DNA from: Gammaproteobacteria bacterium | Lineage (GTDB): Bacteria > Pseudomonadota > Gammaproteobacteria > Poriferisulfidales > Oxydemutatoraceae | Direction: 5' to 3' | Length of the DNA stretch: 64,000 nucleotides | Assembly: GCA_028817225.1 (NCBI GenBank) | Contig: JAPPQC010000047.1 | Span: 9,284 to 73,283 of the forward strand | In this document: positions 1-64,000 of the stretch, piece after piece | Layout of the letters: each line of letters begins with the position of its first letter | Position numbering within the stretch: position 1 is the stretch's first letter | The notes under the pieces: generated by a model | Seen by the model: only the letters and a program-made list of their open reading frames with translations | Told to the model about the DNA's origin: nothing | Database searches by the model: none | Position numbers and translations under genes: made by a program

Positions 1-287
1 GTGCCGAGCACCACCGACAGCAGCGTCGCGAAAAAGGCGACGATGAAACTGTTCTTCACCGACAGCAGCCACTGCGGGTTGTCGGCGATGTCGCGGTACC
101 AGCGCAGCGAGAAACCCTCCGGTTGCAGCGTCAGCATCTCGCGGGTGAAGGTGAAATACGGCTCGGCGTTGAACGACAGCGGGATGATGACCACCAGCGG
201 CAGCATCAGGAAGGCGAACACCAGCCCGCAGACGACGCGGAACATCCAATGCCCGGCGGCGGAACCGGCCCTTGCGTGCGCCGCCAT
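1..287 (-). CDS. ABC transporter permease (PotC-like), N-terminal part; the gene continues beyond the window start
   Basis: The minus-strand ATG at 287..285 overlaps the TGA of the upstream permease. The translation MAAHARAGSAAGHWMFRVVCGLVFAFLMLPLVVIIPLSFN is hydrophobic and permease-like. It is not in the supplied ORF track because it runs off the window edge. Confidence 0.6.
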   Translation of the reverse strand, partial: MAAHARAGSAAGHWMFRVVCGLVFAFLMLPLVVIIPLSFNAEPYFTFTREMLTLQPEGFSLRWYRDIADNPQWLLSVKNSFIVAFFATLLSVVLG

Positions 288-1633
288 CACGACACCCGCA
301 TCTTCTCGATGCCGACCAGTTTGTGGTACACCCAGTAAATCAGCAGCACCGCGGCCAGCAGAATCACGCCGAGCGCCGACGCGAAGCCCCAGTTCAGCGA
401 CACCTTGATATGGTAGAAGATGAAGTTGCTGATCAACTGCCCGCTCTGCCCGCCGACCAGCGCCGGCGTGATGTAATAGCCGACCGCCAGCATGAACACC
501 AGCAGACTGCCGGCGCCGACGCCGACCAGCGTCTGCGGCAGATAGACCCGCGCAAAGGCCGTCAGCGGCGTCGCCCCGAGCGACACGGCGACGCTCGTCA
601 GCGAACGCGGAATGCCCCGCATCACGCTGTACAGCGGCAGCACCATGAACGGCAGCAGCACATAGGTCATCGCGACCACCGTGCCGGTCAGGTTGAACAC
701 CATCTGAATGCGCTCGTCGTCGCCAATCAGGCCGAGCCACACCAGCGTGCTGTTGATGACGCCGCTCGATTGCAGCAGCGTAATCCAGCTGGTCGTCCTG
801 ACCAGCAGCGATGTCCAGAACGGCAGCAGCACCATGATCATCAGCCAGTTGCTGATGCGCGGCGGCAGCCCCGCCATCAGGTGGGCGATCGGAAACCCCA
901 GCAGCAGGCAGAACAGCGTCACCGCGAGGCTGACCCACAGCGTGCGCAGGAAAATCCTCAGATAGATGCGCTTGCCTTCCGGCTGGCGCGCGACGCCGCC
1001 GTCGTCGTCGCGGTGCAGGTCGAGCGCCGCCAGGTAGTTGGCCGATGTGTAGCGGCCCGAAGCCGCCTTGATGGTCGCCCAGGTCTGCTGACGGCCCCAG
1101 CGCGGGTCGAGTTCAACCAGCCATTCGCGCCAGCGCCCGGCGCCGTCCGGCGGCCCGGCGCCGGCGGCGAGGCGCCGCCCGGCCTTGTTGAACAAACTCC
1201 GCATGCCGCTCATCCGGTAATTGAGATGGTTGGCGACCCGGCCTATCGTGTGTTCCCTGCGCGCCTGTCCGAGTTCGGCGGCGAAAACCGCGAGCATGTC
1301 GTCGTCGGGCAGGCCGGCGCCGTCCCACTGCGCGAACGCCGCCGCGGTCTTCGGCATCCAGGTCTGAAGCGCCGAATCATCCACGCTGCGAAACAAAATG
1401 CCGCCAATCGGCATCAGGTAGGTGATGGCCAGAAAAAGCAGCAGCGGCGCGACCAGCAGAAAGGCGCGCGAGCGGTGCAGGCCGGCGGCGACGCCGCGCA
1501 CCAGGTGCTGGCGGCGATCCTCATCTTCAATCTTCTGTTCTTCGGGCACGCCGATGGCGCGCACGACGGCAAAAGCGGCGTCCAGCCCGGCGATTTTTCC
1601 GGCGTCAAAGACCGGTTTGCCGTCGCCGTTCAT
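287..1633 (-). CDS. ABC transporter permease (PotB/PotH-like) with a long periplasmic loop after TM1
   Basis: The C-terminal half has the typical ABC-importer permease core (LLPFWTSLLVRTT..., EAA-like loop, GATPLTAFARVYLPQ). The listed ORF extends to 1948, but that overlaps the upstream ATPase by 240 bp. The first in-frame Met after the ATPase stop, MNGDG at about 1633, is the likely start. Confidence 0.8.
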   Translation of the reverse strand: MNGDGKPVFDAGKIAGLDAAFAVVRAIGVPEEQKIEDEDRRQHLVRGVAAGLHRSRAFLLVAPLLLFLAITYLMPIGGILFRSVDDSALQTWMPKTAAAFAQWDGAGLPDDDMLAVFAAELGQARREHTIGRVANHLNYRMSGMRSLFNKAGRRLAAGAGPPDGAGRWREWLVELDPRWGRQQTWATIKAASGRYTSANYLAALDLHRDDDGGVARQPEGKRIYLRIFLRTLWVSLAVTLFCLLLGFPIAHLMAGLPPRISNWLMIMVLLPFWTSLLVRTTSWITLLQSSGVINSTLVWLGLIGDDERIQMVFNLTGTVVAMTYVLLPFMVLPLYSVMRGIPRSLTSVAVSLGATPLTAFARVYLPQTLVGVGAGSLLVFMLAVGYYITPALVGGQSGQLISNFIFYHIKVSLNWGFASALGVILLAAVLLIYWVYHKLVGIEKMRVS

Positions 1634-1709
1634 GCCGCGCGCTGTCGCGTGTGCGCCGGCGCGCCCGCCGCGCGCCGCGGCGTTCGCCGATGGCGCCGCC
1701 GCAGGCCCG

Positions 1710-2828
1710 TCATTCGCCCTTCCCGGCTTCGGCGCGCGGCGGCGGCGGCGCGGGGAACACGCGGCAGTCCTCCGGGTGCCAGCCCACCTTGACCGACTGG
1801 CCGGTCTCGATGTCGCGCTTGCCGCGGTCGTTCGGGTATTTGGCGACCAGTTCGCCGCCGCCGCCAAGTTCAATGACGGCGCGCATGTAATCACCGAGAT
1901 AGACGAGGTCGCTGATGCGCCCGTCGAGCGCGTTGGCGCAATCGCCATCCGGGTTGATCAGCACCCTCTCCGGGCGCACCGCCAGCAACACGGCGCCGCC
2001 GTCGCCGGCGGCGACGCCGACCGGCGTTCCGCGCAGGCGCCCGCCGCCGTCGGCCTCGACCGCGCAGGTGTCGCCGTCGAGTTCCAGCAGCGCGCCTTGC
2101 AGCAGGTTGTTCTCGCCGATGAAGCCGGCGGTGAACGCATTGGACGGATGTTCATAAATCGAGTCGGGCGCGTCAATCTGCTGGATTCGGCCCTCGTTGA
2201 ACACCGCCACCCTGCTCGACAGCGTCAGCGCCTCGCCCTGGTCGTGCGTCACATATATCATCGTCAGGCCGAGTTGCTCGTGCAGGCGCTTGATCTCGTA
2301 CTGCATCCGCTCGCGCAGTTGCTTGTCGAGCGCGCCCAGCGGCTCGTCCATCAGCACCAGCGTCGGATGAAAAATCAGCGCGCGCGCAAGCGCCACCCGC
2401 TGCTGCTGCCCGCCCGACAGCTGCGCCGGAAAGCGCCCGCCCAGCCCGGACAGATGCACCATCTCCAGCGCCTCGTCCACGCGCGCGCGGATTTCGGCCT
2501 TGTCCATGCCGCGCACCTGCAGCGGAAACGCCAGGTTGCCGGCCACCGTCATGTGCGGAAACAGCGCGTAATTCTGGAACACCAGGCCGAGGCCGCGCTT
2601 GTGCGGCGGGATGTCATTGACGCGCTCGCCGCGTATCAGGATTTCGCCGCTGGTGACCTCCTCAAAGCCCGCCAGCATCATCAAACAGGTCGTCTTGCCC
2701 GAACCCGACGGCCCCAGCATCGTCAGAAACTCGCCCTCGTACACATCAAGGTTGAGGTTGTCCACGACCCACGACTGCCGGTCGTAGTTCTTCGAGACCT
2801 TGCGGAAACTGACGCAGACCGGCGCCAT
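1710..2828 (-). CDS. ABC transporter ATP-binding protein (PotA/spermidine-putrescine family, C-terminal TOBE domain)
   Basis: Walker A GPSGSGKT, signature LSGGQQQRVALARAL, Walker B LVLMDEPLGALD, H-loop, and a C-terminal TOBE-like domain. Confidence 0.92.
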   Translation of the reverse strand: MAPVCVSFRKVSKNYDRQSWVVDNLNLDVYEGEFLTMLGPSGSGKTTCLMMLAGFEEVTSGEILIRGERVNDIPPHKRGLGLVFQNYALFPHMTVAGNLAFPLQVRGMDKAEIRARVDEALEMVHLSGLGGRFPAQLSGGQQQRVALARALIFHPTLVLMDEPLGALDKQLRERMQYEIKRLHEQLGLTMIYVTHDQGEALTLSSRVAVFNEGRIQQIDAPDSIYEHPSNAFTAGFIGENNLLQGALLELDGDTCAVEADGGGRLRGTPVGVAAGDGGAVLLAVRPERVLINPDGDCANALDGRISDLVYLGDYMRAVIELGGGGELVAKYPNDRGKRDIETGQSVKVGWHPEDCRVFPAPPPPRAEAGKGE

Positions 2829-2851
2829 TCAGCCAGCCATCCGGACGATGT

Positions 2852-3253
2852 TCACGGCAGCCGCCCGACGACATTGCCGGCGCGGTCGTAGGCCTCGATG
2901 CCGCGCGCGCCGACACGCAGTTGCTCGACCACATCGGCGCCGTCGCGGACGCCGACGACGAGCGCGCCGGCGCCGACGCGGACGCGGTTGCCGGCGCCGT
3001 CGCGCAGCACCAGCCGGGCGCCGCCGTCGTCGGTCACATCGAGGCGCGCGCGCGCGTCGCCGGATTCGTTGACCAGCACCAGTTCCCTGGTCTTGACGCT
3101 GTCCTCGATCTTCGCCTGCCGCCCCGGGCGCAATTCCGGCGGCATCAGCGACTCGTAGAGAAAGAAGGCGACGACGACAATCACCGCCATCCTCATGTTG
3201 CGAAGGTGGCGTTCGAGCGCCGTCACGCGGTTGTGGATTTCATCGTTTGACAT
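2852..3253 (-). CDS. Small hypothetical bitopic membrane protein embedded in the ABC importer operon
   Basis: A 133-aa ORF with a GGAG Shine-Dalgarno 7 nt upstream of its ATG. It has an N-terminal coiled region, one TM helix (MAVIVVVAFFLY) and a Gly/Arg/Val-rich beta-like C-terminal domain. It fills the 500-bp gap between the SBP and ATPase genes. Confidence 0.5.
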   Translation of the reverse strand: MSNDEIHNRVTALERHLRNMRMAVIVVVAFFLYESLMPPELRPGRQAKIEDSVKTRELVLVNESGDARARLDVTDDGGARLVLRDGAGNRVRVGAGALVVGVRDGADVVEQLRVGARGIEAYDRAGNVVGRLP

Positions 3254-3331
3254 CGGCAGACTCCGGTGTGGTTGGTGTGGCCAGGCCGCGTGCGGCGCCG
3301 GTTTTCATCGCCGGCGCCGGCGCGGCGTGCG

Positions 3332-4525
3332 TCAGCGCGCGAGCCAGGTGCTGAAGCGTTCGGTCATTTCGTCGCCGTAGTCGGCCCACCACTCAAAGTC
3401 GCTTTCCAGCACATGGCGGAAATGTTCCGGCGTGGTCGGCATGTGCGGCGCCATGTCGGCGCCGGTCTCGGCGTGGGTCGAGATCATCGCCATCGCCGAA
3501 TGCCGCGCCGGGCCGTAGGAAATGTAGCGCGCCTGGTCGGCGAGGCGCTGCGTGTCGCTCGCGAACCTGACAAATTCAAGCGCCTGTTTGTAGCGCGGCG
3601 TGCCCTTGACGATGGTGTAGAAGTTCTTGGTCCAGACTTGCCTGTCCCACACGATTTTGAACGGCTTTTTCTCCTTGTTCCAGGCGTTGAAAATGCGCCC
3701 GTTGTACGAGGTCGCCATCACCACCTCGCCGTCGGCCAGCATCAGCGGCGGCTGCGAACCGGCTGTCCACCAGACCACATGCTCCTTGATGGTGTCCAGT
3801 TTGGCGAACACGCGCCGCAGCCCCTCGTCGGTCGCCAGCGTCTGATACACCTTGTCAACCGGCACGCCGTCGGCCATCAGCGCGAACTCGAGGGTCGAGC
3901 GCGGCGACCTTCTGAGGGCGCGCTTGCCGGGGAATTTTTCCAGGTCGAAGAAATCCTCCAGGCTGGCGGGCTTGTCGCCGGGGAAGCGGCTTTCGTCGTA
4001 GGCGAAAACCGTGGACCAGACAATCAGCGGAATGCCGCATTCCGATTGCAGCGTCTCGGGCAGAAAATCCTTCTCGGCGGGGGTGCCGTCGGGCGCCGGC
4101 GGAAACGACGCGATGTCCACCGGCTCCAACAGGCCCTCGTCGCAGCCGCGCACCACACGCGCCAGCGGCATGTCCACGACATCCCAGGTGATGTTGCCCG
4201 ACTGCACCTGCACCTGAATCTCGGCCAGCCCGCCGTTGTAGTCCTCGGCGTGGATGCGGATGCCGGTCTTCGCCGTGAACGGCTCGTGGTATGCCTTGAT
4301 CTGGCTGTAACTGTAGGCGCCGCCGTACGACACGACCGTCAGCGCGTCCTGCGCCGCGACCGGCGCCGCAAACAGCGCCGCGGCCAGCGCGGCAGTTGGC
4401 GCAGCAAGCGGGCGCCTGCGCCGCAAACACGCGGCGCGCCCGAGGCCACCCCGCCCCGCCCGGTCTCTTGTCCCGATTCCGAACCGTTTATCCGATTTCA
4501 ACATCTCGTTTTCTCCTGTTGTCAT
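3332..4525 (-). CDS. ABC transporter periplasmic substrate-binding protein (PotD/PotF family, SBP_bac_1) with a Tat-like signal
   Basis: The RRRRPLAAPTAALAAALFAAPVAAQDA signal is followed by a PotD-like fold (TVVSYGGAYSYSQ..., WDVVD...). It is the first gene of the minus-strand SBP-ATPase-permease-permease operon. The true start may be the internal Met at about 4504. Confidence 0.85.
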   Translation of the reverse strand: MTTGENEMLKSDKRFGIGTRDRAGRGGLGRAACLRRRRPLAAPTAALAAALFAAPVAAQDALTVVSYGGAYSYSQIKAYHEPFTAKTGIRIHAEDYNGGLAEIQVQVQSGNITWDVVDMPLARVVRGCDEGLLEPVDIASFPPAPDGTPAEKDFLPETLQSECGIPLIVWSTVFAYDESRFPGDKPASLEDFFDLEKFPGKRALRRSPRSTLEFALMADGVPVDKVYQTLATDEGLRRVFAKLDTIKEHVVWWTAGSQPPLMLADGEVVMATSYNGRIFNAWNKEKKPFKIVWDRQVWTKNFYTIVKGTPRYKQALEFVRFASDTQRLADQARYISYGPARHSAMAMISTHAETGADMAPHMPTTPEHFRHVLESDFEWWADYGDEMTERFSTWLAR

Positions 4526-4673
4526 TCATCCCGTTGACGGCGAACCCTCGCCGCCGCCCGCTTTCCACAACGGCGCGGGCAACCGCCGAAACAAGCGAGT
4601 GGCCCGACGCGCCCGCTCCGGCATAGTATAACCTCGGGCAGCCGCATCCGTGCATAACTCCAAGGCTTTCATT

Positions 4674-4679
4674 ATAATG
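4674..4679 (+). promoter_or_regulatory. Candidate -10 element (TATAAT) 10 nt upstream of the first GT4 gene start, inside a low-GC 150-bp intergenic region
   Basis: The sequence cattataatgg immediately precedes the ATG at 4690. An alternative -10-like TAGTATAAC lies at about 4623-4631. No clear Shine-Dalgarno is present. Confidence 0.25.
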
Positions 4680-4689
4680 GCAAAGCAAC

Positions 4690-5844
4690 ATGTCCGAAAT
4701 GAACAACCTGAACAACCCGCCGCGACAATCCTTCACCTGGGCATTGATTGGCCAGGCTTGCGCGGCGATATCCATACCGCCCAAAGGCTGGGGCGCAGTG
4801 GAAACCATACTATGGGACTACAAAACCTGGCTTGAAAAACTCGGGCACAAGGTGGTCATCATCAATACGCACGACCGGGGCGAAATTATTGACACAATCA
4901 ACCGGCATCAACCCGATGTCGTGCATTTGCATCAACACGATTTGGCCGATGTTCTGAACAAAATCCGCGTTCCGGTGAAAATCTTCACCAGTCATTCCGG
5001 GTACAGGATATACAAACTGGGCGCCTTTCTGTCTCTGCACAAATATCTCGTTCAATATCCGGGAGACGGCCTGATTGTTTTTGCCCTGTCTCCGGCCCAG
5101 AGAAAGACGTTTCTTGAACTCGGATGCAACCCCTCCGAAGTTTTTGTTACACCAAACGGCGCCGATCACCGCAGATTCAACTTCCGCGAAACGCCGCTGC
5201 ACAAAAACCGCAGCATCTATCTGGGAAGCATTGACCACAACAAAAGACAGCACCTCTACCAGGCGATTGATTCCGTTGATTTTGTCGGGCCTCACGACAA
5301 CAAAAAATTCGACAAAACGCGTGAAAACTATCTGGGAGAGTGGGGGCGCGCCACCCTCTACGAGCATTTGTCGGATTACGCCAACCTGGTCATCCTGAGC
5401 AAAGTCGAAGTGGGCGCCCCGCTCGTCGTCCTGGAGGCGCTGGTCTGCGGGCTGGGCGTGGTCGTCAGCACCGCCGCATCGGGCAATCTAGACACGAAAC
5501 TGCCGTGGATTACCGTCATCCCGGACGAAAAGATAACCGATGTCGCCTTCGTCGAGGCCGAGATTGCGCGCAACCGTGAAATATCGCTGCGCCACCGCGA
5601 ACAGATACGCGAATACGGCATCGGGAATTTCTCCCAGGAGAAACTGGTGCCCCGCTACGCGGATTTGTGCCTGAAACTGCACGCCGAAAGAACCGCGCGG
5701 CAGATTCCCTCCGACCGCAAGACGGCCACTCACCGCAGGCTGCGGTATTTACTGCCGGCCTTGCCGTCTCTCCTTTTTGTTTATGTTCCTTACCACCTGA
5801 TTTTCAGATCGCTTCCCTACAGAATCCGCTGTTTATTCCGGTGA
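4690..5844 (+). CDS. Glycosyltransferase, GT4-like (GT-B fold), paralog 1 of 3
   Basis: The N-terminal motif IPPKGWGAVE...LEKLGHKVVII fits the GT4 PPxxGGxE...GHxV pattern. The C-terminal motif LVILSKVEVGAPLVVLEALVCGLGVVVS fits the GT4 E-x7-E/EAxxxGxPV region. GC is visibly lower (~50%) than the flanks. Confidence 0.6.
   Translation: MSEMNNLNNPPRQSFTWALIGQACAAISIPPKGWGAVETILWDYKTWLEKLGHKVVIINTHDRGEIIDTINRHQPDVVHLHQHDLADVLNKIRVPVKIFTSHSGYRIYKLGAFLSLHKYLVQYPGDGLIVFALSPAQRKTFLELGCNPSEVFVTPNGADHRRFNFRETPLHKNRSIYLGSIDHNKRQHLYQAIDSVDFVGPHDNKKFDKTRENYLGEWGRATLYEHLSDYANLVILSKVEVGAPLVVLEALVCGLGVVVSTAASGNLDTKLPWITVIPDEKITDVAFVEAEIARNREISLRHREQIREYGIGNFSQEKLVPRYADLCLKLHAERTARQIPSDRKTATHRRLRYLLPALPSLLFVYVPYHLIFRSLPYRIRCLFR
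5416..5600 (+). repeat. 185-bp segment of GT paralog 1 that is 100% identical to 7829-8013 in paralog 2
   Basis: Direct comparison of the three paralog 3' halves shows a mosaic of blocks identical at the DNA level. Confidence 0.8.
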
Positions 5845-5850
5845 CAAGCC

Positions 5851-7083
5851 GTGCCTGAAACGCAAAGCGAAATTTCAAGAAAGCGCCCGTCGGTCGCGGT
5901 GCGCGTCGGCGGGGTCGTGCTCGGCGGCGGGCATCCGGTCGCGGTGCAGTCCATGACCAGCACCGACACCGCCGATGTGGAAAAAACCGCCGCGCAAATC
6001 GCTGAACTGGCCGCGGCCGGCTCGGAACTGGTACGAATCACGGTCAACAACGACGCGGCGGCGCGCGCGGTGCCGCGGATTGCCGAGCGTCTCGCGGCGA
6101 AGAATGTCGCGGCGCCGCTGGTCGGCGACTTCCACTTCAACGGCCACAAACTGCTGCGCCAGCACCCCGAATGCGCCGAACACCTCGACAAACTTCGCAT
6201 CAACCCGGGCAATGTCGGGCGCGGCGCGCGCCGCGACCCGCAATTCGCGCAGATGATTGAAAGCGCCTGCCGCTTCGGCAAGCCGGTGCGCATCGGCGTC
6301 AACTGGGGCAGCCTCGACCAGGACCTGCTGAAACGCAGACTCGACGACAACGCGGCGCTGCCGCAGCCGCATTCGCTCGAGGCCGTCACGCGCGCGGCGC
6401 TGATTGAGTCGGCGCTCGACAGCGCGCGCCGCGCCGAGCAACTTGGCCTGGCGCACGACCGCATTGTGCTGTCGTGCAAGCTCAGCGATGTGCGTGAACT
6501 CGTCCGCGTCTATCGCCGCCTCGCCGCGCTGTGCGACTACCCGCTGCATCTCGGCCTGACCGAGGCCGGCCTCGGCAGAAAGGGCGTCGTCGCGTCGGCG
6601 TCGGCGCTGGCGATACTGCTGCACGAAGGCATCGGCGACACCATCCGCGTCTCGCTGACGCCGGCGCCGGGCGAAAGCCGCACCGAAGAGGTGCTGATCG
6701 CCCGCGAAATCCTGCAAAGCCTCGGACTGCGCTCGTTCGCGCCGGCCATCACCGCCTGCCCCGGCTGCGGGCGCACGACCAGCGACCACTTCCGGCAACT
6801 GGCCGGCGACATACACGACTACCTCGAACGCAAAATGCCGGAATGGAAAGACAAGCACCGCGGCGTCGAGAACATGAAAGTCGCGGTGATGGGCTGCGTC
6901 GTCAACGGCCCCGGCGAAAGCAAGCAGGCCAACATCGGCATCAGCCTGCCGGGTTCGGGCGAGCGCCCGGCGGCGCCGGTCTATATTGACGGCAAGCGCA
7001 GCGTAACGCTGTCCGGCGACAATCTGGCCGAGGACTTCAAGCGCCTGATTGACGAATATGTCGCCGCAAACTACCAATCCTGA
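5851..7083 (+). CDS. ispG: 4-hydroxy-3-methylbut-2-en-1-yl diphosphate synthase (IspG/GcpE)
   Basis: Full-length GcpE with the [10 protein letters not shown] cysteine motif and a GTG start (MPETQSEI). It has high GC like the core genome. Confidence 0.95.
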
Positions 7084-7099
7084 ATCATGGCAAAGCGGC

Positions 7100-8269
7100 G
7101 TGCCTGAAACCGGTATCCCGGACAACCCGCCGCGGCAATCCCTCACCTGGGCACTGATTGGGCAGGCTTACGCGCCGGTGTCCATACCGCCCAAAGGCTG
7201 GGGCGCGGTGGAAAACATCATTTGGAGTTACAAAACTTGGCTTGAAAAGCTCGGGCACAAGGTGGTGATTGTCAACACGGATGACCGGCGGAAGATTATT
7301 GACACAATCAACCGGTGCCGACCCGATATCGTGCATGTGCATCAGCATAATTTCGCCGATATTCTGAACAAAATCCGCGTCCCGGTGAAAATATTCACCA
7401 GTCATTCCGGGTACAGGTTGGGCAAACGGGCCACCTGGGGGTCTCTGCAAGAACATTTCGTTCAATATCTGAAAGACGGCTTGTTTTTCTTTGTCCTGTC
7501 TCCGGTCTGGAGAAAAGTGTTTCTCGACTGCGGATACAACCCCGATGAAGTCTTTGTGACACTGAACGGCGCCGACCACCGCAGATTCAGGTTCCGCAAA
7601 ACGCCGCTGCATGAAAATCGCAGCATCTACCTGGGGCAGATCACGGTCAACAAGAAACAAAGCCTCTACCAGGCGATTGATTCGATTGATTTCGCCGGCC
7701 CTCTGAGTGATGACAAAAAATTCGACAAAACGCACAAAAATTATCTGGGAGAATGGACGCGCGACACTCTTTACGAGCATTTATCGGACTATGCCAACCT
7801 GGTCATCCTCAGCAAAGCCGAAGTCGCTGCCCCGCTCGTCGTCCTGGAGGCGCTGGTCTGCGGGCTGGGCGTGGTCGTCAGCACCGCCGCATCGGGCAAT
7901 CTAGACACGAAACTGCCGTGGATTACCGTCATCCCGGACGAAAAGATAACCGATGTCGCCTTCGTCGAGGCCGAGATTGCGCGCAACCGTGAAATATCGC
8001 TGCGCCACCGCGAGCAGATACGCGAATACGGCATCGAGAATTTCTCCTGGGAGAAACTGGTTCCCCGCTACGCGGATTTGTGCCTGAAACTGCACGCCGA
8101 AAAAGCCGCGCGGCAGGGCTTTTCCGCCCGCAGCGCGGACACCCTCCGCAGGCTTCGGTATTTGCTGCTGGCACTGCCGTCTCTCTTCTTTCATGCGGTT
8201 CGCCGTCTGATTTTCACATCACTCCCCCGCAAAATCCGCCGCCTGTTCCGGATAGAAAACCATGCCTGA
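7100..8269 (+). CDS. Glycosyltransferase, GT4-like, paralog 2 of 3
   Basis: Homologous to paralog 1 over its entire length. The start is chosen as GTG 7100 (VPETGIPDNPPRQ), by analogy to paralog 3 (MPEINSPDNPPR) and to avoid overlap with ispG. The ORF track begins at TTG 7049, and an ATG at 7058 is an alternative. Confidence 0.6.
   Translation: MPETGIPDNPPRQSLTWALIGQAYAPVSIPPKGWGAVENIIWSYKTWLEKLGHKVVIVNTDDRRKIIDTINRCRPDIVHVHQHNFADILNKIRVPVKIFTSHSGYRLGKRATWGSLQEHFVQYLKDGLFFFVLSPVWRKVFLDCGYNPDEVFVTLNGADHRRFRFRKTPLHENRSIYLGQITVNKKQSLYQAIDSIDFAGPLSDDKKFDKTHKNYLGEWTRDTLYEHLSDYANLVILSKAEVAAPLVVLEALVCGLGVVVSTAASGNLDTKLPWITVIPDEKITDVAFVEAEIARNREISLRHREQIREYGIENFSWEKLVPRYADLCLKLHAEKAARQGFSARSADTLRRLRYLLLALPSLFFHAVRRLIFTSLPRKIRRLFRIENHA
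7894..8144 (+). repeat. 251-bp segment of GT paralog 2 that is 100% identical to 9066-9316 in paralog 3
   Basis: Direct sequence comparison. The identity ends abruptly on both sides, as expected for a gene-conversion tract. Confidence 0.8.
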
Positions 8270-9416
8270 AATCAATAGCCCGGACAACCCGCCGCGACCA
8301 TCCCTGACCTGGGCGCTGATCTCGCCGGTCATTGACGGCTCCATGCCGCCCAAAGGGCAAAGTTCGATAGAAACCATTGTGTGGGACTACAGCACCTGGC
8401 TGAAAAAACTCGGGCACGAGGTGGTCATCATCCACACAGACGACCGAAGCAGGATTATTGACACAATCAACCGGTGCCGGCCCGATATCGTGCATACGCA
8501 TGCTATCCAGCTTGTGTACCTCCTGAACAATATCAGCGTTCCTGTGAAAATTTATACCATACATCAACCCGAGACGGACGAATCATGGAAAGGGCAGGTA
8601 TTCGTTTATATCAAAAACACACTTGCTCAATACCTGAAAACCGGCCTGTATGTCTTTGTCATGACCCCGGCCTGGAGAAAGGTGTTTCTCGACCTGGGAT
8701 ACAACCCCGCCGAAGTCTTTGTGGTGCAGAACGGCGCCGACCACCGCAAATTCAAATTCCGCAAAACACCGCTGCATGAAAACCGCAGCATCTATCTGGG
8801 GCTTGTCACGCGCCGCAAGAGGCAGCACCTCTACCAGGCGATAGACTCGGTTGATTTCGTCGGGCCATACCATGACAGCGAATTCGACAGATCGCGCAAA
8901 AATTATCTCGGAGCGTGGACACGCGACACTGTCCATGAACACTTGTCGGATTACGCCAACCTGGTCATCCTGAGCGAATCCGAGATTGCCGCCCCGCTGG
9001 TCGTTCTGGAGGCGCTGGTTTGCGGGCTGGGCGTTGTCGTCAGCACCGCCGCATCGGCCAATCTGGACACGAAACTGCCGTGGATTACCGTCATCCCGGA
9101 CGAAAAGATAACCGATGTCGCCTTCGTCGAGGCCGAGATTGCGCGCAACCGTGAAATATCGCTGCGCCACCGCGAGCAGATACGCGAATACGGCATCGAG
9201 AATTTCTCCTGGGAGAAACTGGTTCCCCGCTACGCGGATTTGTGCCTGAAACTGCACGCCGAAAAAGCCGCGCGGCAGGGCTTTTCCGCCCGCAGCGCGG
9301 ACACCCTCCGCAGGCTGCGCTATTTGCTGCCGGCTCTGCCGTCTCTCTTCTTCCATGCGGCTCGCCACCTGATTTTCAGATGGCTTCCCTTCAGGATTCG
9401 TCGCTTGTTCCGGTGA
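8262..9416 (+). CDS. Glycosyltransferase, GT4-like, paralog 3 of 3
   Basis: Same family as paralogs 1 and 2. Its start overlaps the paralog-2 stop. The C-terminal 130 aa are nearly identical to those of paralog 2. Confidence 0.6.
   Translation: MPEINSPDNPPRPSLTWALISPVIDGSMPPKGQSSIETIVWDYSTWLKKLGHEVVIIHTDDRSRIIDTINRCRPDIVHTHAIQLVYLLNNISVPVKIYTIHQPETDESWKGQVFVYIKNTLAQYLKTGLYVFVMTPAWRKVFLDLGYNPAEVFVVQNGADHRKFKFRKTPLHENRSIYLGLVTRRKRQHLYQAIDSVDFVGPYHDSEFDRSRKNYLGAWTRDTVHEHLSDYANLVILSESEIAAPLVVLEALVCGLGVVVSTAASANLDTKLPWITVIPDEKITDVAFVEAEIARNREISLRHREQIREYGIENFSWEKLVPRYADLCLKLHAEKAARQGFSARSADTLRRLRYLLPALPSLFFHAARHLIFRWLPFRIRRLFR
9066..9316 (+). repeat. 251-bp identical block in GT paralog 3, copy of 7894-8144
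   Basis: See the paralog-2 repeat feature. Confidence 0.8.
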
Positions 9417-9435
9417 ACACCAAGGCGGCAACAAC

Positions 9436-10221
9436 TCACCAGTCGCCGTACAAATACTGAAGCAGCGCAACACCCGCGGCGACGGCGGTTGCGACGCGCA
9501 GAATGCGCGGCCCCAGTCCGGTCGGCCTGAAACCGGCCTCCGCCGCGCGGCGGACTTCGTCGTCGCTCAAACTGCCTTCCGGGCCGACCAGCAGGTGCGC
9601 GCGGCGCGGCCTGGCGCGCACCGTGTCCGGAATGGCGTCGGCGCCGGGGTGCAGCACGAACGCCGGTTCATCGCCGGCGACGGGCGGCAGCGCCGCCAGA
9701 TCAACCGGCTCGGCCAGTTCCGGCAGCGCGACGCGGCCACTTTGCTCGCACGCGCCGATGACGATGCCGCGCCAGTGGCGAAGCCGTGCGGCGCCGCGCA
9801 CCGGCGCGCTGCGCGATGTCACCAGCGGCTGAATGCCGGAGACGCCCAGTTCGGTGGCTTTCCGGATTGCGGAGTCCATGTAATCGCTCTTGCACAGCGC
9901 CAGATACAGGCGCACATCCAGCGCCGGTTCGGCGGACGGCGCGAGCCGGCTTTCACAGCGGATGGCGCTCGCGCGGCGCGACACCGACTCGACCCGGCAC
10001 AGAAACTCGTCGCCGAGATGATTGAAGACGCGCACCATGCCGCCCGCGCGCATCCGCAGAACATGAAGCAGATGGTGATGGGCGCCGTCCGCGACCTCAA
10101 GCCCGGCGCCCTCGCCAAGGCGTTGTTCCAGGTAAATGCGCGGCAGATGCTCCGCCGCGCGTTCCGCGCCGGCGGCGCCCGGACGGGCCGCGGATGCCCG
10201 CAGCGCGCGGCGCGCGGTCAA
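9436..10221 (-). CDS. rsmE: 16S rRNA (uracil1498-N3)-methyltransferase RsmE
   Basis: N-terminal PRIYL(EQ) and C-terminal [13 protein letters not shown]...GPRILR motifs match RsmE. The ORF track extends it to 10401 across ahcY, which is implausible. The likely start is TTG at 10221, overlapping the ahcY TGA. The start is uncertain. Confidence 0.75.
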
Positions 10222-11531
10222 TAGCGGTAGTGGTCGGGCTTGTACGGGCCGTCCACCGGCACGCCGATGTAGTCGGCCTGTTCGGCGGTCAGTTCCGTCA
10301 GTTTCGCGCCGACCTTGTCCAGGTGCAGGCGGGCGACCTCCTCGTCGAGTTTCTTCGGCAGCACATGGACGCCGCTGTCGTAGCCACCGCCGTTTTGCCA
10401 CAGTTCAATCTGCGCCAGCACCTGGTTGGTGAAGGAGTTCGACATCACGAAACTGGGGTGGCCGGTGGCGCAGCCGAGGTTGACGAGCCGCCCCTCGGCC
10501 AGAAGAATCAGATGCTTGCCGTCGGCGAAGATGACATGGTCCACCTGCGGCTTGATGTTCTCCCAGCGGCAGTTCTTCTTCAACGAGGCGACATCAATCT
10601 CGTTGTCAAAATGGCCGATGTTGCAGACAATCGCCTGGTCTTTCATGCGCTGCATGTGGTCGTACGAAATGACGCGGTAGTTGCCGGTCGCGGTGACGAA
10701 AATATCCGCCGTGTCGGCGACATCGTCCAGCGCCACCACGCGGTAGCCCTCCATGCACGCTTGCAGCGCGCAAATCGGGTCCACCTCGGTCACCAAGACG
10801 CTGCAACCCTGCGCGCGCAGCGACTGCGCGCAGCCCTTGCCGACATCGCCGTAGCCGCAGACAACGGCGGTCTTGCCGGCGATCATCACATCGGTGGCGC
10901 GCTTGATGCCGTCGAGCAGCGATTCGCGGCAGCCGTAGATGTTGTCAAACTTCGACTTGGTCACCGAATCGTTGACATTGAACGCCACCGTCTTCAGCAG
11001 GCCGCGGCGCTGCATCTCGTAAAGCCGTTTGACGCCGGTCGTGGTCTCCTCGGAAACCCCCTTGATGGACGCCAGCAACTCCGGCCTGCGCTCGCAGACA
11101 AAGCCGGTCAGGTCGCCGCCGTCGTCGAGCAGCAGGTCGGGCGCCCAATCGCCGGGGCCTTGCAGCGTCTGCTCGATGCACCACCAGTATTCCGACTCGC
11201 TCTCGCCCTTCCACGCGAACACCGGAACGCCGGTGGCGGCGATGGCCGCCGCCGCGTGGTCCTGGGTCGAGAAGATGTTGCACGACGACCAGCGGACACT
11301 GGCGCCCAGTTCAATCAGCGTCTCGATCAGCACCGCGGTCTGTATCGTCATGTGCAGGCAGCCGGCGATGCGCGCGCCTTGCAGCGGCCTGTCGCCGGCG
11401 TAACGCTCGCGCAGCGCCATCAGCCCCGGCATCTCGGTCTCGGCAATCGCAATCTCCTTGCGCCCCCACCCGGCGAGGGCGATGTCGGCGACGCGGTGGT
11501 CTTCTTTCAGGTTTTCTGCCGGTTGGTTCAT
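10218..11531 (-). CDS. ahcY: S-adenosyl-L-homocysteine hydrolase (adenosylhomocysteinase)
   Basis: Begins [38 protein letters not shown] and carries the NAD-binding [10 protein letters not shown] motif. It is 437 aa from the ATG at 11531. The upstream ORF extension is rejected. Confidence 0.95.
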
Positions 11532-11550
11532 GTTTTCCCCCTTTGGTTGG

Positions 11551-12729
11551 TTATTTGCGCGCGCCTGGCAGCGCGTCGCGCAGCAAGTCGGCCTTGTCGC
11601 GGCGCTCCCATGTGAAATCCTCGTCGCGCCTGCCAAAATGGCCGAAGGCGGCGGTGCGCCGGTAAATCGGGCGCAGCAAATCCAGCGCGTCAATGATTCC
11701 CGCCGGACGCAATTTGAAGTGCTCTCGTACCAGTCTCTCAATGCACACGTGATCAATGGCGCCGGTGCCGAAAGTCTCGACGCTGACCGAAGTCGGTTCG
11801 GCGACGCCGATGGCGTACGAAATCTGCACCTCACAGCGTTCGGCAAGCCCCGCCGCGACGATGTTCGCGGCGACATGGCGCGCGGCGTAAGCCGCCGAAC
11901 GGTCCACCTTGGACGGATCCTTGCCGGAAAAGGCGCCGCCGCCGTGGCGCGCCATGCCGCCGTAGGTGTCCACGATGATCTTGCGCCCGGTCAGTCCGCA
12001 GTCGCCGTCCGGCCCGCCGATGACAAAGGCCCCGGTCGGGTTGATGTAATAGCGGGTGGCGGATGAAAGCCACTTCTTCGGCAGCACCGGGTTGATAATC
12101 GTCTCCATCACCGCTTCCTTAATCCGGGACTGCTTCACACCCTCGTCATGCTGTGTCGAGAACACCACCGCGTCAATGCCGACGGGGCGGCCGTCTTTGT
12201 AGCGAAAGGTCAACTGCGCCTTGGCGTCCGGGCGCAGCCACTGGACGGCGCCGTTTTTTCGCACTTCGGAGTGCTCCCTGACAAGGCGGTGGGCGTAATC
12301 AATCGGCGCCGGCATCAGCGCGTCGGTCTCTCTGGTGGCGTAGCCGAACATCAGCCCCTGGTCGCCGGCGCCCTGGTCGTCGGCGGCGTCGCGGTCCACG
12401 CCCTGGGCGATATCGGGCGACTGCTCGCCCAGCAGCGACATCACCGCGCAGGTGTGCCCGTTGAAGACGAGTTCCGGGCGGTCGTAACCGATGTCGTTGA
12501 CGACCTGCCGCACAACCGCCTCGTAATTAACGCCCACCGGCGCGCTGATCTCGCCGGCCAGCACCACGCGGTTGTCCTTGACCAGCGTCTCGCAGGCGAC
12601 GCGAACGCCGCGCCGCGCACCGGACGGCGCGGCTTCAAGCACCGCGTCCAGAACCGCGTCGGAAATCTGGTCGCAGATTTTGTCCGGGTGCCCTTCGGAC
12701 ACCGACTCTGAGGTGAAAAGTTTCTCCAT
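11551..12729 (-). CDS. metK: S-adenosylmethionine synthetase
   Basis: Begins [29 protein letters not shown] and is a full-length MetK. It is 20 bp upstream of ahcY, forming a methyl-cycle operon. Confidence 0.95.
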
Positions 12730-12747
12730 GGCGGGAACAAACCGGGC

Positions 12748-12775
12748 ATTATACCAAGCACACGCGCCGGGTCAT
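12748..12775 (-). promoter_or_regulatory. Candidate sigma70 promoter for metK
   Basis: An extended -10 TGGTATAAT (plus-strand attatacca at 12748-12756) with a TGACCC-like -35 17 bp upstream. The leader is only about 20 nt, so there is no room for a SAM or SAH riboswitch. Confidence 0.4.
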
Positions 12776-12787
12776 CCGCCGCGCGGC

Positions 12788-12816
12788 TTGAAAGGGCGCG
12801 AAAAGCGGCGTATGCT
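12788..12816 (+). promoter_or_regulatory. Candidate sigma70 promoter for the redoxin gene, divergent from metK
   Basis: TTGAAA at 12788-12793, a 17-bp spacer, then TATGCT at 12811-12816, placed 27 bp upstream of the ATG at 12844. Confidence 0.4.
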
Positions 12817-12843
12817 ACCCGCCTCACCCGGAGCGACGACCCC

Positions 12844-13398
12844 ATGGCGGCAAAAACAACCCCGGTCTGCGAGTTCGGCCTGGCCGCCGCGGACTTCAGC
12901 CTGCCCGGCACAGACGGCAAAACGCACGACCTGCGCGGCTGCATGGGCGACAACGGCCTGCTGGTGATGTTCATCTGCAACCACTGCCCGTTCGTCAAGG
13001 CGATACAGCGCAAACTGGTGCGCGACACCAACGACCTGCTGAAACACGGCATCCACTCGGTCGCCATCATGTCGAACGACCCCGCCGAATACCCGGAAGA
13101 CTCGTTCGACAACATGAAGAAGGTCGCCAAACAATTCGGCTACCCGTTTCCCTATCTCTACGACGAAAGCCAGCAGGTGGCAAAAACCTACGGCGCCGTC
13201 TGCACGCCCGACTTCTTCGGCTACAACAAGGACTGCAAACTCCAGTTTCGCGGGCGCCTCGACGACAGCGGCCCGGTGAAGACCGGCGACAACGCGCCGC
13301 GCGAACTCTACGAAGCGATGAAGCAGGTCGCCGAGACCGGGCGCGGCCCGAAAAAACAGACACCGAGCATCGGCTGCTCAATCAAGTGGCGGCGCTGA
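12844..13398 (+). CDS. Thioredoxin-fold protein (AhpC/TSA/redoxin family, CxxC)
   Basis: Contains the CNHCPFV active-site-like motif. It is 184 aa with no signal peptide. Confidence 0.75.
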   Translation: MAAKTTPVCEFGLAAADFSLPGTDGKTHDLRGCMGDNGLLVMFICNHCPFVKAIQRKLVRDTNDLLKHGIHSVAIMSNDPAEYPEDSFDNMKKVAKQFGYPFPYLYDESQQVAKTYGAVCTPDFFGYNKDCKLQFRGRLDDSGPVKTGDNAPRELYEAMKQVAETGRGPKKQTPSIGCSIKWRR

Positions 13399-13557
13399 CC
13401 GGCGCCGGGCTTGTTCCGCCGGTTTCAGATTAAAGCCGCCGGGCCGTTTCTCCGGCGCCGGTGCAAACGATTGCGGCGCTGACCGGCGCCGGGCTTATTC
13501 CACCAGTTTCAGATTGGGGCCGCCGGGGCGTTTCTTCGGCGCCGGCGCCGAGGATTG
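13390..13557. repeat. Imperfect tandem duplication (2 x ~84 bp, ~85% identity) of the sspB 3' end
   Basis: Copy 2 (13474-13557) encodes the real sspB C-terminus (...PGGPNLKLVE*). Copy 1 (13390-13473) is a degenerate duplicate in the intergenic spacer. It begins exactly at the convergent redoxin stop codon. Confidence 0.75.
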
Positions 13558-13926
13558 CCGCGCCGGCGATTGCGGTTGCGGCGGTTGCGCCGCCGGCGGC
13601 TGCGCGCCGGACGACGGCGCCTTGTCCGACAGCATCATGCCCTGCATGTTCTCGCGCGCGTAAATCATCAGCACCGCGTCCAGCGGCACCACGACCATCT
13701 CGGCGCGCCCGCCGAAACGCGCGCTGAAAGAAACCGCCTCGTCGTCCATCACAAAATCGCGCACCGCGTCCGCCGAGATGTTCAGCGTAACCAGGTTGTT
13801 CCTGTCGTGGCCGGGCGGCATCCGCACGCCGGGGTGCAGCAGATTGAAGACAATGTGCGGCGTGCAGCCGTTGTCCACAATCCACTGGTGGATCGCGCGA
13901 AACAGATAGGGCCGCCGCGAGGTCAA
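13495..13926 (-). CDS. sspB: ClpXP protease specificity-enhancing factor / stringent starvation protein B
   Basis: The N-terminus MTSRRPYLFRAIHQWIVDNGCTPHIVF matches SspB. The C-terminal tail is unstructured, Pro/Gln-rich and ends in an XB-like terminus. Confidence 0.9.
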   Translation of the reverse strand: MTSRRPYLFRAIHQWIVDNGCTPHIVFNLLHPGVRMPPGHDRNNLVTLNISADAVRDFVMDDEAVSFSARFGGRAEMVVVPLDAVLMIYARENMQGMMLSDKAPSSGAQPPAAQPPQPQSPARQSSAPAPKKRPGGPNLKLVE

Positions 13927-13935
13927 GGCCGCAGT

Positions 13936-14541
13936 TTACCGGGGCGCGAGGTCGGCCTCGGCTTCGGTCAGGCTCAGGCGGAACGAAGGCCGCTCGAAAA
14001 TCCGCTTGGCGTACTGCCACACCGGCTTGAGCCGCCTGTTGGAGGCGTAGGTGATGTTCAGCGGCGGCAGGCGCCACAGAATCGAGGCGAGGCTGCAATC
14101 GAGCAGGCTGAACTCGTCGTTCAGGAAATAGCGGCTCGACTGGAAGATGGAGACCTGCGACAGCAGCGCCTCTTCCAGCACCTTCCGCGCCTTGTTGGCG
14201 ACCTTGCGGTTTGACGACTGCGCCTTCTTCAACTGCGGGTACCAGTCGGTCTCGATGTGGTACATGCCGAGGCGCAGGCGCGCGCGGCGCATCGGATCAA
14301 TCGGCATCAGCGGCGGATGCGGAAAGCGCTCTTCCAGGTAATCGAGGATGGTGCGCGAATCATAGATGACGATGTCGCGGTCCACCAGCGTCGGCACCGA
14401 GTTGTAGGGGTTGATCTCGGACAAATCGCCGGGCGGCCTGGCGCCGTCCACCGGCACCGTGTTGAAGTCAATCTCCTTCTCGGCCAGCGTAATCCGCACA
14501 CGGTGGCACAGCGGGCACAGCGAGCCGGAGAACAGCGTCAT
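13936..14541 (-). CDS. sspA: Stringent starvation protein A (GST-like transcription factor)
   Basis: The core from MTLFSGSLCPLCHRVRITLAEKEI... to ...SLTEAEADL aligns along its whole length with E. coli SspA. The ORF continues in-frame upstream to 14820 through a Lys/Ala-rich repeat (see findings). The core start is given here. Confidence 0.9.
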   Translation of the reverse strand: MTLFSGSLCPLCHRVRITLAEKEIDFNTVPVDGARPPGDLSEINPYNSVPTLVDRDIVIYDSRTILDYLEERFPHPPLMPIDPMRRARLRLGMYHIETDWYPQLKKAQSSNRKVANKARKVLEEALLSQVSIFQSSRYFLNDEFSLLDCSLASILWRLPPLNITYASNRRLKPVWQYAKRIFERPSFRLSLTEAEADLAPR

Positions 14542-14689
14542 CACAATCTGGCGGTCCGGCAGCAGCGTCGTCTTGCCGTCGGCCTGCTCGTCGCCCTGCT
14601 CCTCAGACTGATCTTCGATCTGGTCGTCCGGCTGCTCGTCCGGCGCGCCGTTCGCCGCGGCCTCCGCCCTGGCGTTCGCCTCGGCCTCC

Positions 14690-14800
14690 GCCTTGGCTTT
14701 CACCGCGGCGTCCGCCTTGGCCTTCGCCACGGCGTCCGCTTTGGCCTTCGCCGCAGCGTTCGCTTTGGCTTTCACCGAAGCGTTCGCCTTCTTCTTAGTG
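14690..14800. repeat. Array of ~15-bp tandem repeats (GCCTTGGCYTTCGCC-like, 7 units)
   Basis: Seen directly between the petC stop and the sspA core. In the sspA frame it encodes (AKAKADA)n. Confidence 0.7.
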
Positions 14801-15541
14801 GATGTCTTTCCAGTACTCACGTTTCAGAAAATAAGTTACGCCGAGCAGCAGCAACAGAAACAGGATAACCCAGATTCCGGATTTCTCGCGCTTCAGCGCC
14901 GCCGGCTCGGCCAGATAGGCAAGAAAAGTGACCAGGTCGCGCACGACCTCGTCGTATTCCTCTTCGGACAGCAAACCGGGCTTGACCAGTTCAAAACCGG
15001 CAATCACCCGCCGGTCGCCGTTGGCTCCGCCGTTCTCTTTATACACCGGTTGCTGCCATCCTTGCAACTCCCACAGCACATGCGGCATCGCAACATGCTG
15101 AAATATCGCGTTATTTACCCCCATCGGACGGGACTCGTCCAGGTAGAAGGCCTTCAGGTAGGTGTAGAGCCAGTCCACCCCGCGCGAACGCGCCACCAGC
15201 GTCAAATCCGGCGCCGGCGCGCCGAACCATTCCAGCGCCTTGTCCTCCGGCATCGCGACCGTCATCAGGTCGCCAATCTTGCCGCCGGTCAGAATCAGGT
15301 TTTCCCTGACCAACTCCTCCGACAGACCGAGGTCCTCGCCGACCCACTGGTAACGCGCATAACGCGAACTGTGGCAACTCAAACAGTAGTTGACGAAATA
15401 CTTCGCGCCGCGCTGCAACGCGGCGTGGTTGTGAATGCTGATCTCGACCGCCTGCAGCGGATAGCCCAAATCCGCCGCCGCCGCCGGCGCCGGCGCAGCC
15501 GCCAGCGCAGCCAGCAGCGCCGCCGCCGCCCGCGCGCTCAC
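14795..15541 (-). CDS. petC: Cytochrome c1 of ubiquinol-cytochrome c reductase
   Basis: Heme site CLSCH, a C-terminal TM anchor, and a signal peptide MSARAAAALLAALAAAPAPAAAA. The GTG start overlaps the petB stop (ATGTGA). The 835-aa ORF-track entry is a frame fusion and is rejected. Confidence 0.9.
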   Translation of the reverse strand: MSARAAAALLAALAAAPAPAAAADLGYPLQAVEISIHNHAALQRGAKYFVNYCLSCHSSRYARYQWVGEDLGLSEELVRENLILTGGKIGDLMTVAMPEDKALEWFGAPAPDLTLVARSRGVDWLYTYLKAFYLDESRPMGVNNAIFQHVAMPHVLWELQGWQQPVYKENGGANGDRRVIAGFELVKPGLLSEEEYDEVVRDLVTFLAYLAEPAALKREKSGIWVILFLLLLLGVTYFLKREYWKDIH

Positions 15542-16929
15542 ATCCGCACCCTGGCGGGCGCCGCCTTGTCGCTGCCGAGGCGCTCGACCATCGGCAACAG
15601 CAGGTGAATGGCGAGATAGACCGCCGGAATCAGCCAGCCCGGCACAATCAGCGGCCAGATCTCGTCGTAGCCGCGCACATAATCGTAGAGTGTAATCAGG
15701 CCGACGAGGGCCGCGAACCAGATGATGTAAAACGCCGCCGTGCGCCTTTTGCTGTACACCCACAGCACGAAGAAAAACAGGAAATACAGTTCGCTGAAAC
15801 GCACCGCCATCTCGGTTCGCAGCGGGTTGACCGACAGCGTGCCGAGATAGCCGAGATAGACGAAGGCGATGACGAAAAACGCCAGGTTCACCTTGTAGAG
15901 AAAACTGCGGTAGCGCACCGACTTCACCGGGTTGCGATCGATCCACGGCAGGAAAAACAGAATCAGGATGGACGCCGTCATCGCCAGCACGCCGTACCAC
16001 GGGTCCGGAATCGCGCGCAGCACCGTGTAGAACGGCGTGAAATACCACAGCGGCGAGATGTGCTCCGGCGTCAGCAGCGGGTTGGCCTCGACGAAGTTGT
16101 TGTGCTCGAGAAAATAGCCGCCCATCTCCGGCACATAAAAGACGACGACGGTGAACAGCAGCAGAAAGACGACGGCGCCGACGATGTCCTTGACCGTGTA
16201 ATACGGGTGAAACGGAACGCCGTCGCGCGGGTTGCCGTCGGCGTCCTTGTCGGCCTTGATCTCGATGCCGTCGGGGTTGTTCGAGCCGACCTCGTGCAGC
16301 GCCATGATGTGGAGAAACACCAGCCCCACCAGCACCAGCGGCAGCGCGATGACATGAAAGGCGAAAAAGCGGTTGAGCGTGGCGTCCGACACCACATAGT
16401 CGCCGCGTATCCACACCGCCAGGTCGGGGCCGATGTACGGAATCGCGCCGAACAGGTTGATGATGACCTGCGCGCCCCAGTACGACATCTGCCCCCACGG
16501 CAGCAGATAGCCCATGAACGCCTCGGCCATCAGCGTCAGGTAGATGAACATGCCGATCAGCCACAGCAGTTCGCGCGGCTTCTTGAAGGAGCCGTACATC
16601 AGCCCGCGAAACATGTGCAGGTAGATGATGATGAAAAACGCCGAGGCGCCGGTCGAGTGCATGTAGCGTATCAGCCACCCCCACTCGACATCGCGCATGA
16701 TGTACTCGACCGACGCGAAGGCCAGCGCCGCGTCCGGCTTGTAGTGCATCGTCAGGAAAATGCCGGTCACAATCTGCATCACCAGCACCAGCAGCGCCAG
16801 CGAGCCGAAGAAATACCACAGGTTGAAGTTCTTCGGCGCGTAGTATTTGGCGAGGTGCTCGTTCCACAGCCGCGTCAGCGGAAAGCGCTCGTCTATCCAG
16901 CCGATGAGGCCGCCGGCCTTTTCCGTCAC
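15538..16929 (-). CDS. petB: Cytochrome b
   Basis: Full-length PetB (MTEKAGGLIGWIDERFPLTRLWNEHL...). Confidence 0.95.
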   Translation of the reverse strand: MTEKAGGLIGWIDERFPLTRLWNEHLAKYYAPKNFNLWYFFGSLALLVLVMQIVTGIFLTMHYKPDAALAFASVEYIMRDVEWGWLIRYMHSTGASAFFIIIYLHMFRGLMYGSFKKPRELLWLIGMFIYLTLMAEAFMGYLLPWGQMSYWGAQVIINLFGAIPYIGPDLAVWIRGDYVVSDATLNRFFAFHVIALPLVLVGLVFLHIMALHEVGSNNPDGIEIKADKDADGNPRDGVPFHPYYTVKDIVGAVVFLLLFTVVVFYVPEMGGYFLEHNNFVEANPLLTPEHISPLWYFTPFYTVLRAIPDPWYGVLAMTASILILFFLPWIDRNPVKSVRYRSFLYKVNLAFFVIAFVYLGYLGTLSVNPLRTEMAVRFSELYFLFFFVLWVYSKRRTAAFYIIWFAALVGLITLYDYVRGYDEIWPLIVPGWLIPAVYLAIHLLLPMVERLGSDKAAPARVRM

Positions 16930-17525
16930 GCGCTGTCCTCCCCGGACTCGCCGACGATGATGCGGTCGCCGCCGGCGAAGCGGTACGGCGGCACCTCCAG
17001 ATTCTTCGGCGCCGGCACGCTGCGATAGACGCGCCCGGCCAGGTCAAAGCGCGAGCCGTGGCAGGCGCAGAAAAACCCGCCCGGCCAGTGTTCGCCGAGG
17101 TCCTCCGGCGCGGCATCCGGGCGGAAGGTCGGCGAGCAGCCGAGGTGGGTGCAAACCCCCACCAGCACCAGGTATTCGGGCTTGATGGAGCGGTGCGGGT
17201 TCTTCGTGTATTGCGGCTGCTCGGAGAAGTCCGAGACCGGGTCGCGCAGGTGCGATTCCGACTCGCGCAGCGATTCCAGCATCTGCGGCGTGCGGCGCAC
17301 AATCCACACCGGCTTGCCGCGCCATTCCTCGCGGATCATTTCGCCGGGTTCTATCTTCGACAAATCCACCTCGACCGGCGCGCCCGCCGCCTGCGCCCTC
17401 GCGCTCGGACTCATCATCCTGACAAACGGCCACGCCGACACAACGCCGCCGATGCCGCCAATCAGCCCGGCCAGCGTCCGCAGAAAACGCCGCCGTTTGG
17501 TATCCAGTTTGTACTCGTCCGACAT
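16926..17525 (-). CDS. petA: Rieske iron-sulfur subunit of the cytochrome bc1 complex
   Basis: Tat signal RRRFLRTLAGLIGG, and the CTHLGC and CACHGS Rieske boxes. Confidence 0.95.
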   Translation of the reverse strand: MSDEYKLDTKRRRFLRTLAGLIGGIGGVVSAWPFVRMMSPSARAQAAGAPVEVDLSKIEPGEMIREEWRGKPVWIVRRTPQMLESLRESESHLRDPVSDFSEQPQYTKNPHRSIKPEYLVLVGVCTHLGCSPTFRPDAAPEDLGEHWPGGFFCACHGSRFDLAGRVYRSVPAPKNLEVPPYRFAGGDRIIVGESGEDSA

Positions 17526-17577
17526 GAAGAGGGGGCGCCCCGGAAGTCAGCCGACTCCGGCGCGTGAACAATCCCGC

Positions 17578-17606
17578 ATGATAACCGTTTTGCCGCCGCC
17601 AGACAA
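17578..17606 (-). promoter_or_regulatory. Candidate sigma70 promoter for petABC
   Basis: On the minus strand, TTGTCT, a 17-bp spacer, then TATCAT, about 45 nt upstream of the petA ATG. Confidence 0.3.
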
Positions 17607-17746
17607 GCGCTTTTCGCGGTTTTTGTCCTGTACAGGCGGCGGCGCGACGGCAAAAACGCCGCCGGCGGGTTCGTCAACGACGCCCGCCGCCCATCCATCG
17701 GCGCCCGCCGCCGGCCCGTCAACCGCCCCGGCCATTCAGCGCCCCG

Positions 17747-18505
17747 TCAAACCGGGTTGTCAATGTCAATGAAGACATGCTCGATGGAAAACTCCCGCGC
17801 AAGGCGTTCGCCGAGGGCCTGCACGCCATAGCGTTCGGTCGCGTGGTGGCCGGCGGCGTAGTAATGCACGCCCTCTTCGCGCGCGATGTGGGTGGTTCTT
17901 TCCGACGCCTCGCCGCTGATGAACGCATCCAGGCCCAGGCGCACCGCGTATTCAATGTCGTCCTGCGCGGCGCCGGTGCACCAGCCGACGGTGCGCACCG
18001 GCCCGCCGCCGCCGTCCACCAGCAGCGGCTTGCGCGCCAGCGCCCGCTCGATGCGCCGCTGCAATTCGCCGGCGTCGCACGGCGCCTCCAGCACGCCGTG
18101 CATCGCAATCGGCGCGCTGCGGTCGCTGTCCAGCACGCCCTCAATACGCAGCCCCAGCCGCCGCGCCAGTTGCGCGTTGTTGCCGAGTTGCGGGTGCGCG
18201 TCGAGCGGCAGATGGTAGGCCAGCAGGCCGATGCCGCTTTCCAGCAAACGCCGCAGACGCCGCGCCTTCATGCCCGTCAGCACCGGCGACTCGCCGCGCC
18301 AGAAATAACCGTGGTGAACCAGCAGCGCGTCGGCATCGCGCCGCGCCGCCGCCTCGATCAAATCAAGGCACGCGGTCACGCCGGAAACCAGGCGGCGCAC
18401 CGGGCGCGCGCCCTCCACCTGCAAGCCGTTCGGGCAATAGTCCTGAAACCGCGCCGTTTCCAGACAGCGGTCGGCGTAGTCGGCGATGTCGGCCAGCGCC
18501 GTCAT
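17747..18505 (-). CDS. Nif3-like dinuclear metal-centre protein (YbgI / GTP cyclohydrolase 1 type 2 family)
   Basis: 252 aa with conserved His and Glu clusters (HHGYFW, YHLPLDAHP, AGHHATE). Confidence 0.85.
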   Translation of the reverse strand: MTALADIADYADRCLETARFQDYCPNGLQVEGARPVRRLVSGVTACLDLIEAAARRDADALLVHHGYFWRGESPVLTGMKARRLRRLLESGIGLLAYHLPLDAHPQLGNNAQLARRLGLRIEGVLDSDRSAPIAMHGVLEAPCDAGELQRRIERALARKPLLVDGGGGPVRTVGWCTGAAQDDIEYAVRLGLDAFISGEASERTTHIAREEGVHYYAAGHHATERYGVQALGERLAREFSIEHVFIDIDNPV

Positions 18506-18584
18506 TTGCCGCCGCCCGCCGACGCCCGTTCGCGCAACGCGCCGGCCAGGGCGTCGTTGCCGGCGCGTATCCGGTCCACGGCCA

Positions 18585-19901
18585 TCAGCGCGTCATGCGG
18601 CAGCGCGCCGACGCCTCGTGCGCGAACAGCCCCTCGGCGCGCGCCAGGCTGCGCGCAACCCGCCCCAGCCGGTCGGCGCTGCGCGGCGTGCAGCGCACGA
18701 CGCTGGTGCGCTTCTGAAAATCGTGCGCGCCGAGCGGCGAGAAAAAGCGCGCGCTGCCGCCGGTCGGCAACACATGGTTCGGCCCGGCGCAGTAATCGCC
18801 GAGCACCTCGGAAGTGTGGCGCCCGACGAAAACGGCGCCGGCGTTGCGCACGCCGCCAAGCAGTTCATCCGGGCGCTCGACCGACAGTTCCAGATGCTCC
18901 GGCGCCAACCGGTTGGCGATGGCGACGGCCTCGTCCAGATCGCCGACCTCGGCCATCAGACCGAAGTCGCGCAGCGACGCGCGGATGATGCCGGCGCGCG
19001 GCATGTCGCCGATCAGTTCGTTCATGCAGCGCAGCACCTGGTCCAGATAGCCGGCGTCGGGGCACAGCAGCATCGCCCGCGCCTGCTCGTCGTGCTCGGC
19101 CTGCGCGAACAGGTCGCACGCAATCCAGCGCGGCTCGGTGCGCCCGTCGCAGATGACCAGAATCTCGGACGGCCCAGCGATCAAATCCACGCCGACGCGC
19201 CCGAAGACCTGGCGCTTGGCCTCGGCGACCCAGGCGTTGCCGGGGCCGACAATCTTGCACACCGGCGCGACGCTGCGCGTGCCGTGCGCCAGCGCCGCCA
19301 CCGCGTGCGCGCCGCCGAGCGTGTAAATCTCCGACACACCGGCGATTTCCGCCGCCTTCATCACCGCCGCGTCCGGCGCGCCGTCGGCCACCGGCGCCAT
19401 CATGACAATGCGCCCGACACCGGCCACCTGCGCCGGCACGGCGTTCATCAGCACCGACGACGGATACGCCGCCTTGCCGCCGGGCACATAAATGCCGACC
19501 GACTCCAGCGCCGTTACGCGCTGCCCCAACTGCGCGCCGTCGTCGTCCTCAAACTGCCAGTCATGGAGCATCTGGCGTTCGGCGTAGCGCCGGATTCTGT
19601 CCGCCGCCTGTTCCAGCGCGTGCGCGACTTCCGGCGGCGCCGACGCGGCGATGGCGGCGGCGCGCTGCGGCGGCAGCCGCAATTCGGCGGCGTCGTTGAC
19701 TGCAAGCCCGTCAAGGCTCGCGGCGTATTCCACCAGCGCGTCGTCGCCGCGCTCGCGCACAGCGCCGATGATTTCGCGCACGCGCGCCTCAATATCGGCG
19801 GCGGCATCGGCGTGGCGCGCCGCGTAACGGCGCAGGCCGTCGTCAAACCCGCTGTCGCGGGTGCTCAGACGGGTGATTTCAATCGGCGCGGCGGACGGCA
19901 T
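18585..19901 (-). CDS. hisD: Histidinol dehydrogenase
   Basis: 438 aa, typical HisD throughout. Confidence 0.95.
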   Translation of the reverse strand: MPSAAPIEITRLSTRDSGFDDGLRRYAARHADAAADIEARVREIIGAVRERGDDALVEYAASLDGLAVNDAAELRLPPQRAAAIAASAPPEVAHALEQAADRIRRYAERQMLHDWQFEDDDGAQLGQRVTALESVGIYVPGGKAAYPSSVLMNAVPAQVAGVGRIVMMAPVADGAPDAAVMKAAEIAGVSEIYTLGGAHAVAALAHGTRSVAPVCKIVGPGNAWVAEAKRQVFGRVGVDLIAGPSEILVICDGRTEPRWIACDLFAQAEHDEQARAMLLCPDAGYLDQVLRCMNELIGDMPRAGIIRASLRDFGLMAEVGDLDEAVAIANRLAPEHLELSVERPDELLGGVRNAGAVFVGRHTSEVLGDYCAGPNHVLPTGGSARFFSPLGAHDFQKRTSVVRCTPRSADRLGRVARSLARAEGLFAHEASARCRMTR

Positions 19902-19904
19902 GAC

Positions 19905-19985
19905 GGACGGCGGCGGAATGCGGCGTTGAGCAGCGTTGCTTTGGCGGGGCGTTGCGTTGGCGGCGGCGGAATGCGGCGTTGCGAC
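19905..19985. repeat. Tandem duplication (~50-bp period) in the aroG-hisD spacer
   Basis: The motif cggcggcggaatgcggcgttg occurs twice, 50 bp apart, between the DAHP synthase stop and the hisD start. Confidence 0.6.
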
Positions 19986-20000
19986 AACGGCCCCGCAGCG

Positions 20001-21065
20001 TCAGCGCTCGCGCGCGGCGCGGCCCGCCTCGACGCCTTCGGCCAGTTGCTCAAGCAGCGGGACGGTGTCGTCCCAGCCGAGGCAGGCGTCGGTGATGCTC
20101 TGGCCGTACACCAGTTCCCTGCCCGGCTCGAGGTCCTGCCGCCCCTCGACCAGGTTGCTCTCGACCATCACGCCCATGATGCGCTCCTCGCCGGCGCGCA
20201 ACTGGTCGGCGACGGCCTTGCCGACGATCATCTGCCGGCGGTGCTGCTTGAGGCTGTTGGCGTGGCTGAAGTCCACCATCATCTTCGGCAACTGGCCGGC
20301 CTCGGTCAGCCTGCGCGCGGCCTCGTCCACGCTGCCGGCGTCGTAGTTCGTCTGCTTGCCGCCGCGCATGATGATGTGGCAGTCGCGGTTGCCGCCGGTC
20401 GAGAAAATCGCCGAGCGCCCCTGCTTGGTGACCGACAGAAAGTGATGCGGGCGCGACGCCGAACGCAGCGCGTCAATTGCAATCTGGATGTTGCCGTCGG
20501 TGCCGTTCTTGAAGCCGACCGGGCACGACAGCCCCGACGCCAGTTCGCGGTGCGACTGGCTTTCGGTCGTGCGCGCGCCGATGGCGCCCCAACTGATGAG
20601 GTCGGAGACATACTGCGGGCTGACCAGGTCGAGATACTCGGTCGCCGCCGACACGCCGCGGCTGTTCAGGTCGAGCAGCAGGCTGCGCGCGGTCCTGAGG
20701 CCGCGGTTGATGTCAAAACTGTCGTCGAGGCCGGGGTCGTTGATCAGCCCCTTCCAGCCGACCGTCGTGCGCGGCTTCTCGAAATAAACGCGCATGATGA
20801 TGTGCAGCGCGCCGGCGTAGTCGTCAATGCACGGGCGCAGCCTGCCGGCGTATTCCAGCGCCGAATCCACATGGTGCACCGAGCACGGCCCGACGACGAC
20901 GACGATGCGCGAATCGCGCCCGTGCAGGATGTTCTGCACCGCCTCGCGCGAACGGTGCACGCATTCGGACACCCCGTCGCTGATGGGCAGTTGCGCGACC
21001 AGCGCCTCGGGCGCGACCAGTTCCCTGATTTCGCGTATTTTCAGATCGTCGGTCTGGTATCTCAT
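20001..21065 (-). CDS. 3-deoxy-7-phosphoheptulonate (DAHP) synthase, class I (AroG/F/H type)
   Basis: Begins MRYQTDDLKIREIRELVAPEAL, carries ...GPCS... and other class-I DAHP synthase hallmarks, 354 aa. Confidence 0.92.
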   Translation of the reverse strand: MRYQTDDLKIREIRELVAPEALVAQLPISDGVSECVHRSREAVQNILHGRDSRIVVVVGPCSVHHVDSALEYAGRLRPCIDDYAGALHIIMRVYFEKPRTTVGWKGLINDPGLDDSFDINRGLRTARSLLLDLNSRGVSAATEYLDLVSPQYVSDLISWGAIGARTTESQSHRELASGLSCPVGFKNGTDGNIQIAIDALRSASRPHHFLSVTKQGRSAIFSTGGNRDCHIIMRGGKQTNYDAGSVDEAARRLTEAGQLPKMMVDFSHANSLKQHRRQMIVGKAVADQLRAGEERIMGVMVESNLVEGRQDLEPGRELVYGQSITDACLGWDDTVPLLEQLAEGVEAGRAARER

Positions 21066-21069
21066 CGTG

Positions 21070-21711
21070 TCATTCCGGGCGCGCCGCGGCGCCGAAGCGT
21101 TCGGCGACGGCGCGCATCGCCGAACCCTTTATTCTCATGGAAGCGCGGTTTGCAATCAAGCGCGCGCTGATGGCGGCAATCTCCTCGATCTCGGCGAGGC
21201 CGTTGGTGCGCAGCGTCTCGCCGGTGTCCACCAAGTCCACAATCAGGTCGGACAGGCCGAGGATCGGCGCCAGTTCCATCGAGCCGTAGAGTTTGACGAT
21301 GTCGGCCTGGCGCCCGCCCTGCGCGAAGTGGCGGCGCGCTGTCGCGACATATTTGGTCGCCACGCGCGGGCGCCGCGGCGGCGCGCGGCGGCGCGCCGGG
21401 CCGGCGACGACCATGCGGCAGCGGGCGATGCCGAGGTCGCACAACTCATAGTAGCCGCGCCCGGCGTGCTCCATCAGCATGTCCTTGCCGGCGATGCCGA
21501 AATCGGCGGCGCCGTGTTCGACGAAGGTCGGCACATCGGCGGCGCGGATGATGACAATCTCGGCACCGCCGTCGTCCGTGCACGGCATCACCAGGCGGCG
21601 CTCGCGCAGCGGGTCGCCGTCCGGCGCGAGGCCGGCGCGCCCGAGCAGCGGCAGCGCCTCGCGCAGCAGCCGCCCCTTGGCGACGGCGATTCTGAAACGC
21701 GCGGCGGTCAT
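21070..21711 (-). CDS. hisG: ATP phosphoribosyltransferase, short form
   Basis: Begins MTAARFRIAVAKGRLLREALPLL. It is 213 aa from the internal Met. The ORF-track N-terminal extension overlaps murA and is rejected. Confidence 0.9.
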   Translation of the reverse strand: MTAARFRIAVAKGRLLREALPLLGRAGLAPDGDPLRERRLVMPCTDDGGAEIVIIRAADVPTFVEHGAADFGIAGKDMLMEHAGRGYYELCDLGIARCRMVVAGPARRRAPPRRPRVATKYVATARRHFAQGGRQADIVKLYGSMELAPILGLSDLIVDLVDTGETLRTNGLAEIEEIAAISARLIANRASMRIKGSAMRAVAERFGAAARPE

Positions 21712-21718
21712 CGCGCCG

Positions 21719-23005
<1,287 letters not shown>

Positions 23006-23602
23006 TCAGGAGGCGGTGTTCAGGCGCCTGAGCAGCGAATCAAAGCCGTCTTCGCGAATTTCGCGGTCAAAACTCTGCCTGAACTGCTTGACCAGGCTGA
23101 GGCCGTCAATCACCAGATCGAAGACCTGCCATCTGCCGTTCCTGTCGTGCATCATGTAGTTGATGCTGAGAGGCGGCTCGTTGGCCTCGAAGGTGACATC
23201 GCTCGCGACCAGCACATACTTGCCGCCGCCCGCCTTCTGCGGCGCGCGGAAACGAATCCGGTCCACCTCGGTCAGCAGTGTCAGCGATTTGCCGTAACTG
23301 CGTATCAGCAGCGACTCCATCGCCGCGGTGAAATTCCGGCGCTGCCCGTCGCCGAGGCCCTTCCAGTGCCTGCCGAGCACCAGGCGGCTCAGGGTCGCGG
23401 TGTCCACCGCCGGCAGAATGCGCTGGCGAATCAGCCGGAACAGCGCGTCGTCGTTGTTCTGATACAGCGCCTTGTTGGCCTTGACCTCGGTCAGCAATTC
23501 CTGCACCAGGCCGTCCACGGCCTTCTTCGCCGCGCCGGTGTCGGCGCAAACCGGCGACGCCAGCGCGAGGCCAGCCATCAGCGCCAGCGCGCCCCGCGTC
23601 AT
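23006..23602 (-). CDS. mlaC: Phospholipid-binding periplasmic protein MlaC (Ttg2D family)
   Basis: A signal peptide followed by an MlaC fold. It sits 3 bp upstream of murA and 3 bp downstream of the giant gene. No mlaFEDB genes are in the window. Confidence 0.8.
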   Translation of the reverse strand: MTRGALALMAGLALASPVCADTGAAKKAVDGLVQELLTEVKANKALYQNNDDALFRLIRQRILPAVDTATLSRLVLGRHWKGLGDGQRRNFTAAMESLLIRSYGKSLTLLTEVDRIRFRAPQKAGGGKYVLVASDVTFEANEPPLSINYMMHDRNGRWQVFDLVIDGLSLVKQFRQSFDREIREDGFDSLLRRLNTAS

Positions 23603-26600
23603 GCCTTTCCTCCTGCACCGCGCGCGGCGTTCGGAAAACGCCGCCGCAAAAACATGCACAGCGCGCCGAGCATCAGCATCAGCAGCCCGGCAACACCGAA
23701 ACTGCCGCCGCCCGCGCCGACTCCGCCGCCGCCACCGGCGCGCAGCCCGAGCGGATCGTGGACGACGCCGTTGGGAAGCGCCTCATCCTCGTCATATTCG
23801 CCGCCGTCGGCGACATAAACCACCAGGCAGGCGTCGCCGCCCGACTTCGGACGCCTGAGACCGCCGCTGTCGCGGTACGGGCTGTCCGCAGCCCCGGTGT
23901 CGTCGGGGCACGCGCCGTTGGCGAGCGGTGCAAAGCCATAGTCGTTGCCGCCGGGCAAGGCCGCGAACGGCTCGGAGGCGCCGTCTTCGCGGTATTTGAA
24001 CAGCGCCAGGTTGGCGTCGGCATAGAGCGATTCCGGCAGCGGAATGATCACGCCGGCGCGGCCTCCGGCCACCGTCGTCGCGGTCGAGTTTTGCGCCATC
24101 CCCGATGAGTAATCCACATCATACACGCTGAAATCATACACCACTTCAAAGCCCTCGACATCGAAGAACGACGCCGCCCAGGTGTCGTACGACGGCGCCG
24201 CGCCGGGCATCAGGTCTTCCCTGTCCGCCGCGCGCCTCAGCGTCGCCGCGCCGAGGCGCACGCTTTGCCCCGGCAGCACCGGGCGGATGTGGTGCCACGA
24301 ATCGGCGCCCGCAAGGCTCCCGTCCGTGTCCAGCACCGCCACCGGCAGGCCGCTGTCGTCTTCGTACAAATCGCTGTCGTCGGCGATGCCGTCCCGGTCG
24401 CCGTCGCTTGCGGCCACAGCCGCCAGCGCATGGGCCGACGGCACAATCGGCCACGAAACCGTCACCGTCGCGGTGGCGCCGCGCCCGGGCGCCGAGATGC
24501 GCAGCGTCACCGAAGTCGGCGTCGTAACCGCCGCCACCGTCAGCGCGACTTCAATGTCGGCGCCCGAACGCACCGCCGACAGCGCCGACAACGCGGCGGC
24601 GCCGGCGCCGGTCGCGGTCACCACAGGCGCGAGGCTCGGGTGCGGATTCTCGACCGGCAGTTGGACGGCGAACACGCCCGCCGACAGCACCGAACGCACA
24701 TCGCCGTCGCCGCGCCCGGCGCCGCTGAACAGCACCGGCGAACCGACCGTCGGCGGCAGCGAGTCGTCGCCAAGCCGCACCACCGTCGTCTGCGTCGCCA
24801 GCCCCAGCGAATAACTGTTTGCCGTCAGCGCGGCGGTGTCGGTGCCGGCACGCCACAACGACGCGCCGGCGCCCGACAGCCCGGCGATGCCCCAGGTGCG
24901 CGAAGCGGTCACGGCGCTTTTTGCGACCGTGAACGAAAAGGTTTTCCTGCCCGTCTGCATCTCACCGGTCGTGAACGACAGCGTCAAATCCGACGCCGCC
25001 TCGGGGCCGTCGTGGTTCGCCTCGACCGCAACCGTGGCCGAGTCGGCGTCGGCGGCCAGGAAGAACAGCCGTTCGCTGTTCATGTTCAATTCCGGCACGC
25101 GGACGATGCGCTGCTCAGACAGCGTGCTTGTCGTGGCCTGCGGCAGCCAGTAGCCCGCCGCGTCCGCCGCCAGCCACCCGATCCGGTGCTCAACGCCGGC
25201 CCGGATGTCGGCAAAATCCACGACCGCGCAGCCGCCGCGCGCCACCGGCGCCCGGTAATTGGCCGGGAAGCGCCCGGTGCAGCCGTAGCCGGGTTCGCCC
25301 GGCGCCGGCGTGTAGCCGAAGGTGTCGCTCAGGTACCAGGCGGTGAGCCTGGCGGCGACGGTGCCGGTCGTGCCGATGCCGAGATGGGCGTCGGCGCCGA
25401 GCACGCGGATGCCCGAATACGCGATGCGGGCGATGTCCGAAACGCCGCGGCCCAACACGACTTGCGGCAGCGCCGCACGCTCGGCGTCCGACAGCGGCGC
25501 CAGCGGATTGCCGCCGTATTCAATTTCCGCCGCATCCGGAATGCCGTCGCCGTCGCCGTCGTCGGTCAGGCCCTCGGCCACGCGCAGTTCCAGAACCCGC
25601 GCAATCCGGTTGGGCGCGGCGTTCAGGCCGCGCAGGTCGGCGTTGTCGTAAATGCCGGCGCCGGCGGCGGGCGGCGTATAGCGCACCCACACCGCGGTTT
25701 CGGTGCCCTGAATCACCGTGTCCAGTTGCAGTTCTATGCCGGTGATGCGCGCCGCGCCCGGTTGCGCCGAAACGCGGTACGCCGCCCGCTCGACGGCGAC
25801 GCTGGCGCTCGTCATTTGCCCCATCTGATGGCCCGGCAGCACCTCGAAACCTTCCAGCGCATCGCCGTCGGCGAGTTCCGCGCCGGCGGCCAGCGCCCGC
25901 GCCGGTTCGTCGAACCGCAGCCACAAACGGCTGCCGGCGTAGCCCGCGCCGTGCAGGCGCGGCGGCGAGACATCGGACACATCCGCCGACGCCGACAAAC
26001 AGCCCGTCATCGTCTCGTCGGTGTCGTAGTACGGGCAATCCTCAAGCGTCCTGGTCATCGGCGCCATGCTTTCCGTCGCGCCGGTGTCGCGCAGGAAAAT
26101 CGCATAGCCGCGAACCATCCGTTCCGGGCGCTGCACGCCGTTGTATGCGACGACAACCCTCGCCTGCGACATCGAACTGGCCACCGACGAAGGCGGGATG
26201 CCGGCGGCGAGCGCGCCGTCCAGCACATTGCCGATTGGCACCGCCCCCGCCCTCGTCAGCGGCGGCTGATTCCTGCCGGGCGCCGAATACAGCGCCAGCG
26301 CGGCGCTTGAAATGGTGACCGGCTCGGTGAACGCCAGCAGATAGCGCAAATCAAACACGCCGGTGTTGGGCGCGCGCTCGACCGACGACAGCACCGAAAA
26401 CTCGGCCACCTCCGGCGCGCCGCTCTCCGGAACGGTCGCCGTGAAAGTCATGTCGTCGTTCTGCGTGTTGCCGAAAATGTCGGTCAGCCGCCCGCCCGGT
26501 ATCGTGAACCGGAAACGCTCGCCGCCGACCGCCGACTCGCCGTTGTCGAGCGTGCCCGTCAGGCGCGCGCGGAATGTCAGCGTCGTCTCGTCCTCGCCGA

Positions 26601-29600
26601 CCGCCACCCGCACATCGGTCGCGGCGCCGTAGCGCACCAGTTCCATGCCGGACACCGTCGCGAACGGCCCGGCGGGCGGCACCGCCGCGCCGTTGCGGCT
26701 GCGCACGCCGAAGTTGTTCATGAAAGTCGCGGCGCTTGCCGTCGTCAGCACATCCTCAATCGTTACTTCCAGCAACAGTTCGGTGGGGCTGCCCGGCACC
26801 GCCGTCGCCTGCGCGGCGGCGCCGACCTGCGGCGCGTTGGCATCGCCGGCGGGCTGCACCTCGCTCCAGACCGGGCGCGCCGGCGCATAGTTTGCAAAAG
26901 ACCGGCCTTCGTCGTCGCTGATTCGCGCCGCCGCCTGCGTCTGCTCAAGGCGCACGATGTAATGCGCCAGCGTCGTCGTCGTGATGTTGATTGCGGACAG
27001 GCCGGTGACGGTCAATTCCCATGTGTCGGAATACACGACGCTGCCCGATGTCATCGCAACCGCGGGCGCGTCGGTGACCGGCGCCGCCGTGAACGACGAA
27101 TAGGCCGTCGCCGATGTCGCCAGGTTCATCACGCCGGCGTCGCTCGTCAGGCTGTCGGCCAGCGCGGCGAGGTCGGCGCCCTCGGCCACCTCCGGCGCCG
27201 AGAACAGCGTGAAACTGTCGGTACTGACGCCGGCCACCGCCTCGGTGAAGCGAAGCCGCCAGGCCATCATCAGCGTGCCGCCGCCGTCGGGCGCAACCCG
27301 GTGGCGGCGGAAGTCGGGCACCGGCGCGCCCGGCGCGCGCAGCCGCAACTGCGGCGGCGCGTTCTCGGGGAAGGCCAGTTGCCGCCGGTATTCGGCGCTG
27401 TTGGCGTCCGCCACCGCATCGGCGACGGCGCCTGCGGCGAGCGTGACGGTGATGGCCTCGACGCCGTCCGGCGAACCGCCGCTGACCGGCGCCGCGCCGC
27501 TGGTTTGCAGCGGAATGTGCAAATTGGCGCCGTCGGCCACGGCATCGCCGGCAAGCGCCGCACCGGTTATCCATTCGCTGGAGGTGGTGACGGCAATCTG
27601 CGCGCGCGCCGCGAAGTCGTTCAGCGTGACCGCCTCGTTGAACACCAGCGTCGCGGTCGCCCGGTTGCCCGCGGGAAAGTCCATCAAGGCGCCCGTCAGC
27701 ACCGGCGCGACGGTGTCCGCCACCTCGTGCGCATCACCGGTGAACGGCAGGCCCTCGATGCCCTGCCCCGGCGCGTCCCTTGCGGCGATGGTCGCGCTCT
27801 CATCCACTTGCAGGCGGTAGAAAACGGGCGCGCCAATCCGCTGGACCAGGCTGCCGGTCGAGACGATGTATTCGCGCGAGACAATGCTGTCGGCGTTGAC
27901 GACCGTGCCGCCCAGCGCCGTTTCATCGGCGCAGGAATCGGCGGCGGCGTCCACCGCGCACACGACAAAGTCGCCGCTGCCGACGCCGCTGACCGGCTCG
28001 GTGAAAACAACCGTCCAGCCGGCGCTGGAGGTGGTGTCCGGGTTTTCCTGTGCATCGCCGCGCGCCGCCGCCGAAACCACCCGCGGCGCCGCCGTGTCGT
28101 GCAGCGTGAAGAAGTCGGTGCGCGCCGCCACGCTGTTGCCGTCAAAACCGCCGGCGGGGATGTCCTCGATGGCGCCTTCGGGGAAGGCGATTTGCAGGAA
28201 ATTCGTCGCCGTGACCGGCACCGCGCCGTCCAGCGGCGCAGGCCCGCTGATTTCAAGCGCAAGGCGCAATTCCCCCGCCTCCAGCACCGCGCCGGTTACG
28301 CGGATGCCGCTGATGGCGTCGTTCAGGACCGCGGTGCGGTCGTAGCCCGCCGGGTCGCCGGCAAGCGACGCCGCCGACGCCGTCGAGAGTCCGGCGTTGA
28401 ACAGCGCAACCAGGGCGTCGGTTGTCGCCGCCGCGCGCCGCACATCCTCGTCAAAGCGGTAGATGATGGTCGTGTTGCCGGTCGAGATGGAGGGCGGCGC
28501 GGTCAGCCGCGGCGGCGTCTCGTCGCGCAGCGTCAGCACGCCGCGCGCGCCGTCGGGGCCGGTTTGCACGACGCCGCCGAGGGCGCGGGTTTTCGGCGGC
28601 ACTTCGCGGATGACATTGGTGTCGGTCGTCGCCGGCAGGTAATACAACGGCGCGCCCGACGGCTCGGCCAGTTCAATGGTGTAACCGGCGGTCGAGGCGG
28701 CGGCGGTGAACTCGAAACCCGCGCCGGCGAAGGTGTCGGCGCCGCGGCGGGATTGGGCGTCGCTGACGCTCGCGGTGCTCGAGGCCAGCGCGTAAATGTC
28801 AAAACTGTTGGCCGCCACGCCGGTGACCGGCTCAGTGAAAGTGACCGTCCATGTAACCCGTCTCGTCGTGCCGCCGGCGACAAGGCCGGCTTGCGCCTCG
28901 ACGGCGGCGATGACCGGCGCGGCGTTGTCGTTGAACCCGAAGTCCGCCGTCTCGCCGCTTGCCAGCAGGTTGCCGGTCGCATCCTGCCAGCGTATGCCGG
29001 CGTCGCCGGTGTAGGTCAGCAGCGTGATGCGCGCGCGCTCGCGCCCTTCGGGCGAGGCGCCGTTCAGCGGCGGCGGCCCCTGTGTCGCGACGGCGAACCG
29101 CACCTCGGTGCTGCCCCCCGCCGGAATCGTCGGAAACGATGTCAATGCCGCCGTCGTAATCCAGCCGCCCGGACTGTCGGTGATTTCAATGTCGGCAATG
29201 CTGCCCGTCGCCGCGTCAAACTGCACCGGCTCGCTGAAGGTCAGCGTCAGGTTTGCGTTGGCGTCGTCGAGGCGGGCGCTCATCAGCGTCGGCGCAACAA
29301 GGTCTTCCGAGGTGTGGAAGGCGCCGCGGCGGTTGTGCCCGCCCATCGTCGCGCGCCGGTCTTCGGCGGGGAACAGCGCGTTGCCGGCGTCGTCGGCGAT
29401 GGCGGCGGCGATCAATTCAACGGTGTAGCCGAAGCCCGCCGGCGGGTACTGCGACGGCGTCAGCGGCCCGAGCGCAATCGCGTAGGTCGCGCTGGCGGCG
29501 CCGGCGCTTTGCCGCGTCACCATCACATTCACATCGTTCGCGAGTTGGCCGCCGGTGTTTTCGCCTGCGAGGCTCACCTCCAGCACGCGGATGCCGCTGC

Positions 29601-32600
29601 TTTGCAGGTTCACGCGTTCGCTGAAGCGGGCGCGGAAATTCATCACATAGCCGCCGGAAGCCGATGTCCGGTTGACCGCCGTGAACTCGAGCAGCCCCGG
29701 CCTCAGGTCGTCGCCGAACGCCAGCGCCCGCGACGGCGTCTGGTGCGTCTCCGCCGGGTGGTCTTCGGCGTCCGCGACATTGTCGGTGATGTCGCCGACG
29801 AAGTTCCGCGCCAGCCGGATTTGCAGCCGCTCGGCGCCGTTTGCCGAGCGCGCCGCGCCTTCCTGAACGGCGCCGCCGAGCGTGCGCACAACCAGCGTCG
29901 CCGTCGTGTTCGAGTCGGTCGCCAGCGAAACCACCTCGACGCCGGTGATGCCGTCCGGGTTCAGCACCGACAGCACAAAGTCGGCGGTGGAGACGGCGGC
30001 GGCGTTGAAGTCGGGGCTGAAGGCGAGGCGCACGGTGTCGTTGTTGTCAAACGACGCCGCCGTCATCTCCGGCGCGGCGTTGTCGTGCGCCGGCAGTCGC
30101 GCCAGATGGTAGCCGGCGGCGACGCTCGCGCCGTCGCCCGCCGTCAGGCTTTGCCCGGCGGCGACGGCGACGGCGCCGCCGGCGGAATCGCCCGACAGCG
30201 TCAGTTCAATGACGCGCGGCGACGCCAGCGCGGCGGCGGTGATGGAAACGCCGCCGCCGGTGTGCGCGAAAACCGCCGGCGAAAGCGGCCCTTGCAGCGG
30301 CTCGCTCATCACCAAGTCAACGCGCCGCCCGTCGCCGTACAGATTCACCTCCACCGCCCACGGGTCGCCGTTGGTGGCGATGTCGTCGAAGCGGTTGCCG
30401 GCGTACGCCAGATGGCCGCGGTCGCGCCCGCCCGCCACCAGCGTTCGCAGGCCGCTCCAGCCGACTGCGGCGATGCCGACATCGGTGCGGGTGGCGGTGT
30501 CGGCGATGTCGCACTCCACACGGAACAGGTCGCGGTAGTCCGTCGTCAGTTCGCCGAAGCGCGTGCGGTTGGCGGCGGCGTCGCCGGCGTCGTAGGCATC
30601 GGCGCCTGTGGCGGTGAAAGTCCACGCCGTCGTGCCGGTCGCCGCCGTCATCGCCGTTTGCAGATAGAACCCGTCTTGACGGGTCGCGGTCAGGCCGGCC
30701 CTCGCGGCGCGGCAGTTGTTCAGGACAGCGGCGTCGTGGGCGATGCCGAATGTCGTCTGCGACAAAAAGGCGCTGCGCGCGGCGCCGTCCGGCGGCGTCA
30801 GCCGCGCCTGTGCGTCAAACGAGAAGGTCGCGCCGTTGACGACCGGGTTGGCGAGTTGATAGGCAATTCGGCTGTCGTCGCCGCAATCATCGCAGGCCAG
30901 CATCTCCGGGGTGTCGGCGTAGAGACTGTTGCCGACAACAGTGCTGAACCCGACGGGGGTCTCGTCGTCTATCGTCACCGTGGCGGTGGGCCGCGCCGAC
31001 GCGACCCGCGACCCCGAACTGCCGTCAAACTGAAGGCTCAGTGTGAACACCTCGTCCGGTTCCGACACCAAATCGTCCAGAATCTCCAGATTCAGGCAGC
31101 GCCTCTGCTCCGAGGCGGAACTCGTGAAATCGGCGAGGCGGCCGTCGCCGGTCAGCGTGTAATCCGTGTCGCGCGCGGCGGTGACGCTGTTCACGGCGAC
31201 GCTCGCCGTCACCGTCCGGTTGAGACTGTAGCCGGGAACGACGACGCAAATCGTCGTCGTCACGCCTTCGGCCAGCGTGTATTCCGCCTGCTCAAAATCA
31301 ACCCGGATGTCGTCGTCGTCCGCGATGATGATTGTTCTGGTTGTTCTATGAATCTCCAAGCCGCTGGTAAATCCCGCGACCACCTGTCCGCTGTCGTAAC
31401 TCAGTTGAAACGCCTTGTCTTCTTCCGCGACATCGTCGTCAATCAGAACCAGCGGAGGATGGACAACTCTCGAATCAAATGTGTTGCTCCGTGCTCCCCG
31501 CCTGATGGATGTGGATGTGGTCAGGCGATAGTCCTGACCCTCCACGGCGTCAAACATGGCGCCGGGCGCGGCGCCCGTCTCCCAGGGAAAATCCACATCC
31601 CGCACCGAGGCCGATGACAGATGCGGAGCCTGATCCGGCCTCAAGGTTCCCTGCGATTCGGATACCCGGATGGGGGTTGTTCTGGCAGTGTTGCGGTCTA
31701 TCCTCCAGCGATTTTCCCGAATAAACTCGTTGTCCAATACCGCCAGCACTGTCTCCTGCACCGGGGAAAAGTTGGCGGCAATTCTCGGATCCTGCTGCTC
31801 ACCCAACTCCCTGGCTTCAGCATGCGTAAGGATGCGAACATCGAACAACTCTTCATCTTCAAGCCCAACACTGTCATCAACGATGTCAAAGTTACTGACC
31901 TCAATGGTAGAGTTCAATCCGAAGGAGCGTGTAAATACGCGCCCAAGACTCGGAAGACTCGGAACAACGGTATCGCGCAGGATTTCCTGCAAAGATCCCC
32001 GAAAAACAATCCGCAAAGCCGGCTGGCCGTCAAATCGGTTTGCGCCGACATTCGTTATCTGCACGAAAAACCCCGGGTCGGATCTCGTATCTTCAACAAA
32101 ATCATGCCGGTCTCTCAAGAAGCCAAACACCAAACGGTCATCTTCCTGAATGGTGATGCCGGTGGTGCTCGCCTCGCCCGCCGTGACCAGCCCGCTGGCG
32201 CTGGTTCCGCCAATCAGCGCGTCATCAATGACAAGGCCCAGCGTTCTGGTGGTCTCGTACCCGTTCACATGCGGTATCGCGATTTTCGCCGGCGCGCCCG
32301 TCTCGCCGGCGGGCAGTGTTACCCGCGTGTTCGCCGTGCCGGCGGGCAGCGCCGTATCGCCGGCGGCGTTGAAGAAGCGGTAATCCCCGGTGCCGGCGAC
32401 AACGCCCATGCTCGTGGGGATGCTCAGGCTGAGCGGCGCAAGCCTCACCGTCACATCCTCCCCGGCCGTGCCGGGCGGCTCAAACCGCAGCCGCGGGTTG
32501 GCGGTGTTGGTGGCGCCGGGCGCCGCCTCGCTGATCAGATAACCGGTGCGCTCAAACACCACCCGCCGCGGGTCGCTTTGGGCGATGGTCGCGCTCTGCG

Positions 32601-35600
32601 ATGAGTTCAGCATCCGCGGCACTCCCGCGCCGCGGGCCGCCTCGTCCAGATGCATCACAAAGACCTCGGCGCGCTCGGTCACCTCGTCATCCACGGCGGT
32701 TACGCTGACCATCGCCGTCGTGGCGCCGGGTTCCATGATGAAAAAGCCGCTGTCCGGCTCGTAGTCGGCGGCGTCGGCGTTCGCCGTCGCGGCGGACGCA
32801 TCGGCGGCGATGCGCCACGGAATCGCGGCGGTGTTCTGGCGCGTGCTGCCGCCCAATGTCACCGTGAACGAGACGCTGAGACTCTCGGATGTCGCGCCGC
32901 CGCCGCTCAAGGCGACGGTGACTTCATCGTCGTCCAATATGGACGCGACCGGCGCCTGCCGGACGCCGACCGTGGTTTCATCAAACACCAGCGCGAAGGT
33001 TTCCCGGCCCTCGGCCAGCGCGTCGTCGGCGACGGCGACGGCGATGCTGCGGCTCGTGCCGGCGGCGTCGCCCGCGGCAAAGGCCACGCTGCCTGTTTGC
33101 GCGGTGATGAAGTCGTCGGCGTTCGCCGCGACCGCGCCGCGCCCCTCGATGGCCCAGTTCAGCGTCAGCCCGCCGCCGGCGATGTCGGCGCCGGACTCGA
33201 AAACAACGGAATACATCGCGGTGGTGCCCTCGGCAATGCTGTCCGGCCCGGCGACGGCAAACACGCGGTCTCTGGAGTCGCTCGCGGCGATGGTCGCCGT
33301 CGCCGTCATCGCCGCGGGCACTTCGCCGGCGGCGCCGGTTGCGCGCTCCAGTTCAAACACAAAGGTTTCCGCCCCCTCCGTCACAAAGTCCTTGAAGACG
33401 GCAACCTCGGCGGTCATGCGGCTGTCGCCGGGCGCGAAGGTCAGCGTGCCGGCGGGAAAATTCGCGGCGGCGGCGCGGTCGCCGAAGTCGCCGGCTTCGG
33501 CGGTGTTCATCGCGCCGGTCTGCGTGGTTTGCCAGGCCATCGTCAGGTCGTTGTCGCGCGCGCCGCCGGCCAACTCGACGGTGAAGACCGCGTCGTCGCC
33601 TTCGCTGACCGGCTGCGACGGCGGGGTGAGCGTTGCCACGACCGGATCGTTGTCGGCAATGACAACGGCGACGCCCGCCGTTGACGCGAGGCGAAGCGTG
33701 ACGCCGCCGACACGGGCGGTCACCAGTTCCAGAAACACCTCAAAGGCTTCGTCGGCTTCGTTGCGGTTGTCGTCGTGAACCGGAATCTCCAGGTTGACGC
33801 CGGTGTCGGTGCCTGCGGCCAGCGTCAGGACGCCCTCGGGGAACTCGCTGTCCAGGCCGCCGCCGAAGTCGGCGGGCCGCGCCCCGGCAGCGGTGCCTGT
33901 GACCCGGTAACGCACCTGCGCGTCGCCGTTGATTGCGCCGGACAGGCGCACGCTGAAGGCCGCGTTCGCACCCTCGGCCACCGGCGCCGCGGGGCCGGAC
34001 AGGCTGACGACGCCGACGGCGTCGGCGGCGATGGCCGCCTCACGCGACGGGTTGGCGGGCAGCGTCGGCTGCTCGGTGCTTTCGGCGCTTGCGCCGGTCA
34101 GCGTCAGCGTGAAGGTTTCGCGCTCCTCGGTCGTGAGGTCGGCGGCGAGCGGTATCGCAATCGTCGCGCTGGAATTCGTGCCCTCGGCGATGACCACGCC
34201 GCCGGAAGGAAACACGCCGCCGGCGAAGTCCGCCGCCGCCGCCGGATTGTCGCCGCTGCCGGCGACAACATATTGAACCGTGGTGGCGCTGCTGGCGCCC
34301 GGTATGCGCACGGTGAAGGTCGCGCTCGCGCCCTCGGCCACCGGCGCCGCGGGGCCTGCGTCCAGAATCACGCGGCGCGCGGGCGGGTCGTTGATGACGA
34401 CATCAACGCCGACCCGGTTCGGGTTTCTGGCGCTGACGCCGGAAGCCGGCAGCGGGAAAACGCCGCCGTTGCCCTGAAACGCGACATTCACCGACACCGC
34501 GAGCGTCTCGGTCGCCGCCTCGGCGACGGAATCGGCGATGAAGCGGATGCGGACAACGGCGCTGTCGCCGCCCGCGGGAATCGTCAAATTCCGGTTGCTT
34601 GCGCCGTGCCCGCCGAAACCCGCGGGCGCGAGCACCTGGTAGTCGCCGCCGTCCACCGTGGTGGGGCTGGTCGCGGAGTCAATGATCCAGGTGGCGACGA
34701 GGTCTTGCGTCAGCGGATAGCCGCCCTGCAATCGCAGCGTGTAGTCGGCCACATCGCCCTCCGCCACCGCGGAAGGGCCGGTGAAGGTGAAAGTGAAATC
34801 GTCGTTGCTCTCGGCGATGGTCGCCGACGCCGTGTCCTGCGGCGGCGGGCCGGTCGCGGTCATGCCGCCCTCGGCGCCGGTCAGCAACACGCTGAAAGTC
34901 TCGGCGCCTTCGTTGCCGGCGTCGTTGAACACCGGAAGGCGTATTTGGGCGGTGCTGTTGACGCCCGGCGTGATGGTCAGCATGCGGCTGGCCGGGAATG
35001 CCGCGAGCGGCGCGGTGTTGCCGGCGTTGCCGAAATCGTTCGCCGACGCCGGCGACGACACGCCCGGCAACACCGACCAGGTTACGACGGTGTTCTGCGT
35101 TGTTTGCCCGCGCGCAGTAACGGTGAAAACGGCCTCGCCGCCCTCGGCGACTTCCGCCGACGGCCCGGCGATGATAACGCCGTCGGCGGCGATGGCGGCG
35201 ACCAGCAGCGAATTGGCCGCCGGCGCCACCGCGCTGTCGCTTTCGGCGCCGGTCAGCAAAATCCGGAAGGTTTCCTCGCCTTCGGGCAGGCTGTCGTCGT
35301 CCCGAATGGACAGTTCCATCATCGCGGACGGATTGGCGCCCGCAGGGATGACGACTTCGCCGGACGGGAATTCACCGCCGGCGAAGTCCGCCGCAGACGC
35401 CGGGTTGGCGCCGAAACCGGAAACAACATAAGTGGCCGTGGTCGTGTCGGCGATGGTGCCGACAACGCGCACGGTGAAAGTCGCGGTGGCGCCCTCGGCC
35501 ACCGCCGCGGCGGGGCCTGCGGACAGCAGCACGCGGCCATCAGACGGGTCGGTCAGCGTGGTCTGCACGCTGCGCGCGGCGCCGATGATGGGAAAGACGC

Positions 35601-36402
35601 CGTCGTTGCCCCGGAACGGGGCGCCGCCGACGGACACCTGGATGGATTCCGCCGCCGTCTCGGTGACATCGTCGTCGGCGATGCGAACCAGCAGCGTGCC
35701 GGCGGTGGTGCCGGCGGCGATGGCGAGGTAGCCGGTGGCCGCCGCCGGGGCGCCGCCGAAGGACGTGGCGCCGGGGGTCAGGATTTGCAGGTCGGCGGGC
35801 GCGGCGGCGCCGCCGACGGCGACTTCGTACGGCACTTGCAGCGTGCTGACCGGCGCGTCGCCGCTGATGAGGAAGTCGTATTCGGCGGTGTCGCCCTCGA
35901 CCGCGGTCGCCGGGCCTTGCAGCGACAGGATGAAGTCGGCGCTGGCGCTGATTTCGACGACGGCGAAACGGCTGCCGGACAGCGCGGTGGCGCCGCCTTC
36001 GGCGCCGGTCAGGCGGACGGCGAAGAGTTCAACCGCCTCGTTGCGCCCGTCGCGCAACACCGGAATGGTGATGTCGGCGGTGGCATTCGTGCCAGCCTCG
36101 ACGCGCACTTCCTGCGCCGACAAAAACCTTTCCAGCGGCGTTGTCGTGCCGGGAGCGCCGAGGTCCTGCGGCTGCGCCGAACCGGAGATGCCGACGCCGG
36201 TGATGCTGTAAGTGGCCGTCGTCGCCATCGCCGTCGTGCCGTGCACCGTTATCGTGAAGACGGCGTTGCCGCCCTCGCTGACAGTCTGGTTCGCCGGAGC
36301 AATCGAGACCTCCGGCGCCTGCGCCGTCGCCGCGCCCGGGTACAAGACCGCGCCGACGACGAGAGACAGGGTCGCAAAAGCGAATGAATGGAATCTGTTC
36401 AC
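23599..36402 (-). CDS. Giant (4267 aa) secreted repeat protein / putative surface adhesin
   Basis: A single uninterrupted ORF with a GTG start.
- Signal peptide MNRFHSFAFATLSLVVGAVLYPGAATAQA.
- Roughly 15 Calx-beta-like modules of ~100 aa (recurring AxEGxxAxFTV...DF...ETFxxxL).
- A central region of different beta-rich modules.
- TSP3-like acidic calcium-binding repeats (DGDGIPDAAEIEYGGNPL, DGDRDGIADDSDLYEDD).
- A terminal tail GGGGGVGAGGGSFGVAGLLMLMLGALCMFLRRRFPNAARGAGGKA (Gly-rich motif, TM helix, Arg cluster).
GC and codon usage match the host genome. Confidence 0.85.
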   Translation of the reverse strand: MNRFHSFAFATLSLVVGAVLYPGAATAQAPEVSIAPANQTVSEGGNAVFTITVHGTTAMATTATYSITGVGISGSAQPQDLGAPGTTTPLERFLSAQEVRVEAGTNATADITIPVLRDGRNEAVELFAVRLTGAEGGATALSGSRFAVVEISASADFILSLQGPATAVEGDTAEYDFLISGDAPVSTLQVPYEVAVGGAAAPADLQILTPGATSFGGAPAAATGYLAIAAGTTAGTLLVRIADDDVTETAAESIQVSVGGAPFRGNDGVFPIIGAARSVQTTLTDPSDGRVLLSAGPAAAVAEGATATFTVRVVGTIADTTTATYVVSGFGANPASAADFAGGEFPSGEVVIPAGANPSAMMELSIRDDDSLPEGEETFRILLTGAESDSAVAPAANSLLVAAIAADGVIIAGPSAEVAEGGEAVFTVTARGQTTQNTVVTWSVLPGVSSPASANDFGNAGNTAPLAAFPASRMLTITPGVNSTAQIRLPVFNDAGNEGAETFSVLLTGAEGGMTATGPPPQDTASATIAESNDDFTFTFTGPSAVAEGDVADYTLRLQGGYPLTQDLVATWIIDSATSPTTVDGGDYQVLAPAGFGGHGASNRNLTIPAGGDSAVVRIRFIADSVAEAATETLAVSVNVAFQGNGGVFPLPASGVSARNPNRVGVDVVINDPPARRVILDAGPAAPVAEGASATFTVRIPGASSATTVQYVVAGSGDNPAAAADFAGGVFPSGGVVIAEGTNSSATIAIPLAADLTTEERETFTLTLTGASAESTEQPTLPANPSREAAIAADAVGVVSLSGPAAPVAEGANAAFSVRLSGAINGDAQVRYRVTGTAAGARPADFGGGLDSEFPEGVLTLAAGTDTGVNLEIPVHDDNRNEADEAFEVFLELVTARVGGVTLRLASTAGVAVVIADNDPVVATLTPPSQPVSEGDDAVFTVELAGGARDNDLTMAWQTTQTGAMNTAEAGDFGDRAAAANFPAGTLTFAPGDSRMTAEVAVFKDFVTEGAETFVFELERATGAAGEVPAAMTATATIAASDSRDRVFAVAGPDSIAEGTTAMYSVVFESGADIAGGGLTLNWAIEGRGAVAANADDFITAQTGSVAFAAGDAAGTSRSIAVAVADDALAEGRETFALVFDETTVGVRQAPVASILDDDEVTVALSGGGATSESLSVSFTVTLGGSTRQNTAAIPWRIAADASAATANADAADYEPDSGFFIMEPGATTAMVSVTAVDDEVTERAEVFVMHLDEAARGAGVPRMLNSSQSATIAQSDPRRVVFERTGYLISEAAPGATNTANPRLRFEPPGTAGEDVTVRLAPLSLSIPTSMGVVAGTGDYRFFNAAGDTALPAGTANTRVTLPAGETGAPAKIAIPHVNGYETTRTLGLVIDDALIGGTSASGLVTAGEASTTGITIQEDDRLVFGFLRDRHDFVEDTRSDPGFFVQITNVGANRFDGQPALRIVFRGSLQEILRDTVVPSLPSLGRVFTRSFGLNSTIEVSNFDIVDDSVGLEDEELFDVRILTHAEARELGEQQDPRIAANFSPVQETVLAVLDNEFIRENRWRIDRNTARTTPIRVSESQGTLRPDQAPHLSSASVRDVDFPWETGAAPGAMFDAVEGQDYRLTTSTSIRRGARSNTFDSRVVHPPLVLIDDDVAEEDKAFQLSYDSGQVVAGFTSGLEIHRTTRTIIIADDDDIRVDFEQAEYTLAEGVTTTICVVVPGYSLNRTVTASVAVNSVTAARDTDYTLTGDGRLADFTSSASEQRRCLNLEILDDLVSEPDEVFTLSLQFDGSSGSRVASARPTATVTIDDETPVGFSTVVGNSLYADTPEMLACDDCGDDSRIAYQLANPVVNGATFSFDAQARLTPPDGAARSAFLSQTTFGIAHDAAVLNNCRAARAGLTATRQDGFYLQTAMTAATGTTAWTFTATGADAYDAGDAAANRTRFGELTTDYRDLFRVECDIADTATRTDVGIAAVGWSGLRTLVAGGRDRGHLAYAGNRFDDIATNGDPWAVEVNLYGDGRRVDLVMSEPLQGPLSPAVFAHTGGGVSITAAALASPRVIELTLSGDSAGGAVAVAAGQSLTAGDGASVAAGYHLARLPAHDNAAPEMTAASFDNNDTVRLAFSPDFNAAAVSTADFVLSVLNPDGITGVEVVSLATDSNTTATLVVRTLGGAVQEGAARSANGAERLQIRLARNFVGDITDNVADAEDHPAETHQTPSRALAFGDDLRPGLLEFTAVNRTSASGGYVMNFRARFSERVNLQSSGIRVLEVSLAGENTGGQLANDVNVMVTRQSAGAASATYAIALGPLTPSQYPPAGFGYTVELIAAAIADDAGNALFPAEDRRATMGGHNRRGAFHTSEDLVAPTLMSARLDDANANLTLTFSEPVQFDAATGSIADIEITDSPGGWITTAALTSFPTIPAGGSTEVRFAVATQGPPPLNGASPEGRERARITLLTYTGDAGIRWQDATGNLLASGETADFGFNDNAAPVIAAVEAQAGLVAGGTTRRVTWTVTFTEPVTGVAANSFDIYALASSTASVSDAQSRRGADTFAGAGFEFTAAASTAGYTIELAEPSGAPLYYLPATTDTNVIREVPPKTRALGGVVQTGPDGARGVLTLRDETPPRLTAPPSISTGNTTIIYRFDEDVRRAAATTDALVALFNAGLSTASAASLAGDPAGYDRTAVLNDAISGIRVTGAVLEAGELRLALEISGPAPLDGAVPVTATNFLQIAFPEGAIEDIPAGGFDGNSVAARTDFFTLHDTAAPRVVSAAARGDAQENPDTTSSAGWTVVFTEPVSGVGSGDFVVCAVDAAADSCADETALGGTVVNADSIVSREYIVSTGSLVQRIGAPVFYRLQVDESATIAARDAPGQGIEGLPFTGDAHEVADTVAPVLTGALMDFPAGNRATATLVFNEAVTLNDFAARAQIAVTTSSEWITGAALAGDAVADGANLHIPLQTSGAAPVSGGSPDGVEAITVTLAAGAVADAVADANSAEYRRQLAFPENAPPQLRLRAPGAPVPDFRRHRVAPDGGGTLMMAWRLRFTEAVAGVSTDSFTLFSAPEVAEGADLAALADSLTSDAGVMNLATSATAYSSFTAAPVTDAPAVAMTSGSVVYSDTWELTVTGLSAINITTTTLAHYIVRLEQTQAAARISDDEGRSFANYAPARPVWSEVQPAGDANAPQVGAAAQATAVPGSPTELLLEVTIEDVLTTASAATFMNNFGVRSRNGAAVPPAGPFATVSGMELVRYGAATDVRVAVGEDETTLTFRARLTGTLDNGESAVGGERFRFTIPGGRLTDIFGNTQNDDMTFTATVPESGAPEVAEFSVLSSVERAPNTGVFDLRYLLAFTEPVTISSAALALYSAPGRNQPPLTRAGAVPIGNVLDGALAAGIPPSSVASSMSQARVVVAYNGVQRPERMVRGYAIFLRDTGATESMAPMTRTLEDCPYYDTDETMTGCLSASADVSDVSPPRLHGAGYAGSRLWLRFDEPARALAAGAELADGDALEGFEVLPGHQMGQMTSASVAVERAAYRVSAQPGAARITGIELQLDTVIQGTETAVWVRYTPPAAGAGIYDNADLRGLNAAPNRIARVLELRVAEGLTDDGDGDGIPDAAEIEYGGNPLAPLSDAERAALPQVVLGRGVSDIARIAYSGIRVLGADAHLGIGTTGTVAARLTAWYLSDTFGYTPAPGEPGYGCTGRFPANYRAPVARGGCAVVDFADIRAGVEHRIGWLAADAAGYWLPQATTSTLSEQRIVRVPELNMNSERLFFLAADADSATVAVEANHDGPEAASDLTLSFTTGEMQTGRKTFSFTVAKSAVTASRTWGIAGLSGAGASLWRAGTDTAALTANSYSLGLATQTTVVRLGDDSLPPTVGSPVLFSGAGRGDGDVRSVLSAGVFAVQLPVENPHPSLAPVVTATGAGAAALSALSAVRSGADIEVALTVAAVTTPTSVTLRISAPGRGATATVTVSWPIVPSAHALAAVAASDGDRDGIADDSDLYEDDSGLPVAVLDTDGSLAGADSWHHIRPVLPGQSVRLGAATLRRAADREDLMPGAAPSYDTWAASFFDVEGFEVVYDFSVYDVDYSSGMAQNSTATTVAGGRAGVIIPLPESLYADANLALFKYREDGASEPFAALPGGNDYGFAPLANGACPDDTGAADSPYRDSGGLRRPKSGGDACLVVYVADGGEYDEDEALPNGVVHDPLGLRAGGGGGVGAGGGSFGVAGLLMLMLGALCMFLRRRFPNAARGAGGKA

Positions 36403-36455
36403 ACCTGGTGCATGTGCGGGAACAAAGGCCGTGCATGCCCCTGTCCAGGCGCGGC

Positions 36456-36490
36456 ATTATACCCGAACCGCCGTTCACCGGCCAATTCGC
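36456..36490 (-). promoter_or_regulatory. Candidate promoter for the giant gene (TATAAT about 50 nt upstream of the GTG)
   Basis: A minus-strand GGTATAATG (plus-strand cattatacc at about 36455-36463) lies between the tRNA-His 3' end and the giant ORF. Confidence 0.3.
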
Positions 36491-36510
36491 GCCTTTGGCG
36501 GCGCGGGGGG

Positions 36511-36587
36511 TGGGGTGAGCGATGGGACTCGAACCCACGACATCAGGAGCCACAATCCTGTGCTCTACCAACTGAGCTACGCCCACC
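36511..36587 (-). tRNA. tRNA-His (GTG)
   Basis: Reverse complement GGTGGGCGTAGCTCAGTTGGTAGAGCACAGGATTGTGGCTCCTGATGTCGTGGGTTCGAGTCCCATCGCTCACCCCA. It has the G-1 extra base, a 7-bp acceptor stem, an anticodon loop ttGTGgc, a T-loop GGTTCGAGTCC and a CCA end. Confidence 0.9.
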
Positions 36588-36589
36588 TC

Positions 36590-36666
36590 TGGCGCGCCTG
36601 GCAGGACTCGAACCTGCTACCTCCGGTTTAGAAGACCGATGCTCTTTCCAGATGAGCTACAGGCGC
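36590..36666 (-). tRNA. tRNA-Arg (TCT)
   Basis: Reverse complement GCGCCTGTAGCTCATCTGGAAAGAGCATCGGTCTTCTAAACCGGAGGTAGCAGGTTCGAGTCCTGCCAGGCGCGCCA, with anticodon loop ctTCTaa. Confidence 0.9.
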
Positions 36667-36668
36667 CG

Positions 36669-36745
36669 TGGTCGGGGCAAGAGGATTTGAACCTCCGACC
36701 TCCTGCTCCCAAAGCAGGTGCGCTCCCAGACTGCGCCATGCCCCG
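36669..36745 (-). tRNA. tRNA-Pro (TGG)
   Basis: Reverse complement CGGGGCATGGCGCAGTCTGGGAGCGCACCTGCTTTGGGAGCAGGAGGTCGGAGGTTCAAATCCTCTTGCCCCGACCA, with anticodon loop ttTGGga. Confidence 0.9.
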
Positions 36746-36861
36746 CCGCGCCCGATTATAACGCAAGCGCCATAACGCAGGCGCGGGCGGCGGTTGTGGA
36801 CACCGGCGCGAGAACGGGTAACATATAAGACCTGATTCACCACCAACCCGGGATACAAACC

Positions 36862-37449
36862 ATGTCTAAACTGCTTCCGAATTTTTCCGCCGCCTGCTGC
36901 ACACTGCTGGCGCTGGGCATGACGGCGTGCGCCGACGCCGACGCCCCGCGCGTGCGCCTTGCGACCAGCCTCGGCGACATCGTCGTTGAACTCAACCCGG
37001 CCAAGGCGCCGGTGACGACCGAAAACTTCCTCGCCTACGCGCGCGACGGCTTCTACGACGGCCTGATTTTTCACCGCGTCATTCCGAACTTCATGATTCA
37101 GGGCGGCGGCTTTGAGGAGGGCATGCAGCAGCGGACGCCGCGCGCGCCGATCAAGAACGAGGCCGACAACGGCCTGCGCAACCTGCGCGGAACCATCGCC
37201 ATGGCGCGCACCAACGACCCCCACTCGGCGACGGCGCAGTTCTTCATCAACCTGAAAGACAACGCCTTTCTCGACTTCAAGGCGCAGAACGCGCAGGGCT
37301 GGGGCTACTGCGTGTTCGGCAAGGTCGTCGAGGGGCTGGATGTGGTGGACAAGATCGCCGCCGGCAAGACCGTGCGCGCCGGCCCGTACAGCGATGTGCC
37401 CGAAAAAACCGTCACCATCAAAAAGGCGGCTGTCACCGGCGAATCATGA
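36862..37449 (+). CDS. ppiA: Periplasmic peptidyl-prolyl cis-trans isomerase A (cyclophilin)
   Basis: A signal peptide followed by a cyclophilin core (HRVIPNFMIQGGGF...). Confidence 0.92.
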   Translation: MSKLLPNFSAACCTLLALGMTACADADAPRVRLATSLGDIVVELNPAKAPVTTENFLAYARDGFYDGLIFHRVIPNFMIQGGGFEEGMQQRTPRAPIKNEADNGLRNLRGTIAMARTNDPHSATAQFFINLKDNAFLDFKAQNAQGWGYCVFGKVVEGLDVVDKIAAGKTVRAGPYSDVPEKTVTIKKAAVTGES

Positions 37450-37538
37450 CGCCGTTTGCGGCGGGCGATGTGCCCGAAAAAGCCGTCACCATCAGGAAGG
37501 CGGCTGTCGCCGGCGAATCATGACGCCGTTTGCGGCGG
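37391..37538. repeat. Tandem duplication (2 x 74 bp) of the ppiA 3' end
   Basis: Copy 1 (37391-37464) is the true gene end, including the TGA at 37447-49. Copy 2 (37465-37538) is a near-identical duplicate in the ppiA-lpxH spacer. Confidence 0.8.
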
Positions 37539-37554
37539 CGGGCGGCGCGGCTGA

Positions 37555-38268
37555 ATGACCGCGCTGTTCGTCTCGGACTGCCATCTCAGTCCCGAACGCC
37601 CGCACATCATGGACTGCTTCGCCGGCTTCCTGCGGGGCCGCGCGAGGCGCGCCGACCAACTGTTCATCCTCGGCGACCTGTTCGACTACTGGGTCGGCGA
37701 CGACGACCCGGCGGAGGAATTTGCCGGCGTCTTCCGGGCGCTGGCCGAACTCGGCGCGCGCATTCCGGTCTATTTCATCGCCGGCAACCGCGACTTCATG
37801 GCCGGCGCGCAATTCGCGCGGCGCACCGGCTGCCGCCTGCTGCCGGACCTGCATGTCCTCGACGCCGACCGCCCGACGCTGCTGATGCACGGCGACCTGC
37901 TGTGCACCGCCGACACCGGCTACCAGCGCTACCGCCGCATCATCCGCCACCCGCTGGCGATGGCGGCGGCGCGGCGTCTGAAACTCGACTGGCGCAGGCG
38001 CATCGCGCTGTCGCTGCGCCAAAGCAGCCGCCGCGCGATGGCCGGCAAGAGCGAGACCGTGATGGATGTTGAGCAGCGCGCCGTCACCGCCTGCATGCGC
38101 CGCTTCTCGGTGCGGCGGCTGATACACGGCCACACCCACCGCCCGGCGATTCACGACTTCACGGTGGACGGCGAACCGGCGCAGCGCATCGTGCTCGGCG
38201 ACTGGTACGAACAAGGCAGCGTGCTTGAACTGGACAACGGACGCCTGCACACGCGCCCGCCGGACTGA
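37555..38268 (+). CDS. lpxH: UDP-2,3-diacylglucosamine diphosphatase
   Basis: MTALFVSDCHLSPERP...ILGDLFDYWVGDDD...GNRDF...HGHTHRP aligns with E. coli LpxH throughout. Confidence 0.93.
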   Translation: MTALFVSDCHLSPERPHIMDCFAGFLRGRARRADQLFILGDLFDYWVGDDDPAEEFAGVFRALAELGARIPVYFIAGNRDFMAGAQFARRTGCRLLPDLHVLDADRPTLLMHGDLLCTADTGYQRYRRIIRHPLAMAAARRLKLDWRRRIALSLRQSSRRAMAGKSETVMDVEQRAVTACMRRFSVRRLIHGHTHRPAIHDFTVDGEPAQRIVLGDWYEQGSVLELDNGRLHTRPPD

Positions 38269-38409
38269 CACCGGCGGCGCTGTTCGGCGCACCTTCAACA
38301 CAATACTCAGGCCAACCCAGGCTGATGCCCAAGTCCATACACCGGCGGCGCTGCCCGGCGCAATCTGAAAACAGAACTCAGGCCAACTTCAGGCCGATGA
38401 CCAGGTCCA
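38266..38409. repeat. Tandem duplication (2 x ~72 bp) of the glycerate-kinase gene 3' end
   Basis: Copy 2 (38339-38409) encodes the real C-terminus (MDLVIGLKLA*). Copy 1 (38266-38337) is a diverged duplicate that starts exactly at the convergent lpxH stop codon. Confidence 0.75.
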
Positions 38410-39640
38410 TCACATTGGTTCCGGTCGGGCCGGTTACGATGAGGTCGCCCGACGCCTCCAGAAAAGCGCCGCTGTCGGCGCGCGCCAGGCAGTCGGCGGC
38501 GGACAGTCCGGCGCTTTCGCCGCGCGCGATGGTGCCGCCGTCCACGACGCCGCCGGCGGCGTCGGTCGGGCCGTCGGTGCCGTCGGTGCCGGCGGCCAGC
38601 AGAAACACATCGTCGCGCCCCTGAATCGCCGCCGCCGCCGCCAGCGCCAGATGCTGGTTGCGCCCGCCGCGCCCCGGCTTGTCGGGCAGGTGCATCAGTG
38701 TCTCGCCGCCGAGCACCAACACGCTGCGCCGCGCCTCGCACAGCCGCCGGCAGACCTGGCGCGCGGTGTCGGCGGCGTCGCCGTCGAGAAAATCGCCGGG
38801 GTCGGCGGCGTCGTGGCCAAGCGCTGCGGCCTTTTGCAGGCACGCGCGCCGGGCGTCGGCCAGCCGCGCGATGATGTGCGTCTCAATGGCGGCGAACGCG
38901 GCGTCGTCCGGCGCCGGCACCGCGCGAACGCCTTGCAACGCGGCGGCGACTTGCGGCGGATAATCAGCGGCGTTGAAGGTCTCGCGCACCGGCGTCAGCA
39001 GGCCCGAACCGATGACGCCGGGGTCGTCGCCCGGCACATCGGAAATCAGCAGGTTGAGCGCCGGGCAGTTGTTCAGGTGCGGCGCGAGCCGCCCGCCCTT
39101 GATGCGCGACACCGCGCGCCGCACCGTGTTCATGCGCGCGATGTCCAGGCCGTTGTCAAGCAGCGCGCGCGTCAGATGTTCCAGGCCGCCGGGGGTCAGG
39201 CCGTCGGCGGGCGCCTCGACCAGGCTCGACGCGCCGCCCGACAGCAGAAACAGAAAGCGGTTGCCGGGGCGCGCCCATGAACCGAGGCAGTCGAGCAGCG
39301 CCGCGCCGGCCTCAAGGCTGGCGGCGCCCGGCACCGGATGGTCGGACTCAATGCAGCGCACGCCGGGGCGCCGCGCCAGATCGTCATCCAGATGGCCGTG
39401 CTTGGTGATGACGAGCGCGCGTTCAATGTGCTGCGGCAGCGCATCAAACGCGCCGGCGGCCATCGCCGACGCCGCCTTGCCGACGGCGACCAGATGCACC
39501 GGCGACGGCGGCGGCGGATGCGCGGCGAAGTAGGCGCGAACCGCGTCGCGCCCGCGCACGCGCGCCAGCCCGGCGTTGAAAATGTCGGCCAGGTCGGCGC
39601 GCGCGGCGGACGCGGCGGACGCCCCGCAGGAAGCCGTCAC
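38378..39640 (-). CDS. Glycerate 2-kinase (MOFRL family; GlxK/TtuD-like)
   Basis: 420 aa with the typical MOFRL N- and C-terminal domains (LVAVGKAASAMA..., AAGTDGTDGPTDAAGG). Confidence 0.8.
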   Translation of the reverse strand: MTASCGASAASAARADLADIFNAGLARVRGRDAVRAYFAAHPPPPSPVHLVAVGKAASAMAAGAFDALPQHIERALVITKHGHLDDDLARRPGVRCIESDHPVPGAASLEAGAALLDCLGSWARPGNRFLFLLSGGASSLVEAPADGLTPGGLEHLTRALLDNGLDIARMNTVRRAVSRIKGGRLAPHLNNCPALNLLISDVPGDDPGVIGSGLLTPVRETFNAADYPPQVAAALQGVRAVPAPDDAAFAAIETHIIARLADARRACLQKAAALGHDAADPGDFLDGDAADTARQVCRRLCEARRSVLVLGGETLMHLPDKPGRGGRNQHLALAAAAAIQGRDDVFLLAAGTDGTDGPTDAAGGVVDGGTIARGESAGLSAADCLARADSGAFLEASGDLIVTGPTGTNVMDLVIGLKLA

Positions 39641-40197
39641 TTCGGCGCGCCGTCCAGGATATAGACGAGCGAACCCGGCGCGAGTTGCCCGAACAGCGCG
39701 ACGATGTCGTCGTTCTTCATGCGCACGCAGCCGACCGACGCCGGCGAGCCGATGTGCTTTTCATCCACGGTGCCGTGAATGTAGATGCAGCGCCGCAGCG
39801 AATCGCGCGCGCCGCCGCGGTTGACGCGCGGCTCCAGGCCGGCCAGTTGCAGGATGCGCGAGCAGATGGCGTCATCGCCGCCGGGCGCGTCCGGTTCGGC
39901 GATTTCCCCGACCGGGCGGCGCGCGACAAAACGCGAGAACAGCGGCTCGCCGTCGCCGATTTTCCTGAAGACATAATGCGCGCCGGTCGGCGTGCGCCAC
40001 GAACCCTCGTCGCCGCCGAGGCCGTAGCGCGAGGTCGAGACCGGGTAGCACGCCCGCAGGCGGCGCCCGGAAACAACGCACAACTGCTGCGTCGCCGGGT
40101 CCACGACGGCCAGCGGCAGGTGCGCGCGCCGCGGGTATTCGCGGCAAAGGCGTTTCGCCTGACCGCGCCAGTCGAAGCCCGGACGCACGACCTTCAC
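39637..40197 (-). CDS. L,D-transpeptidase (YkuD domain) protein
   Basis: Catalytic motif HGT...GSPASVGCVRM. No obvious signal peptide. Confidence 0.75.
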   Translation of the reverse strand: MKVVRPGFDWRGQAKRLCREYPRRAHLPLAVVDPATQQLCVVSGRRLRACYPVSTSRYGLGGDEGSWRTPTGAHYVFRKIGDGEPLFSRFVARRPVGEIAEPDAPGGDDAICSRILQLAGLEPRVNRGGARDSLRRCIYIHGTVDEKHIGSPASVGCVRMKNDDIVALFGQLAPGSLVYILDGAPK

Positions 40198-40209
40198 CCC
40201 GCGCGCCGC

Positions 40210-41705
<1,496 letters not shown>

Positions 41706-41706
<1 letters not shown>

Positions 41707-42272
41707 CAGATGAAGTCCTCCGGGTCGGCGCCGCGCCGCAGGCCGGGGTTCAGCATGAAGTAGTCCGAGTACGGTTCCGGCAGCACCGACACGACGAAGC
41801 CCGCGCCTTCAAGAAACGGCGGCAGAAACAGCGCGCCGCGCCACCACGGCGAGGACGGCACCTCGGTCAGGCTGAACAGCAGCACCAGCAAAACGACGAT
41901 GGCGCTGCCGCGCACCAGGCCGAAGACGCCGCCGAAAAAGCGGTTGGCGCCGCTGAGCGCGCCGGCGTTGACGGCGCGGTTGATGCGGCGCGCGATGAAG
42001 CGCCCGACAACCAGCACCAGCAGCGCGATGGCGACAAAGGACGCCGCCCGCGCAAGGTCTTCCGCGCCCGCCGTCAGGCCGGCGACGGCCAGTTCGCGCC
42101 CGCGCCATTCCTCCGGCAGCCAGCGCAGCGGGTAGTCGGCAAAACGAAACGCGGCGAAAAACGCCAGCAACAGCGTCGCCAGCGACGCGACCTCGCGGAC
42201 AAAACCCTTGTAAATGCCCAGCACCATCGAGACAAAAACAATGACAAAGATGAAAATATCGAGATACGCCAT
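41706..42272 (-). CDS. cvpA: Colicin V production protein CvpA
   Basis: [28 protein letters not shown]..., four TM helices. It is the immediate upstream partner of purF, as in E. coli. Confidence 0.9.
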
Positions 42273-42344
42273 CGCCGCAGACTCCGTTCAGCCGTCAACG
42301 ACCGGGGTGAAAATATCGGGATATGCCATTGTCGCAGATGCCGT

Positions 42345-42911
42345 TCAACCGCCGTGGCCGTCGTCGTCGTCACCCTGCGAGCGGACCAGCGCCGTGATGC
42401 CGTGTTTCTTTTTCAGGTCGCGGACGATTTGCTCCGCCGCGCCGCGGCTTTTGTGCGGGCCGATTCTGACGAAATAAACCGGCGCGCCCCGCCGGTCCTG
42501 CGCTTCCTTGAAGAAAACCGGATCAAACCCCGCCTTGCTGAGCGTGGCGCGCAAACTGTCGGCGTTCTCCCGCACCGAAAAAACGCCGGCCTGCACAACC
42601 CACAGCGCCCGCGCCGCGCCGTCGGGCGCCCGCGCCGCGCCGTCGCGGACAACCGGCGCCGCCGCCCGCAGCGGCCCTTTCATCGGCGCCCGCCGCACCG
42701 CCGTGCCGGTCGTGCCGGCGGCCTCCCCCTGCGCCCGCTCAAGCGCCGGAAAATGCTGCCCGAAAACAATCGCCGGTTTTTCCGGCGCCTCAATCCTGAC
42801 CTGCGAAAACTCGCGGTAGCCCTCGCCGTCAAACAACGCCGGCAGCACAATGACCGCAAGCGCCACGACAATCACGGCCCCCGCAAGCCTCTCCTTCATC
42901 GGCTGCTCCAT
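42345..42911 (-). CDS. dedD: SPOR-domain cell-division protein (DedD-like)
   Basis: An N-terminal TM helix, a Pro/Ala-rich linker and a C-terminal SPOR domain (WVVQAGVFSVRENADSLRATLSKAGFD...YFVRIGPHKSR). Confidence 0.8.
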   Translation of the reverse strand: MEQPMKERLAGAVIVVALAVIVLPALFDGEGYREFSQVRIEAPEKPAIVFGQHFPALERAQGEAAGTTGTAVRRAPMKGPLRAAAPVVRDGAARAPDGAARALWVVQAGVFSVRENADSLRATLSKAGFDPVFFKEAQDRRGAPVYFVRIGPHKSRGAAEQIVRDLKKKHGITALVRSQGDDDDGHGG

Positions 42912-42951
42912 GCCCTTATTATATGGGAATTCCCGGCAAAGGCCGAAACCC

Positions 42952-43953
42952 TCAAAGGTGGCCGTCGCGTTTCAGGACGCGCACCAGGAAATTGCCGGAG
43001 GCCTCGACCAGATTGAAGGGAGGCCCGCTGTCCGGCTTCTCACCCGCCATGATCAGGTAGCGGGTAATCGGCGTCGGCGCGCCGTACTCTTTGGTGCCGA
43101 TTCTGATGTCGGCGGACGCGAAGATGCGGTACTCCGTCTGCGCCAGCAGGTAGTTGTCCGGCGGCCCTTCGGACGGCGACAACAGCCGCCTCAATTCCGG
43201 AAACCGGCGGTGCGTGAAAACCGTGAAATGTTTCGCCAGATGCTCGTGATAATTCCCGGCATGGTGGTTCGTCATGAAGTACAACGGCATGCCGCGCGGA
43301 ATCAGCCTCTTCAAATCCTTGACGAAGCAGTTGGTGAGCCAGCCGCACACGGCCCCGAAACCGGGGAATTTCCTCCGGCTGAGCACTCCTTCCAGCCGGA
43401 TAATCCTGAAATGCACGGCGGCATACTCTTCGCCGAGGGCGCGCAGCACCGGGCCTGCCAGCGACTCCACCAGCGCGGAAGGCTTGAACCCCACTCCGAT
43501 GCCGGCAATGCGCGCACGATCATAGTAGTGATTCAGCGGAATGGTGGCGTGGGTCATCGCATCGGCGGGCAGCGTTTTGGAGATGACGCGGTAGTCGCGG
43601 TTCTGCCCGTCGGAGACCGGGGATACACCGGGCAGGCGCAGGCATTCCGTGTCCGGGATTCCGAGCGAGCCAAAATCATCCCGCGACACGACGGACAGCT
43701 GGCAATCCCTGCTGTCGCCGTTTCTGTACTGTATTCGCAACAGGGAATTCTCCAGATCCGTGTAGCGGCTCCAGCCGGGCGGCGGAAGATGTCCGCGGTT
43801 GTGCCGGGCCTCCAGGTTGGGAGGCGGCACAACCAGCGTGCGCCCCAGGCAGGCCGCCTCCCTGATTTGCGTTCCCAGGTTGGAAAAGTTGTGTATCAGG
43901 CCTCCGGTCGAGCCGACGGATGCATACACAAGATATCCCGGCGCATCGGTCAT
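42952..43953 (-). CDS. POFUT1-like (GDP-fucose protein O-fucosyltransferase / GT65-GT23 superfamily) glycosyltransferase
   Basis: The N-terminus GYLVYASVGSTGGLIHNFSNLGTQIREAACLGRTLVVPPP closely mirrors the POFUT1 motif [38 protein letters not shown]. It is 333 aa. GC is lower (~58-60%) than its neighbours. Its ATG overlaps the folC TGA (ATGA). The Arg-rich ORF-track extension into folC is rejected. Confidence 0.6.
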   Translation of the reverse strand: MTDAPGYLVYASVGSTGGLIHNFSNLGTQIREAACLGRTLVVPPPNLEARHNRGHLPPPGWSRYTDLENSLLRIQYRNGDSRDCQLSVVSRDDFGSLGIPDTECLRLPGVSPVSDGQNRDYRVISKTLPADAMTHATIPLNHYYDRARIAGIGVGFKPSALVESLAGPVLRALGEEYAAVHFRIIRLEGVLSRRKFPGFGAVCGWLTNCFVKDLKRLIPRGMPLYFMTNHHAGNYHEHLAKHFTVFTHRRFPELRRLLSPSEGPPDNYLLAQTEYRIFASADIRIGTKEYGAPTPITRYLIMAGEKPDSGPPFNLVEASGNFLVRVLKRDGHL

Positions 43954-45290
43954 CGCGCCGCCGGCGCCGTCCCGGCCAGGGCCTCGGCCACGGTCAGCAT
44001 TGAGCCGAACACCAGCAGGCGTTCGCCGCCGCCTGTGTGCGACGCCGCCTCGCGGTACGCCTGCGCGACCGACGGGAAATGCCGCACCGTGCCGGCGCCG
44101 GCGTGGCGGCGCACAATCTCGCACAGTTGCGCGAGCGGCAGCGCGTCCGACGACCCGGCCTCGCCCAGGTACCAGCAGTCCACCAGCGGCGCGACGATCC
44201 GGACGACGCCCTCGACATCCTTGCTCGACAGCATCGAGAACACCGCGTGCAAACGCCCCGTGCCGTCCAGCGCGCGCAGGTTGCCGGCCATGACCTCGGC
44301 GCCGTGCGGGTTGTGCGCGATGTCGAAGATGTGCAGGCGTTCGCCGTCCGGCGCCGCGACGCGCCGTATCTGGAAGCGCCCGTGCAGTTGCACATTGGCG
44401 AGTCCGCGGCGCACCGCGTCCGGCGCGACCTGGAAATGGCCGCGCAAGTGCGCGAGCGCGGCCAGCGCGCAGCACGCATTCTGCAACTGAATCTCGCCGT
44501 AGAGCGCCGGCGGCGGCAGATTCTCAAGGCCGCCGCCGCGCGCGACGAAGTCCCAGCCGTGGTCGTGTTTGCGGTAGTTGAAGTCAACGCCGAAACGCTC
44601 GACCGCGACGCCGCGCCGCGTCAACTGCTCGATGGCGCCGCGCGGCGGCTGCGGGTCGCCGTAGATGCACGGCCTGCCGGGGCGGGCGATGCCGGCCTTC
44701 TCGGCGGCGATGGACTCGCGGTCGCTGCCGAGCCATTCGGTGTGGTCAATGCCGATGCCGGTGATGACGGCGACATCGGCGTCCACGATGTTGACCGCAT
44801 CGAGCCGCCCGCCGAGGCCGGTCTCCAGAATGACGACATCCGGCGAACAGCGGTGAAAATGCCACAGCGCCGCCAGCGTGCCGACCTCGAAGAAACTCAG
44901 GCTGATGTCGCCGCGCTGCCGCTCGATGACCTCAAACGCCTCGCACAGCGCCGCGTCGCCGGCGCACTCCCCGCCAACGCGGATGCGCTCGTTGTAGCGG
45001 TGAATGTGCGGCGAGGTGTAACTCGCGGTCGCGCAGCCGTGCTCGCGCAGAATGGATTCAAGCAGCGCCACCGTCGAACCCTTGCCGTTGGTGCCGGCCA
45101 CCGTGACGACCGGCCACGGCGCCGGCAGCAGCCCGATGCGCAGCGCGACCTCGCGCACGCGCTCAAGCCCGAGTTCTATCTCCGCCGGGTGGGCGCGCTT
45201 GTGCCGCCTGAGCCAGCACCGCAGGTCGTCCGCGGCGCCGGCGCGGTTGATGGCCGTCCCGTTCACGGTCACTCGCGCAGGCGCGCGCAA
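43950..45290 (-). CDS. folC: Dihydrofolate synthase / folylpolyglutamate synthase
   Basis: Contains ...LGLERVREVALRIGLLPAPWPVVTVAGTNGKGST..., 446 aa. Confidence 0.93.
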   Translation of the reverse strand: MRAPARVTVNGTAINRAGAADDLRCWLRRHKRAHPAEIELGLERVREVALRIGLLPAPWPVVTVAGTNGKGSTVALLESILREHGCATASYTSPHIHRYNERIRVGGECAGDAALCEAFEVIERQRGDISLSFFEVGTLAALWHFHRCSPDVVILETGLGGRLDAVNIVDADVAVITGIGIDHTEWLGSDRESIAAEKAGIARPGRPCIYGDPQPPRGAIEQLTRRGVAVERFGVDFNYRKHDHGWDFVARGGGLENLPPPALYGEIQLQNACCALAALAHLRGHFQVAPDAVRRGLANVQLHGRFQIRRVAAPDGERLHIFDIAHNPHGAEVMAGNLRALDGTGRLHAVFSMLSSKDVEGVVRIVAPLVDCWYLGEAGSSDALPLAQLCEIVRRHAGAGTVRHFPSVAQAYREAASHTGGGERLLVFGSMLTVAEALAGTAPAAR

Positions 45291-45399
45291 GACCGCCTGA
45301 TTTCAGATGTCGTTTTCATGAAAAACCGGATAAACTCGGTATTCTATCAAACCGCAACCGCATCAAATCATCCCGCAAACCGATGACTCCCCGCGCGAC

Positions 45400-46602
45400 A
45401 TGAGATTCCTGGCCGCCGCCGTCACGCCGGTAACCTGGGCCGACCTGGCGCGCGGCGCGCGCGCCGCCGCCGCGCGCGACGGCGTCGCCGAATTCGAGCG
45501 CGCGCTCGGCGCCTGGTTCGGCGGCGCGCACGCCTGCACATTCGGCTCGCTGATGCGTTCGGTCAAGGCGTGCATGCTGGCGGTGCGCGGAACTTCGACG
45601 CGCCGCCGGGTCGTGCTGTCGCGCTACTCCTGCCCCAGTTTCGCGCACGGCATTCTCGCCGCGGGCCTTGAGATCGAGTATTGCGACACCGACCCGTGCA
45701 CGCTCGCCTTCGACATGGAATGCTTCCGGCGCATTGACCTGTCGCAGGTGTGCGCCGTGGTCTGCGCCAACCTCTTCGGCCTCGCCTACCCGGTGCGCGA
45801 CATCGCCGCCGCGTGCAAGGCCGGCGGCGCGGCGCTGGTCGAGGGCGTGGACTACGGCATCGGCACCGAATCCGGCGGCGCGCGCCTCGGCACGCTCGGC
45901 GACTTTGCGATACTCAACTTCCAGGAAGGCAAGGCGCTGCCCATCGGCGGCGGCGCGGTCGTCACCCGCCACGGCGACGCCATGGAGCGGGTGCCGGGGT
46001 TTTCGCGGCGGCGCCCGCGCGGGCGCCGGATGCTGACGCTGGCGGCGTTCAGAATCCTGACCAATCCGCACGCCTACGGCCTTTTCATCAAAGCCGCGCA
46101 AATCGGAAAAGTCAACCTGCGGCGGCGCTTCTCGATGGAGGACACCATCCGCAAGACACGCGCCGAATACGACTACGCGCCGGAAGGCGGCGCGCTCGAT
46201 TCGGTCTCCGACTTTCAGGCCGGCGTCGGCATGGCGCTGCTGGAGAAACTGGAACACCACATCGAGGTGCGGCGGCGCAACGCCGGCATCATCGAGGAGA
46301 CGCTCGGCGGCGCGCGCGGCGTTGAACTGATCGAGCGCGACCCCGGCCTCGGCAAGACGCACTACATCCGCTACCCGTGCCTCGTCGCCGCCGGCGCGCG
46401 CGACGGCCTGATCGCGCACCTGCACCGGCGCCGCATCGAGGCCAGCTGGATGTATGTGGACCAGGGCATGGAGGTGGACGCCGCGCGCTTCCCCGGCGCG
46501 CGGCGCATCCGCGACTGCCTGGTGACGCTGCCGTGCCACCCGCATGTGACCGCCGACGACGCGCGGCGCATCGCGCGAACCACCGCCGAATTTCTCGCCT
46601 GA
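45400..46602 (+). CDS. DegT/DnrJ/EryC1/StrS-family PLP-dependent (sugar) aminotransferase
   Basis: Family pattern across the protein, including the PLP lysine region LGDFAILNFQEGKALPIGGGAVVT. It is on the opposite strand to the flanking accD and folC. The 110-bp spacer before it is AT-rich and divergent from folC. Confidence 0.75.
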   Translation: MRFLAAAVTPVTWADLARGARAAAARDGVAEFERALGAWFGGAHACTFGSLMRSVKACMLAVRGTSTRRRVVLSRYSCPSFAHGILAAGLEIEYCDTDPCTLAFDMECFRRIDLSQVCAVVCANLFGLAYPVRDIAAACKAGGAALVEGVDYGIGTESGGARLGTLGDFAILNFQEGKALPIGGGAVVTRHGDAMERVPGFSRRRPRGRRMLTLAAFRILTNPHAYGLFIKAAQIGKVNLRRRFSMEDTIRKTRAEYDYAPEGGALDSVSDFQAGVGMALLEKLEHHIEVRRRNAGIIEETLGGARGVELIERDPGLGKTHYIRYPCLVAAGARDGLIAHLHRRRIEASWMYVDQGMEVDAARFPGARRIRDCLVTLPCHPHVTADDARRIARTTAEFLA

Positions 46603-46686
46603 CGATGTGTCTGAATACGGCGGCCTGTTGCGGAGACTCCGCCTCGCCCGCCGCCGCAAGGTGATGCGCCGCTTCGGGCCGCGCGG

Positions 46687-47558
<872 letters not shown>

Positions 47559-47562
<4 letters not shown>

Positions 47563-48394
47563 GCCACCTCGCCCGCCGCCGCCGGCGCGCGCACCGCGGC
47601 GTCCATCGCGCGGCGCAGGCCGGCGACGAATTGCGACGCCGCCGACAGCCGCGCCGGTGCGTCGCCGGCGGCGGCGATAACGCCAACCAGCGCGCTGCCG
47701 ACGACGACCGCGTCGGCCATTTGCGCGATGCGCGCGGCGGTGTCGCCGTCGCGGATGCCGAAGCCGACGCCGACCGGCAAATCCGTCAGTTGCCTGATGG
47801 CGGCGACTTTCGGCGCGATGTCGGCGGGGTCAATGCGGTCGGAACCGGTCACGCCCTTCAGCGACACATAATAGACAAAGCCGCGCGCCACCGACACGAT
47901 GCGCCGGATTCGTTCCGGCGTCGTCGTCGGCGACAGCAGAAAGATCGGCGCCGGCGACTGCGGTGCGCCCAGCGCGCCGAGCAACCCGCCGGCCTCTTCC
48001 GGCGGCAGGTCCACCGTCAGCACGCCGTCCACGCCGGCGGCGGCGGCGGCGGCGGTGAAACGCTCGACGCCCATCGCCTCAATCGGGTTCTGGTAGCCCA
48101 TCAGCACGACCGGCGTGCGCGCATCGTCGCGCCTGAATTCATGCATCAGTCCGAGAACTTTCGTCAGGTTCATTCCCGCCGCCAGCGCGCGTTCGCCGGC
48201 GGCCTGAATGACCGGGCCGTCGGCCATCGGGTCGGTGAACGGCACGCCGAGTTCGATGATGTCGGCGCCCGCCGCCGCCAGCGCGTGCATCAGCGGCACG
48301 GTGTCGCCGGGCGACGGGTCGCCCGCCATCAGGTACGGCACCAGCGCCTTTCTGCCGGCGGCGCCGAGACGCGCGAAACAGTCGGCGATGCGGC

Positions 48395-48398
<4 letters not shown>
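47559..48398 (-). CDS. trpA: Tryptophan synthase alpha chain
   Basis: Begins [28 protein letters not shown], 279 aa. Confidence 0.95.
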
Positions 48399-49582
<1,184 letters not shown>

Positions 49583-49586
49583 CGCG

Positions 49587-50234
49587 TCAGTCTCCGCGCC
49601 GCGCGAGGGCGTCGTCGGCGGCGCGCACCGCCTCGACGAAACGGCGCATCGCGTCGTGGTCCTTGACGCCGGCGGCGCACTCGACGCCGCTGCACAAATC
49701 CACCGCGAACGGGCGCACGCGCCGCAGCGCGTCGCCGACATTGGCGGGCGTCAGGCCGCCGGCAAGTATCAGCGGCGCGCCGGCGGTGTCGGGCAGGCGG
49801 TTCCAGTCGAAGGTGCGGCCCTGGCCGCCGCTCTCGCCGGGGCGGTGCGCGTCGAACAGCAATGCGCCCGCGCTCGGCGCGAACTCGGCGGCGGCGCCGG
49901 CGCAGTCGCCGCCGCCGCCCATCGGCAGCGCCTTGATGTACGGCAGGCCGAACGAGGCGCAGAACGCCGGCGTCTCGGCGCCGTGAAATTGCAGGCAGTC
50001 CACGCCGAGGTCGTCCACCGCCCGCTGCACGACATCGCGCGCGGCGTCCATGAACAGCGCCACCACCGTGACGAACGGCGGGCGCGCGGCCAGCAGGTTG
50101 GCGGCGCGCGGCAACTCCAGGCAGCGCGGGCTGCGCGGGTGAAACACCAGGCCGACAGCGTCCACGCCGAGCGCGGCGGCGCGGGCGATGTCATCTGCGG
50201 CGGTCATGCCGCACATTTTAATACGGGTGCGCAT
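49587..50234 (-). CDS. trpF: Phosphoribosylanthranilate isomerase
   Basis: [31 protein letters not shown]..., 215 aa. Its ATG overlaps the alaS stop. Confidence 0.9.
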
Positions 50235-52843
50235 CAGGCCCGCATCTGCTCGCGCACCCACTCCGGCACCGACGCCAGCGCCGCGTCCAGATGCTCCGGG
50301 TCGCTGCCGCCGGCTTCGGCCATGTCGGCGCGGCCTCCGCCGCGGCCCTTGACCTGGCGCGCGACCGCGTTGACCAGCGGGCCGGCCTCGACACGCGCGG
50401 TCGTGTCGCCGGTGACGCCGGCGATCAGTTTGACGCGGCCTTCGTCCACCGCCGCCAGCACGATGGCGGCGGTGCCGAGGCGGTTCTTCAGGCCGTCCAT
50501 CAGCGCGCGCATGGACTTCGGGTCGGGGTTCTCGACGCGCGCGGCGAGCACGCGCACGCCCTCGACCTCGACCGCCGACGCCGCCAAATCGCCGCCGGCG
50601 GCGCCGGACGCCGCGCGCGCCTGCTCGGTCTCGACGGCCTTTTGCAGGCTGCGGTTGGCCTTGACCAACTCGCCGGCTTTGGCGGCGGCGTCGCCCTCGC
50701 GCACCTTCAGCGCGCGGCACACCTCGTCGAGGCGCCGCTCGCGCGCCTCGATGTGCTCGAGCGCGGCGGCGCCGGTCAGCGCCTCGATGCGGCGGACGCC
50801 GGCGGCGACGCCGGACTCGGCGGTGATCTTGAACAGGCCGATGTCGCCGGTGCGCCGCACATGCGTGCCGCCGCACAACTCGACCGAGAAGTCGCCGATG
50901 GTCAGCACGCGCACGGTGTCGTCGTATTTCTCGCCGAACAGCGCGACGGCGCCCCTGCCGAGCGCCTCCTGTTTCGGCATCCATTCGGTCTCGGCGGCGA
51001 TGTTGTCGCGTATCTTTTCATTGACGAGGCGCTCGATGTCGCGCAGTTCGCCGCCGCCGACCGGCTCGCCGTGCGAGAAATCAAAGCGCAGCCGCTCGGC
51101 GGCGACCAGCGAGCCTTTCTGCTCGACATGCGCGCCGAGCACCTGTTTCAGCGCCGCGTGCAGCAGGTGGGTGGCCGAATGGTTGCGGACGATGGCGGCG
51201 CGGCGCGCGGCGTCCACCTGCGCCCGCATCGTCTCGCCCGACTCGCAGCGCCCGTGTTCGACGACGCCGGTGTGCCGGTTGAAGCGGCCCGCCTTGCGCG
51301 TGTCCTCGACGCGGAAGGCGCCGTGCGCGCCGCTCAGCAGGCCGCTGTCGCCGACCTGGCCGCCGGCCTCGGCGTAAAACGGCGTGTTGTCGAGTATCAC
51401 CGCGCCGTGCTCGCCGCTCTCCAGCGCCTCGACCGCCTCGCCGCCGCGAAACATCGCAATCACGCGCCCGCTGTCTTGCAGCGTGTCGTAGCCGCTGAAC
51501 GAGTGCTCGCCCTCGACCGGCGCCGGCGCGTCCTCTTCCATCGCAAAGCGGCTCGCCCGCCGGGCGCGGTCTTTCTGCTGCCGCATCAGTTGTTCGAAGC
51601 CGTCGTAGTCCAACGCGAGGTTTTTCTCGCGCGCGATGTCGGCGGTGAGGTCCACCGGAAAGCCGTAGGTGTCGTACAACTTGAACACCAGGTCGCCCGG
51701 CAGCGCGCCCGACGACAGTTCCGCCATGTTCTCCTCCAGCACCGCGAGGCCCTGGCTCAGGGTCTCGCTGAAGCGTTCCTCCTCGTCGCGCAGCATCGCG
51801 GCGACGCGCGTTTGCGCCTGCGCCAGTTCCGGGAAGGCGTCGCCCATGCGCGCCGCCAGCGGCGCCACCAGGCGGTGGAAAAACGCCTCGTCAACTCCCA
51901 ACTTGCGGCCATGGCGCAGCGCGCGGCGGATGATGCGGCGCAGCACATAACCGCGGCCCTCGTTCGACGGCACGACGCCGTCGGTCATCAGGAAACTGCA
52001 CGAGCGGATGTGGTCGGCGATGACTTTCAGCGACGAAGACGGCGCGCGGGCGTCCGCGCCCGCGAGATCGGCGACCTCCTGTATCAGGCCGCGGAACAGG
52101 TCGGTGCCGTAATTGTCGCTGGTGCCCTGCAACACCGCGGCGAGGCGCTCAAGGCCCATGCCGGTGTCCACCGACGGTTTCGGCAGCGCGCGCAATTCGC
52201 CGTCGGCGCCGCGCTCGTGCTGCATGAACACCAGGTTCCACAATTCGACATAGCGGTCGCCGTCGCTGTCGTCGGAGCCGGGCGGCCCGCCGGCGACGCC
52301 GGCGCCGTGGTCGTAGAAAATCTCGGTGCACGGCCCGCACGGGCCGACCTCGCCCATCGTCCAGAAATTGTCGGCGCCGGCGATGCGGGCGAAGCGCGAT
52401 TCGGCGACGCCGATTTGATTCAGCCAGATTTCGGCGGCCTCGTCGTCGTCCTCGTACACCGTCACCCACAGTTTCTCCGGCGGCAATCCGGCGACGCCGG
52501 TGACGAACTCCCAGGCGTAGGCGATCGCCTCGCGCTTGAAGTAGTCGCCGAAACTGAAGTTGCCGAGCATCTCGAAGAAGGTGTGGTGCCTCGCCGTGTA
52601 GCCGACGTTCTCAAGATCATTGTGCTTGCCGCCGGCGCGCACGCAGCGCTGGCTGCTGACGGCGCGCGGATACGGCGCCTGCTCCCTGCCGAGAAAGATG
52701 TCCTTGAACTGCACCATGCCGGCGTTGGTGAACAGCAGCGTCGGGTCGTTGGCCGGCACCAGCGGACTCGAAGGCACGACGGCGTGCCCCCTGGCCTCGA
52801 AAAAATCAAGGAAGGAACGCCGGATTTCAGATGTGGTTTTCAT
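50234..52843 (-). CDS. alaS: Alanine--tRNA ligase
   Basis: 869 aa, begins [43 protein letters not shown]. Confidence 0.97.
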
Positions 52844-52924
52844 CGCTCAAACACGGAGGTAACGGGTTAGTTTATCAAATACGGCGCAAAACGCCGGGCG
52901 GCGCGCGTTCAGCCGGGCAATGCC

Positions 52925-55213
52925 TCAATCCCAGTAGCGCCGTGTCTGGTCGCGGTGGGCGGTGATGCTGAGGCCGGATGACGGCGAGAAATGCAGCGTC
53001 AGCGCGCCGGTGTCCGCCGTATTCAGCACGCGGATGCCGCGGTCGCGGTAGCGTTGGATGATGTCGGCCTTCGGCAGGCCGAACGAGTTGCGGTAGCCCG
53101 AAGTCACGACCGCGAGGCGCGGCGACACCTTGTCAATGAACGCCGGCGCCGACGAGGTGCGGCTGCCGTGGTGCGGCACCAGCATGACCTCGCCGGCGAC
53201 GCGCCCGTCGGTCAGCAGCGCGCGCTCCGCCGCCTTCTCAATGTCCGCCGTCAGCAGCAGCGAACGCCCGCCGGCGGTAATCTTCAGCACGCACGAGGCG
53301 TTGTTGCCGGCGTAGCGCAGCGCCGCCGGGTGCAGCACTTCAAAGCGCACGCCGTCCCAGGTCCAGCGCTGCCCGTCGCGGCACGCCTCAAAGCGCCGCC
53401 CCGCCGCCTCAAACGGTTCGCCGCCGAGCAACCGCCGCGCACCGACATGACGCAGCACACCGTCGGCGCCGCCGGCGTGGTCGTTGTCGGTGTGCGACAC
53501 CATCAGCGCGTCCAGGTTGGCCACGCCGCGCGACCGCAGATAAGGCGCCACCACCGCCTCGCCGGTGCTGAACGACGGCCACGCCGGGCCGGTGTCGTAC
53601 AGCAATGTATGGTGGCGAGTTGCGATGAACACCGACAAACCCTGCCCGACATCAAGAAACACCGCCTCAAAATCGCCGTGCGCCGGCGGCGGCGACGCCT
53701 GGTTCAGCAGCGGCAGCAGAAAAACCAGCGCCAGCGGTTTCAGCCGCGCGCGCGCCAGCGCCAGCAGCGCGACCCCCGTCGCCGCTGACAGCAGCGCCCA
53801 GGCCGGCGGGCGGTGAAACCACTCGGCGCCGTCAAACGCGGCCAGCCATGCGCCGACGCGCCAGAACGCCTCGAACAGCGCGTCGGTGCAGCGCAGCAGA
53901 AACGCCGCCGGCACATCGCCGAACGCGGCGAAGACGGTGGACAGCAGCGACGCCGGCAGCACCAGAAAACTCACCAGCGGCACCGCCGCCAGGTTGGCGA
54001 GCGGCGCAATCAGCGAGCCGCGCGAGAAAAACAGCAGGGCCGGCAATATCATCGCAAGCGACAAACCCGCCTGCATTCCCACCCACTGCCGCCAGTCCGG
54101 CGCGCGCGTGTAAGATGTCACAAACAGCACGATGAAGGCGACCGCAGTGAACGACATCCAGAACGACACCGACAGACTGGCGAACGGATCCCACAGCAGC
54201 ACCGCGAGCAGCGACGCCGACAGCGCCTGCGCCAGCGTCAGCCGCCGCCTTTGCAGCGTGCCGAAGACAAAGCACAGCAGCATCACCAGCGCGCGCTGCG
54301 TCGGCAGCGAGAACCCGGCCAACAGCGCGTAACCGAAGGCGAACGGCAGCGCCGCAACGGACGCCGCGCACCGCGGCGGCCAGCGCAGGCACGCCGCGGG
54401 AAGCCGCGACCACAGCGCGCGCAGCGCGAGAAAAAACAGGCCGAACACCAAGCCGATGTGCAACCCCGACACCGCGAACAAATGCCGGGTGCCGGTCGCG
54501 GCCAGCACGCGGCTGTGTTCGGGCGCGAGCGACCGGCTGAAGCCGAGCGACAGCGCGGCGACGGAATCCAGATGGGCGGCGTCGCCACGGTGCGCGCGCA
54601 GTTTGTCCAGCAAGTGCTGGCGCCAGACCAGCGGCGACCAACCCGAACCGCCGCCGGTTTTCTCCCAGTCCCGCGCGTAACCGGTGGCGCCGATGCCGCG
54701 CATGAAAAGCCATTTGCCGTAATCAAAGGCGCCGGGGTTGGCGTAACCGCGCGGGCGCTTCAGGCGCGCGCGCATTTGCAGACGGTCGCCGGCGCGCACC
54801 CGCGCATGGTCGCCGTACAATTTGACGCGCACCTTGCGCGGCACACGCGCGCCACCGGCACCGCCGACCCGCTCCACATCCAGATCAAGAACCGAATAGC
54901 GCCCGCGTTCAAGCGGTATCGTCGCGACGCGCCCGGCGATGTGCAGCGTTTCGCCCTCCAGTTCGGGCGCCAGCACCGCGCCGAGGCGGTCGTGCGCAGC
55001 CAGCAGCGCGCACAGAAAACCGGCGCCGAAGGCGCCCGCCGCCAGCGCCCACGGGCGGCGCGACGCCAGCCCGGCCAGCGCCGCCGCCGCCGGCAGCGCC
55101 GACACCAGCGGCGGCAGTTGCGCGAAGCCGTGCAGCGCGAGGTTGCCCGCGAGAAACAGCAGCGCGACAAAATGTATCGCGGCAATCATCTGGAAGTTTG
55201 CGTTCAATTTCAT
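52925..55213 (-). CDS. comEC: DNA internalization-related competence protein ComEC/Rec2
   Basis: A polytopic N-terminal domain plus a C-terminal metallo-beta-lactamase domain (VSHTDNDHAGG). The start is uncertain: Met at 55258, 55222 or 55213. 55213 is chosen to leave space before the divergent DUF2062 gene. Confidence 0.85.
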   Translation of the reverse strand: MKLNANFQMIAAIHFVALLFLAGNLALHGFAQLPPLVSALPAAAALAGLASRRPWALAAGAFGAGFLCALLAAHDRLGAVLAPELEGETLHIAGRVATIPLERGRYSVLDLDVERVGGAGGARVPRKVRVKLYGDHARVRAGDRLQMRARLKRPRGYANPGAFDYGKWLFMRGIGATGYARDWEKTGGGSGWSPLVWRQHLLDKLRAHRGDAAHLDSVAALSLGFSRSLAPEHSRVLAATGTRHLFAVSGLHIGLVFGLFFLALRALWSRLPAACLRWPPRCAASVAALPFAFGYALLAGFSLPTQRALVMLLCFVFGTLQRRRLTLAQALSASLLAVLLWDPFASLSVSFWMSFTAVAFIVLFVTSYTRAPDWRQWVGMQAGLSLAMILPALLFFSRGSLIAPLANLAAVPLVSFLVLPASLLSTVFAAFGDVPAAFLLRCTDALFEAFWRVGAWLAAFDGAEWFHRPPAWALLSAATGVALLALARARLKPLALVFLLPLLNQASPPPAHGDFEAVFLDVGQGLSVFIATRHHTLLYDTGPAWPSFSTGEAVVAPYLRSRGVANLDALMVSHTDNDHAGGADGVLRHVGARRLLGGEPFEAAGRRFEACRDGQRWTWDGVRFEVLHPAALRYAGNNASCVLKITAGGRSLLLTADIEKAAERALLTDGRVAGEVMLVPHHGSRTSSAPAFIDKVSPRLAVVTSGYRNSFGLPKADIIQRYRDRGIRVLNTADTGALTLHFSPSSGLSITAHRDQTRRYWD

Positions 55214-55260
55214 TACAATCATGCGCCGCCGCAAAACCGCGCGACGCCGGAAAAACAACG

Positions 55261-55773
55261 ATGCCCAGAAAATGGATCAAACGACTGTTCCCCCATGTCG
55301 GGGTGCGCAAGCACCCCCGCCTGAGCATGCTCGGCAGTTGGCTCGACAAGGAGAACCTCTGGCATATCAACCGCCGATCCGTCGCCACCGCTTTCGCAAT
55401 CGGCAGTTTCTGCGCGTTCATTCCGGTGCCTTTCCAGATGCTGATTGCGGCGCTCGCCGCCGTCGTGCTGCGCGGAAACATGGCCATCTCGGTGCTGTTA
55501 GTGTGGATCACAAATCCGCTGACAATGGGGCCGATCTTCTATATGTGCTACAAAATCGGACAAACGGTACTGGGAACCTCGTTTGTCCCGTTTGAATACG
55601 AGATCAGCCTGGCGTGGCTGACGACCGGGCTGGCCCAGGTGTGGCAGCCGCTGCTACTCGGCTGCCTGCTGGCCGCCTCCACCGGCGCGGCGGTCAGTTA
55701 CACGCTGGTGCGCCTGCTGTGGCGCCTGCAAATCATCTCGCAGAAGCAGAAAAGACGGCCACCGGCCCGCTAA
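55261..55773 (+). CDS. DUF2062-family inner-membrane protein
   Basis: MPRKWIKRLFP...RSVATAFAIGSFCAFIPVPFQMLIAALAAVVLRGNMAISVLLVWITNPLTMGPIFY matches the DUF2062 signature. Confidence 0.7.
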   Translation: MPRKWIKRLFPHVGVRKHPRLSMLGSWLDKENLWHINRRSVATAFAIGSFCAFIPVPFQMLIAALAAVVLRGNMAISVLLVWITNPLTMGPIFYMCYKIGQTVLGTSFVPFEYEISLAWLTTGLAQVWQPLLLGCLLAASTGAAVSYTLVRLLWRLQIISQKQKRRPPAR

Positions 55774-56897
55774 CGCCGGAAAAACGCCGGCAACGCACGC
55801 GCCCCGCTCCGCACCATCTCGCCGGCCCGTTTCCTGACATACCGCGACCAGGCCGCATCCTGCGGCGAGCGGTTCTTCTGAAGATAAAGCGTCAGCAGCC
55901 TGAAGGCGCTTTTCATATCGGCAAGGAATGCTCCGTGTCTGACAAAATCACCTTCGGCGATTCTGAGGGCAAGCAGGTGTTTCTTCCACTTGTCAACAGG
56001 CTCGTCCATCGGCGGGCACGATTCGCCTTTTATCAAAAGGTCCACCCGCGCCAGGTGTTCCGGCGTGCAAGGCAGCGGCAGATGGACGCCCAGATAATAT
56101 CCCGACCTCAGCCGGGACGGGTCATGCGTCAACTGAAAATCCTTGCTGATGAAACGCTCCGCCGCCGCCCACTGTCTCCAGCGCCAACACCACAGCAGGC
56201 CATGCCTCCGCGGCAGGTCATGCCTCGGACACCTTTTCTGCGCCACCAGAAGCCGGAAAACAGACTGCTTCCGGTAACCCTTGATTTTGGCGGTGGTGTA
56301 GATTTCTTCACCGTGCCACAAAGCCCCAACAAGCACTTCCATCGTGTACCAAGGCTGAACTTCACGCGCACTCCGCCCCCAGTCATCGGACAACGCCAGG
56401 ACTTCTTTCATCAGGCTGCCGCGAGCGACATGGTAAAAAGCAAGCAACCGGTCAACATCCGCGGGCGCCAAATCCGAAGGCGCCGGAATTCCTTTTCCGG
56501 CTGCGCCGGCCCGGCGCATGCAATCCGGCCGGTGGTTGTAATACAGGGCGTGAAGATGAACCCATTCATCTTCGGGAATGTGCTCCAGTTGTCCGACAAA
56601 ATAATCCGCCGACAACGGCAGCATGTCCATGTCGGCGGTAATCACCACATCGTCCGGATAAAGCGACGCCCCCCAGAACCGCGCCCAGGTGTACTGCACC
56701 GAAACCGCGACATCGTCCAGCAACTCCAGTTCGTGCACGATGCCGTCGGCGGGCGGCGGCTTGACGGTGTCCGAATCCCGGATGAAAAACAGCACCGGCG
56801 TAATCCCCAGCCTTCGCCACGCCCGCGCCACCGCCGGCCACCAGCCGAGATAGCCCATCTCGCTGTTGCAGCTCAGCAGGGCATAGCGGATTTTCAT
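55770..56897 (-). CDS. Hypothetical protein, possibly a GT-B-like transferase (unassigned family)
   Basis: A 375-aa ORF with visibly lower GC (~50-58%) than the neighbouring lolD and comEC. Its N-terminal Gly-containing loop YALLSCNSEMGYLGWWPAVARAW is reminiscent of GT-B nucleotide-sugar transferases (LpxB/ELM1-like pattern), and it has a Trp-rich basic C-terminus. I do not recognise the family. It is convergent with, and overlaps, the DUF2062 gene by 4 bp. Confidence 0.4.
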   Translation of the reverse strand: MKIRYALLSCNSEMGYLGWWPAVARAWRRLGITPVLFFIRDSDTVKPPPADGIVHELELLDDVAVSVQYTWARFWGASLYPDDVVITADMDMLPLSADYFVGQLEHIPEDEWVHLHALYYNHRPDCMRRAGAAGKGIPAPSDLAPADVDRLLAFYHVARGSLMKEVLALSDDWGRSAREVQPWYTMEVLVGALWHGEEIYTTAKIKGYRKQSVFRLLVAQKRCPRHDLPRRHGLLWCWRWRQWAAAERFISKDFQLTHDPSRLRSGYYLGVHLPLPCTPEHLARVDLLIKGESCPPMDEPVDKWKKHLLALRIAEGDFVRHGAFLADMKSAFRLLTLYLQKNRSPQDAAWSRYVRKRAGEMVRSGARALPAFFRR

Positions 56898-56922
56898 GTC
56901 GGCAACGGCGGGTTTCGGGTGA

Positions 56923-57602
<680 letters not shown>

Positions 57603-57606
<4 letters not shown>

Positions 57607-58847
57607 GACTCTCCGAGCACCTCGGCGGGGCGGATGCGCGCCGCGCGCCACGCCGGGTAAATCGTCGCCAGCACCGTCAGCACGAAGGTCAGCCCGGCGA
57701 CGAGGACGACATCCGACGCCAGCAGCCGCGACGGCACCTCGGTGATCGGGTACACATCGGGCGACAGAAACCGGAAGCCGGTGGCGCGCTCGATGGCGGC
57801 GACCAGCCGCTCGAGATGGCTCGCCAGCGCGACGCCGCCGGCGACGCCGAGCGCATTGCCGGCGAGGCCGATCAAGCACCCCTTGACGATGAAAATCTTC
57901 ATGATGCGCCGCGGCGCCATGCCCATCGTCTTCAGGATGGCGATGTCGGCGCGCTTCTCGATGACGACCATGACCAGCATCGAGATGATGTTGAAGGCGG
58001 CGACGGCGATGATCAGCGTCATCACAATCAGCATCAGCAGTTTCTCCAGTTCAATCGCGCGAAAGAAATTGCTGTGGCTGCGCGTCCAGTCCACGACGCC
58101 GTATTCGGGCGACAGCAGCAGGTTCAGCCGCCGCGTGATGCGCGGCGCCTCGAACAGGTCGTTGAGGCGCAGGCGAACGCCGCTGACGGCGCCGTCCAGG
58201 CGCATCAATTTGCGCGCGTCCTCCAGGTGCAGCAGCGCGATGCTGCGGTCAAATTGCGACAGGCCCGACTTGAAGGTGCCGGCGACGGTGAAGCGCCTCA
58301 TGCGCGGGATGATGCCGGCGGGCGTCACCGAGGTCTGCGGGCTGACGACGGTGACGCGGTCGCCGGGCGCGACGCGCAGGTGGTTTGCCAGCGCGTGGCC
58401 GAGTATCGCGTTGAAGGCGCCGGCCTTAAGCAGTTCCAGCGAACCCGACTCCATGTGCCCGGCGACATTCGACACCCGCGCCTCCAGTTCCGGCAGCACG
58501 CCGTGCATGTAGGCGCCGCTGACGCGGTCGCCGTTCATCAGCATGCCCTGCATGTCAATCAGCGGCGCCGCGGCGACGACATCGCCGTCGCTTTCCAGTT
58601 CGTCCTTCAGCGTTCGCCAGTCGTCAATGCCGGCGCCGGCGCCGACCAGCGTCGCGTGCGAGACCATGTCGAGCATGCGCTCGCGTATCTCCTCCTTGAA
58701 GCCGTTCATGATGGACAGCACGGTGATGATGACGGTGGCGCCGATGGCGATGCCGAGCACCGAAATCAGCGACACGAACGAGATGAAATGATTCTGCTTT
58801 TTGCCGCGCGTGTAGCGCCAGCCAATCCGGTATTCGATTGCGGGCAC
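57603..58847 (-). CDS. lolC: Lipoprotein-releasing system transmembrane permease (LolC/E)
   Basis: MPAIEYRIGWRYTRGKKQNHFISFVSLISVLGIAIGATVIITVLSIMNGF and a MacB-like FtsX permease fold, 414 aa. Confidence 0.9.
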
Positions 58848-58850
58848 GCG

Positions 58851-60092
58851 CTACTCCCCGACGACATCGCCGATGTGCACCTCGACGGCGTCGCCGGCGC
58901 CCGGCCCGAGCGCGCTTTCGCCGATGAAGTCGCCGGCCTGCGCCGCCGCCCGCCCCGACTTCGACACGCGCGCGACGACGCGCAGCGAATCAAAGTCATC
59001 GAGCGTCATCGCCGGCGTCATTGCGTTCTCCCTGCCGAGGTACGCCTCAAGCGGCAGGTCGGCGGCGCGGAAACGCCGGATGGCCAGCGGCATCGGCAGC
59101 CCCGAAGCGGCCTTGGCATAGACGAACACCGTGTCGTCGGGCGCCGTCCGTTCCAGCAGTTCAGGCGCAATCGAGACCAGCACAGCGATGCGGCGCCCGC
59201 CGCCGTCCGGCGCGGGCCGCGCGTCGCCGCCGGGCGCGGCGTCGGCGGGCGCGGCGGCGCCGTCGCCGCCTTCCATCCGGCTGCGCGCCGCGGCGATTTG
59301 CTCGCCGATGGCGTCGCGCACGCCGTCGTTGTCTTCAATGCCGCTTTGCAGGCGGCTCCAGTGGCGAATCGCCTGCGCGTAGTCTTCGGCCTGGAAGTTG
59401 GCCATGCCGAGCAGCCACAGGCCCTTTTCATTGTCCGGGTCGGTGGCCAGCGCCTGCTCCAGCAGCGCCACCGTGTCGGCGCTGAAACGCCCGCCGGCGC
59501 CGAGGAACAGCGCCTCGGCGTAATCCACCTTCAGCCAGTCGTCCAGTTCAATGTGCTTCGCCGCCTCGCGGTAGGCGTTCGCCGCCTGCGCGTATTCGCC
59601 GAGCATCTTGCTCGACTCCGCCAGCAGCACCCAGCCGGCGGCGTCTTCCGGCGCATCGCCGAGTTCGCCCGCAAGGCGCTCCACCATCTGCTCAAATTCC
59701 TGCTGCGGCGGCGGCCCGGCGACCCCTTCCGGGTAGCCGCTCGACCACAGCAGATACAAACCGGCGCTCGCGCCGACGACAAAAAGCGACAACACCGCCG
59801 CACTCGCGCGCCGCCAGCGCCAGTCCGCCGCGGCATTGTCTTCGCCGACATCACCCTCATTGGCGCTCTCCAAATCACGGCGCACGCTTTCATAGTCGGA
59901 TGAATCCAGCAAGCCGCTTTCCACATCGCGGCGCAACTCCTCCAGTTGCGCCGACAGCACCGTGGCGCCGGCGTCGTCCCTGTCGGCGGCGTCGCGCGCG
60001 GCGCGCGCGCGCGCCAGCAGCGGCCACGCCAGCCACAGCAGCGCAATCGCCCACAGCAGCGCGACACCAATCCAGAACAGCGTCAGCAGCAC
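58851..60092 (-). CDS. ccmI: Cytochrome c-type biogenesis protein CcmI (CycH), TPR-containing
   Basis: Two N-terminal TM helices and TPR repeats. It is the last gene of the ccm operon. Confidence 0.8.
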   Translation of the reverse strand: MLLTLFWIGVALLWAIALLWLAWPLLARARAARDAADRDDAGATVLSAQLEELRRDVESGLLDSSDYESVRRDLESANEGDVGEDNAAADWRWRRASAAVLSLFVVGASAGLYLLWSSGYPEGVAGPPPQQEFEQMVERLAGELGDAPEDAAGWVLLAESSKMLGEYAQAANAYREAAKHIELDDWLKVDYAEALFLGAGGRFSADTVALLEQALATDPDNEKGLWLLGMANFQAEDYAQAIRHWSRLQSGIEDNDGVRDAIGEQIAAARSRMEGGDGAAAPADAAPGGDARPAPDGGGRRIAVLVSIAPELLERTAPDDTVFVYAKAASGLPMPLAIRRFRAADLPLEAYLGRENAMTPAMTLDDFDSLRVVARVSKSGRAAAQAGDFIGESALGPGAGDAVEVHIGDVVGE

Positions 60093-60098
60093 CGCGCC

Positions 60099-60494
60099 CT
60101 ACTCCGGTTCGCCGTCCGAACGCCGCCGGTGCACCACCTGCCACCGGAACAGCCAGAACAGCCCGCCCGCCAGCAGCGCCGCAGGCGCCAGCCACAACAG
60201 CCAGGTCGCCGGCCTGAAACGCGGCCTGAAAAGGACGAAATCGCCGTAGCGCGCGGTCATGAAGTCCACAATCTCGCGGTTGCTCTTGCCGTCGGCGACC
60301 ATCGCGCGCACTTCGTCGCGCAAGTCACCGGCGAGTTCGGCGCTGGAATCCGACAGCGACTGGTTCTGACACACCAGGCAGCGCAACTCTTTCAGCAATT
60401 CGTAATAGCGCCGCTCCTGCTCAACGGACGCAAACGGCTCGGCGCCGGCCACCGCCAGCGACAGCAACACCGCATGAAACAACGCCGCCGTCAT
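60099..60494 (-). CDS. ccmH: Cytochrome c-type biogenesis protein CcmH (CycL)
   Basis: LRCLVCQNQSL motif and a C-terminal TM helix. The start is taken as the internal Met MTAALFHAV. Confidence 0.88.
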   Translation of the reverse strand: MTAALFHAVLLSLAVAGAEPFASVEQERRYYELLKELRCLVCQNQSLSDSSAELAGDLRDEVRAMVADGKSNREIVDFMTARYGDFVLFRPRFRPATWLLWLAPAALLAGGLFWLFRWQVVHRRRSDGEPE

Positions 60495-60575
60495 CGCACC
60501 CGCCCGGCGGCGGCCACCACCGGCGACAACAGCACCGCATGAATCAACGCCACCATCACTGCATCCGCCCGGCGC
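60459..60575. repeat. Tandem duplication (~52-bp unit, 65-bp period) of the ccmG-stop/ccmH-start junction
   Basis: Copy A is cgacagcaacaccgcatgaaacaacgccgccgtcatcgcacccgcccggcgg and copy B is cgacaacagcaccgcatgaatcaacgccaccatcactgcatccgcccggcgc. Copy B carries the ccmG stop and copy A carries the ccmH start. Between them lies a 21-codon pseudo-start ORF (MVALIHAVLLSPVVAAAGRVR*) whose TGA overlaps the ccmH ATG. Confidence 0.75.
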
Positions 60576-61089
60576 CCAAATCCGCCAGCAGCGGCAGCAG
60601 CACCTGCTCCACATCGTCATCATCCAGCGGGCCGATGTGCTTGTAGCGGATGACGCCTTCGCCGTCTATCACAAAGGTTTCGGGCACGCCATAGACGCCC
60701 CAGTCCAGGCCGATGCGCCCGTCGCCGTCAAACACGCTGAACAGGTACGGGTCGCCCAGCCGCCCAAGCCAGGCGACGGCGTCCTCGCGCCGGTCCTTGT
60801 AGTTCATGCCGTAAATCGGCACGCGCAAATCGTTGGCAAGCGCCAGCAGCACCGGGTGTTCATGATGACAGGCGACGCACCAACTGGCCCAGACATTGAC
60901 CAGCGCAGGCCCCGGCAACTGCCGGTCGCCGACGACGCGCTCGGGCGCATGCACGGTGGCGGCGGTGAACGGCGGCATCGGCTTGCCGACCAGCGGCGAC
61001 GGCACGCTCGTCGGGTCAAGGCGCAGCCCCGCCGCCAGCAGCGCGACCAGCAGCGCGAAGACGACGACAATCCAGGCGTGGCGGTTCAT
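60556..61089 (-). CDS. ccmG: Thiol:disulfide interchange protein CcmG/DsbE
   Basis: An N-terminal anchor, the WASWCVAC active site and a thioredoxin fold. Confidence 0.93.
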   Translation of the reverse strand: MNRHAWIVVVFALLVALLAAGLRLDPTSVPSPLVGKPMPPFTAATVHAPERVVGDRQLPGPALVNVWASWCVACHHEHPVLLALANDLRVPIYGMNYKDRREDAVAWLGRLGDPYLFSVFDGDGRIGLDWGVYGVPETFVIDGEGVIRYKHIGPLDDDDVEQVLLPLLADLGAGRMQ

Positions 61090-63041
61090 GCCGCGCCGCC
61101 CGCGCGCGCCGCGCGGCGCGCGACGCGGTATCGCGCATCCGACGCCGACAGCACGCCGCCCAGCGCCATCAGCAGCGCGCCGAGCCAGATCCAGCGTATC
61201 AGCGGCTTGTAATAGACGCGCACCTCGCGGCGCCCGTCCGCTATCGCCTCGCCCATCGCCACATACAAATCGCGCAGCGGCGACGCATCCACCGCGGCCT
61301 CGGTCATCGCGTCGCTCTGCACGCGGTAGGTGCGCCTTTCCGGGTGCAGCACCGCGACCGCCTCGCCGTCGCGAAACACGCCGACGCGCCCTTCCTTTGA
61401 CAGGTAATTGGGGCCTTCCCTGTCGGCCACGCCCTCAAACACGAATTGGTAACCGGCGAGTTCAACCGACTGCCCGTCTTGCAGATGCACCATCTTCTCC
61501 TCGCTGTATGCACTGCTGAATGTGACGCCGAAGATGAACAGCGCGAGGCCGAGATGGGCGGTGCTCATGCCGTAAAACGACAGCGGCAGCGCGCGCAGCC
61601 CGCCGCGCGGCCCGTCGCGGCGCAGCCGCCGCCCGAGGTTCAGCGCCGTCGTCAGCAGCACCCACGAACCGGCGGCGGCGCCGATGAAAACGCCGGGCGA
61701 CACGCCGTCGCCGAACACCGCCGCCAGCACCAGCGCGGCGACAAGCGCCGCCGCCAGCGGCGCGCGCAGCCGCCGCAACAGCGGCTGCGGCGACGAACGC
61801 TTCCACTGCACCGCCGGGCCGACGCCCGCCGCCAGCGCCGCCAGCAGCATCAGCGGCACGAACACCGCCGAGAAATACGGCGCGCCGACCGAAATCTTGT
61901 CGAGGCCGATCGCATCAAGCGCCAGCGGGTAAAGCGTGCCGATCAATATCGAGAACATCGTAACCAGCAGAATCACATTGTTGACCAGCAGCAGGTTCTC
62001 GCGCGACAGAAAATCAAACACGCCGGTGCTGCGGATGCGCGGCGCGCGCCACGCATACAGCGCCAGCGAGCCGCCGACGGCGACGACCAGAAACAGCAGG
62101 ATGAAGACGCCGCGCTCCGGGTCGGACGCGAAGGCGTGCACCGACACCAGCACGCCGGAGCGCACCAGAAAGGTGCCGAGCAAACTCAGCGAAAACGCCA
62201 GTATCGCCAGCAGCACGGTCCAGCCCTTGAAGGCGTTGCGCTTCTCGGTAACCGCCAGCGAATGCAGCAGCGCGGTGCCGACCAGCCACGGCATGAACGA
62301 CGCATTCTCGACCGGGTCCCAGAACCACCAGCCGCCCCACCCCAGTTCATGGTAGGCCCACCAACTGCCGAGCGTGATGCCGATGGTCAGAAACACCCAC
62401 GCCGCCAGCACCCACGGCCTGGACCAGCGCGCCCAGCGCCCGTCAAGGCGCCCGTCGAGCAGCGCCGACACCGCGAACGCAAACGCCACCGAGAAACCGA
62501 CATAACCCATGTACAGCATCGGCGGATGAATCGTCAGCCCCGGGTCTTGCAGCAGCGGGTTCAGGTCGCGCCCGGCCGTTGCCGCCGGAAACAGCCGCTC
62601 AAACGGGTTGGATGTCGCCAGCGTGAACAGCATGAAGCCCGCCGCCACCAGCCCCATCACCGCCAGCACCCGCGCCAGGAAAACCTCGGTGAGGCCGCGG
62701 TTGAACAGCGTAACCGCGAAAGTCCACGCGCCGAGTATCAGTATCCACAGCAGCAGCGAGCCTTCGTGCGCGCCCCACACCGCGGCCAGTTTGTAATAGG
62801 TGGGCAGCGCGGCGCTGGAGTGTTCGGCGATGTAGCGCACCGAGAAGTCGTCTTTCAGAAAGGCGGCGCTGAGCGCGGCGTACGACAGCACCAGCAGCAG
62901 GAACTGCAAACGCGCCGCCGGCACCGCCAGCCGGAACAGCGGCGCGACGCCGAAGTGCGCGCCCGCCAGCGGCAGCGTGCCCTGCACGGCGGCGACGACA
63001 AACGCCAGCACCAGCGCGAAATGGCCGAGTTCTACTATCAC
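61086..63041 (-). CDS. ccmF: Cytochrome c-type biogenesis protein CcmF (heme lyase subunit)
   Basis: 651 aa, polytopic, with a WWD-domain-containing CcmF signature. Confidence 0.95.
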   Translation of the reverse strand: MIVELGHFALVLAFVVAAVQGTLPLAGAHFGVAPLFRLAVPAARLQFLLLVLSYAALSAAFLKDDFSVRYIAEHSSAALPTYYKLAAVWGAHEGSLLLWILILGAWTFAVTLFNRGLTEVFLARVLAVMGLVAAGFMLFTLATSNPFERLFPAATAGRDLNPLLQDPGLTIHPPMLYMGYVGFSVAFAFAVSALLDGRLDGRWARWSRPWVLAAWVFLTIGITLGSWWAYHELGWGGWWFWDPVENASFMPWLVGTALLHSLAVTEKRNAFKGWTVLLAILAFSLSLLGTFLVRSGVLVSVHAFASDPERGVFILLFLVVAVGGSLALYAWRAPRIRSTGVFDFLSRENLLLVNNVILLVTMFSILIGTLYPLALDAIGLDKISVGAPYFSAVFVPLMLLAALAAGVGPAVQWKRSSPQPLLRRLRAPLAAALVAALVLAAVFGDGVSPGVFIGAAAGSWVLLTTALNLGRRLRRDGPRGGLRALPLSFYGMSTAHLGLALFIFGVTFSSAYSEEKMVHLQDGQSVELAGYQFVFEGVADREGPNYLSKEGRVGVFRDGEAVAVLHPERRTYRVQSDAMTEAAVDASPLRDLYVAMGEAIADGRREVRVYYKPLIRWIWLGALLMALGGVLSASDARYRVARRAARAGGAA

Positions 63042-63490
63042 TGCGCGTCGCCGGCGGTCGGCCTGGCGATGCCGACCGGCTGCTGGCCGAGGGATTCGGC
63101 GATGCCGGGCGGCATGTAATTCTCGTCGTGCTTGGCAAGCACCGTGTCGGCGGCGAACACGCCGTCTTCGCGCAACCGCCCGGTGGCGACGGCGCCCTGG
63201 CCGTCGCCGAACAGGTCGGGCAGCAGGCCGTGATAGACCACGCGGGTGATTGAGTGGTTGTCGGTCAGTTCAAACTGCACGCGCTCGCCGCGGCGGACGC
63301 TGCCGGGCACGACCATGCCGCCGAGGTTGAAGGTTCTGCCCGCAGGCGGCGCCTCCTCCGCGACCTGCGTCGGCGTGTAGAAATACAGCAGGTTCTTTTC
63401 AAACGAGTACAGCACCAGCGCGGCGGCGGCGGCAAAGCCGACCAGCAGGATGACGACAAACGCCAGGCGTTGTTTGCGCCGCGGCGTCAT
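63038..63490 (-). CDS. ccmE: Cytochrome c-type biogenesis heme chaperone CcmE
   Basis: MTPRRKQRLAFVVILLVGFAAAAALVLYSF... plus an OB-fold with the heme-binding His region (LAKHDENYMP). The start is taken as the internal Met. Confidence 0.9.
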   Translation of the reverse strand: MTPRRKQRLAFVVILLVGFAAAAALVLYSFEKNLLYFYTPTQVAEEAPPAGRTFNLGGMVVPGSVRRGERVQFELTDNHSITRVVYHGLLPDLFGDGQGAVATGRLREDGVFAADTVLAKHDENYMPPGIAESLGQQPVGIARPTAGDAQ

Positions 63491-63621
63491 CGCCCGCCCT
63501 CGTTGGCGGCGCTGCGGCGCAGCAGCCGGCGGTGGCGCATCACCGGCAGGCACAGGTTGGCCGCCAGCACCGCAAGGCCGAGCAGATACGAAGGCCACAC
63601 AAACCATCCGTAGCCGCCCAT
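63487..63621 (-). CDS. ccmD: Heme exporter protein D (CcmD)
   Basis: 44 aa: MGGYGWFVWPSYLLGLAVLAANLCLPVMRHRRLLRRSAANEGGR. It is a typical CcmD, sitting between ccmC and ccmE. Confidence 0.8.
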   Translation of the reverse strand: MGGYGWFVWPSYLLGLAVLAANLCLPVMRHRRLLRRSAANEGGR

Positions 63622-63640
63622 CGCCAGCCAGTCGAGCAAG

Positions 63641-64000
63641 TCAGGCACGGCCTGCGGCCTCGTCGCGGAACCACTGTTGCGCGCGGCAGTGCTCGGCGAT
63701 GGAGCCGCGCAGCCGCGCCAGCAGCACGGTGATGAAATACAACTTGAACACAACCGCCATGAACAGCAGCGGCGCCAGCATGCTGATGTGCGCCGCCGGC
63801 GCGTCAAAGCGGGTTACCGTCGGCCCCTGGTGCAGCGTGCTCCACCAGATGACCGAATAATGAATGATCGGAATGTTGACGACGCCGACGATCGCCAGCA
63901 CCGCCGTCGCCCGCGCCGCCTTGCGCCGGTCGGGAATGGCCGAATACAGCGCGATGACGCCGAGATACAGAAACAGCAGGATCAACTCCGATGTCAGGCG
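63641..64000 (-). CDS. ccmC: Heme exporter protein C (CcmC), C-terminal part; the gene continues beyond the window end
   Basis: Contains WWSTLHQGPTV (the WWD region) followed by C-terminal TM helices. Confidence 0.9.
   Translation of the reverse strand, partial: RLTSELILLFLYLGVIALYSAIPDRRKAARATAVLAIVGVVNIPIIHYSVIWWSTLHQGPTVTRFDAPAAHISMLAPLLFMAVVFKLYFITVLLARLRGSIAEHCRAQQWFRDEAAGRA

Follow-up and report, generated by a model that had tools for sequence, protein, structure and literature searches.

Four genes lie head to tail on the + strand of the window, by which we mean the whole 64,000-nucleotide stretch of DNA analyzed, and follow one another in the list of open reading frames as P1, ispG, P2 and P3. 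P1, P2 and P3 encode GT-B/GT4-like glycosyltransferases (GTs). Relatives of the locus come from MAGs of Stylissa sponges, in which the host, a gammaproteobacterium of high GC, lives as a symbiont; the loci and assemblies compared are designated here by L numbers. The genes and the tails of the GTs are located as follows:

4690-5844, + strand: P1, GT4-like glycosyltransferase paralog of 384 aa, between the ispG promoter and ispG
5851-7083, + strand: ispG (GcpE, HMBPP synthase), 410 aa, intact and in its ancestral neighbourhood; Pfam GcpE, 378 bits
7100-8269, + strand: P2, GT4-like paralog, 389 aa counted from the GTG at 7100
8262-9416, + strand: P3, GT4-like paralog of 384 aa, the most divergent of the three, overlapping P2 by 8 nt
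9264-9413, + strand: basic C-terminal tail of P3, with equivalents at 5692-5841 in P1 and 8102-8266 in P2

The genes are separated by 6, 16 and -8 nt, and no terminator-like site was found on the + strand between the four of them. The original prediction had recognized the spacer between ispG and P2 but given it as 14 bp instead of the measured 16 nt. The longest open reading frame of P2 begins at a TTG at 7049, overlapping ispG. As the usual stop of P2 is lost (CGG-ATA), the gene runs through to a TGA inside the start motif of P3; the predicted start of P3 with ATGCCTGAAAT, overlapping the P2 stop, is indeed present. In this haplotype ispG carries two additional C-terminal residues (QS) relative to its relatives. 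Overall DNA identity amounts to 83% for P1/P2, 80% for P2/P3 and 78% for P1/P3. The GTs had been described as low in GC (about 50% versus about 68%), which holds in direction but not as a whole-gene figure: they have 54-56% GC against 67% for ispG, with ~ 50% in the 5′ halves and ~ 60% in the 3′ parts. Their C-terminal tails have a net charge of +9 to +11 and are predicted to be helical, with no transmembrane segment predicted in the tails of P1, P2 or P3.

The anticipated assignment to the GT4/GT-B enzymes is borne out by both profile and structure. P1 matches Pfam Glyco_transf_4 at 38.5 bits (cut-off 28.5), while none of the three copies reaches the cut-off for the C-terminal domain Glycos_transf_1. 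The AlphaFold model of P3 (pLDDT 89.5) adopts a two-Rossmann GT-B fold, for which the best Foldseek matches are BshA, BH4 glucosyltransferase, MshA, HepE and PimA; BshA 3mbo, MshA 3c4q, PimA 2gej and BH4 glucosyltransferase 5zes have the same fold (TM ~ 0.6, Foldseek E ~ 1e-10). In common with these retaining GT4 structures, the window GTs have a loop rich in glycine at the N-terminus, a conserved R/K pair and, in the C-terminal domain, paired glutamates, whose motif reads E-X8-E in the window instead of the canonical E-X7-E. In P3 the glycine-loop motif is changed as well (KGQSSIE versus KGWGAVE). Sequence identity to these structures is just 12-17%, and no PDB chain was detectable by sequence (best E = 0.16).

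Judged by sequence, the nearest named relatives of P1, P2 and P3 are cyanophage glycosyltransferases. The three proteins match PHROG 33732 across its full 318-position profile with E = 1e-71 to 1e-81 (8e-78 for P1), and cyanomyovirus glycosyltransferases such as S-CAM9 gp060 and S-PRM1 gp102 are 42-45% identical to them over ~ 80% of the protein. The viral homologs, at ~ 315 aa, lack the basic C-terminal tail. The cyanomyovirus gene is single-copy, and its neighbours encode an NDP-sugar pyrophosphorylase, a HAD hydrolase and another glucosyltransferase, whereas the window holds three copies around ispG. Relatives occur in 62 IMG/VR loci, including giant-virus MAGs, and this viral relatedness fits with the window copies being lower in GC.

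Three tracts of exact identity connect the GT genes, at the lengths originally predicted (185, 251 and about 110 bp):

5416-5600 = 7829-8013, + strand: 185-bp tract, P1 = P2, exact identity run
7904-8154 = 9066-9316, + strand: 251-bp tract, P2 = P3, exact identity run
5491-5600 = 9066-9175, + strand: 110-bp tract, P1 = P3, exact identity run

The explanation originally offered for these tracts, gene conversion that is recent or still going on, or else recombination of a cassette-like kind, is supported by every test applied to it. Core dS of the window paralog pairs is 0.029, 0.076 and 0.108, compared with 0.41-0.69 in the N-domains, and orthologs in other species differ in the core by a dS of 0.20-0.32 (species baseline 0.17-0.20). 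Where two copies agree in the encoded amino acid, the codons differ at 2-7 of 87-89 positions within the core and at 47-48 of 173-200 outside it (Fisher p = 1e-6 to 2e-4). In a Sawyer-type site-permutation test, the longest concordant runs are significant in every pair (p < 0.0005 in both P1/P2 and P2/P3, p = 0.0015 in P1/P3); the 251-bp tract alone spans 74 consecutive concordant polymorphic sites (p < 0.0005). Segment-wise identity matrices are discordant, with 5′ halves grouping by position across species and cores grouping by genome. The 5′ part of P1 is 87.8% identical at the DNA level to L002_a, its positional ortholog, versus 79.8% to P2, and that of P2 is 83.5% identical to its own positional ortholog, L002_b. 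Gene conversion among the GT copies is well supported. The predicted contrast between variable N-terminal and homogenized 3′ halves holds in the window but not everywhere, as genes y and z of L034 share a 100% identical N-domain stretch.

Comparison with related loci reveals a similar picture between strains. Within one species, flanks are at least 99% identical and GT genes 77-84% identical, and ispG is 99.8-100% identical in strain-level contigs. In L005 and L034, flanks and ispG match the window at 99% or more while the GTs carry 15-49 mismatches per 100 bp. The GT tracts vary even among strains that are 99.6-99.95% identical in their flanks, and near-identical strains differ only within the identical blocks. 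The GT set around ispG is thereby a hypervariable spot within an otherwise almost invariant genome region. Gene content varies too: related genomes display no GT, GT-ispG-GT, ispG-GT, ispG-GT-GT-GT or deletion scars, with a single GT directly after ispG in L026 and scars of a deleted upstream (P1) copy in L034 and L036. Copy number and arrangement thus differ among strains and species, rather than a single arrangement with non-converting copies being common to all relatives. L024 and L025 have the same ispG neighbourhood and no GT at all. Given these empty sites, ispG did not become trapped in a duplicating GT array by moving; it is the unmoved resident of an ancestral neighbourhood, and GT units were added on either side of it.

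The boundaries of the units are as follows:

4673-4689, + strand: ispG-type promoter and leader, now before P1, with a -10-like TATAAT (4673-4678) and an 11-nt leader with ATGGCAAAGC (4677-4686)
5836-5861, + strand: P1-to-ispG junction, consisting of TTCCGGTGA (last codons and stop), the 6-nt spacer CAAGCC and GTGCCTGAAAC (ispG start)
7084-7099, + strand: ispG-P2 spacer, 16 nt, a P1-like leader sequence with the second ATGGCAAAGC copy (7087-7096)
5667-5677 (P1), 8080-8090 (P2) and 9242-9252 (P3), + strand: interior GTGCCTGAAAC copies in the GT cores, in another reading frame than the start motif

Relatives that lack the upstream GT have the same leader directly before the ispG start (GATTATAATGGCAAAACACC-ATGTCTGAAACG in L024, CATTATAATGGCAAAAAC-ATG in L025 and L026), so that P1 sits exactly between the ispG promoter with its short leader and the ispG start. 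A promoter scan of the locus gave no full canonical -35/-10 match, and promoter function is therefore deduced from position and conservation. The recurrence of ATGGCAAAGC before both P1 and P2, noted originally, is real (4677 and 7087, also the only two window occurrences of the 8-mer ATGGCAAA), but can be refined to an ispG-type promoter and leader before P1 and a partial copy before P2. The ispG-P2 position holds this P1-like version in the window, L029 and L034, and an unrelated spacer of ~ 40 nt in L005 and L002. Likewise, GTGCCTGAAAC does mark the starts of ispG (5851) and P2 (7100), as proposed, while its presence inside each GT core had been missed; all five occurrences in the 64 kb fall at this locus, and the interior ones are conserved in the GT cores of L002, L005, L010, L012 and L034. 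Units start with ATG/GTG-YCY-GAAA and finish with CGG-TGA plus 5-6 nt. GT-to-GT junctions in L005, L012 and L034 have the same form as the P1-to-ispG junction, the x-to-y junction of L034 being identical to it for 30 nt, and the deletion scars in L034 and L036 retain exactly the P1-ispG junction piece before ispG.

We hypothesize that this is a strain-variable GT gene set built around a resident housekeeping ispG, with cores homogenized by gene conversion and inter-strain exchange, a reading to which we assign a probability of roughly 0.7. Family and fold, synteny with its empty sites, the conversion signal, strain-level mosaicism and junction anatomy are direct observations. On this reading, a GT unit of lower GC, related to virus-encoded glycosyltransferases, was added to either flank of ispG: P1 captured the ispG promoter, and one or more copies (P2, P3) came to lie after the ispG stop. 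The four genes are most likely co-transcribed from the ispG promoter, and the SD-like GGTGA in TTCCGGTGA, found in the terminal CGG-TGA of each GT, may act as ribosome-binding site for the next gene, coupling their translation. The near-invariant 3′ core, the nucleotide-sugar-binding half of GT-B, is on the same reading the substrate for repeated non-reciprocal recombination, in the form of conversion among the copies of a single genome and of homologous exchange between strains. The result is homogenized cores, mosaic and fast-diverging N-terminal (acceptor-side) domains and tails, and gain, loss or replacement of whole copies.

Could the identical cores have arisen otherwise? Very strong purifying selection without recombination, whether its target is the protein or some nucleotide-level element overlapping the core (an RNA structure or antisense gene, for example), would account for a core protein sequence that is nearly invariant across homologs of 60-70% overall identity, and each identical block does contain an 81-aa antisense ORF. 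We nevertheless consider this highly improbable: the synonymous core sites that are near-identical within the window genome (0.03-0.11) vary between species, segment trees are discordant, tract ends differ between paralog pairs and between strains, and an Rfam search of the region matched no family. An assembly or polishing artefact is another rival: all sequences compared are metagenome assemblies, in which consensus building could homogenize paralogs; short-read collapse of paralog or strain variants could have made the 100% blocks, and the strain mosaics could be chimeric contigs. Several contigs stop within repeats (L006 and L007 in P3, L008 and L009 in P1 or P2). The 185-bp block is present in the independent assemblies L029 and L007, but no other assembly has the 251-bp block in full, there being 6 SNPs inside it in L029, 5 in L007 and many in L006; SNPs against the P3 tract lie at 9092, 9095, 9107, 9128, 9152 and 9277. 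At exactly five sites window P3 departs from L029, L007 and L006, each time with the P1/P2 state in the window, and no other record of its exact protein was found. In the 185-bp tract, the P2 copy of L006 has 7 SNPs at window 7903-7951 (P1 equivalent 5490-5538), and a 464-kb scaffold equals the window except for 6 SNPs. The loci form a nested series in which L006 has neither tract, L007 and L029 have P1 = P2, and the window has P1 = P2 = P3; the P3 3′ end varies between strains. Such an artefact might lengthen tracts but could not produce the overall pattern, since assemblies made independently from different samples (L029, L007, L008, L032) again show the 185-bp block and the larger part of the P2/P3 tail identity, core dS is low in every genome examined, other species included, and mosaic tracts are seen in N-domains and across species as well. 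As the source of the blocks and mosaics, it is unlikely.

Regarding the junctions, the GTs might be site-specific mobile cassettes that leave tandem arrays as circles and insert again at a short core, ATG/GTG-YCY-GAAA-Y. Integron gene cassettes are similarly promoterless head-to-tail units behind one promoter with uniform short junctions. Insertion at such a core, which the starts of ispG and of the GTs have in common, would account for the duplication of the start motif, the uniform opening and closing of every unit and the 30-nt match between the two kinds of junction; moreover, presence or absence at the same site varies in three lineages, and another MAG has a GT sharing this start and leader at a different locus (L013, L028). 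The same junctions arise, however, by unequal crossing-over and conversion between homologous units. Neither integrase, transposase nor attC-like inverted repeat was found in the locus or its syntenic flanks, nor, unlike in integrons, any attI/attC structure or evidence of site-specific excision. The losses that could be analyzed removed internal stretches imprecisely rather than excising units at the core, N-termini of the form M-S/P-E are common, and a further ATGTCCGAAA is present at 25433, all of which makes mobile cassettes improbable. We find it doubtful, too, that the GTs are kept by ispG because their acceptor is isoprenoid-derived (a polyprenyl-phosphate-linked sugar, glycolipid or MEP-pathway intermediate). 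The adjacency of GT and ispG, seen in four or more lineages whose ispG is 85-100% identical, the tight operon-like packing and a basic tail suggestive of membrane association point that way, but the close relatives L024 and L025 have no GT at the site, the same GT family stands beside unrelated genes elsewhere and in phages, and no further isoprenoid or glycolipid gene is nearby.

For a strain-variable GT set with homogenized cores, diversification of the N-terminal acceptor side with a fixed donor, as proposed originally, would fit the domain logic of GT-B enzymes. The basic C-terminal helices suggest that the enzymes may act at the inner membrane face on a lipid- or envelope-linked acceptor, which would probably amount to strain-variable glycosylation at the membrane. 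A role in surface glycans is a guess, since no polysaccharide, flippase or LPS genes were found near the locus. Against the reading as a whole we count the structural matches to small-molecule enzymes (BshA, MshA, BH4 glucosyltransferase, SenB), together with the low Glycos_transf_1 scores, the E-X8-E spacing and the missing canonical -35/-10 pair. Homologs elsewhere, a further point against it, have unrelated contexts, namely HAD-GT-yajC (L028), GT-PGM/PMM-GT (L027) and a position beside EgtB/EgtC-like genes (L017). If the guess were true, strains would differ in a surface glycan relevant to recognition by the sponge host or phages.

Duplicated bacterial genes evolving in concert by gene conversion are exemplified by tufA/tufB. 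As in such cases, window paralogs are closer at silent sites than between-species orthologs and share discrete tracts, but the GTs are homogenized only in part; the remainder diversifies and swaps between strains, giving a mosaic rather than uniform copies. In Neisseria, recombination between homologous lgt genes reshapes the LOS locus, and poly-G tracts give phase variation. The lgt genes are of GT-A type, a different enzyme family from the GT-B/GT4-like window GTs. Both loci contain tandem glycosyltransferase genes, in Neisseria (lgtA-E) including homologous pairs, and both differ in gene content between strains. In Neisseria, strain 15253 retains only lgtA and lgtE (PMC2192810). The lgt genes do not surround an essential gene or borrow a promoter, whereas the window GTs flank ispG and most likely use its promoter; the lgt product, LOS, is known. 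No homopolymer tracts were found in the window GT copies. Two GT alleles at other loci contain such tracts, G16 in L006 and C10 in L026.

The locus consists of four genes arranged head to tail, in which ispG is enclosed by three glycosyltransferase (GT) paralogs, P1, P2 and P3:

4690-5844, plus strand: P1, GT gene upstream of ispG
5851-7083, plus strand: ispG, between P1 and P2
7100-8269, plus strand: P2, GT gene, counted from a GTG start
8262-9416, plus strand: P3, GT gene, last of the four

The spacers measure 6 nt (P1-ispG), 16 nt (ispG-P2) and -8 nt (P2-P3). Gene callers place the start of P2 further upstream, at TTG 7049 within ispG, giving an overlapping product of 403-406 aa; homology of all copies points to GTG 7100 as the start. 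The GT genes have a GC content of 54-56% (~ 50% in the 5' halves, ~ 60% in the 3' parts), compared with 67% for ispG and 65-72% for the flanks. Overall DNA identity among P1, P2 and P3 is 78-83%, and exact comparison confirmed to the base the identical runs of 185, 251 and 110 bp that had been reported previously:

P1 5416-5600 = P2 7829-8013, plus strand: 185-bp identical run
P2 7904-8154 = P3 9066-9316, plus strand: 251-bp identical run
P1 5491-5600 = P3 9066-9175, plus strand: 110-bp identical run

Each conserved block also harbors an 81-aa antisense open reading frame (5376-5621, 7789-8034 and 8951-9196, minus strand), most likely a by-product of high-GC conserved sequence.

Codon-wise dS values offer a direct view of the contrast between the variable 5' part (N-domain) and the conserved 3' part of the genes (core, residues 243-334).

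Synonymous divergence (dS) of GT gene pairs
Window P1/P2: N-domain 0.41, core 0.029
Window P2/P3: N-domain 0.62, core 0.076
Window P1/P3: N-domain 0.69, core 0.108
Orthologs in the other species: N-domain 0.43-0.48, core 0.20-0.32

The between-species baseline is 0.17 for ispG and 0.20 for SBP, a gene beside the ABC transporter genes upstream. Core dS of 0.20-0.32 between species indicates that silent sites of the core can vary freely; within the window genome they are nonetheless almost identical. Counts of synonymous codon differences, core versus elsewhere, gave Fisher p values of 1e-6 to 2e-4. A Sawyer-type permutation of polymorphic sites was significant for all three pairs, with p < 0.0005 for the 30-site run of P1/P2 and the 74-site run of P2/P3 and p = 0.0015 for the pair P1/P3, and it also flagged shared N-domain fragments between alleles of different strains and species. 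The 5' part groups by position (P1 and L002_a, the first GT of a related locus, 87.8%, versus 79.8% for P1/P2; P2 and L002_b, 83.5%). The core groups by genome (96-98% within the window, 91-94% across species), with that of P1 being 98.2% identical to P2 versus 90.9% to L002_a. This pattern fails in the L002 genome, whose own two cores share 91.6%; conversion is therefore lineage-specific or older there.

Strain polymorphism follows the same lines. Between the window and the related contigs L006, L007 and L029, whose flanks are 99.6-99.95% identical to it, SNPs lie almost all in the 3' blocks of P2 and P3, and the haplotypes form a nested series: neither tract is homogenised in L006, P1 equals P2 in L007 and L029, and in the window P1 = P2 = P3, together with a P2-like tail of P3. 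Mosaics extend to other alleles. In L034, a stretch of the N-domain is 100% identical between copies y and z, and copy x is composed of P2-, P1- and P3-like bins, while the database protein P0001 joins a P3-type N-domain to a tail of the L005_b type. Gene conversion or recombination among the GT paralogs, as originally predicted, is thus borne out by the dS contrast, the Fisher and Sawyer-type tests, the segment grouping and the strain polymorphism.

Alternative origins of these patterns have to be weighed. All sequences are metagenome assemblies, and several contigs stop within repeats. The full 251-bp identity and the window allele of P3 were not independently reproduced among the compared assemblies, and an exact-protein look-up of P3 returned no record. 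Consensus building may inflate the exact tract lengths, and some mosaics could be chimeric. Still, the low core dS, seen across all genomes, and the recurrence of the 185-bp block in other assemblies speak for a genuine phenomenon. The GC3 of the window GTs, 0.76-0.77 in the core versus 0.62-0.69 in the N-half, would fit GC-biased conversion, with codon or amino-acid composition as an alternative explanation. Gross positive selection on the N-domain was rejected, as dN/dS is 0.44-0.47 among paralogs and 0.15-0.24 among orthologs and nowhere exceeds 1; these values indicate relaxed or diversifying pressure.

The close relatives of the window are Gammaproteobacteria MAGs from Stylissa sponges. 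L029, a 464-kb scaffold of another assembly, differs by six SNPs over 9.2 kb and is otherwise equal. The gene order is conserved: ABC transporter genes and SBP (minus), then GT, ispG and GT(s), then rsmE, ahcY and metK (minus), leading to the cytochrome bc1 genes. A tandem repeat of 84 bp (2.1 copies, 85% match) occupies window positions 13389-13563 and is also present in L005. Comparison of the ispG flanks across related strains revealed that GT number and arrangement vary:

Window, L029, L006, L007 (same strain cluster): GT-ispG-GT-GT
L002, L003, L004 (another species, dS ~ 0.17-0.20): GT-ispG-GT
L005 (same species, downstream flank ~ 99%): ispG 3' end (the rest off the contig), then two GTs, 77-84% identical to P2/P3
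L034 (same species, upstream 4.65 kb 99.1%, ispG ~ 99.5%): upstream GT absent, at least three downstream
L036 (another species): ispG-GT

Internal deletion has removed the upstream GT from L034 and L036. The scar in L036 contains the promoter and GT remnants from the 5' end (~ 135 nt) and the 3' end (~ 25 nt); that in L034 contains the promoter, a few codons and the ~ 20 last nt of the GT. L024 and L025, with IspG proteins of 89% and 85% identity, display the same neighborhood without any GT. L026, a haplotype nearly identical to L025 from the same sample, carries one low-GC GT 8 nt past the ispG stop, replacing a spacer of ~ 200 bp. These GT-free neighborhoods, together with L026, indicate that ispG is resident and that GT units were added around it. 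The idea that ispG became trapped by moving into a GT array is rejected on the strength of this synteny.

The empty-site relatives further locate the insertion. In them, a TATAAT and a leader of ~ 11 nt directly precede ispG (GATTATAATGGCAAAACACC-ATGTCTGAAACGCAAAGC in L024, CATTATAATGGCAAAAAC-ATG in L025/L026). In the window, the same sequence, TTCATTATAATGGCAAAGCAAC, precedes P1, which puts P1 precisely between the presumed promoter of ispG and its coding sequence. A promoter and terminator scan found no canonical promoter, and no plus-strand terminator between the genes. The starts of P1 (ATGTCCGAAA) and ispG (GTGCCTGAAA) form a direct repeat of ~ 10 nt that brackets the insert. P0126, an IspG of more distant relation, has the pattern M-S-x-x-x-x-E-I-S, which suggests that the N-terminus of ispG is native. 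The element GTGCCTGAAAC occurs five times in the 64-kb window, every copy within the GT/ispG locus: at the ispG start, at the P2 start and, in another reading frame (C-L-K), in the core interior of each GT. The interior 11-mers (5667-5677, 8080-8090 and 9242-9252) are conserved in relatives. Elsewhere in the window, the pattern ATGYCYGAAA has a single further site, ATGTCCGAAA at 25433-25442. ATGGCAAA was ruled out as a genome-wide promoter motif, as it occurs twice in 64 kb, both times at this locus.

Junctions are uniform throughout the clade. All units start with ATG/GTG-YCY-GAA-A after a related short leader, including a GT away from ispG (L013, L028), and all end with TTCCGG-TGA, followed after 5-6 nt by the next start; the P1-to-ispG junction equals a GT-to-GT junction of L034 over 30 nt. 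The GGTGA embedded in CGG-TGA is located 6 nt ahead of the following start codon and corresponds to the 3' part of a canonical Shine-Dalgarno sequence. As this piece is kept exactly in both deletion scars (L034, L036), we infer that GGTGA at the P1 end now serves ispG translation. The 16-nt ispG-P2 spacer contains ATGGCAAAGC and is P1-like in the window. IspG ends in ...ANYQS in this haplotype versus ...ANY in relatives, the extra QS being due to replacement of the P2 5' flank. The ispG-GT spacers of L005 and L002 are ~ 40 nt long and of unrelated sequence. A metagenome scan with TTCCGGTGAN{5,6}RTGYCYGAAA, a pattern that proved too degenerate, gave 120 loci, among which tblastn detected neither a GT nor ispG.

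With respect to the encoded proteins, P1, P2 and P3 reach 38.5, 32.4 and 33.3 bits for PF13439 (Glyco_transf_4), all above the cut-off of 28.5. For PF00534 (Glycos_transf_1), they score 14.8-17.6 bits, under the cut-off of 26.4, which the fused homologs P0019 and P0033 pass. The predicted model of P3, built on a 50-sequence alignment (pLDDT 89.5, pTM 0.87), adopts two Rossmann-like domains of the GT-B fold followed by long C-terminal helices. Foldseek returned 106 PDB matches to it at E <= 0.001, with GT4 enzymes on top (TM 0.55-0.69). The retaining GT4 enzymes BshA, BH4 glucosyltransferase, MshA, HepE and PimA resemble the model at TM ~ 0.6 and share just 12-17% sequence identity with P3. For the canonical E-X7-E acidic motif of the C-terminal domain, E250 is invariant and E241 nearly so; the spacing is E-X8-E in the window GTs and E-X7-E in homologs with a one-residue deletion (P0003, P0065). 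A PDB sequence-profile search yielded no significant match (best E = 0.16), and NCBIfam gave weak sub-threshold matches alone (Agl16, stp2, SenB, BshA), hence no equivalog. PADLOC defence models did not match, and Rfam at a permissive threshold produced a chance miRNA match alone. The predicted GT4/GT-B membership is supported by PF13439 and the modeled fold; the C-terminal domain, sub-threshold for PF00534, is present in the model, and sugar transfer is a putative activity.

Of all named matches, PHROG 33732, a phage "moron/auxiliary" glycosyltransferase, is the strongest (E = 8e-78, 1.5e-81 and 1.7e-71 for P1, P2 and P3; profile positions 4-304 of 318). T4-like Synechococcus phages carry genes 42-45% identical by tblastn, with NDP-sugar pyrophosphorylase, HAD hydrolase and a second glucosyltransferase as neighbors, and IMG/VR holds 62 loci with relatives at 32-42% identity, some labelled giant-virus MAGs. 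Homologs of ~ 630 aa (P0019, P0024, P0033, P0041 and ~ 40 others) comprise two GT units of this family in one chain, which suggests that the units often act in pairs; P2 and P3 overlap by 8 nt here.

The GT tails of the window span 50-55 residues with a net charge of +9 to +11 and no transmembrane segment, and might serve as peripheral membrane anchors. At the boundary of core and basic tail, two independent alleles contain homopolymers. P3 of L006 has an in-frame G16 (L006 10171-10186, ~ window 9273) near the contig end, and the GT of L026 has a C10 (L026 10269-10278), after which the ORF ends four codons later and the homologous tail (LRLTYLYLRFHLPAL...) runs on in another frame. These tracts could be a sign of phase variation by strand slippage, or an artefact of sequencing or assembly; the window copies contain no homopolymer of 7 or more. 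In GT-B enzymes, the N-domain forms the acceptor side and the C-domain the donor side. Because of this domain logic, the basic tail and the strain-level hypervariability, we tentatively consider it possible that the GTs transfer one activated sugar to differing membrane-associated acceptors, which would yield strain-specific envelope glycans. Polysaccharide, LPS and flippase genes are absent from the surroundings of the locus.

Taken jointly, these features could be read as a promoter-hitchhiking cassette of viral ancestry, although we assign the whole set of steps a probability of only about one in eight. The GT cassette would target an essential gene that has almost no leader, inserting at its first codons by way of a ~ 11-bp core, ATG/GTG-YCY-GAAA-Y, in common with ispG, and would bring a stop-embedded ribosome-binding site for the displaced gene. 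It would then grow into arrays, the conserved core driving continual shuffling of acceptor domains, and in some alleles a homopolymer tract would turn a membrane-binding tail on or off. In contrast to an integron, the locus lacks an adjacent tyrosine recombinase (its neighbors being ABC transporter, SBP, rsmE, ahcY, metK and similar genes), and the GT unit junctions display no attC-type inverted repeats. The closest analogue is the Neisseria lgt locus, which undergoes recombination and poly-G switching. Variation in the content of lgt is among the features described for it (PMC2192810).

Gene conversion of duplicated bacterial genes and strain-variable GT loci are both well known, and neither is new taken singly. 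The combination is unusual: a virus-related GT family with units on both sides of an essential gene, one of them between gene and promoter; uniform stop/start junctions; half-gene homogenisation beside mosaic diversification; and, in several symbiont lineages, polymorphism in the presence and copy number of GTs at this one site. Searches of the literature on sponge symbionts, glycosyltransferases and gene conversion returned no description of such a locus. A sponge has to tolerate its symbionts instead of eating them, and these symbionts live among dense phage populations; surface glycans are the obvious interface in both cases. The locus is a mappable hotspot at which strains otherwise at least 99% identical differ in GT number and mosaics, making it usable as a strain-tracking marker and a candidate for the basis of specificity towards host or phages. 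It suggests that an accessory gene can secure expression by slotting between an essential gene and its promoter, and that the conserved half of a gene can serve as an internal handle for recombination that diversifies the other half. If the cassette reading were true, it would represent a compact surface-variation generator of viral ancestry in an obligate animal symbiont.

Homologs also occur away from ispG in unrelated contexts, in the order HAD-GT-yajC in L028 and GT-PGM/PMM-GT in L027. The latter, a further symbiont contig that shares its sample of origin with the empty-site L024, has a phosphogluco/phosphomannomutase gene between two GTs of this family that have diverged to 71% DNA identity, with a frameshift in the upstream copy (L027 7278-11122); this is a second case of the family on both sides of a housekeeping gene. 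On a Candidatus Oxydemutator chromosome (L017 7945-11137), a GT homolog directly follows an EgtC-like amidotransferase and an EgtB-like (DinB_2 + FGE-sulfatase) gene. This context resembles thiol/selenol cofactor clusters with the GT-B enzyme SenB; SenB and BshA are also among the weak profile matches and the structural matches of the window GTs.

Follow-up and report, generated by a model that had tools for sequence, protein, structure and literature searches.

Local tandem duplications across gene junctions in a GC-rich, densely coding gammaproteobacterial genome segment

Duplicated gene junctions in the window

The tandem copies described here lie at gene junctions of the window, by which we mean the whole 64 kb stretch of DNA analysed, which comes from an uncultured gammaproteobacterium. 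Five cases had been claimed in the original prediction, and genuine head-to-tail local copies are found in four of them, at the redoxin/sspB, ppiA/lpxH, lpxH/glxK and ccmG/ccmH junctions (Table 1), with concordant results from Tandem Repeats Finder, an ungapped comparison and our own near-diagonal scan. The alignment scores of spacer against flank are 8.8 to 37 standard deviations over those of shuffles. Two further duplications, absent from the prediction, are also identified: one covers the SPOR-stop/cvpA-start junction in the window, and the other, of 64 nt, lies at the ccmA/ccmB junction about 1 kb past the right end of the window (seen in L015). In all five in-window duplications (the four confirmed ones and SPOR/cvpA), the copies abut without inserted sequence. 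The remaining case, in the aroG-hisD spacer, does not hold as a gene-end copy. What was taken as a duplication at 19905-19985 is only a 21-nt exact direct repeat, CGGCGGCGGAATGCGGCGTTG, found at 19908 and 19961 (50-nt spacing) in a strain-variable insert whose ends can be placed only to within 3 nt (CGC). Where the spacer best matches a neighbouring gene, the match is a GC-rich 23-mer located 165 nt inside hisD and not at a gene end, and one strain allele without the insert has an aroG-hisD spacer of just 11 nt.

Table 1. Positions of the duplicated junctions and of associated features in the window
Feature	Position	Strand	Content
redoxin/sspB duplication	13389-13563		period 84, 85% identity
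redoxin/sspB copy 1	13389-13472	.	13389-13398: functional last 10 nt of redoxin gene (+), TGA included
redoxin/sspB copy 1, remainder	13399-13472		pseudo-copy: 12-nt spacer and last ~62 nt of sspB
redoxin/sspB copy 2	13473-13563	.	13473-13482: redoxin-end pseudo-copy; 13483-13494: original 12-nt convergent spacer; 13495 on: functional sspB (-) 3' end
aroG-hisD insert	19910-19997	.	88-nt insert in spacer, only in some strains
ppiA/lpxH duplication	37391-37538		period 74, 94% identity
ppiA/lpxH copy 1	37391-37464	+	functional last 59 nt of ppiA (stop 37447-37449) and 15 nt downstream
ppiA/lpxH copy 2	37465-37538	+	ppiA-tail pseudo-copy
ppiA/lpxH putative relay	37446-37558	+	two small ORFs joining ppiA to lpxH
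ppiA/lpxH uORF1	37446-37523		25 codons; start within ATGA on ppiA stop
ppiA/lpxH uORF2	37520-37558		12 codons; start in ATGA on uORF1 stop, end in ATGA on lpxH start (37555)
lpxH/glxK duplication	38268-38410		period 71, 80% identity
lpxH/glxK copy 1	38268-38338	.	pseudo-copy: 38-nt lpxH/glxK spacer and last ~10 glxK (-) codons
lpxH/glxK copy 2	38339-38410	.	original spacer and functional glxK (MOFRL-family) 3' end, stop 38378-38380
SPOR/cvpA duplication	42238-42351		57-nt unit, two copies, 77% identity
SPOR/cvpA promoter-distal copy	42238-42294	-	duplicated SPOR-type stop TGA (42288-42290), 15-nt leader, functional cvpA start (ATG 42272-42270) with first codons
SPOR/cvpA upstream copy	42295-42351	-	SPOR-domain gene end with true stop (42345-42347), 15-nt leader, pseudo-cvpA start
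SPOR/cvpA uORF	42329 down to 42288		13 codons, opened by pseudo-cvpA start
ccmG/ccmH duplication	60440-60576		period 65, 83% identity
ccmG/ccmH downstream copy (gene orientation)	60440-60504	-	pseudo ccmG end (...GRVR, stop), TGA overlapping functional ccmH start (ATG 60494-60492); first ~17 ccmH codons
ccmG/ccmH upstream copy	60505-60576	-	functional ccmG end (stop 60556-60558) overlapping pseudo-ccmH start
ccmG/ccmH uORF	60559 (GTG) or 60556 (ATG) to 60491		22 codons (GTG) or 21 codons (ATG); ends in ATGA on ccmH start

Two of the duplicated junctions separate convergent genes. At redoxin/sspB, the sspB 3' end is duplicated with its pseudo tail directly after the redoxin stop, as had been proposed, and the unit itself begins 10 nt before the end of that stop codon. 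The stop of the sspB pseudo-copy is mutated from TAA to CAA, and strain variation is present in the pseudo-copy with none in the functional copy. At lpxH/glxK, the proposal of a glycerate-kinase 3' end duplicated at the lpxH stop is borne out, the final A of the lpxH TGA being the first base of the unit; the pseudo-copy here is strongly diverged and includes 1 indel.

At the co-directional junctions, small ORFs lie between the two genes. In ppiA/lpxH, the functional copy shows no sequence differences among 10 assemblies, and at each of the 4 positions where the two copies differ, the gene has A and the pseudo-copy G. In the sister species, ppiA ends with the same sequence as uORF2, GCGGCTGAATGA, which suggests that a junction segment of about 35 nt had already been duplicated here at an earlier time. 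This uORF2 is also found in a relative (L023), and relatives have independent 12-13-nt tandem repeats including the lpxH stop. At ccmG/ccmH, found duplicated in 8 assemblies, the claimed doubling of the stop/start junction and the pseudo-start ORF left by it are both present, the ORF having one codon more if read from GTG. In SPOR/cvpA, the uORF encodes MAYPDIFTPVVDG and terminates on the duplicated TGA, and the copy number of the unit among strains varies from 2 to at least 4 (at least 4 in L005). In all four clear co-directional cases, the length of the unit is such that the pseudo-start ORF and the duplicated stop share a frame; the same rule holds in the older 35-nt ppiA/lpxH event, the total basis being 4-5 events. 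Judged by their reading frames, these relay uORFs would keep the stop/start coupling at co-directional junctions.

Frequency and position relative to genes

On the whole, the results agree with the predicted recurrence at many junctions. The density of 5 per 64 kb compares with 11 per Mb in 1.5 Mb of control sequence, an excess of about 7-fold (P about 0.001) for a window that was chosen for these repeats, and the flanks outside the window, which are unbiased, have 1 event in ~15 kb. Coding sequence makes up 95% of the window. Placed at random, a duplication would escape full enclosure in a CDS in only about 10% of cases, and all five duplications escape it; the enrichment at boundaries can accordingly be ascribed to purifying selection. 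Intragenic tandem repeats detected in the window by Tandem Repeats Finder have periods divisible by 3, and the matches in control sequences are intergenic or in-frame only. Transitions make up most of the mismatches between copies, as expected from ordinary decay.

Within the sequence searched, the units are not members of a dispersed family. Elements such as REP/BIME, ERIC and MITEs are likewise short and located in spacers, but the units here are locus-unique, non-palindromic and derived from the adjacent CDS. When each unit is compared with the window by sensitive BLAST, the tandem partner is the only match, and a repeat search (find_repeats) lists no such family either, the sequence covered being 64 kb plus the fetched loci; the earlier view that no named family is involved stands. 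No palindromic or terminal-inverted-repeat structure is detected in the units, which are copies of coding sequence. The template and variable repeats of diversity-generating retroelements also place an imperfect 3'-end copy nearby. This candidate was rejected: no reverse transcriptase is present among the window genes, the targets are housekeeping genes, and the mismatches are mixed and not adenine-specific overall, and at ppiA/lpxH the polarity is wrong, since it is the gene that has the adenines.

Integrative elements can carry replacement gene 3' ends, as in the example of e14/icd, and it had been suggested, as the less likely option, that the copies are footprints of lost integrative elements targeting 3' ends. 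Such footprints of integrative or mobile elements could be att-site 3'-end copies or long target-site duplications. We regard this as very improbable, and no result of the analysis supports it. One copy follows directly on the other and nothing of an element is left between them, the unit borders vary from case to case with no common motif, and the units span 5' starts and stop/start junctions too, not 3' ends alone. Moreover, no integrase or transposase is found at any junction, and the neighbours are all housekeeping genes.

Strain polymorphism and ancestral junctions

The window comes from a metaSPAdes metagenome scaffold, and in several sibling scaffolds the polymorphic junctions coincide exactly with N gaps, the sequence of L002 repeating across the gap. 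Such observations would fit the idea that two strain variants of one segment were joined head-to-tail during assembly or scaffolding, an explanation to which we give hardly any probability. There are no Ns in the window copies, and a contig from a de Bruijn graph requires reads spanning the copy-to-copy junction. The same junction sequences occur in independent samples and with three other assemblers: several samples yield the duplications, in records from metaSPAdes, MEGAHIT, Logan and NCBI MAGs. Since independent assemblies and different assemblers carry them, the duplications are not assembly artefacts.

Long-read contigs of the sister species (83-86% protein identity) have the orthologous junctions in unduplicated form, with distances of -4 for ppiA/lpxH, -4 for ccmG/ccmH, -8 for ccmA/ccmB, 16 nt for SPOR/cvpA and 42 nt for lpxH/glxK, and a scan for tandem duplications gives 0 matches in 41 kb. 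The ancestral junctions were, on this comparison of orthologous sequence, unduplicated. As the original prediction had asked of related genomes, the three overlapping co-directional junctions are overlapped and unduplicated there. The two convergent pairs and SPOR/cvpA had no overlap before duplication, their spacers being 12, 38 and 15 nt, respectively.

These junctions bear on the proposal that duplication is adaptive, i.e. selected for gene separation, with independent evolution of the genes and regulatory or terminator space as its benefit. The three co-directional junctions that overlap in the sister species are separated here, and six of the 13 mid-sized spacers of the window (52-114 nt) are the five junction duplications and the aroG-hisD spacer with its 88-nt insert, both of which would fit such a role. 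We nevertheless consider it unlikely. Relief of overlap is not applicable to the convergent pairs and SPOR/cvpA, and the relay uORFs preserve coupling instead of abolishing it; near-identical strains hold single-copy beside duplicated alleles; and the pseudo-copies are decaying. Folding of the new spacers gives no terminator-like sites and no unusually stable structures (fold z-scores from -1.8 to +0.8), and the idea of terminator space is not supported either.

The lpxH/glxK spacer is the clearest example of polymorphism. Three alleles are identified (single copy, 71-nt duplication and 77-nt duplication), each in at least 2 independent samples, in strains whose flanking genes are 98.4-99.8% identical. 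The single-copy allele (L003, L114, L116 and L119) may be a collapse or the ancestral state. Between strains, the pseudo-copy differs at about 12 of 50 positions while the flanking genes differ by about 1%. Clock-like neutral decay would give less divergence than this; the sources it suggests are gene conversion, import of alleles or imperfect copying at the outset. The range of copy identities (80-97%) had been read as showing events of different ages, which is unsafe when strains of ~99% identity carry three very different alleles.

Among these options, duplicates imperfect at birth through a lineage-specific error-prone repair pathway, be it break repair, template switching or NHEJ-like fill-in, would explain both the divergence and the high rate. 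They would also be in keeping with the 20% divergence of the lpxH/glxK pseudo-copy, its very different alleles among ~99%-identical strains, the 0-2 nt of microhomology at ppiA/lpxH and lpxH/glxK, and a burst restricted to this lineage when compared with the sister species. The probability of this explanation is low in our estimate: transitions dominate the mismatch spectra, which are of an ordinary kind, the ppiA/lpxH copies are 94% identical and invariant in 10 assemblies, and the lpxH/glxK alleles are explained equally well by gene conversion or by an old duplication that collapsed.

Proposed origin and comparison with known systems

We think it probable that the copies originate from spontaneous local tandem duplication by slippage or microhomology, with boundary-spanning events kept by selection. 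Local tandem duplications of 57-84 bp, together with smaller ones of 12-35 bp, would arise spontaneously in this GC-rich, 95%-coding genome, most likely by replication slippage or microhomology-mediated template switching. A duplication wholly within a gene would disrupt it, while one containing a boundary would leave each flanking gene one intact copy; the survivors would be boundary-spanning or in-frame intragenic events, because the others disrupt genes. The redundant half-copies would then decay as new spacer DNA and stay unstable, by collapse to one copy, further expansion and possibly gene conversion, as the alleles of lpxH/glxK and the copy numbers of SPOR/cvpA suggest. At coupled co-directional junctions, presumably only those unit lengths survive that frame the pseudo-start ORF with the duplicated upstream stop, and ribosomes would be handed from gene to uORF to gene via the same ATGA or short-spacer junctions. 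What the sequences show is the anatomy of the copies, their local nature, the unduplicated ancestral junctions, the strain polymorphism, the frame rule and the raised density; slippage, neutrality and selection for coupling are inferred from these. As for the borders, 7 nt of microhomology are found at redoxin/sspB (1 mismatch, between GCGGCGC at the unit start and GCCGCGC in the final 7 nt of copy 2) and at ccmG/ccmH (CGGCGCC at both unit borders), 2 nt (TG) at lpxH/glxK and none at ppiA/lpxH; with only 0-2 nt, classic microhomology-mediated slippage is not demonstrated for the last two. The borders of the SPOR/cvpA unit are poorly defined.

The proposed origin has close parallels in microhomology-mediated tandem duplications (MTDs), which are likewise head-to-tail and of tens to hundreds of bp, have GC-rich border microhomology, matched here by redoxin/sspB and ccmG/ccmH, collapse frequently to a single copy, and have survivors biased to in-frame or non-coding positions (PMC8639346); of the last two features, the second is found here too and the first probably is. 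Long GC-rich microhomology pairs are reported to be ~1000x likelier to tandem-duplicate, and such duplications often revert (PMC8639346). However, MTDs are mostly subclonal and inside yeast genes, and are reported to be ~20x rarer in E. coli (PMC8639346), whereas in the natural bacterial lineage studied here each event is either fixed or polymorphic and spans a gene boundary, and two are without clear microhomology. Animal mitochondrial spacers formed by tandem duplication and random loss are also comparable, being decaying partial copies of neighbouring genes in compact genomes, as passages of published mitogenome papers attribute them to tandem duplication; those events usually involve whole genes or tRNAs and shift the gene order, while here junction segments of 57-84 bp are duplicated and the order is unchanged. 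With regard to prokaryotic operon overlaps (ATGA/TGATG), the ancestral junctions here are of the classic -4 and -8 types, and the relay uORFs reuse ATGA; coupling via termination-reinitiation needs overlaps or very short distances, according to a passage in PMC10666635. The usual account of overlap evolution is point mutation of start or stop codons, but here overlap is lost via duplication with a bridging uORF, a route unmentioned in the overlap-evolution preprint and the literature searched.

A stronger version, which we put forward tentatively and hold to be rather doubtful, is that a compact symbiont-type genome gains its new intergenic DNA mainly from a still active, lineage-specific process of junction duplication, turning overlapping or abutting junctions into spacers with frame-selected relay uORFs that keep coupling. 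It would perhaps involve altered replication or repair with a high rate, and maybe imperfect duplicates.

Implications

Overall, this looks like a mechanism of known kind producing a pattern that has been little described, unusually frequent here and still variable among strains. For work on metagenome-assembled genomes, it means that imperfect tandem copies at gene ends can be real and strain-variable, and that they cause scaffold gaps; it also means that tandem copies are poorly dated by their identity. If the process is genome-wide, bacterial genes that overlap or are tightly packed would have a concrete, datable way of gaining spacers, uORFs and regulatory raw material, and selection for coupling would limit, via the frame rule, which structural mutations survive.

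Duplications at gene junctions

The window originates from an uncultured gammaproteobacterium, on a 464-kb metaSPAdes scaffold (ENA ERZ23496436 ROBB21-1_SAMN13943218 scaffold_1), with 67% G+C and 95% coding sequence, and about 50 genes were mapped on it from the called genes of the fetched loci and from Pfam scans. Tandem Repeats Finder, ungapped comparison and a near-diagonal scan agree on four two-copy arrays, all of them local tandem duplications at gene boundaries, and two further junctions are duplicated, one inside the window and one beyond its right end (see the table below). On the whole, the original prediction is largely correct: of the five cases that it counted, four are confirmed, while the aroG-hisD case contains no demonstrated copy of a gene end and the SPOR/cvpA junction had been missed. 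Its statement that these are not a named repeat family also holds, in that the sole match of each unit within the window is its tandem neighbour; copies of a dispersed family are thus ruled out there.

Coordinates of the junction duplications and of other features (window positions unless a locus is named)
Feature	Position	Description	Found by	Frame rule: unit, junction	Sister-species junction
Redoxin/sspB	13389-13563	two copies, period 84, 85% identity	Tandem Repeats Finder		
ppiA/lpxH	37391-37538	two copies, period 74, 94% identity	Tandem Repeats Finder	74 nt (ppiA tail), ATGA	overlap 4 nt (ATGA)
lpxH/glxK	38268-38410	two copies, period 71, 80% identity	Tandem Repeats Finder		gap 42 nt
SPOR-domain gene stop/cvpA start	42238-42351	57-nt unit x2, 44/57 identical	near-diagonal scan	57 nt, 18-nt in-frame offset	gap 16 nt
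ccmG/ccmH	60440-60576	two copies, period 65, 83% identity	Tandem Repeats Finder	65 nt, ATGA	overlap 4 nt
ccmA stop/ccmB start	~1 kb past the window's right end (L015)	64-nt duplication		64 nt, 8-nt overlap	overlap 8 nt
aroG-hisD repeat	19905-19985	21-nt exact direct repeat, 50-nt spacing			
aroG-hisD insert	19910-19997	88 nt			
uORF1	37446-37523	relay uORF			
uORF2	37520-37558	relay uORF			
hisD-tail match	18507-18534, 18596-18624	25/29 match, offset 89 nt			
Shared 18-mer	13388-13405, 38344-38361, 57371-57388				
SPOR-gene repeat	42605-42645	perfect 21-nt duplication x2, in frame, 7 aa			
Cytochrome c1-sspA array	14613-14804	24-nt period, 12-nt sub-period, ~5-8 copies			
Glycosyltransferases	4690-5844, 7101-8269, 8262-9416	family 4, three paralogues			
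ispG	5851-7083				
Calx-beta gene	23599-36402 (- strand)	4267 aa			
Aminotransferase gene	45400-46602	DegT/DnrJ/EryC1			
lpxH-stop repeat, sister species	L022 10700-10760	13-nt unit, 3 copies			
lpxH-stop repeat, 89% relative	L023 10700-10750	12-nt unit, 2 copies			
Peroxidase leader	L024 6260-6390	66-nt duplication			

The duplications are real, because the same sequences are found in independent assemblies (metaSPAdes scaffolds of other samples, MEGAHIT contigs, Logan contigs and two NCBI MAGs) and the window copies contain no Ns, and an assembly artefact is thereby ruled out. Sibling assemblies are themselves broken by strain variation in the junction duplications: metaSPAdes and MAG scaffolds (L001, L002, L005, L006, L007, L009, L010 and L011) carry N runs precisely where junctions are polymorphic (lpxH/glxK, aroG/hisD and SPOR/cvpA), and in L002 the sequence before the gap recurs after it.

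Every duplication leaves one intact copy of each flanking gene. Between the convergent redoxin and sspB genes, the unit comprises the final 10 nt of redoxin, the spacer of 12 nt and the final ~62 nt of sspB, with the redoxin end now in copy 1 and the sspB end in copy 2. Between lpxH and the convergent MOFRL-family glycerate kinase gene (glxK), it comprises the 38-nt spacer and about 10 codons of the kinase tail. For the co-directional ppiA and lpxH, the last 59 nt of ppiA and 15 nt downstream are duplicated, while at ccmG/ccmH, SPOR/cvpA and ccmA/ccmB each duplicated segment holds both the upstream stop and the downstream start codon. The units of the two convergent junctions begin with a near-identical 18-mer, GGCGGCGCTG(A/C)CCGGCGC, which occurs a third time in the window; either coincidence in GC-rich sequence or a slippage-prone motif may account for it. 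In addition, part of the hisD tail is matched within the 79-nt spacer on the downstream side of this gene. Of 200 shuffles, 2 equal the match in score, and it may be an older, decayed junction duplication.

The aroG-hisD spacer is different. Its claimed duplication amounts to just a short exact direct repeat, and since the spacer is only 11 nt in one strain allele (TGACGC|CGTCCGTCATG), the window must carry an insert here; four sibling scaffolds have N gaps precisely at the insert site. A degenerate copy of the hisD start was considered as its source and rejected, as the alignment is weak and the neighbouring genes offer no better match than a GC-rich 23-mer lying 165 nt inside hisD.

Variation between strains and relatives

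The lpxH/glxK spacer exists in three alleles among strains with 98.4-99.8% identity in their housekeeping genes, and two or more independent samples contain each of them. One allele is single-copy, another has a duplication of 77 nt whose copies are 89% identical, and the third is the 71-nt duplication of the window with copies 80% identical. Both duplicated alleles share copy-specific differences (TT vs CC, CAAG); their probable origin is a single event, with later divergence, conversion or collapse. The SPOR/cvpA unit has two copies in most strains and at least four in L005, and at redoxin/sspB the pseudo-copy differs between strains whereas the functional copy does not. With such variation at the strain level, copy identity is an unreliable clock, and the earlier argument that identities of 80-97% imply different ages is unsafe. 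The ppiA/lpxH duplication is identical in ten assemblies, with no difference in 105 nt across strains; functional constraint on its pseudo-copy was considered, and this invariance is uninformative about it because local neutral divergence is just ~2%.

LpxH and CcmG identity served to grade the relatives. In the sister species (long-read assembly ERZ22155170, 83-86% protein identity) the orthologous junctions are unduplicated, as the original prediction had proposed to check, and those at ppiA/lpxH, ccmG/ccmH and ccmA/ccmB overlap; a near-diagonal scan of 41 kb of this genome gave no hits. Its junction values agree with the pre-duplication geometry deduced from the copies, which indicates, from sequence comparison, that all the duplication events arose on the focal lineage. 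Smaller repeats containing the lpxH stop are found in the sister species (CGCCGGACTGAAC) and in an 89%-identity relative (CCGGACTGAAA); they represent the same kind of event, at this same junction, on a smaller scale. A Dyp-type peroxidase gene has its leader and start duplicated in a further relative, whose LpxH identity is 68%. There a perfect TATAAT is kept in the upstream copy and lost in the copy adjoining the real start, and the pseudo-start shares the reading frame of the true one, by which the protein could gain 22 aa at its N terminus.

Other parts of the region vary as well. The spacing between the cytochrome c1 gene and sspA, together with the gene calls, differs among strains, the gap measuring 19 nt in some of them and reaching 340 nt in others; the array located there, which encodes AKAEAAAN-like repeats, shares its frame with an extension of ~70 aa at the N terminus of the called SspA, and Tandem Repeats Finder did not find it in L011, L013 and L014. 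The aminotransferase gene between folC and accD is a presence/absence polymorphism: the window and the sister species have it, the latter together with a methyltransferase, and the sibling strains L001, L002, L003 and L005 lack it. The giant Calx-beta repeat protein varies from 4251 to 4532 aa, and the 3' 3 kb of its gene has 88.5% identity between strain groups, against ~99% for neighbouring housekeeping genes. The three glycosyltransferase paralogues, 77-93% identical in nucleotides over long stretches and with ispG inserted between the first and second, are a gene-scale tandem duplication in the same region.

Location and density

All five in-window duplications escape lying wholly within coding sequence, compared with ~10% of random placements of 57-84-nt units in the window. 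The long-period intragenic tandem repeats that Tandem Repeats Finder detects in the window have periods divisible by three, and control hits are either intergenic or in-frame. Because some 10% of random placements escape and the intragenic survivors are in-frame, purifying selection on unbiased mutational input is enough for the bias towards boundaries. The 21-nt repeat in the SPOR-domain gene illustrates the survival of recent intragenic duplications whose length is a multiple of three.

Density was compared, by the same scan and with the same cut-offs (minimum period 50, minimum score 26), with 1.49 Mb of controls, namely 80 gammaproteobacterial lpxH loci and 200 kb from a Ralstonia megaplasmid with 67% GC. 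The loci came from a contig search in which no close relatives were among the matches listed, the best of these being Candidatus Porisulfidus with 53% identity. The controls give 17 hits (11 per Mb) and the window 5 in 64 kb, for which the Poisson probability of ~0.001 is biased, as the window was chosen for these repeats; the unselected flanks give one event in the ~15 kb examined. Among the 13 window spacers of 52-114 nt, six are duplicated or polymorphic (the five junction duplications and the aroG-hisD spacer with its insert), showing that junction duplication is a major local source of intergenic DNA.

Reading frame and relay uORFs

The pseudo-start at a co-directional junction begins a small ORF, and in all clear cases, four of four, the length of the unit brings this ORF into frame with the duplicated stop of the upstream gene; chance gives (1/3)^4 = 0.012. 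The ppiA stop overlaps the start of uORF1, whose stop overlaps the start of uORF2, whose stop in turn overlaps the start of lpxH; likewise the ccmG stop overlaps a 21-22-codon uORF ending in ATGA on ccmH. Since uORF2 starts like lpxH and ends as the sister species' ppiA terminus (GCGGCTGAATGA), and is also found in the 89% relative, its sequence suggests an older nested duplication of ~35 nt that obeys the same rule. For these few events, the frame rule may reflect selection that keeps termination-reinitiation coupling, or that blocks an out-of-frame ORF over the true start.

Origin and meaning

The redoxin/sspB and ccmG/ccmH units are bordered by GC-rich direct repeats of 7 nt, one at the start of the unit and its partner directly past the end, and border microhomology at ppiA/lpxH and lpxH/glxK is 0-2 nt. 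In yeast, long GC-rich microhomology pairs are ~1000 times more prone to microhomology-mediated tandem duplication, such duplications often revert, and E. coli shows them too, although at a lower rate (PMC8639346). A known mechanism is most likely here, in which slippage or microhomology-mediated tandem duplication would create the units and selection would filter the survivors. Mismatches between copies are mostly transitions, consistent with ordinary decay. DGR-like template/variable repeats were raised since all four ppiA/lpxH mismatches are A/G, and are ruled out by the wrong polarity, the mixed spectra elsewhere and the lack of a reverse transcriptase.

The functional ideas of the original prediction fare less well. 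Lost integrative elements find no trace, with no integrase, transposase or reverse transcriptase near any junction. Space for terminators, for which folding had been suggested, or a structured-RNA role is rejected, as no terminator-like site occurs in the new spacers and shuffled sequences are predicted to fold just as stably (z-scores not significant). Adaptive relief of gene overlap is unneeded for the data and misfits, because some of the junctions never overlapped.

In the literature searched, no account of such junction duplications in bacteria came up, and duplication goes unmentioned in a preprint on how short gene overlaps evolve. The novelty is modest, and lies in how densely the duplications occur in this lineage, in their instability between strains and in relay uORFs that fit the reading frame, which make the pattern worth a whole-genome test.

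Follow-up and report, generated by a model that had tools for sequence, protein, structure and literature searches.

An intact 12.8-kb gene for a giant repeat protein with a probable, divergent GlyGly-CTERM tail in a gammaproteobacterium

How would a bacterium export and anchor a single protein of more than four thousand residues, and how did the gene come to lie between a tRNA cluster and mlaC? Both questions are raised by a gene found in the 64-kb stretch of gammaproteobacterial DNA analysed here (64,000 nt; hereafter the window). The gene is complete, with a GTG start, at 23599..36402 on the minus strand, where all features given below also lie; the ORF list and translation bore out the preliminary description of one intact 12.8-kb reading frame, in that 12,804 nt run uninterrupted to encode 4267 aa. 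The mature protein was computed to have a mass of ~434 kDa and a pI of 4.3. Exact look-up of the 4267-aa protein returned no match on record; an orthologue of 4270 aa (P0008), 99% identical and with the same start and module count, was found in a second assembly (L006). Comparison of the two copies gave a dN/dS of 0.33 and zero frameshifts and, on that basis, the gene is real, intact, functional, and under purifying selection. Between tRNA-His and the start codon, a consensus scan located a promoter-like site (TTGGCC-18-TATAAT; 36456..36485; 10/12 matches, a pattern match only).

The overall plan of the protein, as first described, was upheld: signal peptide, Calx-beta modules, central beta modules, and tripartite tail. 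The N-terminus was read by eye as a Sec-type signal peptide (aa 1-27; 36322..36402) consisting of MNRFH, a hydrophobic core, and ATA, then QA (MNRFHSFAFATLSLVVGAVLYPGAATA before QA), with the same start in L006. Ten contiguous Calx-beta-like modules follow (aa 27-1278; 32569..36324), delimited by self-BLAST, a self-iterated HMM, and Pfam Calx-beta matches in the span; another lies at aa 1300-1421 (32140..32505; self-built HMM, 58 bits) and two more at aa 1568-1814 (30961..31701; Pfam and self-built HMM). A Cys-containing segment without a Pfam match (aa 1815-2106; 30085..30960) separates these from eleven Big_5-like Ig modules (aa 2107-3600; 25603..30084), identified by motif scan and self-built HMMs; each opens with a motif of the D-x-x-A-P-x-L type, and the modules are mutually homologous, with two subtypes alternating. 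The family is defined by a conserved C-terminal block of ~750 aa (aa 3477-4220; 23743..25974; alignment and profile search). Further features towards the C-terminus are a TSP3-like calcium-binding motif (DDGDGDGIPDAAE..., aa 3614-3634; 25501..25563), a fourteenth Calx-beta-like module (aa 3737-3864; 24811..25194; self-built HMM, 44.6 bits), a second TSP3-like motif found by eye (DGDRDGIADDSD, aa 4000-4011; 24370..24405), whose D/G columns are invariant in the family alignment, and a C-terminal beta-sandwich domain (23737..24450) that ends in a segment resembling choice-of-anchor U (CLVVYVADGGEYDEDEALPNGVVHDPLGL, aa 4192-4220).

The earlier estimate of about 15 Calx-beta modules was thus close to the 14 that an HMM built iteratively from the protein's own sequence recovered. 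Pfam's own Calx-beta model (PF03160) scored 142.8 bits for the whole protein against a gathering score of 27, covering the full model in its best stretch (aa 1695-1814) and matching more stretches in segment scans; it detects only some of the 14. Big_5 (PF13205) reached 23.6 bits for the segment aa 2001-2400, equal to its cut-off of 23.6, with single stretches each below it. For the proposed TSP3-like repeats, the two DxDxDG motifs (aa 3615 and 4000) are present but isolated, and the sole Pfam match, to bacterial TSP3 (PF18884, TSP3_bac), was one stretch at ~aa 3617-3636 that fell below the cut-off (16.4 bits, E=0.0081, vs 25). The best explanation is that the protein is a very acidic, calcium-binding chain of beta-sandwich domains.

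The tail comprises a Gly-rich signature (AGGGGGVGAGGGS, aa 4222-4234; 23701..23739), proposed here as the region of rhombosortase recognition and cleavage and matched by Gly runs in relatives; a hydrophobic transmembrane (TM) segment (FGVAGLLMLMLGALCMFL, aa 4235-4252; 23647..23700), helical in the first AlphaFold2 model; and a basic cluster, RRR, with a 12-residue extension (FPNAARGAGGKA; 23602..23646) that is kept in L004, L005, and L006. An extension of 12 residues after RRR is atypical. The only Cys of the tail (C4249) is inside the helix; the signature has none. A Cys-free signature, FGVAGLLMLMLGALCMFL, and RRR at the extreme C-terminus together make up the tripartite arrangement called for in the curation of GlyGly-CTERM (PMC3237569).

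Comparison of the tail with the NCBIfam sorting-signal models, the check proposed at the outset, gave a score below cut-off on every one, GlyGly-CTERM included. TIGR03501 (cut-off 15.5 bits) was absent even at E<=10, whether the last 45, 58, or 60 aa were used; the only trace was a match to the tail end of the SVAGG GlyGly-CTERM family model (E=1.3). PEP-CTERM (TIGR02595) was also unmatched and, as previously observed, the last 60 aa contain no PEP motif. The score for MYXO-CTERM was 9.4 bits, where the cut-off is 20, and the signature Cys of the MYXO-CTERM/JDVT-CTERM type is absent. The choice-of-anchor U model (NF041766) was matched at positions 61-90 of 92, below its cut-off (19.3 bits, E=0.0016, vs 32); relatives P0002, P0003, and P0009 scored 29.9, 29.8, and 26.9 bits. 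The likeness is confined to the ~30 residues that immediately precede the tail, where DGG-x-x-D-x-D-x-x-x-NG-x-x-x-DP-x-G matches the C-terminal third of the model, whereas the preceding ~200 aa (WHHIRP ... GFAPL-NG-CP) belong to a larger beta-sandwich outside it. No other protein in the window was found to have a similar tail.

Homologues were searched for with the last 487 aa as query. When a profile of the C-terminal region was run against 1.84 billion representative proteins, 229 relatives were recovered, 30 of them below 1e-30. A Gly run, TM segment, and Arg/Lys ending were present in ~110 of the 151 relatives retrieved; in ~90 of these 110 tailed proteins the Gly run occupies the signature position, and in 11 the signature is G-C-[ST]. 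Within a subset of 67 tails, matches were obtained to GlyGly_CTERM (14), SVAGG GlyGly (11), choice_anch_U (17), JDVT-CTERM (8), and MYXO-CTERM (7). Three tails (P0040, P0078, and P0109) pass TIGR03501 outright, at 19.0, 22.0, and 19.2 bits vs 15.5. These three are distant relatives, with homology spanning only the last ~150 aa. The profile alignment runs through the relatives' tails, and the tail studied here falls within the biocuration rule of extended homology through a trusted GlyGly-CTERM instance (PMC3237569). The conserved block (aa 3477-4220) shares 33-41% identity with ~25 proteins that differ in their N-terminal repeat regions. Five sub-clade relatives (P0004-P0007 and P0010) lack the tail altogether. 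The 17 of 67 C-terminal segments that match NF041766 bear tails of several classes (GlyGly, JDVT, and MYXO types).

Outside the species, the nearest full homologue is P0009, which is 35% identical over aa 2090-4218 of the giant protein (~2,100 aa); its gene overlaps by 8 nt that of a 201-aa rhombosortase (TIGR03902, 148.6 bits vs a cut-off of 84). Despite this neighbour, the tail of P0009 also fails TIGR03501; the model is therefore insensitive to the clade to which the giant protein belongs. On a further contig (ctg25966c), one rhombosortase gene was found, with a 3330-aa family member adjacent and a 5901-aa member ~300 kb away, the same many-to-one, unlinked pairing of enzyme and targets described previously (PMC3237569). 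In related genomes, the operon for type II secretion (T2SS) is closed by a rhombosortase gene; in L009, L010, L011, and 10 of 35 metagenome loci, such a gene either ends a T2SS operon or lies within one. This linkage, in related and unrelated loci alike, is consistent with the VesB pathway of Vibrio cholerae (PMC6219818, PMC13393428) and provides genomic support for the coupling shown there experimentally. In a survey from 2011, no evidence emerged for rhombosortase as a marker of any particular T2SS subclass (PMC3237569), and GlyGly-CTERM alone is reported to confer membrane association, a second signal being required for outer-membrane transit (PMC13393428).

Within the 64-kb window itself, no rhombosortase or T2SS gene was found, and a TM scan detected no rhomboid- or exosortase-like protein; the multi-TM proteins present are PotB-like, cytochrome b, CvpA, ComEC, LolC/E, and CcmF. 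The remark that dedicated processing genes are missing from the window thus held. One rhombosortase (P0167) was considered as the organism's own and rejected, its source organism having 42% GC. A metagenome scan with the rhombosortase alignment returned no contig of the related sample 3300009900 among the matches listed, and amino-acid composition failed to separate candidate enzymes for this organism. In L007, the island of low-GC genes upstream of the giant gene encoded no GlyGly-tailed proteins, and literature searches found no paper joining rhombosortase with Calx-beta giants.

Because the tail is homologous to those of rhombosortase-linked relatives, and though it fails the HMM test, we assign it to rhombosortase: we think it likely, with room for doubt, that it represents a divergent form of the GlyGly-CTERM signal, that a rhombosortase whose gene lies elsewhere in the genome cuts it, and that the protein is anchored and then exported by T2SS. 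The preliminary judgement that the tail stands closer to GlyGly-CTERM than to PEP-CTERM gains support from the TIGR03501-passing tails and the rhombosortase-adjacent homologue. The pathway would run as follows: the N-terminal signal peptide would direct Sec export; the C-terminal helix would hold the protein transiently in the inner membrane, with RRR in the cytoplasm; rhombosortase, presumably present in this genome together with T2SS, would cleave the Gly-run, helix, and RRR tail at the Gly run; and the new C-terminus would gain an anchor containing glycerophosphoethanolamine, by analogy with VesB of V. cholerae. Hand-over to T2SS would then translocate the lipid-anchored protein across the outer membrane for display at the cell surface, where it would probably serve as a Ca2+-dependent adhesin or matrix protein. 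The adhesive role is suggested by the domain types; the protein is probably the main large surface or adhesion protein of the organism. A cargo of 434 kDa would be far above the size of known T2SS substrates, which counts against this reading, as do the 12 residues after RRR, the five relatives devoid of the tail, the failure at the sorting-signal models, the absence of rhombosortase and T2SS genes from the window, and the second signal reported for outer-membrane transit.

The strongest alternative is a plain stop-transfer anchor, by which the protein would remain unprocessed and tethered to the inner membrane, its 430-kDa body lying in or spanning the periplasm. Such an anchor would agree with the failure at every sorting-signal HMM, the absence of a processing enzyme from the window, and the unusual residues beyond RRR. 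We nevertheless consider it unlikely: the Gly run ahead of the helix is conserved in the ~90 tailed relatives, a choice-of-anchor-U-like segment precedes the tail, a homologue is translationally coupled to rhombosortase, and a chain of beta-sandwich domains 4,000 aa long would be hard to fit in the periplasm.

On rhombosortase sorting, the giant protein most likely belongs to a known system, its size and its unrecognised tail being the unusual points. It has in common with GlyGly-CTERM/rhombosortase pairs (TIGR03501/TIGR03902; VesB-RssP in V. cholerae) the N-terminal signal peptide, Cys-free Gly-rich signature, TM helix, and basic cluster, and its family shares with them the tails that pass TIGR03501, a homologue beside the TIGR03902 enzyme, the linkage of that enzyme to T2SS, and targets unlinked from the enzyme in many-to-one fashion. 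It differs in being missed by TIGR03501, in a long Gly/Ala/Val run that is not SGGS-like, in a helix rich in Leu/Met/Gly/Ala, and in the 12 extra residues after RRR. The characterised rhombosortase targets VesA/B/C, Xds, and ExeM are enzymes of a few hundred to ~900 aa, unlike this cargo of 4267 aa. An entire clade of probable targets of rhombosortase thus goes unrecognised by the curated GlyGly-CTERM model, one of them encoded beside the enzyme and, because of this, genome annotation under-counts rhombosortase sorting. If the assignment is true, the cargo of rhombosortase would widen from the secreted enzymes characterised to date to half-megadalton repeat proteins, and one would then have to ask by what means, if at all, such proteins get through the T2SS secretin.

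A broader proposal can be offered only tentatively: in a high-GC clade of marine Gammaproteobacteria, possibly sponge-associated, rhombosortase and a linked T2SS may lipid-anchor and export rods of 1,400-5,900 aa whose tail variant is missed by the curated GlyGly-CTERM model. The sponge origin is a guess from the MAG name PNGst_S_binSS2, for which literature searches gave no confirmation. If the proposal is true, these rods (0.43 MDa here) would exceed by a wide margin any other cargo put forward for the rhombosortase/T2SS pathway; if they are unable to cross the secretin, they would represent a new class of rhombosortase-processed scaffolds spanning the periplasm.

The position of the gene suggested another history, that of a recent island inserted at a tRNA-Pro/Arg/His hotspot and splitting an ancestral mlaFEDC-murA operon. 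As originally described, the gene lies directly downstream of three tRNA genes on the same strand (tRNA-His(gtg), tRNA-Arg(tct), and tRNA-Pro(tgg); 36511..36745; ARAGORN), and mlaC, directly downstream of it in turn (23006..23602; Pfam MlaC, 2.7e-39) and followed by murA, has no mlaD/E/F among the annotated window ORFs, which are part of all window ORFs. A genome-contig scan with MlaC found one MAG contig, ending 100 nt upstream of mlaC. More distant family members occupy varied loci, which would favour insertion: the L001 gene precedes rplY-pth-ychF, that of L002 precedes maf, that of L007 lies beside rhombosortase, and that of L008 is flanked by purK and purE. We found no integrase, however, and the far border showed no att-like direct repeat of a tRNA 3' end; GC (68.9% in the gene vs 66.7% in the remaining window) and tetranucleotide usage match the flanks; and purifying selection at the dN/dS given above also speaks against recent arrival. 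The TGA of the giant gene overlaps the ATG of mlaC (ATGA), implying long co-adaptation; given the overlap, the two genes are probably co-transcribed and translationally coupled, with no terminator-like site separating them. The arrangement of tRNA genes, giant gene, and mlaC is the same in L006, L004, and L005 (99%, 94%, and 88% identity). The locus is thus fixed among close relatives, as expected of an old core locus, but distant members lie elsewhere. Recent insertion is quite improbable.

The modular build of the protein also invited the idea of a size-variable contingency gene, in which near-identical internal DNA repeats recombine to alter module number, and three related short-read assemblies (L004 and L005 among them) do break within or beside the gene. 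The idea did not withstand inspection of the repeats: the 27-mer first singled out occurs three times (with 0, 1, and 2 mismatches), the longest internal repeats (111-125 nt) are 68-77% identical, and repeats overall are merely 60-78% identical at the DNA level, one exact 27-mer being the longest shared stretch. Tandem Repeats Finder reported no module-scale array. Module number was equal in two independent assemblies, with the difference between 4267 and 4270 aa due to Gly-run indels only. With modules so diverged, repeat-mediated expansion or contraction is very improbable.

Finally, secretion by a type I system (T1SS) as an RTX/LapA-type adhesin is hardly credible: many such adhesins are giant and acidic with Calx-beta and Ig-like repeats, and the present protein resembles them in its megadalton-scale, acidic run of tandem calcium-binding beta-sandwich modules, probably an extended rod, but it lacks a Pfam match to RTX (HemolysinCabind), T1SS genes were not found nearby, and its Sec signal peptide and C-terminal membrane-anchor sorting tail, with TM helix and RRR, stand where LapA/RTX-type adhesins carry an N-terminal retention module and a C-terminal RTX/T1SS signal.

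The giant gene is a single unbroken open reading frame (23599..36402, minus strand; GTG start, 4267 codons), and an exact look-up found no identical copy of its product on record. The sequence at the N-terminus (MNRFHSFAFATLSLVVGAVLYPGAATA|QA) shows the n/h/c arrangement of a putative Sec signal peptide; the mature protein would have a mass of ~434 kDa and a pI of 4.3. A Pfam scan of the whole protein returned only Calx-beta above threshold (142.8 bits), and a scan in ten segments added further Calx-beta stretches, Big_5 exactly at the cut-off, and one sub-threshold TSP3_bac. Comparing the protein with itself and iterating HMMs on its own sequence resolved 14 Calx-beta-like modules (ten contiguous at aa 27-1278, then 1300-1421, 1568-1697, 1696-1814, and 3737-3864) and 11 Big_5-like modules of two alternating subtypes (starting at aa 2107, 2230, 2366, 2491, 2627, 2769, 2896, 3013, 3186, 3326, and 3477). 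Based on this map, the architecture given in the preliminary description was essentially right, except that its "TSP3 repeats" are two single, isolated DxDxDG motifs (aa 3615 and 4000). When aa 3985-4235 were modelled with AlphaFold2 from a 47-sequence alignment, the result was confident (pLDDT 85.7, pTM 0.85) and predicts beta-strand for most of the segment. The last 46 residues consist of AGGGGGVGAGGGS, followed by FGVAGLLMLMLGALCMFL and RRRFPNAARGAGGKA.

This tail had been likened to GlyGly-CTERM, and a check against sorting-signal HMMs had been proposed. When run on the last 45, 58, and 60 residues, the check returned no NCBIfam sorting-signal model at cut-off; the GlyGly-CTERM model, TIGR03501, was unlisted. 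The closest full-length homologue outside the species, P0009 (3330 aa; 35% identity over window aa 2090-4218), shows how this failure should be read. There is an 8-nt overlap between its gene and one of 201 aa (locus L007, and near-identical L093) that matches the rhombosortase model TIGR03902 at 148.6 bits (cut-off 84). The P0009 tail (GGGGGGGSVGLIELFGILFFVAALLLRQRRRR) is nevertheless below the TIGR03501 cut-off, as are the tails of other close high-GC relatives (P0016, P0018, P0024, and P0031). The failure of the window tail thus reflects low sensitivity of the model to the tail variant of this clade and does not weigh against a sorting-signal role. Tails of distant relatives do pass TIGR03501 (cut-off 15.5), at 19.0 (P0040), 22.0 (P0078), and 19.2 bits (P0109).

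When 1.84 billion representative proteins were searched with a C-terminal-region profile, 229 relatives emerged, of which 30 had E-values below 1e-30. Some 25 have the entire 750-aa C-terminal block (aa 3477-4220) in common, at 33-41% identity, with differing N-terminal repeat regions and lengths from 1,269 to 5,901 aa. A Gly run, a hydrophobic helix, and terminal Arg/Lys were present in ~110 of the 151 relatives that were retrieved; the signature contained Gly-Gly in 90 and G-C-[ST] in 11. NCBIfam models matched in 67 scanned tails were choice_anch_U (17), GlyGly_CTERM (14), the SVAGG GlyGly tail (11), JDVT-CTERM (8), and MYXO-CTERM (7). The ~30 residues preceding the window tail align with the final part of the choice-of-anchor U model, NF041766, scoring 19.3 bits (cut-off 32); the scores of close relatives are 27-30 bits. 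One sub-clade (P0004-P0007, P0010, P0012, and P0017) is without the Gly/TM/RRR tail, its proteins stopping directly after the choice-of-anchor-U-like segment (...ALIGLAATVPPR). At locus L002:1-11335, the 10 kb upstream of a 444-aa call are annotated solely with short opposite-strand ORFs, which suggests that the giant gene there was mis-called or is degraded.

Rhombosortase genes were repeatedly linked physically to type II secretion (T2SS) operons, among relatives and elsewhere. The gene order in the high-GC clade runs gspE...gspN, rhodanese, rhombosortase, zapA, with rhombosortase following gspE...gspN and the rhodanese gene at L009:1-10630 and L010:1-10585; L007:1-20591 is also linked. In two unrelated 42% GC loci (L011:4173-16545 and L012), rhombosortase lies within the T2SS operon, between gspF and gspG. 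Among 35 metagenome loci that were 6 kb or longer, 10 had Gsp homologues flanking rhombosortase. A 2011 survey found no evidence of rhombosortase marking a particular T2SS subclass (PMC3237569). Between the rhodanese and giant genes of L007, about ten genes without Pfam hits (1506-9186; 42-51% GC, against ~60% in the rest of the locus) are probably a foreign insertion; none of their products has a GlyGly-type tail. Small Nif11-family genes, which may encode RiPP precursor peptides, recur in the related genomes as arrays of three to five, located a few kb downstream from the rhombosortase locus (L007:27977-29986, L009:16812-17816, L010:16720-17058, and L093:18508-20517).

Transmembrane scanning and family scans of multi-TM ORFs detected no rhomboid or exosortase-like membrane protein in the window. 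A direct precedent for such separation is a 1.83 Mb contig (ctg25966c, ERZ22155170) with one rhombosortase and two giants: the 3330-aa member, at 683-703 kb, adjoins the enzyme (L093:16-10606), and a 5901-aa member lies ~300 kb from the enzyme, between purK and purE (991-1029 kb; L008:10001-27706). This is the same many-to-one, unlinked layout described for GlyGly-CTERM systems (PMC3237569). The 5901-aa member has a variant tail (GGSRHHSGAFSP...). A rhombosortase candidate for the window organism was rejected, as it belongs to another organism.

In Vibrio cholerae, the GlyGly-CTERM of VesB is cleaved by rhombosortase (PMC6219818, PMC13393428); the tail alone confers membrane association, and outer-membrane transit needs a second signal (PMC13393428). 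Because of the tail homology and the gene linkage in relatives, we propose a VesB-like route for the window protein, in an organism that presumably encodes a rhombosortase and a T2SS. Following Sec export, the C-terminal helix would serve as a transient anchor, the Gly run would be cut by rhombosortase, and lipid-type anchoring would precede T2SS-dependent surface display. There the Calx-beta and Ig-like modules might form a Ca2+-stiffened rod, perhaps adhesive, with the conserved C-terminal block near the membrane. The protein does not represent a new type of system and is best classed as an HMM-invisible addition to the rhombosortase/GlyGly-CTERM target class, with a choice-of-anchor-U-like domain. 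Worth following are a tail variant overlooked by the curated model, the linkage of rhombosortase and T2SS genes, and the very large size of the putative T2SS cargo.

The giant gene itself is genuine and functional, and chiefly its size makes it noteworthy. Its orthologue in an independent assembly (P0008, 4270 aa, 99% identical; L006) shows 58 substitutions and three indels of a single Gly, and the dN/dS of 0.33 between the two indicates that the gene is under purifying selection. Near-identical internal DNA repeats had been thought able to change module number, an idea that finds no support here. The 27-mer quoted as an example has three copies (0, 1, and 2 mismatches) within homologous modules otherwise just 68-77% identical over 111-125 nt, Tandem Repeats Finder detected no module-scale tandem repeats, and nothing in the comparison with P0008 points to modules having been gained or lost.

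Insertion at a tRNA hotspot had also been suggested, since tRNA-His(gtg), tRNA-Arg(tct), and tRNA-Pro(tgg) (ARAGORN; 36511-36745, minus strand) lie directly upstream. A recent event of this kind is unsupported: the locus lacks an integrase, the far border of the gene carries no repeated tRNA 3' end, tetranucleotide usage matches that of the flanks, GC content is similar (68.9% vs 66.7% for the rest of the window), and the giant-mlaC-murA order is kept in three relatives. These are L004 (94%), L006 (99%; whole neighbourhood conserved), and the MAG locus L005 (88%), whose contig begins 100 nt before mlaC, those 100 nt encoding ...LLRRRLPNAVRAAGADK*. In more distant family members the gene has unrelated neighbours, preceding rplY-pth-ychF in L001 and maf in L002, adjoining rhombosortase in L007, and lying between purK and purE in L008. 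No mlaD, mlaE, or mlaF was found among the annotated window ORFs; an old rearrangement may have parted mlaC-murA from mlaFED. The MAG name invites the guess of a sponge origin, for which a literature search gave no confirmation.

A promoter-like TTGGCC-18-TATAAT pattern lies between tRNA-His and the start codon. Downstream, the mlaC ATG overlaps the TGA of the giant gene (ATGA), with no terminator-like site between them; MlaC (Pfam 2.7e-39), MurA, HisG, DAHP synthase, and HisD follow on the same strand. Past the tRNAs are ppiB-like and lpxH genes on the opposite strand and, farther on, glycerate kinase, YkuD transpeptidase, PurF, and CvpA. The remaining annotated ORFs are housekeeping, including pot-type ABC transport, cytochrome bc1, ComEC, and ccm genes, and an ABC-transporter ATPase adjoining a multi-TM LolC/E-like ORF. 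Beside comEC, a 375-aa ORF without a Pfam hit (55770-56897, minus strand) adjoins a 191-aa membrane protein (55198-55773, plus strand), more likely DUF-type than the T4SS effector BspA, whose model it matches weakly (47.7 bits; cut-off 300). A region of lower GC (4000-10400; 59-61% vs ~67%) contains three GT4 glycosyltransferase-like ORFs (4690-5844, 7049-8269, and 8262-9416) around ispG/GcpE (5851-7083), which overlaps the next ORF.

Follow-up and report, generated by a model that had tools for sequence, protein, structure and literature searches.

What are two sugar-modification genes doing inside the accD-folC-dedD-cvpA-purF housekeeping block of a sponge symbiont? This block is normally uninterrupted: trpA-accD-folC-(dedD)-cvpA-purF is contiguous, with neither gene present, in more than 45 other gammaproteobacterial loci. 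Across the 64-kb stretch of DNA that we analysed (hereafter the window), the initial annotation was right to place one gene on either side of folC (43950-45290, minus strand; NCBIfam NF008101 at 380 bits, cut-off 360). The first, gene X (42952-43953, minus strand; 333 aa), lies between folC and a SPOR-domain protein gene at the dedD position (42345-42911, minus strand; Pfam SPOR, E 1e-14), 40 bp downstream of X. The second, on the opposite strand, encodes a DegT/DnrJ/EryC1-type PLP aminotransferase (DegT; 45400-46602, plus strand) and lies between folC and accD (46687-47562, minus strand), with the accD stop 84 bp from the DegT stop. Beyond accD come trpA and then trpB in the same minus-strand order, and the other end of the block is formed by cvpA (41706-42272) and purF (40210-41706), both on the minus strand.

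The start of X at 43953 (MTDAPGYLVY...) is supported by its homologues, which begin at the same point (MSGYLVY). In the window this start codon overlaps the folC stop codon in an ATGA (43950-43953, minus strand), so X would be translationally coupled to folC and presumably co-transcribed with it. L005, the closest relative, has the same overlap; in L001 and L002 it is missing, the folC stop being TAG and X starting 19 nt further on. As first noted, X is poorer in GC than its neighbours, at 62.3% (GC3 0.79) versus 71.1% (0.90) in folC, 70.8% (0.90) in DegT and 68.6% (0.82) in dedD; the gap is 6 to 9 points, rather than the 8 to 10% given originally. The 109-bp divergent spacer between folC and DegT (45291-45399) is indeed AT-rich (49.5% GC in a genome of ~70% GC). 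A consensus scan found no sigma-70-like promoter in it, and a promoter and terminator scan returned nothing above shuffled controls.

X and DegT are found together at this locus only in the window and in L005, L001, L002 and L006, which form a narrow clade of sponge symbionts. Both are absent from L007, the nearest relative outside the clade (folC 77% identical), and from all outgroups, rather than being an old arrangement shared by the whole order. The X frame is intact in five of five full-length orthologues, with dN/dS of 0.22 to 0.37; in the comparison of both genes with their orthologues, X gives 0.22 to 0.30 and DegT 0.29 to 0.36, ratios which indicate that both are real coding genes. 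On the strength of its conservation and dN/dS we rejected the idea that X is a spurious ORF or a pseudogene. Within the block X evolves fastest (67% amino acid identity, versus 73-93% in its neighbours), and the genomes that retain it are streamlined (1.5-1.8 Mb). Contigs carrying relatives of X have ~57% GC. No X-like gene was present in plasmid or phage collections, so no transfer vector could be identified. We propose that X reached the stem lineage of this clade by horizontal transfer and landed between folC and dedD, where it would use the transcription of the housekeeping operon. DegT would have entered that ancestor too, on the opposite flank of folC, originally accompanied by a small methyltransferase: a 201-aa methyltransferase gene occupies the accD/DegT position in L001, L002 and L006, while the accD-DegT gap in the window holds none.

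Gene X belongs to a small bacterial family covered by no HMM library. It has no match in Pfam (E ≤ 1), NCBIfam or PDB sequence searches. Only seven close relatives were found among 5.8 billion protein clusters and, like X, none of them matches PF10250 (O-FucT) at E ≤ 1. At E ≤ 1e-3, a profile search from X reached ~234 clusters, which make up a wider family that is itself uncharacterised; of 105 members, 18 have a PF10250 match at E ≤ 0.01 (best 5e-8). When the wider-family profile was searched against the PDB, the top 11 matches were POFUT2, POFUT1 and FUT8, aligned on HxRRxD. Because most members lack a PF10250 match, we consider the wider family a sister to PF10250 and not a set of its members. 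Note that X itself matches no HMM, and its link to fucosyltransferases is therefore transitive and structural. PF10250 also includes plant GT106 and other non-fucose transferases.

An AF2 model of X built on a 105-sequence alignment reached a pLDDT of 91.8 and a pTM of 0.91, a confidence that depends on the alignment (pLDDT 38 with eight sequences), and predicts a two-Rossmann-domain GT-B fold of the fucosyltransferase type. In a Foldseek search of the PDB, the top 50 matches of this model were all POFUT1, AtFUT1, NodZ or FUT8-type fucosyltransferases; viral structure matches were likewise O-fucosyltransferase-family proteins and fucosyltransferases. Among solved structures, POFUT2 and POFUT1 come nearest to X, and FUT8, NodZ and AtFUT1 follow. 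By structure and profile searches X falls within the POFUT family, not in an unrelated one. The POFUT1 likeness first read from its N-terminus holds in this broader sense, but POFUT1 is no nearer to X than POFUT2.

Three motifs characterise the wider family: I (HVRRGD), II (SDE) and III (PDNYLLYxVE). X retains part of the first as H181-F-R183 (43405-43413, minus strand), reading HFRIIR in full. The His and Arg of the expected HxRxGD region are therefore kept, whereas the trailing Gly-Asp is lost throughout the X subfamily. R183 is the only residue invariant in 105 of 105 family sequences, and H181 is conserved in at least 90%. Motif I of the wider-family profile aligns with HLRRKD of POFUT2; on this alignment X carries a motif of the HxRxxD type, with R183 as the candidate catalytic, beta-phosphate-binding Arg and the predicted counterpart of Arg240 in CePOFUT1. 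In that enzyme Arg240 is the key catalytic residue, His238 binds guanine, and roles have been described for Asn43 and Gly42 of the donor loop (PMC3180450). Motif II has become MTNH, with loss of the acidic pair. Motif III (P265-DNYLLAQTEYRIFASADIRIG-T287; 43093-43161, minus strand) is kept by X as PDNYLLxxxE...A..RIxT, and the family shows almost no variation at D266, N267, L270, E274 and A281. Across the X subfamily, 83 alignment columns are invariant, including H181, R183 and motif III.

An N-terminal loop, G17-G-L-I-H-N22 (43888-43905, minus strand), matches the family 'G-l-n-H-q' motif. G18 is nearly invariant in the wider-family alignment, and the Asn of the family loop is Ile in X. It may correspond to the donor loop of POFUT1, G-F-G-N-Q, an alignment that is tentative: hhalign against an approximate human POFUT1 sequence sets H21 opposite the Asn of GNQ (E 7.7e-4), whereas HMMER against POFUT2 places the family loop differently. 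If the former is right, X has His where POFUT1 has its catalytic Asn. The catalytic donor-loop residue is Asn43 in POFUT1 and Glu54 in POFUT2. Since motif I, motif II and the loop are all altered, the activity or donor of X may differ from that of canonical enzymes.

X shares the GT-B architecture of POFUT2 (CAZy GT68) and POFUT1 (GT65), together with an N-terminal strand-loop-helix, 'GYLxY...G..(N/H)Q...RTLxxPP' (for POFUT1, from an approximate sequence). However, identity is only 13-16%, and X is bacterial, cytoplasmic and smaller, with no EGF or TSR acceptor domain nearby. The glycan-directed NodZ, FUT8 (GT23) and AtFUT1 (GT37) score lower than the POFUTs in structure and have no detectable sequence similarity to X which, unlike them, lacks the motif I Gly-Asp and the motif II acidic residues.

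The genomic contexts of its relatives point to polysaccharides, in contrast to POFUT1 and POFUT2. Homologues 55% identical to X head a cluster of X, a sulfotransferase, GT2, a GT2-like gene and GT2, and the family member P0016 lies amid GT2 genes, Sulfotransfer_1, an ABC-2 exporter and ManC. Contexts across the family are mixed: two wider-family loci (L084 and L078) are not glycan clusters, and a 21-sequence sub-alignment led to eight loci, mostly short, whose neighbours, for example rhodopsin and carotenoid genes or an epimerase fragment, were uninformative. The nearest outgroup proteins, P0008 and P0009, lie on contigs too short to show their gene neighbourhoods. The 64-kb window contains no GDP-fucose, GDP-mannose or dTDP-sugar genes and no glycosyltransferase other than X.

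X has no signal peptide, membrane anchor or hydrophobic segment (maximum KD19 1.13). The substrates of POFUT1 and POFUT2 are domains that have already folded and formed disulfide bonds inside the ER lumen, and an exported cysteine-rich domain would be a less likely acceptor for X. The initial annotation had suggested the giant adhesin or the SPOR-domain protein as its target, and in a check that covered the proteins of the window we find no support for either. The adhesin (4285 aa, 17 Cys) matches Calx-beta domains only and has no C-x4-[ST]-C or C-x2-3-[ST]-C-x2-G acceptor site; DedD has no cysteine; and neither protein contains an EGF or TSR domain. Taken with the polysaccharide-cluster relatives and the missing signal peptide, this makes a glycan acceptor likelier than a protein. 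We therefore favour, with moderate confidence, a reading in which X, acquired horizontally, is an inverting GT-B glycosyltransferase that is soluble and cytoplasmic and more probably directed at a glycan than at a protein. It would belong to the fucosyltransferase superfamily, together with POFUT1/2, FUT8, NodZ and AtFUT1. The cleft between its two Rossmann-like domains would bind the donor, a nucleotide-activated 6-deoxyhexose that would be either GDP-fucose or a GDP-sugar related to it.

Gene X is also a mosaic island of divergence between two otherwise near-identical strains. The L001 and L002 loci are ~99% identical, yet X is only 74-92% identical, and its dS of 0.36, in a mosaic pattern, compares with 0.007-0.045 in the flanking genes. 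Assembly error was rejected as the cause: the frame is intact, indels are in-frame and the boundaries of divergence are those of the gene. In the L002 allele the near-invariant H51-N52 is gone and a deletion has removed 8 aa, and some alleles may therefore be decaying. Alleles of X may be kept diverse between co-occurring strains, as expected of a surface-glycan determinant.

DegT is as first assigned. It scores 111.9 bits against a PF01041 cut-off of 19.8 (E 5e-32), and its predicted PLP lysine, K178 (45931-45933), is found in every one of 94 sequences, both of which support membership of PF01041. This family and the lysine are common to PseC, DesI, perosamine synthetase and the AtmS13-like 4zwv. 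Its best PDB matches, 4zwv and 4xau, are each a 'putative aminotransferase' (E 3e-18). All NCBIfam equivalogs compared (PseC, DesI, LegC, WecE, ArnB and RfbH) fall far below their cut-offs, the best being PseC at 60.4 against 423.5. DegT, which has ~100 homologous clusters, belongs to a distinct subfamily with the signature NFQEGKxxPxGGG, having NFQEGK where the usual enzymes have SFxxxK; an Asp is present at position 149 or 151, and most members have this PLP-binding residue two positions away from its usual place. In exopolysaccharide clusters with an XrtA-type deacetylase (TIGR03006), homologues of DegT accompany the methyltransferase that adjoins DegT in L001, L002 and L006. The product of DegT is presumably an amino-deoxy sugar.

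Could the two genes act together? DegT, perhaps with the methyltransferase, might convert an NDP-4-keto-6-deoxyhexose to a perosamine- or viosamine-like NDP-amino-dideoxyhexose, which X would transfer instead of fucose. GDP-perosamine and GDP-fucose have a common precursor, GDP-4-keto-6-deoxymannose, and the altered motifs I and II and donor loop of X are compatible with a different donor. Homologues of DegT carry automatic names such as perosamine synthetase, and perosamine synthetases are among its PDB matches. The two genes also share exactly the same narrow distribution on either side of folC; this co-occurrence, however, represents a single phylogenetic event. Elsewhere they are found apart, with X homologues in L003, L004 and L085 lacking a nearby DegT, and DegT homologues in L072-L075 lacking a nearby X-family gene. 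One of the latter (L073) adjoins dTDP-rhamnose genes rather than GDP-sugar genes. Furthermore, the foreign-looking GC3 of X (0.79) against the native-looking value of DegT (0.90) suggests different sources or ages, and between L001 and L002 DegT and the methyltransferase are ~99% identical while X is hypervariable. We regard such a two-step pathway as unlikely.

A degree more doubtful is that X no longer works as a transferase and is a decaying or re-purposed remnant in the folC operon, with a sugar-nucleotide-binding or regulatory role, for example. Loss of the motif I Gly-Asp and the motif II acidic pair, the fast evolution of X, the damaged L002 allele and the lack of partner glycan genes within the window are all consistent with this. 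Against it stand the intact, selectively constrained frames, the 83 invariant columns, and retention of X by streamlined genomes. As a further lead, the motif I stretch of canonical POFUT1, which reads HLRIGSD in an approximate sequence, likewise lacks the RGD form. That X is instead a true protein O-fucosyltransferase, mimicking eukaryotic O-fucosylation with the Calx-beta adhesin, the SPOR protein or some other protein of the bacterium or its host as target, is very unlikely: its POFUT2- and POFUT1-led structural matches, its GYLVY...GRTLVVPPP N-terminus (resembling an approximate POFUT1 sequence), its sponge-symbiont host and an adhesin 6.5 kb away would fit, but X lacks an export signal or anchor, the adhesin and DedD lack acceptor sites, and its relatives sit in polysaccharide clusters.

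The glycan-directed reading that we favour has a bolder extension, to which we give little credence: X would represent a family of bacterial glycosyltransferases that is new and has the eukaryotic POFUTs as its sister group. Balancing or frequency-dependent selection would keep the alleles of X polymorphic in sponge symbionts that share a host, each allele adding a different epitope. If so, fucose or amino-deoxyhexose epitopes, possibly eukaryote-like, would be displayed on the cell surface or a protein and decide how the sponge host or phages recognise the symbiont, and the position of X within the essential folC-dedD operon would make sure that a streamlined genome expresses it.

Bacterial relatives of eukaryotic protein O-fucosyltransferases are almost uncharacterised, and our analysis delimits a compact family of ~234 clusters and supplies candidate catalytic residues for it, along with a structural model of high confidence. 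Mosaic divergence with sharp boundaries marks X as a likely strain-level surface determinant and offers a concrete handle on glycan variation among sponge symbionts. The locus also shows cleanly how a symbiont with a reduced genome can have accessory sugar genes spliced into a housekeeping operon that is otherwise universal. Surface-sugar genes often differ sharply between near-identical strains, as X does.

We find two extra genes within the accD-folC-dedD-cvpA-purF block. On the reverse strand lie purF (40210-41706), cvpA (41706-42272), a dedD-like gene with a SPOR domain (42345-42911), a 333-amino acid (aa) open reading frame (ORF; here X, 42952-43953), folC (43950-45290), and accD (46687-47562), followed on the same strand by trpA and trpB. 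A gene for a 400-aa DegT/DnrJ/EryC1-type aminotransferase (here DegT, 45400-46602, forward strand) separates folC from accD. The places and strands proposed in the initial annotation are thus borne out, as is the overlap of the X start with the folC stop (ATGA); the start position is that of the X homologues. The 109-bp divergent spacer between folC and DegT had been described as an AT-rich promoter region. Its composition (49.5% GC) fits; however, a consensus scan found no consensus sigma-70 site in it. The rest of the 64-kb window carries housekeeping genes: an ABC transporter, ispG, ahcY, metK, sspA, sspB, cytochrome bc1, hisG, hisD, aroA, DAHP synthase, MlaC, ppiB, a YkuD-type transpeptidase, alaS, comEC, lolC/E-like genes, and ccmEFGH. 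X and DegT are orphans at this locus, because the window holds no sugar-nucleotide genes or additional glycosyltransferases. Any partners would be encoded elsewhere in the genome. Relative to the closest locus (L005), the dedD/SPOR gene is the most indel-rich of the block (79-83% nucleotide identity, 30-42 gap positions per 300 nt), with the indels presumably in its linker region.

Synteny in related genomes indicates an insertion rather than an old universal arrangement. A folC-based scan, in which each GTDB species was represented by one genome, gave 65 loci; nine genes were scored by tblastn in all of them. X and DegT occur together in a gammaproteobacterial MAG (L005; folC 94% identical) and in L001/L006 and L002 (folC 88-89% identical), and among the scanned loci are limited to these. 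L006, whose chromosome is 1.83 Mb, carries the label Ca. Porisulfidus sp.; known sponge symbionts include Porisulfidus (PMC12988363). Both genes are missing from a Ca. Oxydemutator sp. (L007; folC 77% and accD 83% identical), where accD, folC, and dedD abut, and neither was found by tblastn in over 45 additional loci from Gammaproteobacteria that retain trpA-accD-folC-(dedD)-cvpA-purF. The most economical interpretation is acquisition of both genes on the stem lineage of a single narrow clade.

The insert may originally have been larger. A 201-aa MetW-like methyltransferase adjoins DegT in L001 (4729-5334), L002, and L006, and is missing in L005 and in the window (46603-46686), where the DegT-accD gap is only 84 bp in both. 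Because the DegT-methyltransferase pair recurs in distant organisms (loci L072 to L074 also have a small methyltransferase beside DegT-subfamily genes), the ancestral insert was probably DegT plus methyltransferase, the latter being lost later in the window's lineage. Base composition suggests a foreign origin of X with partial amelioration, given its lower GC (62.3%) and GC3 (0.79); folC and DegT have 71% GC and a GC3 of 0.90, and dedD 68.6% and 0.82. Unlike X, DegT has a native-like GC3. Relatives 55% identical to X lie on contigs of ~57% GC, and no X-like gene was found in plasmid or phage collections.

X had no match in Pfam or NCBIfam at E ≤ 1, nor in the PDB by sequence, and its family is missed by current HMM libraries. 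A search among 5.8 billion protein clusters yielded seven relatives (99 to 52% identity). An exhaustive profile search with the 8-sequence alignment of X and its relatives against 1.84 billion representatives gave 234 proteins at E ≤ 1e-3 and only four at E ≤ 1e-30, which places X in a tiny subfamily within a small family of ~300-aa proteins. An alignment of 105 sequences defines the consensus of this wider family: an N-terminus RYLxY...aGlnHq..NL...EA..lGR.aVlPP...L..HNfG....W..YxDL, the classical fucosyltransferase motif I (YaAvHVRRGDrL), motif II (vYxlSDE), and motif III (PDNYLLYxVEkxIxxxAxxRIxT). R183 is the sole invariant residue; conservation reaches 90% or more at H181, D266, N267, L270, E274, A281, G18, R38, H51, and N52. 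Sequence comparison also links the family to fucosyltransferases. The eleven best PDB matches to the family profile were all POFUT2, POFUT1, or FUT8, aligned on HxRRxD at marginal E-values (0.015-0.95). With hhalign, the N-terminal ~80 residues aligned to what we take to be the human POFUT1 sequence (E = 7.7e-4), a lead rather than a test.

The fold of X can be assigned with high confidence as that of a fucosyltransferase-type GT-B enzyme. With the 105-sequence alignment, AlphaFold produced a confident model (pLDDT 91.8, pTM 0.91); the 8-sequence alignment alone gave an unusable one (pLDDT 38). In structural comparison, the model scored highest against human POFUT2 (16.5), Caenorhabditis elegans POFUT2 (15.8), and C. 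elegans POFUT1 (15.5), followed by AtFUT1 (12.5), FUT8 (11.6), and NodZ (11.3); the next fold, a GT9 heptosyltransferase-type protein, scored 7.9. On this model, the nearest solved relatives of X are POFUTs. Among viral models, the best matches were giant-virus O-fucosyltransferase-family proteins and cyanophage fucosyltransferases. The POFUT1-like identity first proposed from the N-terminus is supported by the first 50 Foldseek matches in the PDB, all POFUT1, AtFUT1, NodZ, or FUT8, and by 18 of the 105 family members, which match Pfam PF10250 (O-FucT; best E-value 5e-8).

X is a variant within a known enzyme superfamily. In CePOFUT1 (PMC3180450), the key catalytic residue is Arg240 of motif I, which binds the beta-phosphate and promotes cleavage of the glycosidic bond. 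Two further residues are His238, in contact with guanine, and Asn43, which lies in the N-terminal G-N-Q loop and positions the acceptor. X retains this His and Arg (H181 and R183) together with motif III. The HxRxGD region proposed for checking is only partly preserved: its G-D is replaced in the X subfamily (HFRIIR or HFRRV). The motif II acidic pair is also replaced (MTNH, MTDD, or MSDH), and the Asn of the family's N-terminal loop has become Ile, Leu, Met, or Gln, with the adjoining His21 kept. These replacements mark X as a divergent variant, whose donor or mechanism may have changed.

We consider a glycan better supported as the acceptor than any of the window's proteins examined; it would be a lipid-linked precursor on the cytoplasmic side of the membrane. 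It had been suggested that X could modify a protein, such as the giant adhesin or the SPOR-domain protein, or a glycan. The neighboring giant ORF (23599-36456, reverse strand; about 4285 aa) contains Calx-beta domains only and 17 cysteines, with no C-x4-[ST]-C or C-x2-3-[ST]-C-x2-G acceptor site, and DedD has no cysteine. X has neither a secretion signal nor a hydrophobic segment (its 19-residue Kyte-Doolittle mean peaks at 1.13), and so should be soluble and cytoplasmic. Relatives of X lie in polysaccharide clusters. Two proteins 55% identical to X (P0004 and P0005), from another genome type, lie downstream of mraZ and head a co-directional cluster (X, Sulfotransfer_1, GT2, GT2-like, GT2). 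A wider-family member with canonical HVRRGD (P0016) lies in an ABC-transporter-type polysaccharide locus. Around it are GT2 genes, one gene each of the Sulfotransfer_1 and Nucleotid_trans families, an ABC-2/ABC exporter pair, and the GDP-mannose synthesis gene ManC. Neighbors of the other family members examined were uninformative. These observations argue against the two proposed proteins and for the glycan; protein modification is the weakest part of the earlier interpretation, though X may act on a protein encoded outside the window.

The giant ORF keeps its position in L001 (4295 aa) and L002 (4273 aa), and tRNA-His, tRNA-Arg, and tRNA-Pro (36511-36745) lie directly upstream of it. Two polysaccharide clusters that are unrelated to each other each pair an X-family gene with a Sulfotransfer_1-family gene (L003, 11392-12273; L085, 1778-2647); neither sulfotransferase matched an NCBIfam model, and their presence hints at sulfated glycans.

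DegT matches PF01041 (E = 5e-32) and falls far under every NCBIfam equivalog cut-off. Its best solved relatives are 4zwv and 4xau ("putative aminotransferase"; E = 3e-18), with ArnB-like enzymes and perosamine synthetases ranking behind. It belongs to a distinct subfamily of about 100 homologous clusters with the signature LNFQEGKaLPiGGG, whose Lys is invariant (94 of 94 sequences). The presumed PLP-binding Asp is at position 149 (27 sequences, Gly at 151) or 151 (67 sequences, Gly at 149), which looks like a covarying two-residue shift (window 45844-45852). This conservation fits an active PLP enzyme. Homologs with 43-57% identity lie within exopolysaccharide clusters (L072 to L075), as part of a gene module that recurs there: DegT, MetW-like methyltransferase, HAD or PHP phosphatase, ATP-grasp enzyme, and XrtA-system polysaccharide deacetylase (TIGR03006; 294.7 bits versus a cut-off of 276.2). 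The same clusters also hold GT4 and GT2 genes, RmlABCD-type genes, and a sulfotransferase.

X is under purifying selection, with dN/dS of 0.22 (versus L005), 0.30 (L001), 0.29 (L002), and 0.27 (L003); neighboring genes range from 0.12 to 0.36. It is nevertheless the fastest-evolving gene of the block. The long contigs L001 and L002, which stem from one sample, are ~99% identical across 17 kb except in X, a sharply bounded island (L001 8001-8996, L002 8001-8966; orthologs of window 42952-43953) where identity per 300-nt window drops to 74-92% and in-frame indels amount to 30 nt. Between them, X has a dS of 0.36 and a dN of 0.134, versus 0.007-0.045 and 0.002-0.010 for folC, DegT, methyltransferase, dedD, cvpA, purF, and accD. 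The divergence is mosaic: alignment columns 81-160 are identical at 78 of 80 positions, whereas in columns 1-40 (21/33) and 201-240 (18/35) the two alleles are as distant from each other as either is from the window allele. With dS raised about ten-fold, recent positive selection does not by itself account for the divergence. The pattern points to old alleles that recombination has exchanged or that have been kept on a homogenized background, and is that typical of surface-antigen genes. Some alleles might also be decaying, since that of L002 has lost H51-N52, otherwise nearly invariant, and a stretch of eight residues following motif I. Between the window and L005 the trend is similar but weaker (X 87-91% identical, background 95-96%).

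The best-supported model is that X decorates a surface glycan with strain-level variation, a mechanism to which we give slightly better than an even chance. The main reading of the initial annotation is upheld: two clade-specific sugar-chemistry genes are inserted around folC, one encoding a POFUT-like GT-B enzyme. The interest of the locus lies in a family that has gone unrecognized, an insertion inside an operon of a reduced symbiont genome, and the mosaic structure of the alleles. A second difference between L001 and L002 is a ~300-bp indel (L001 ~13500-14100), with a 68-aa ORF present only in L001.
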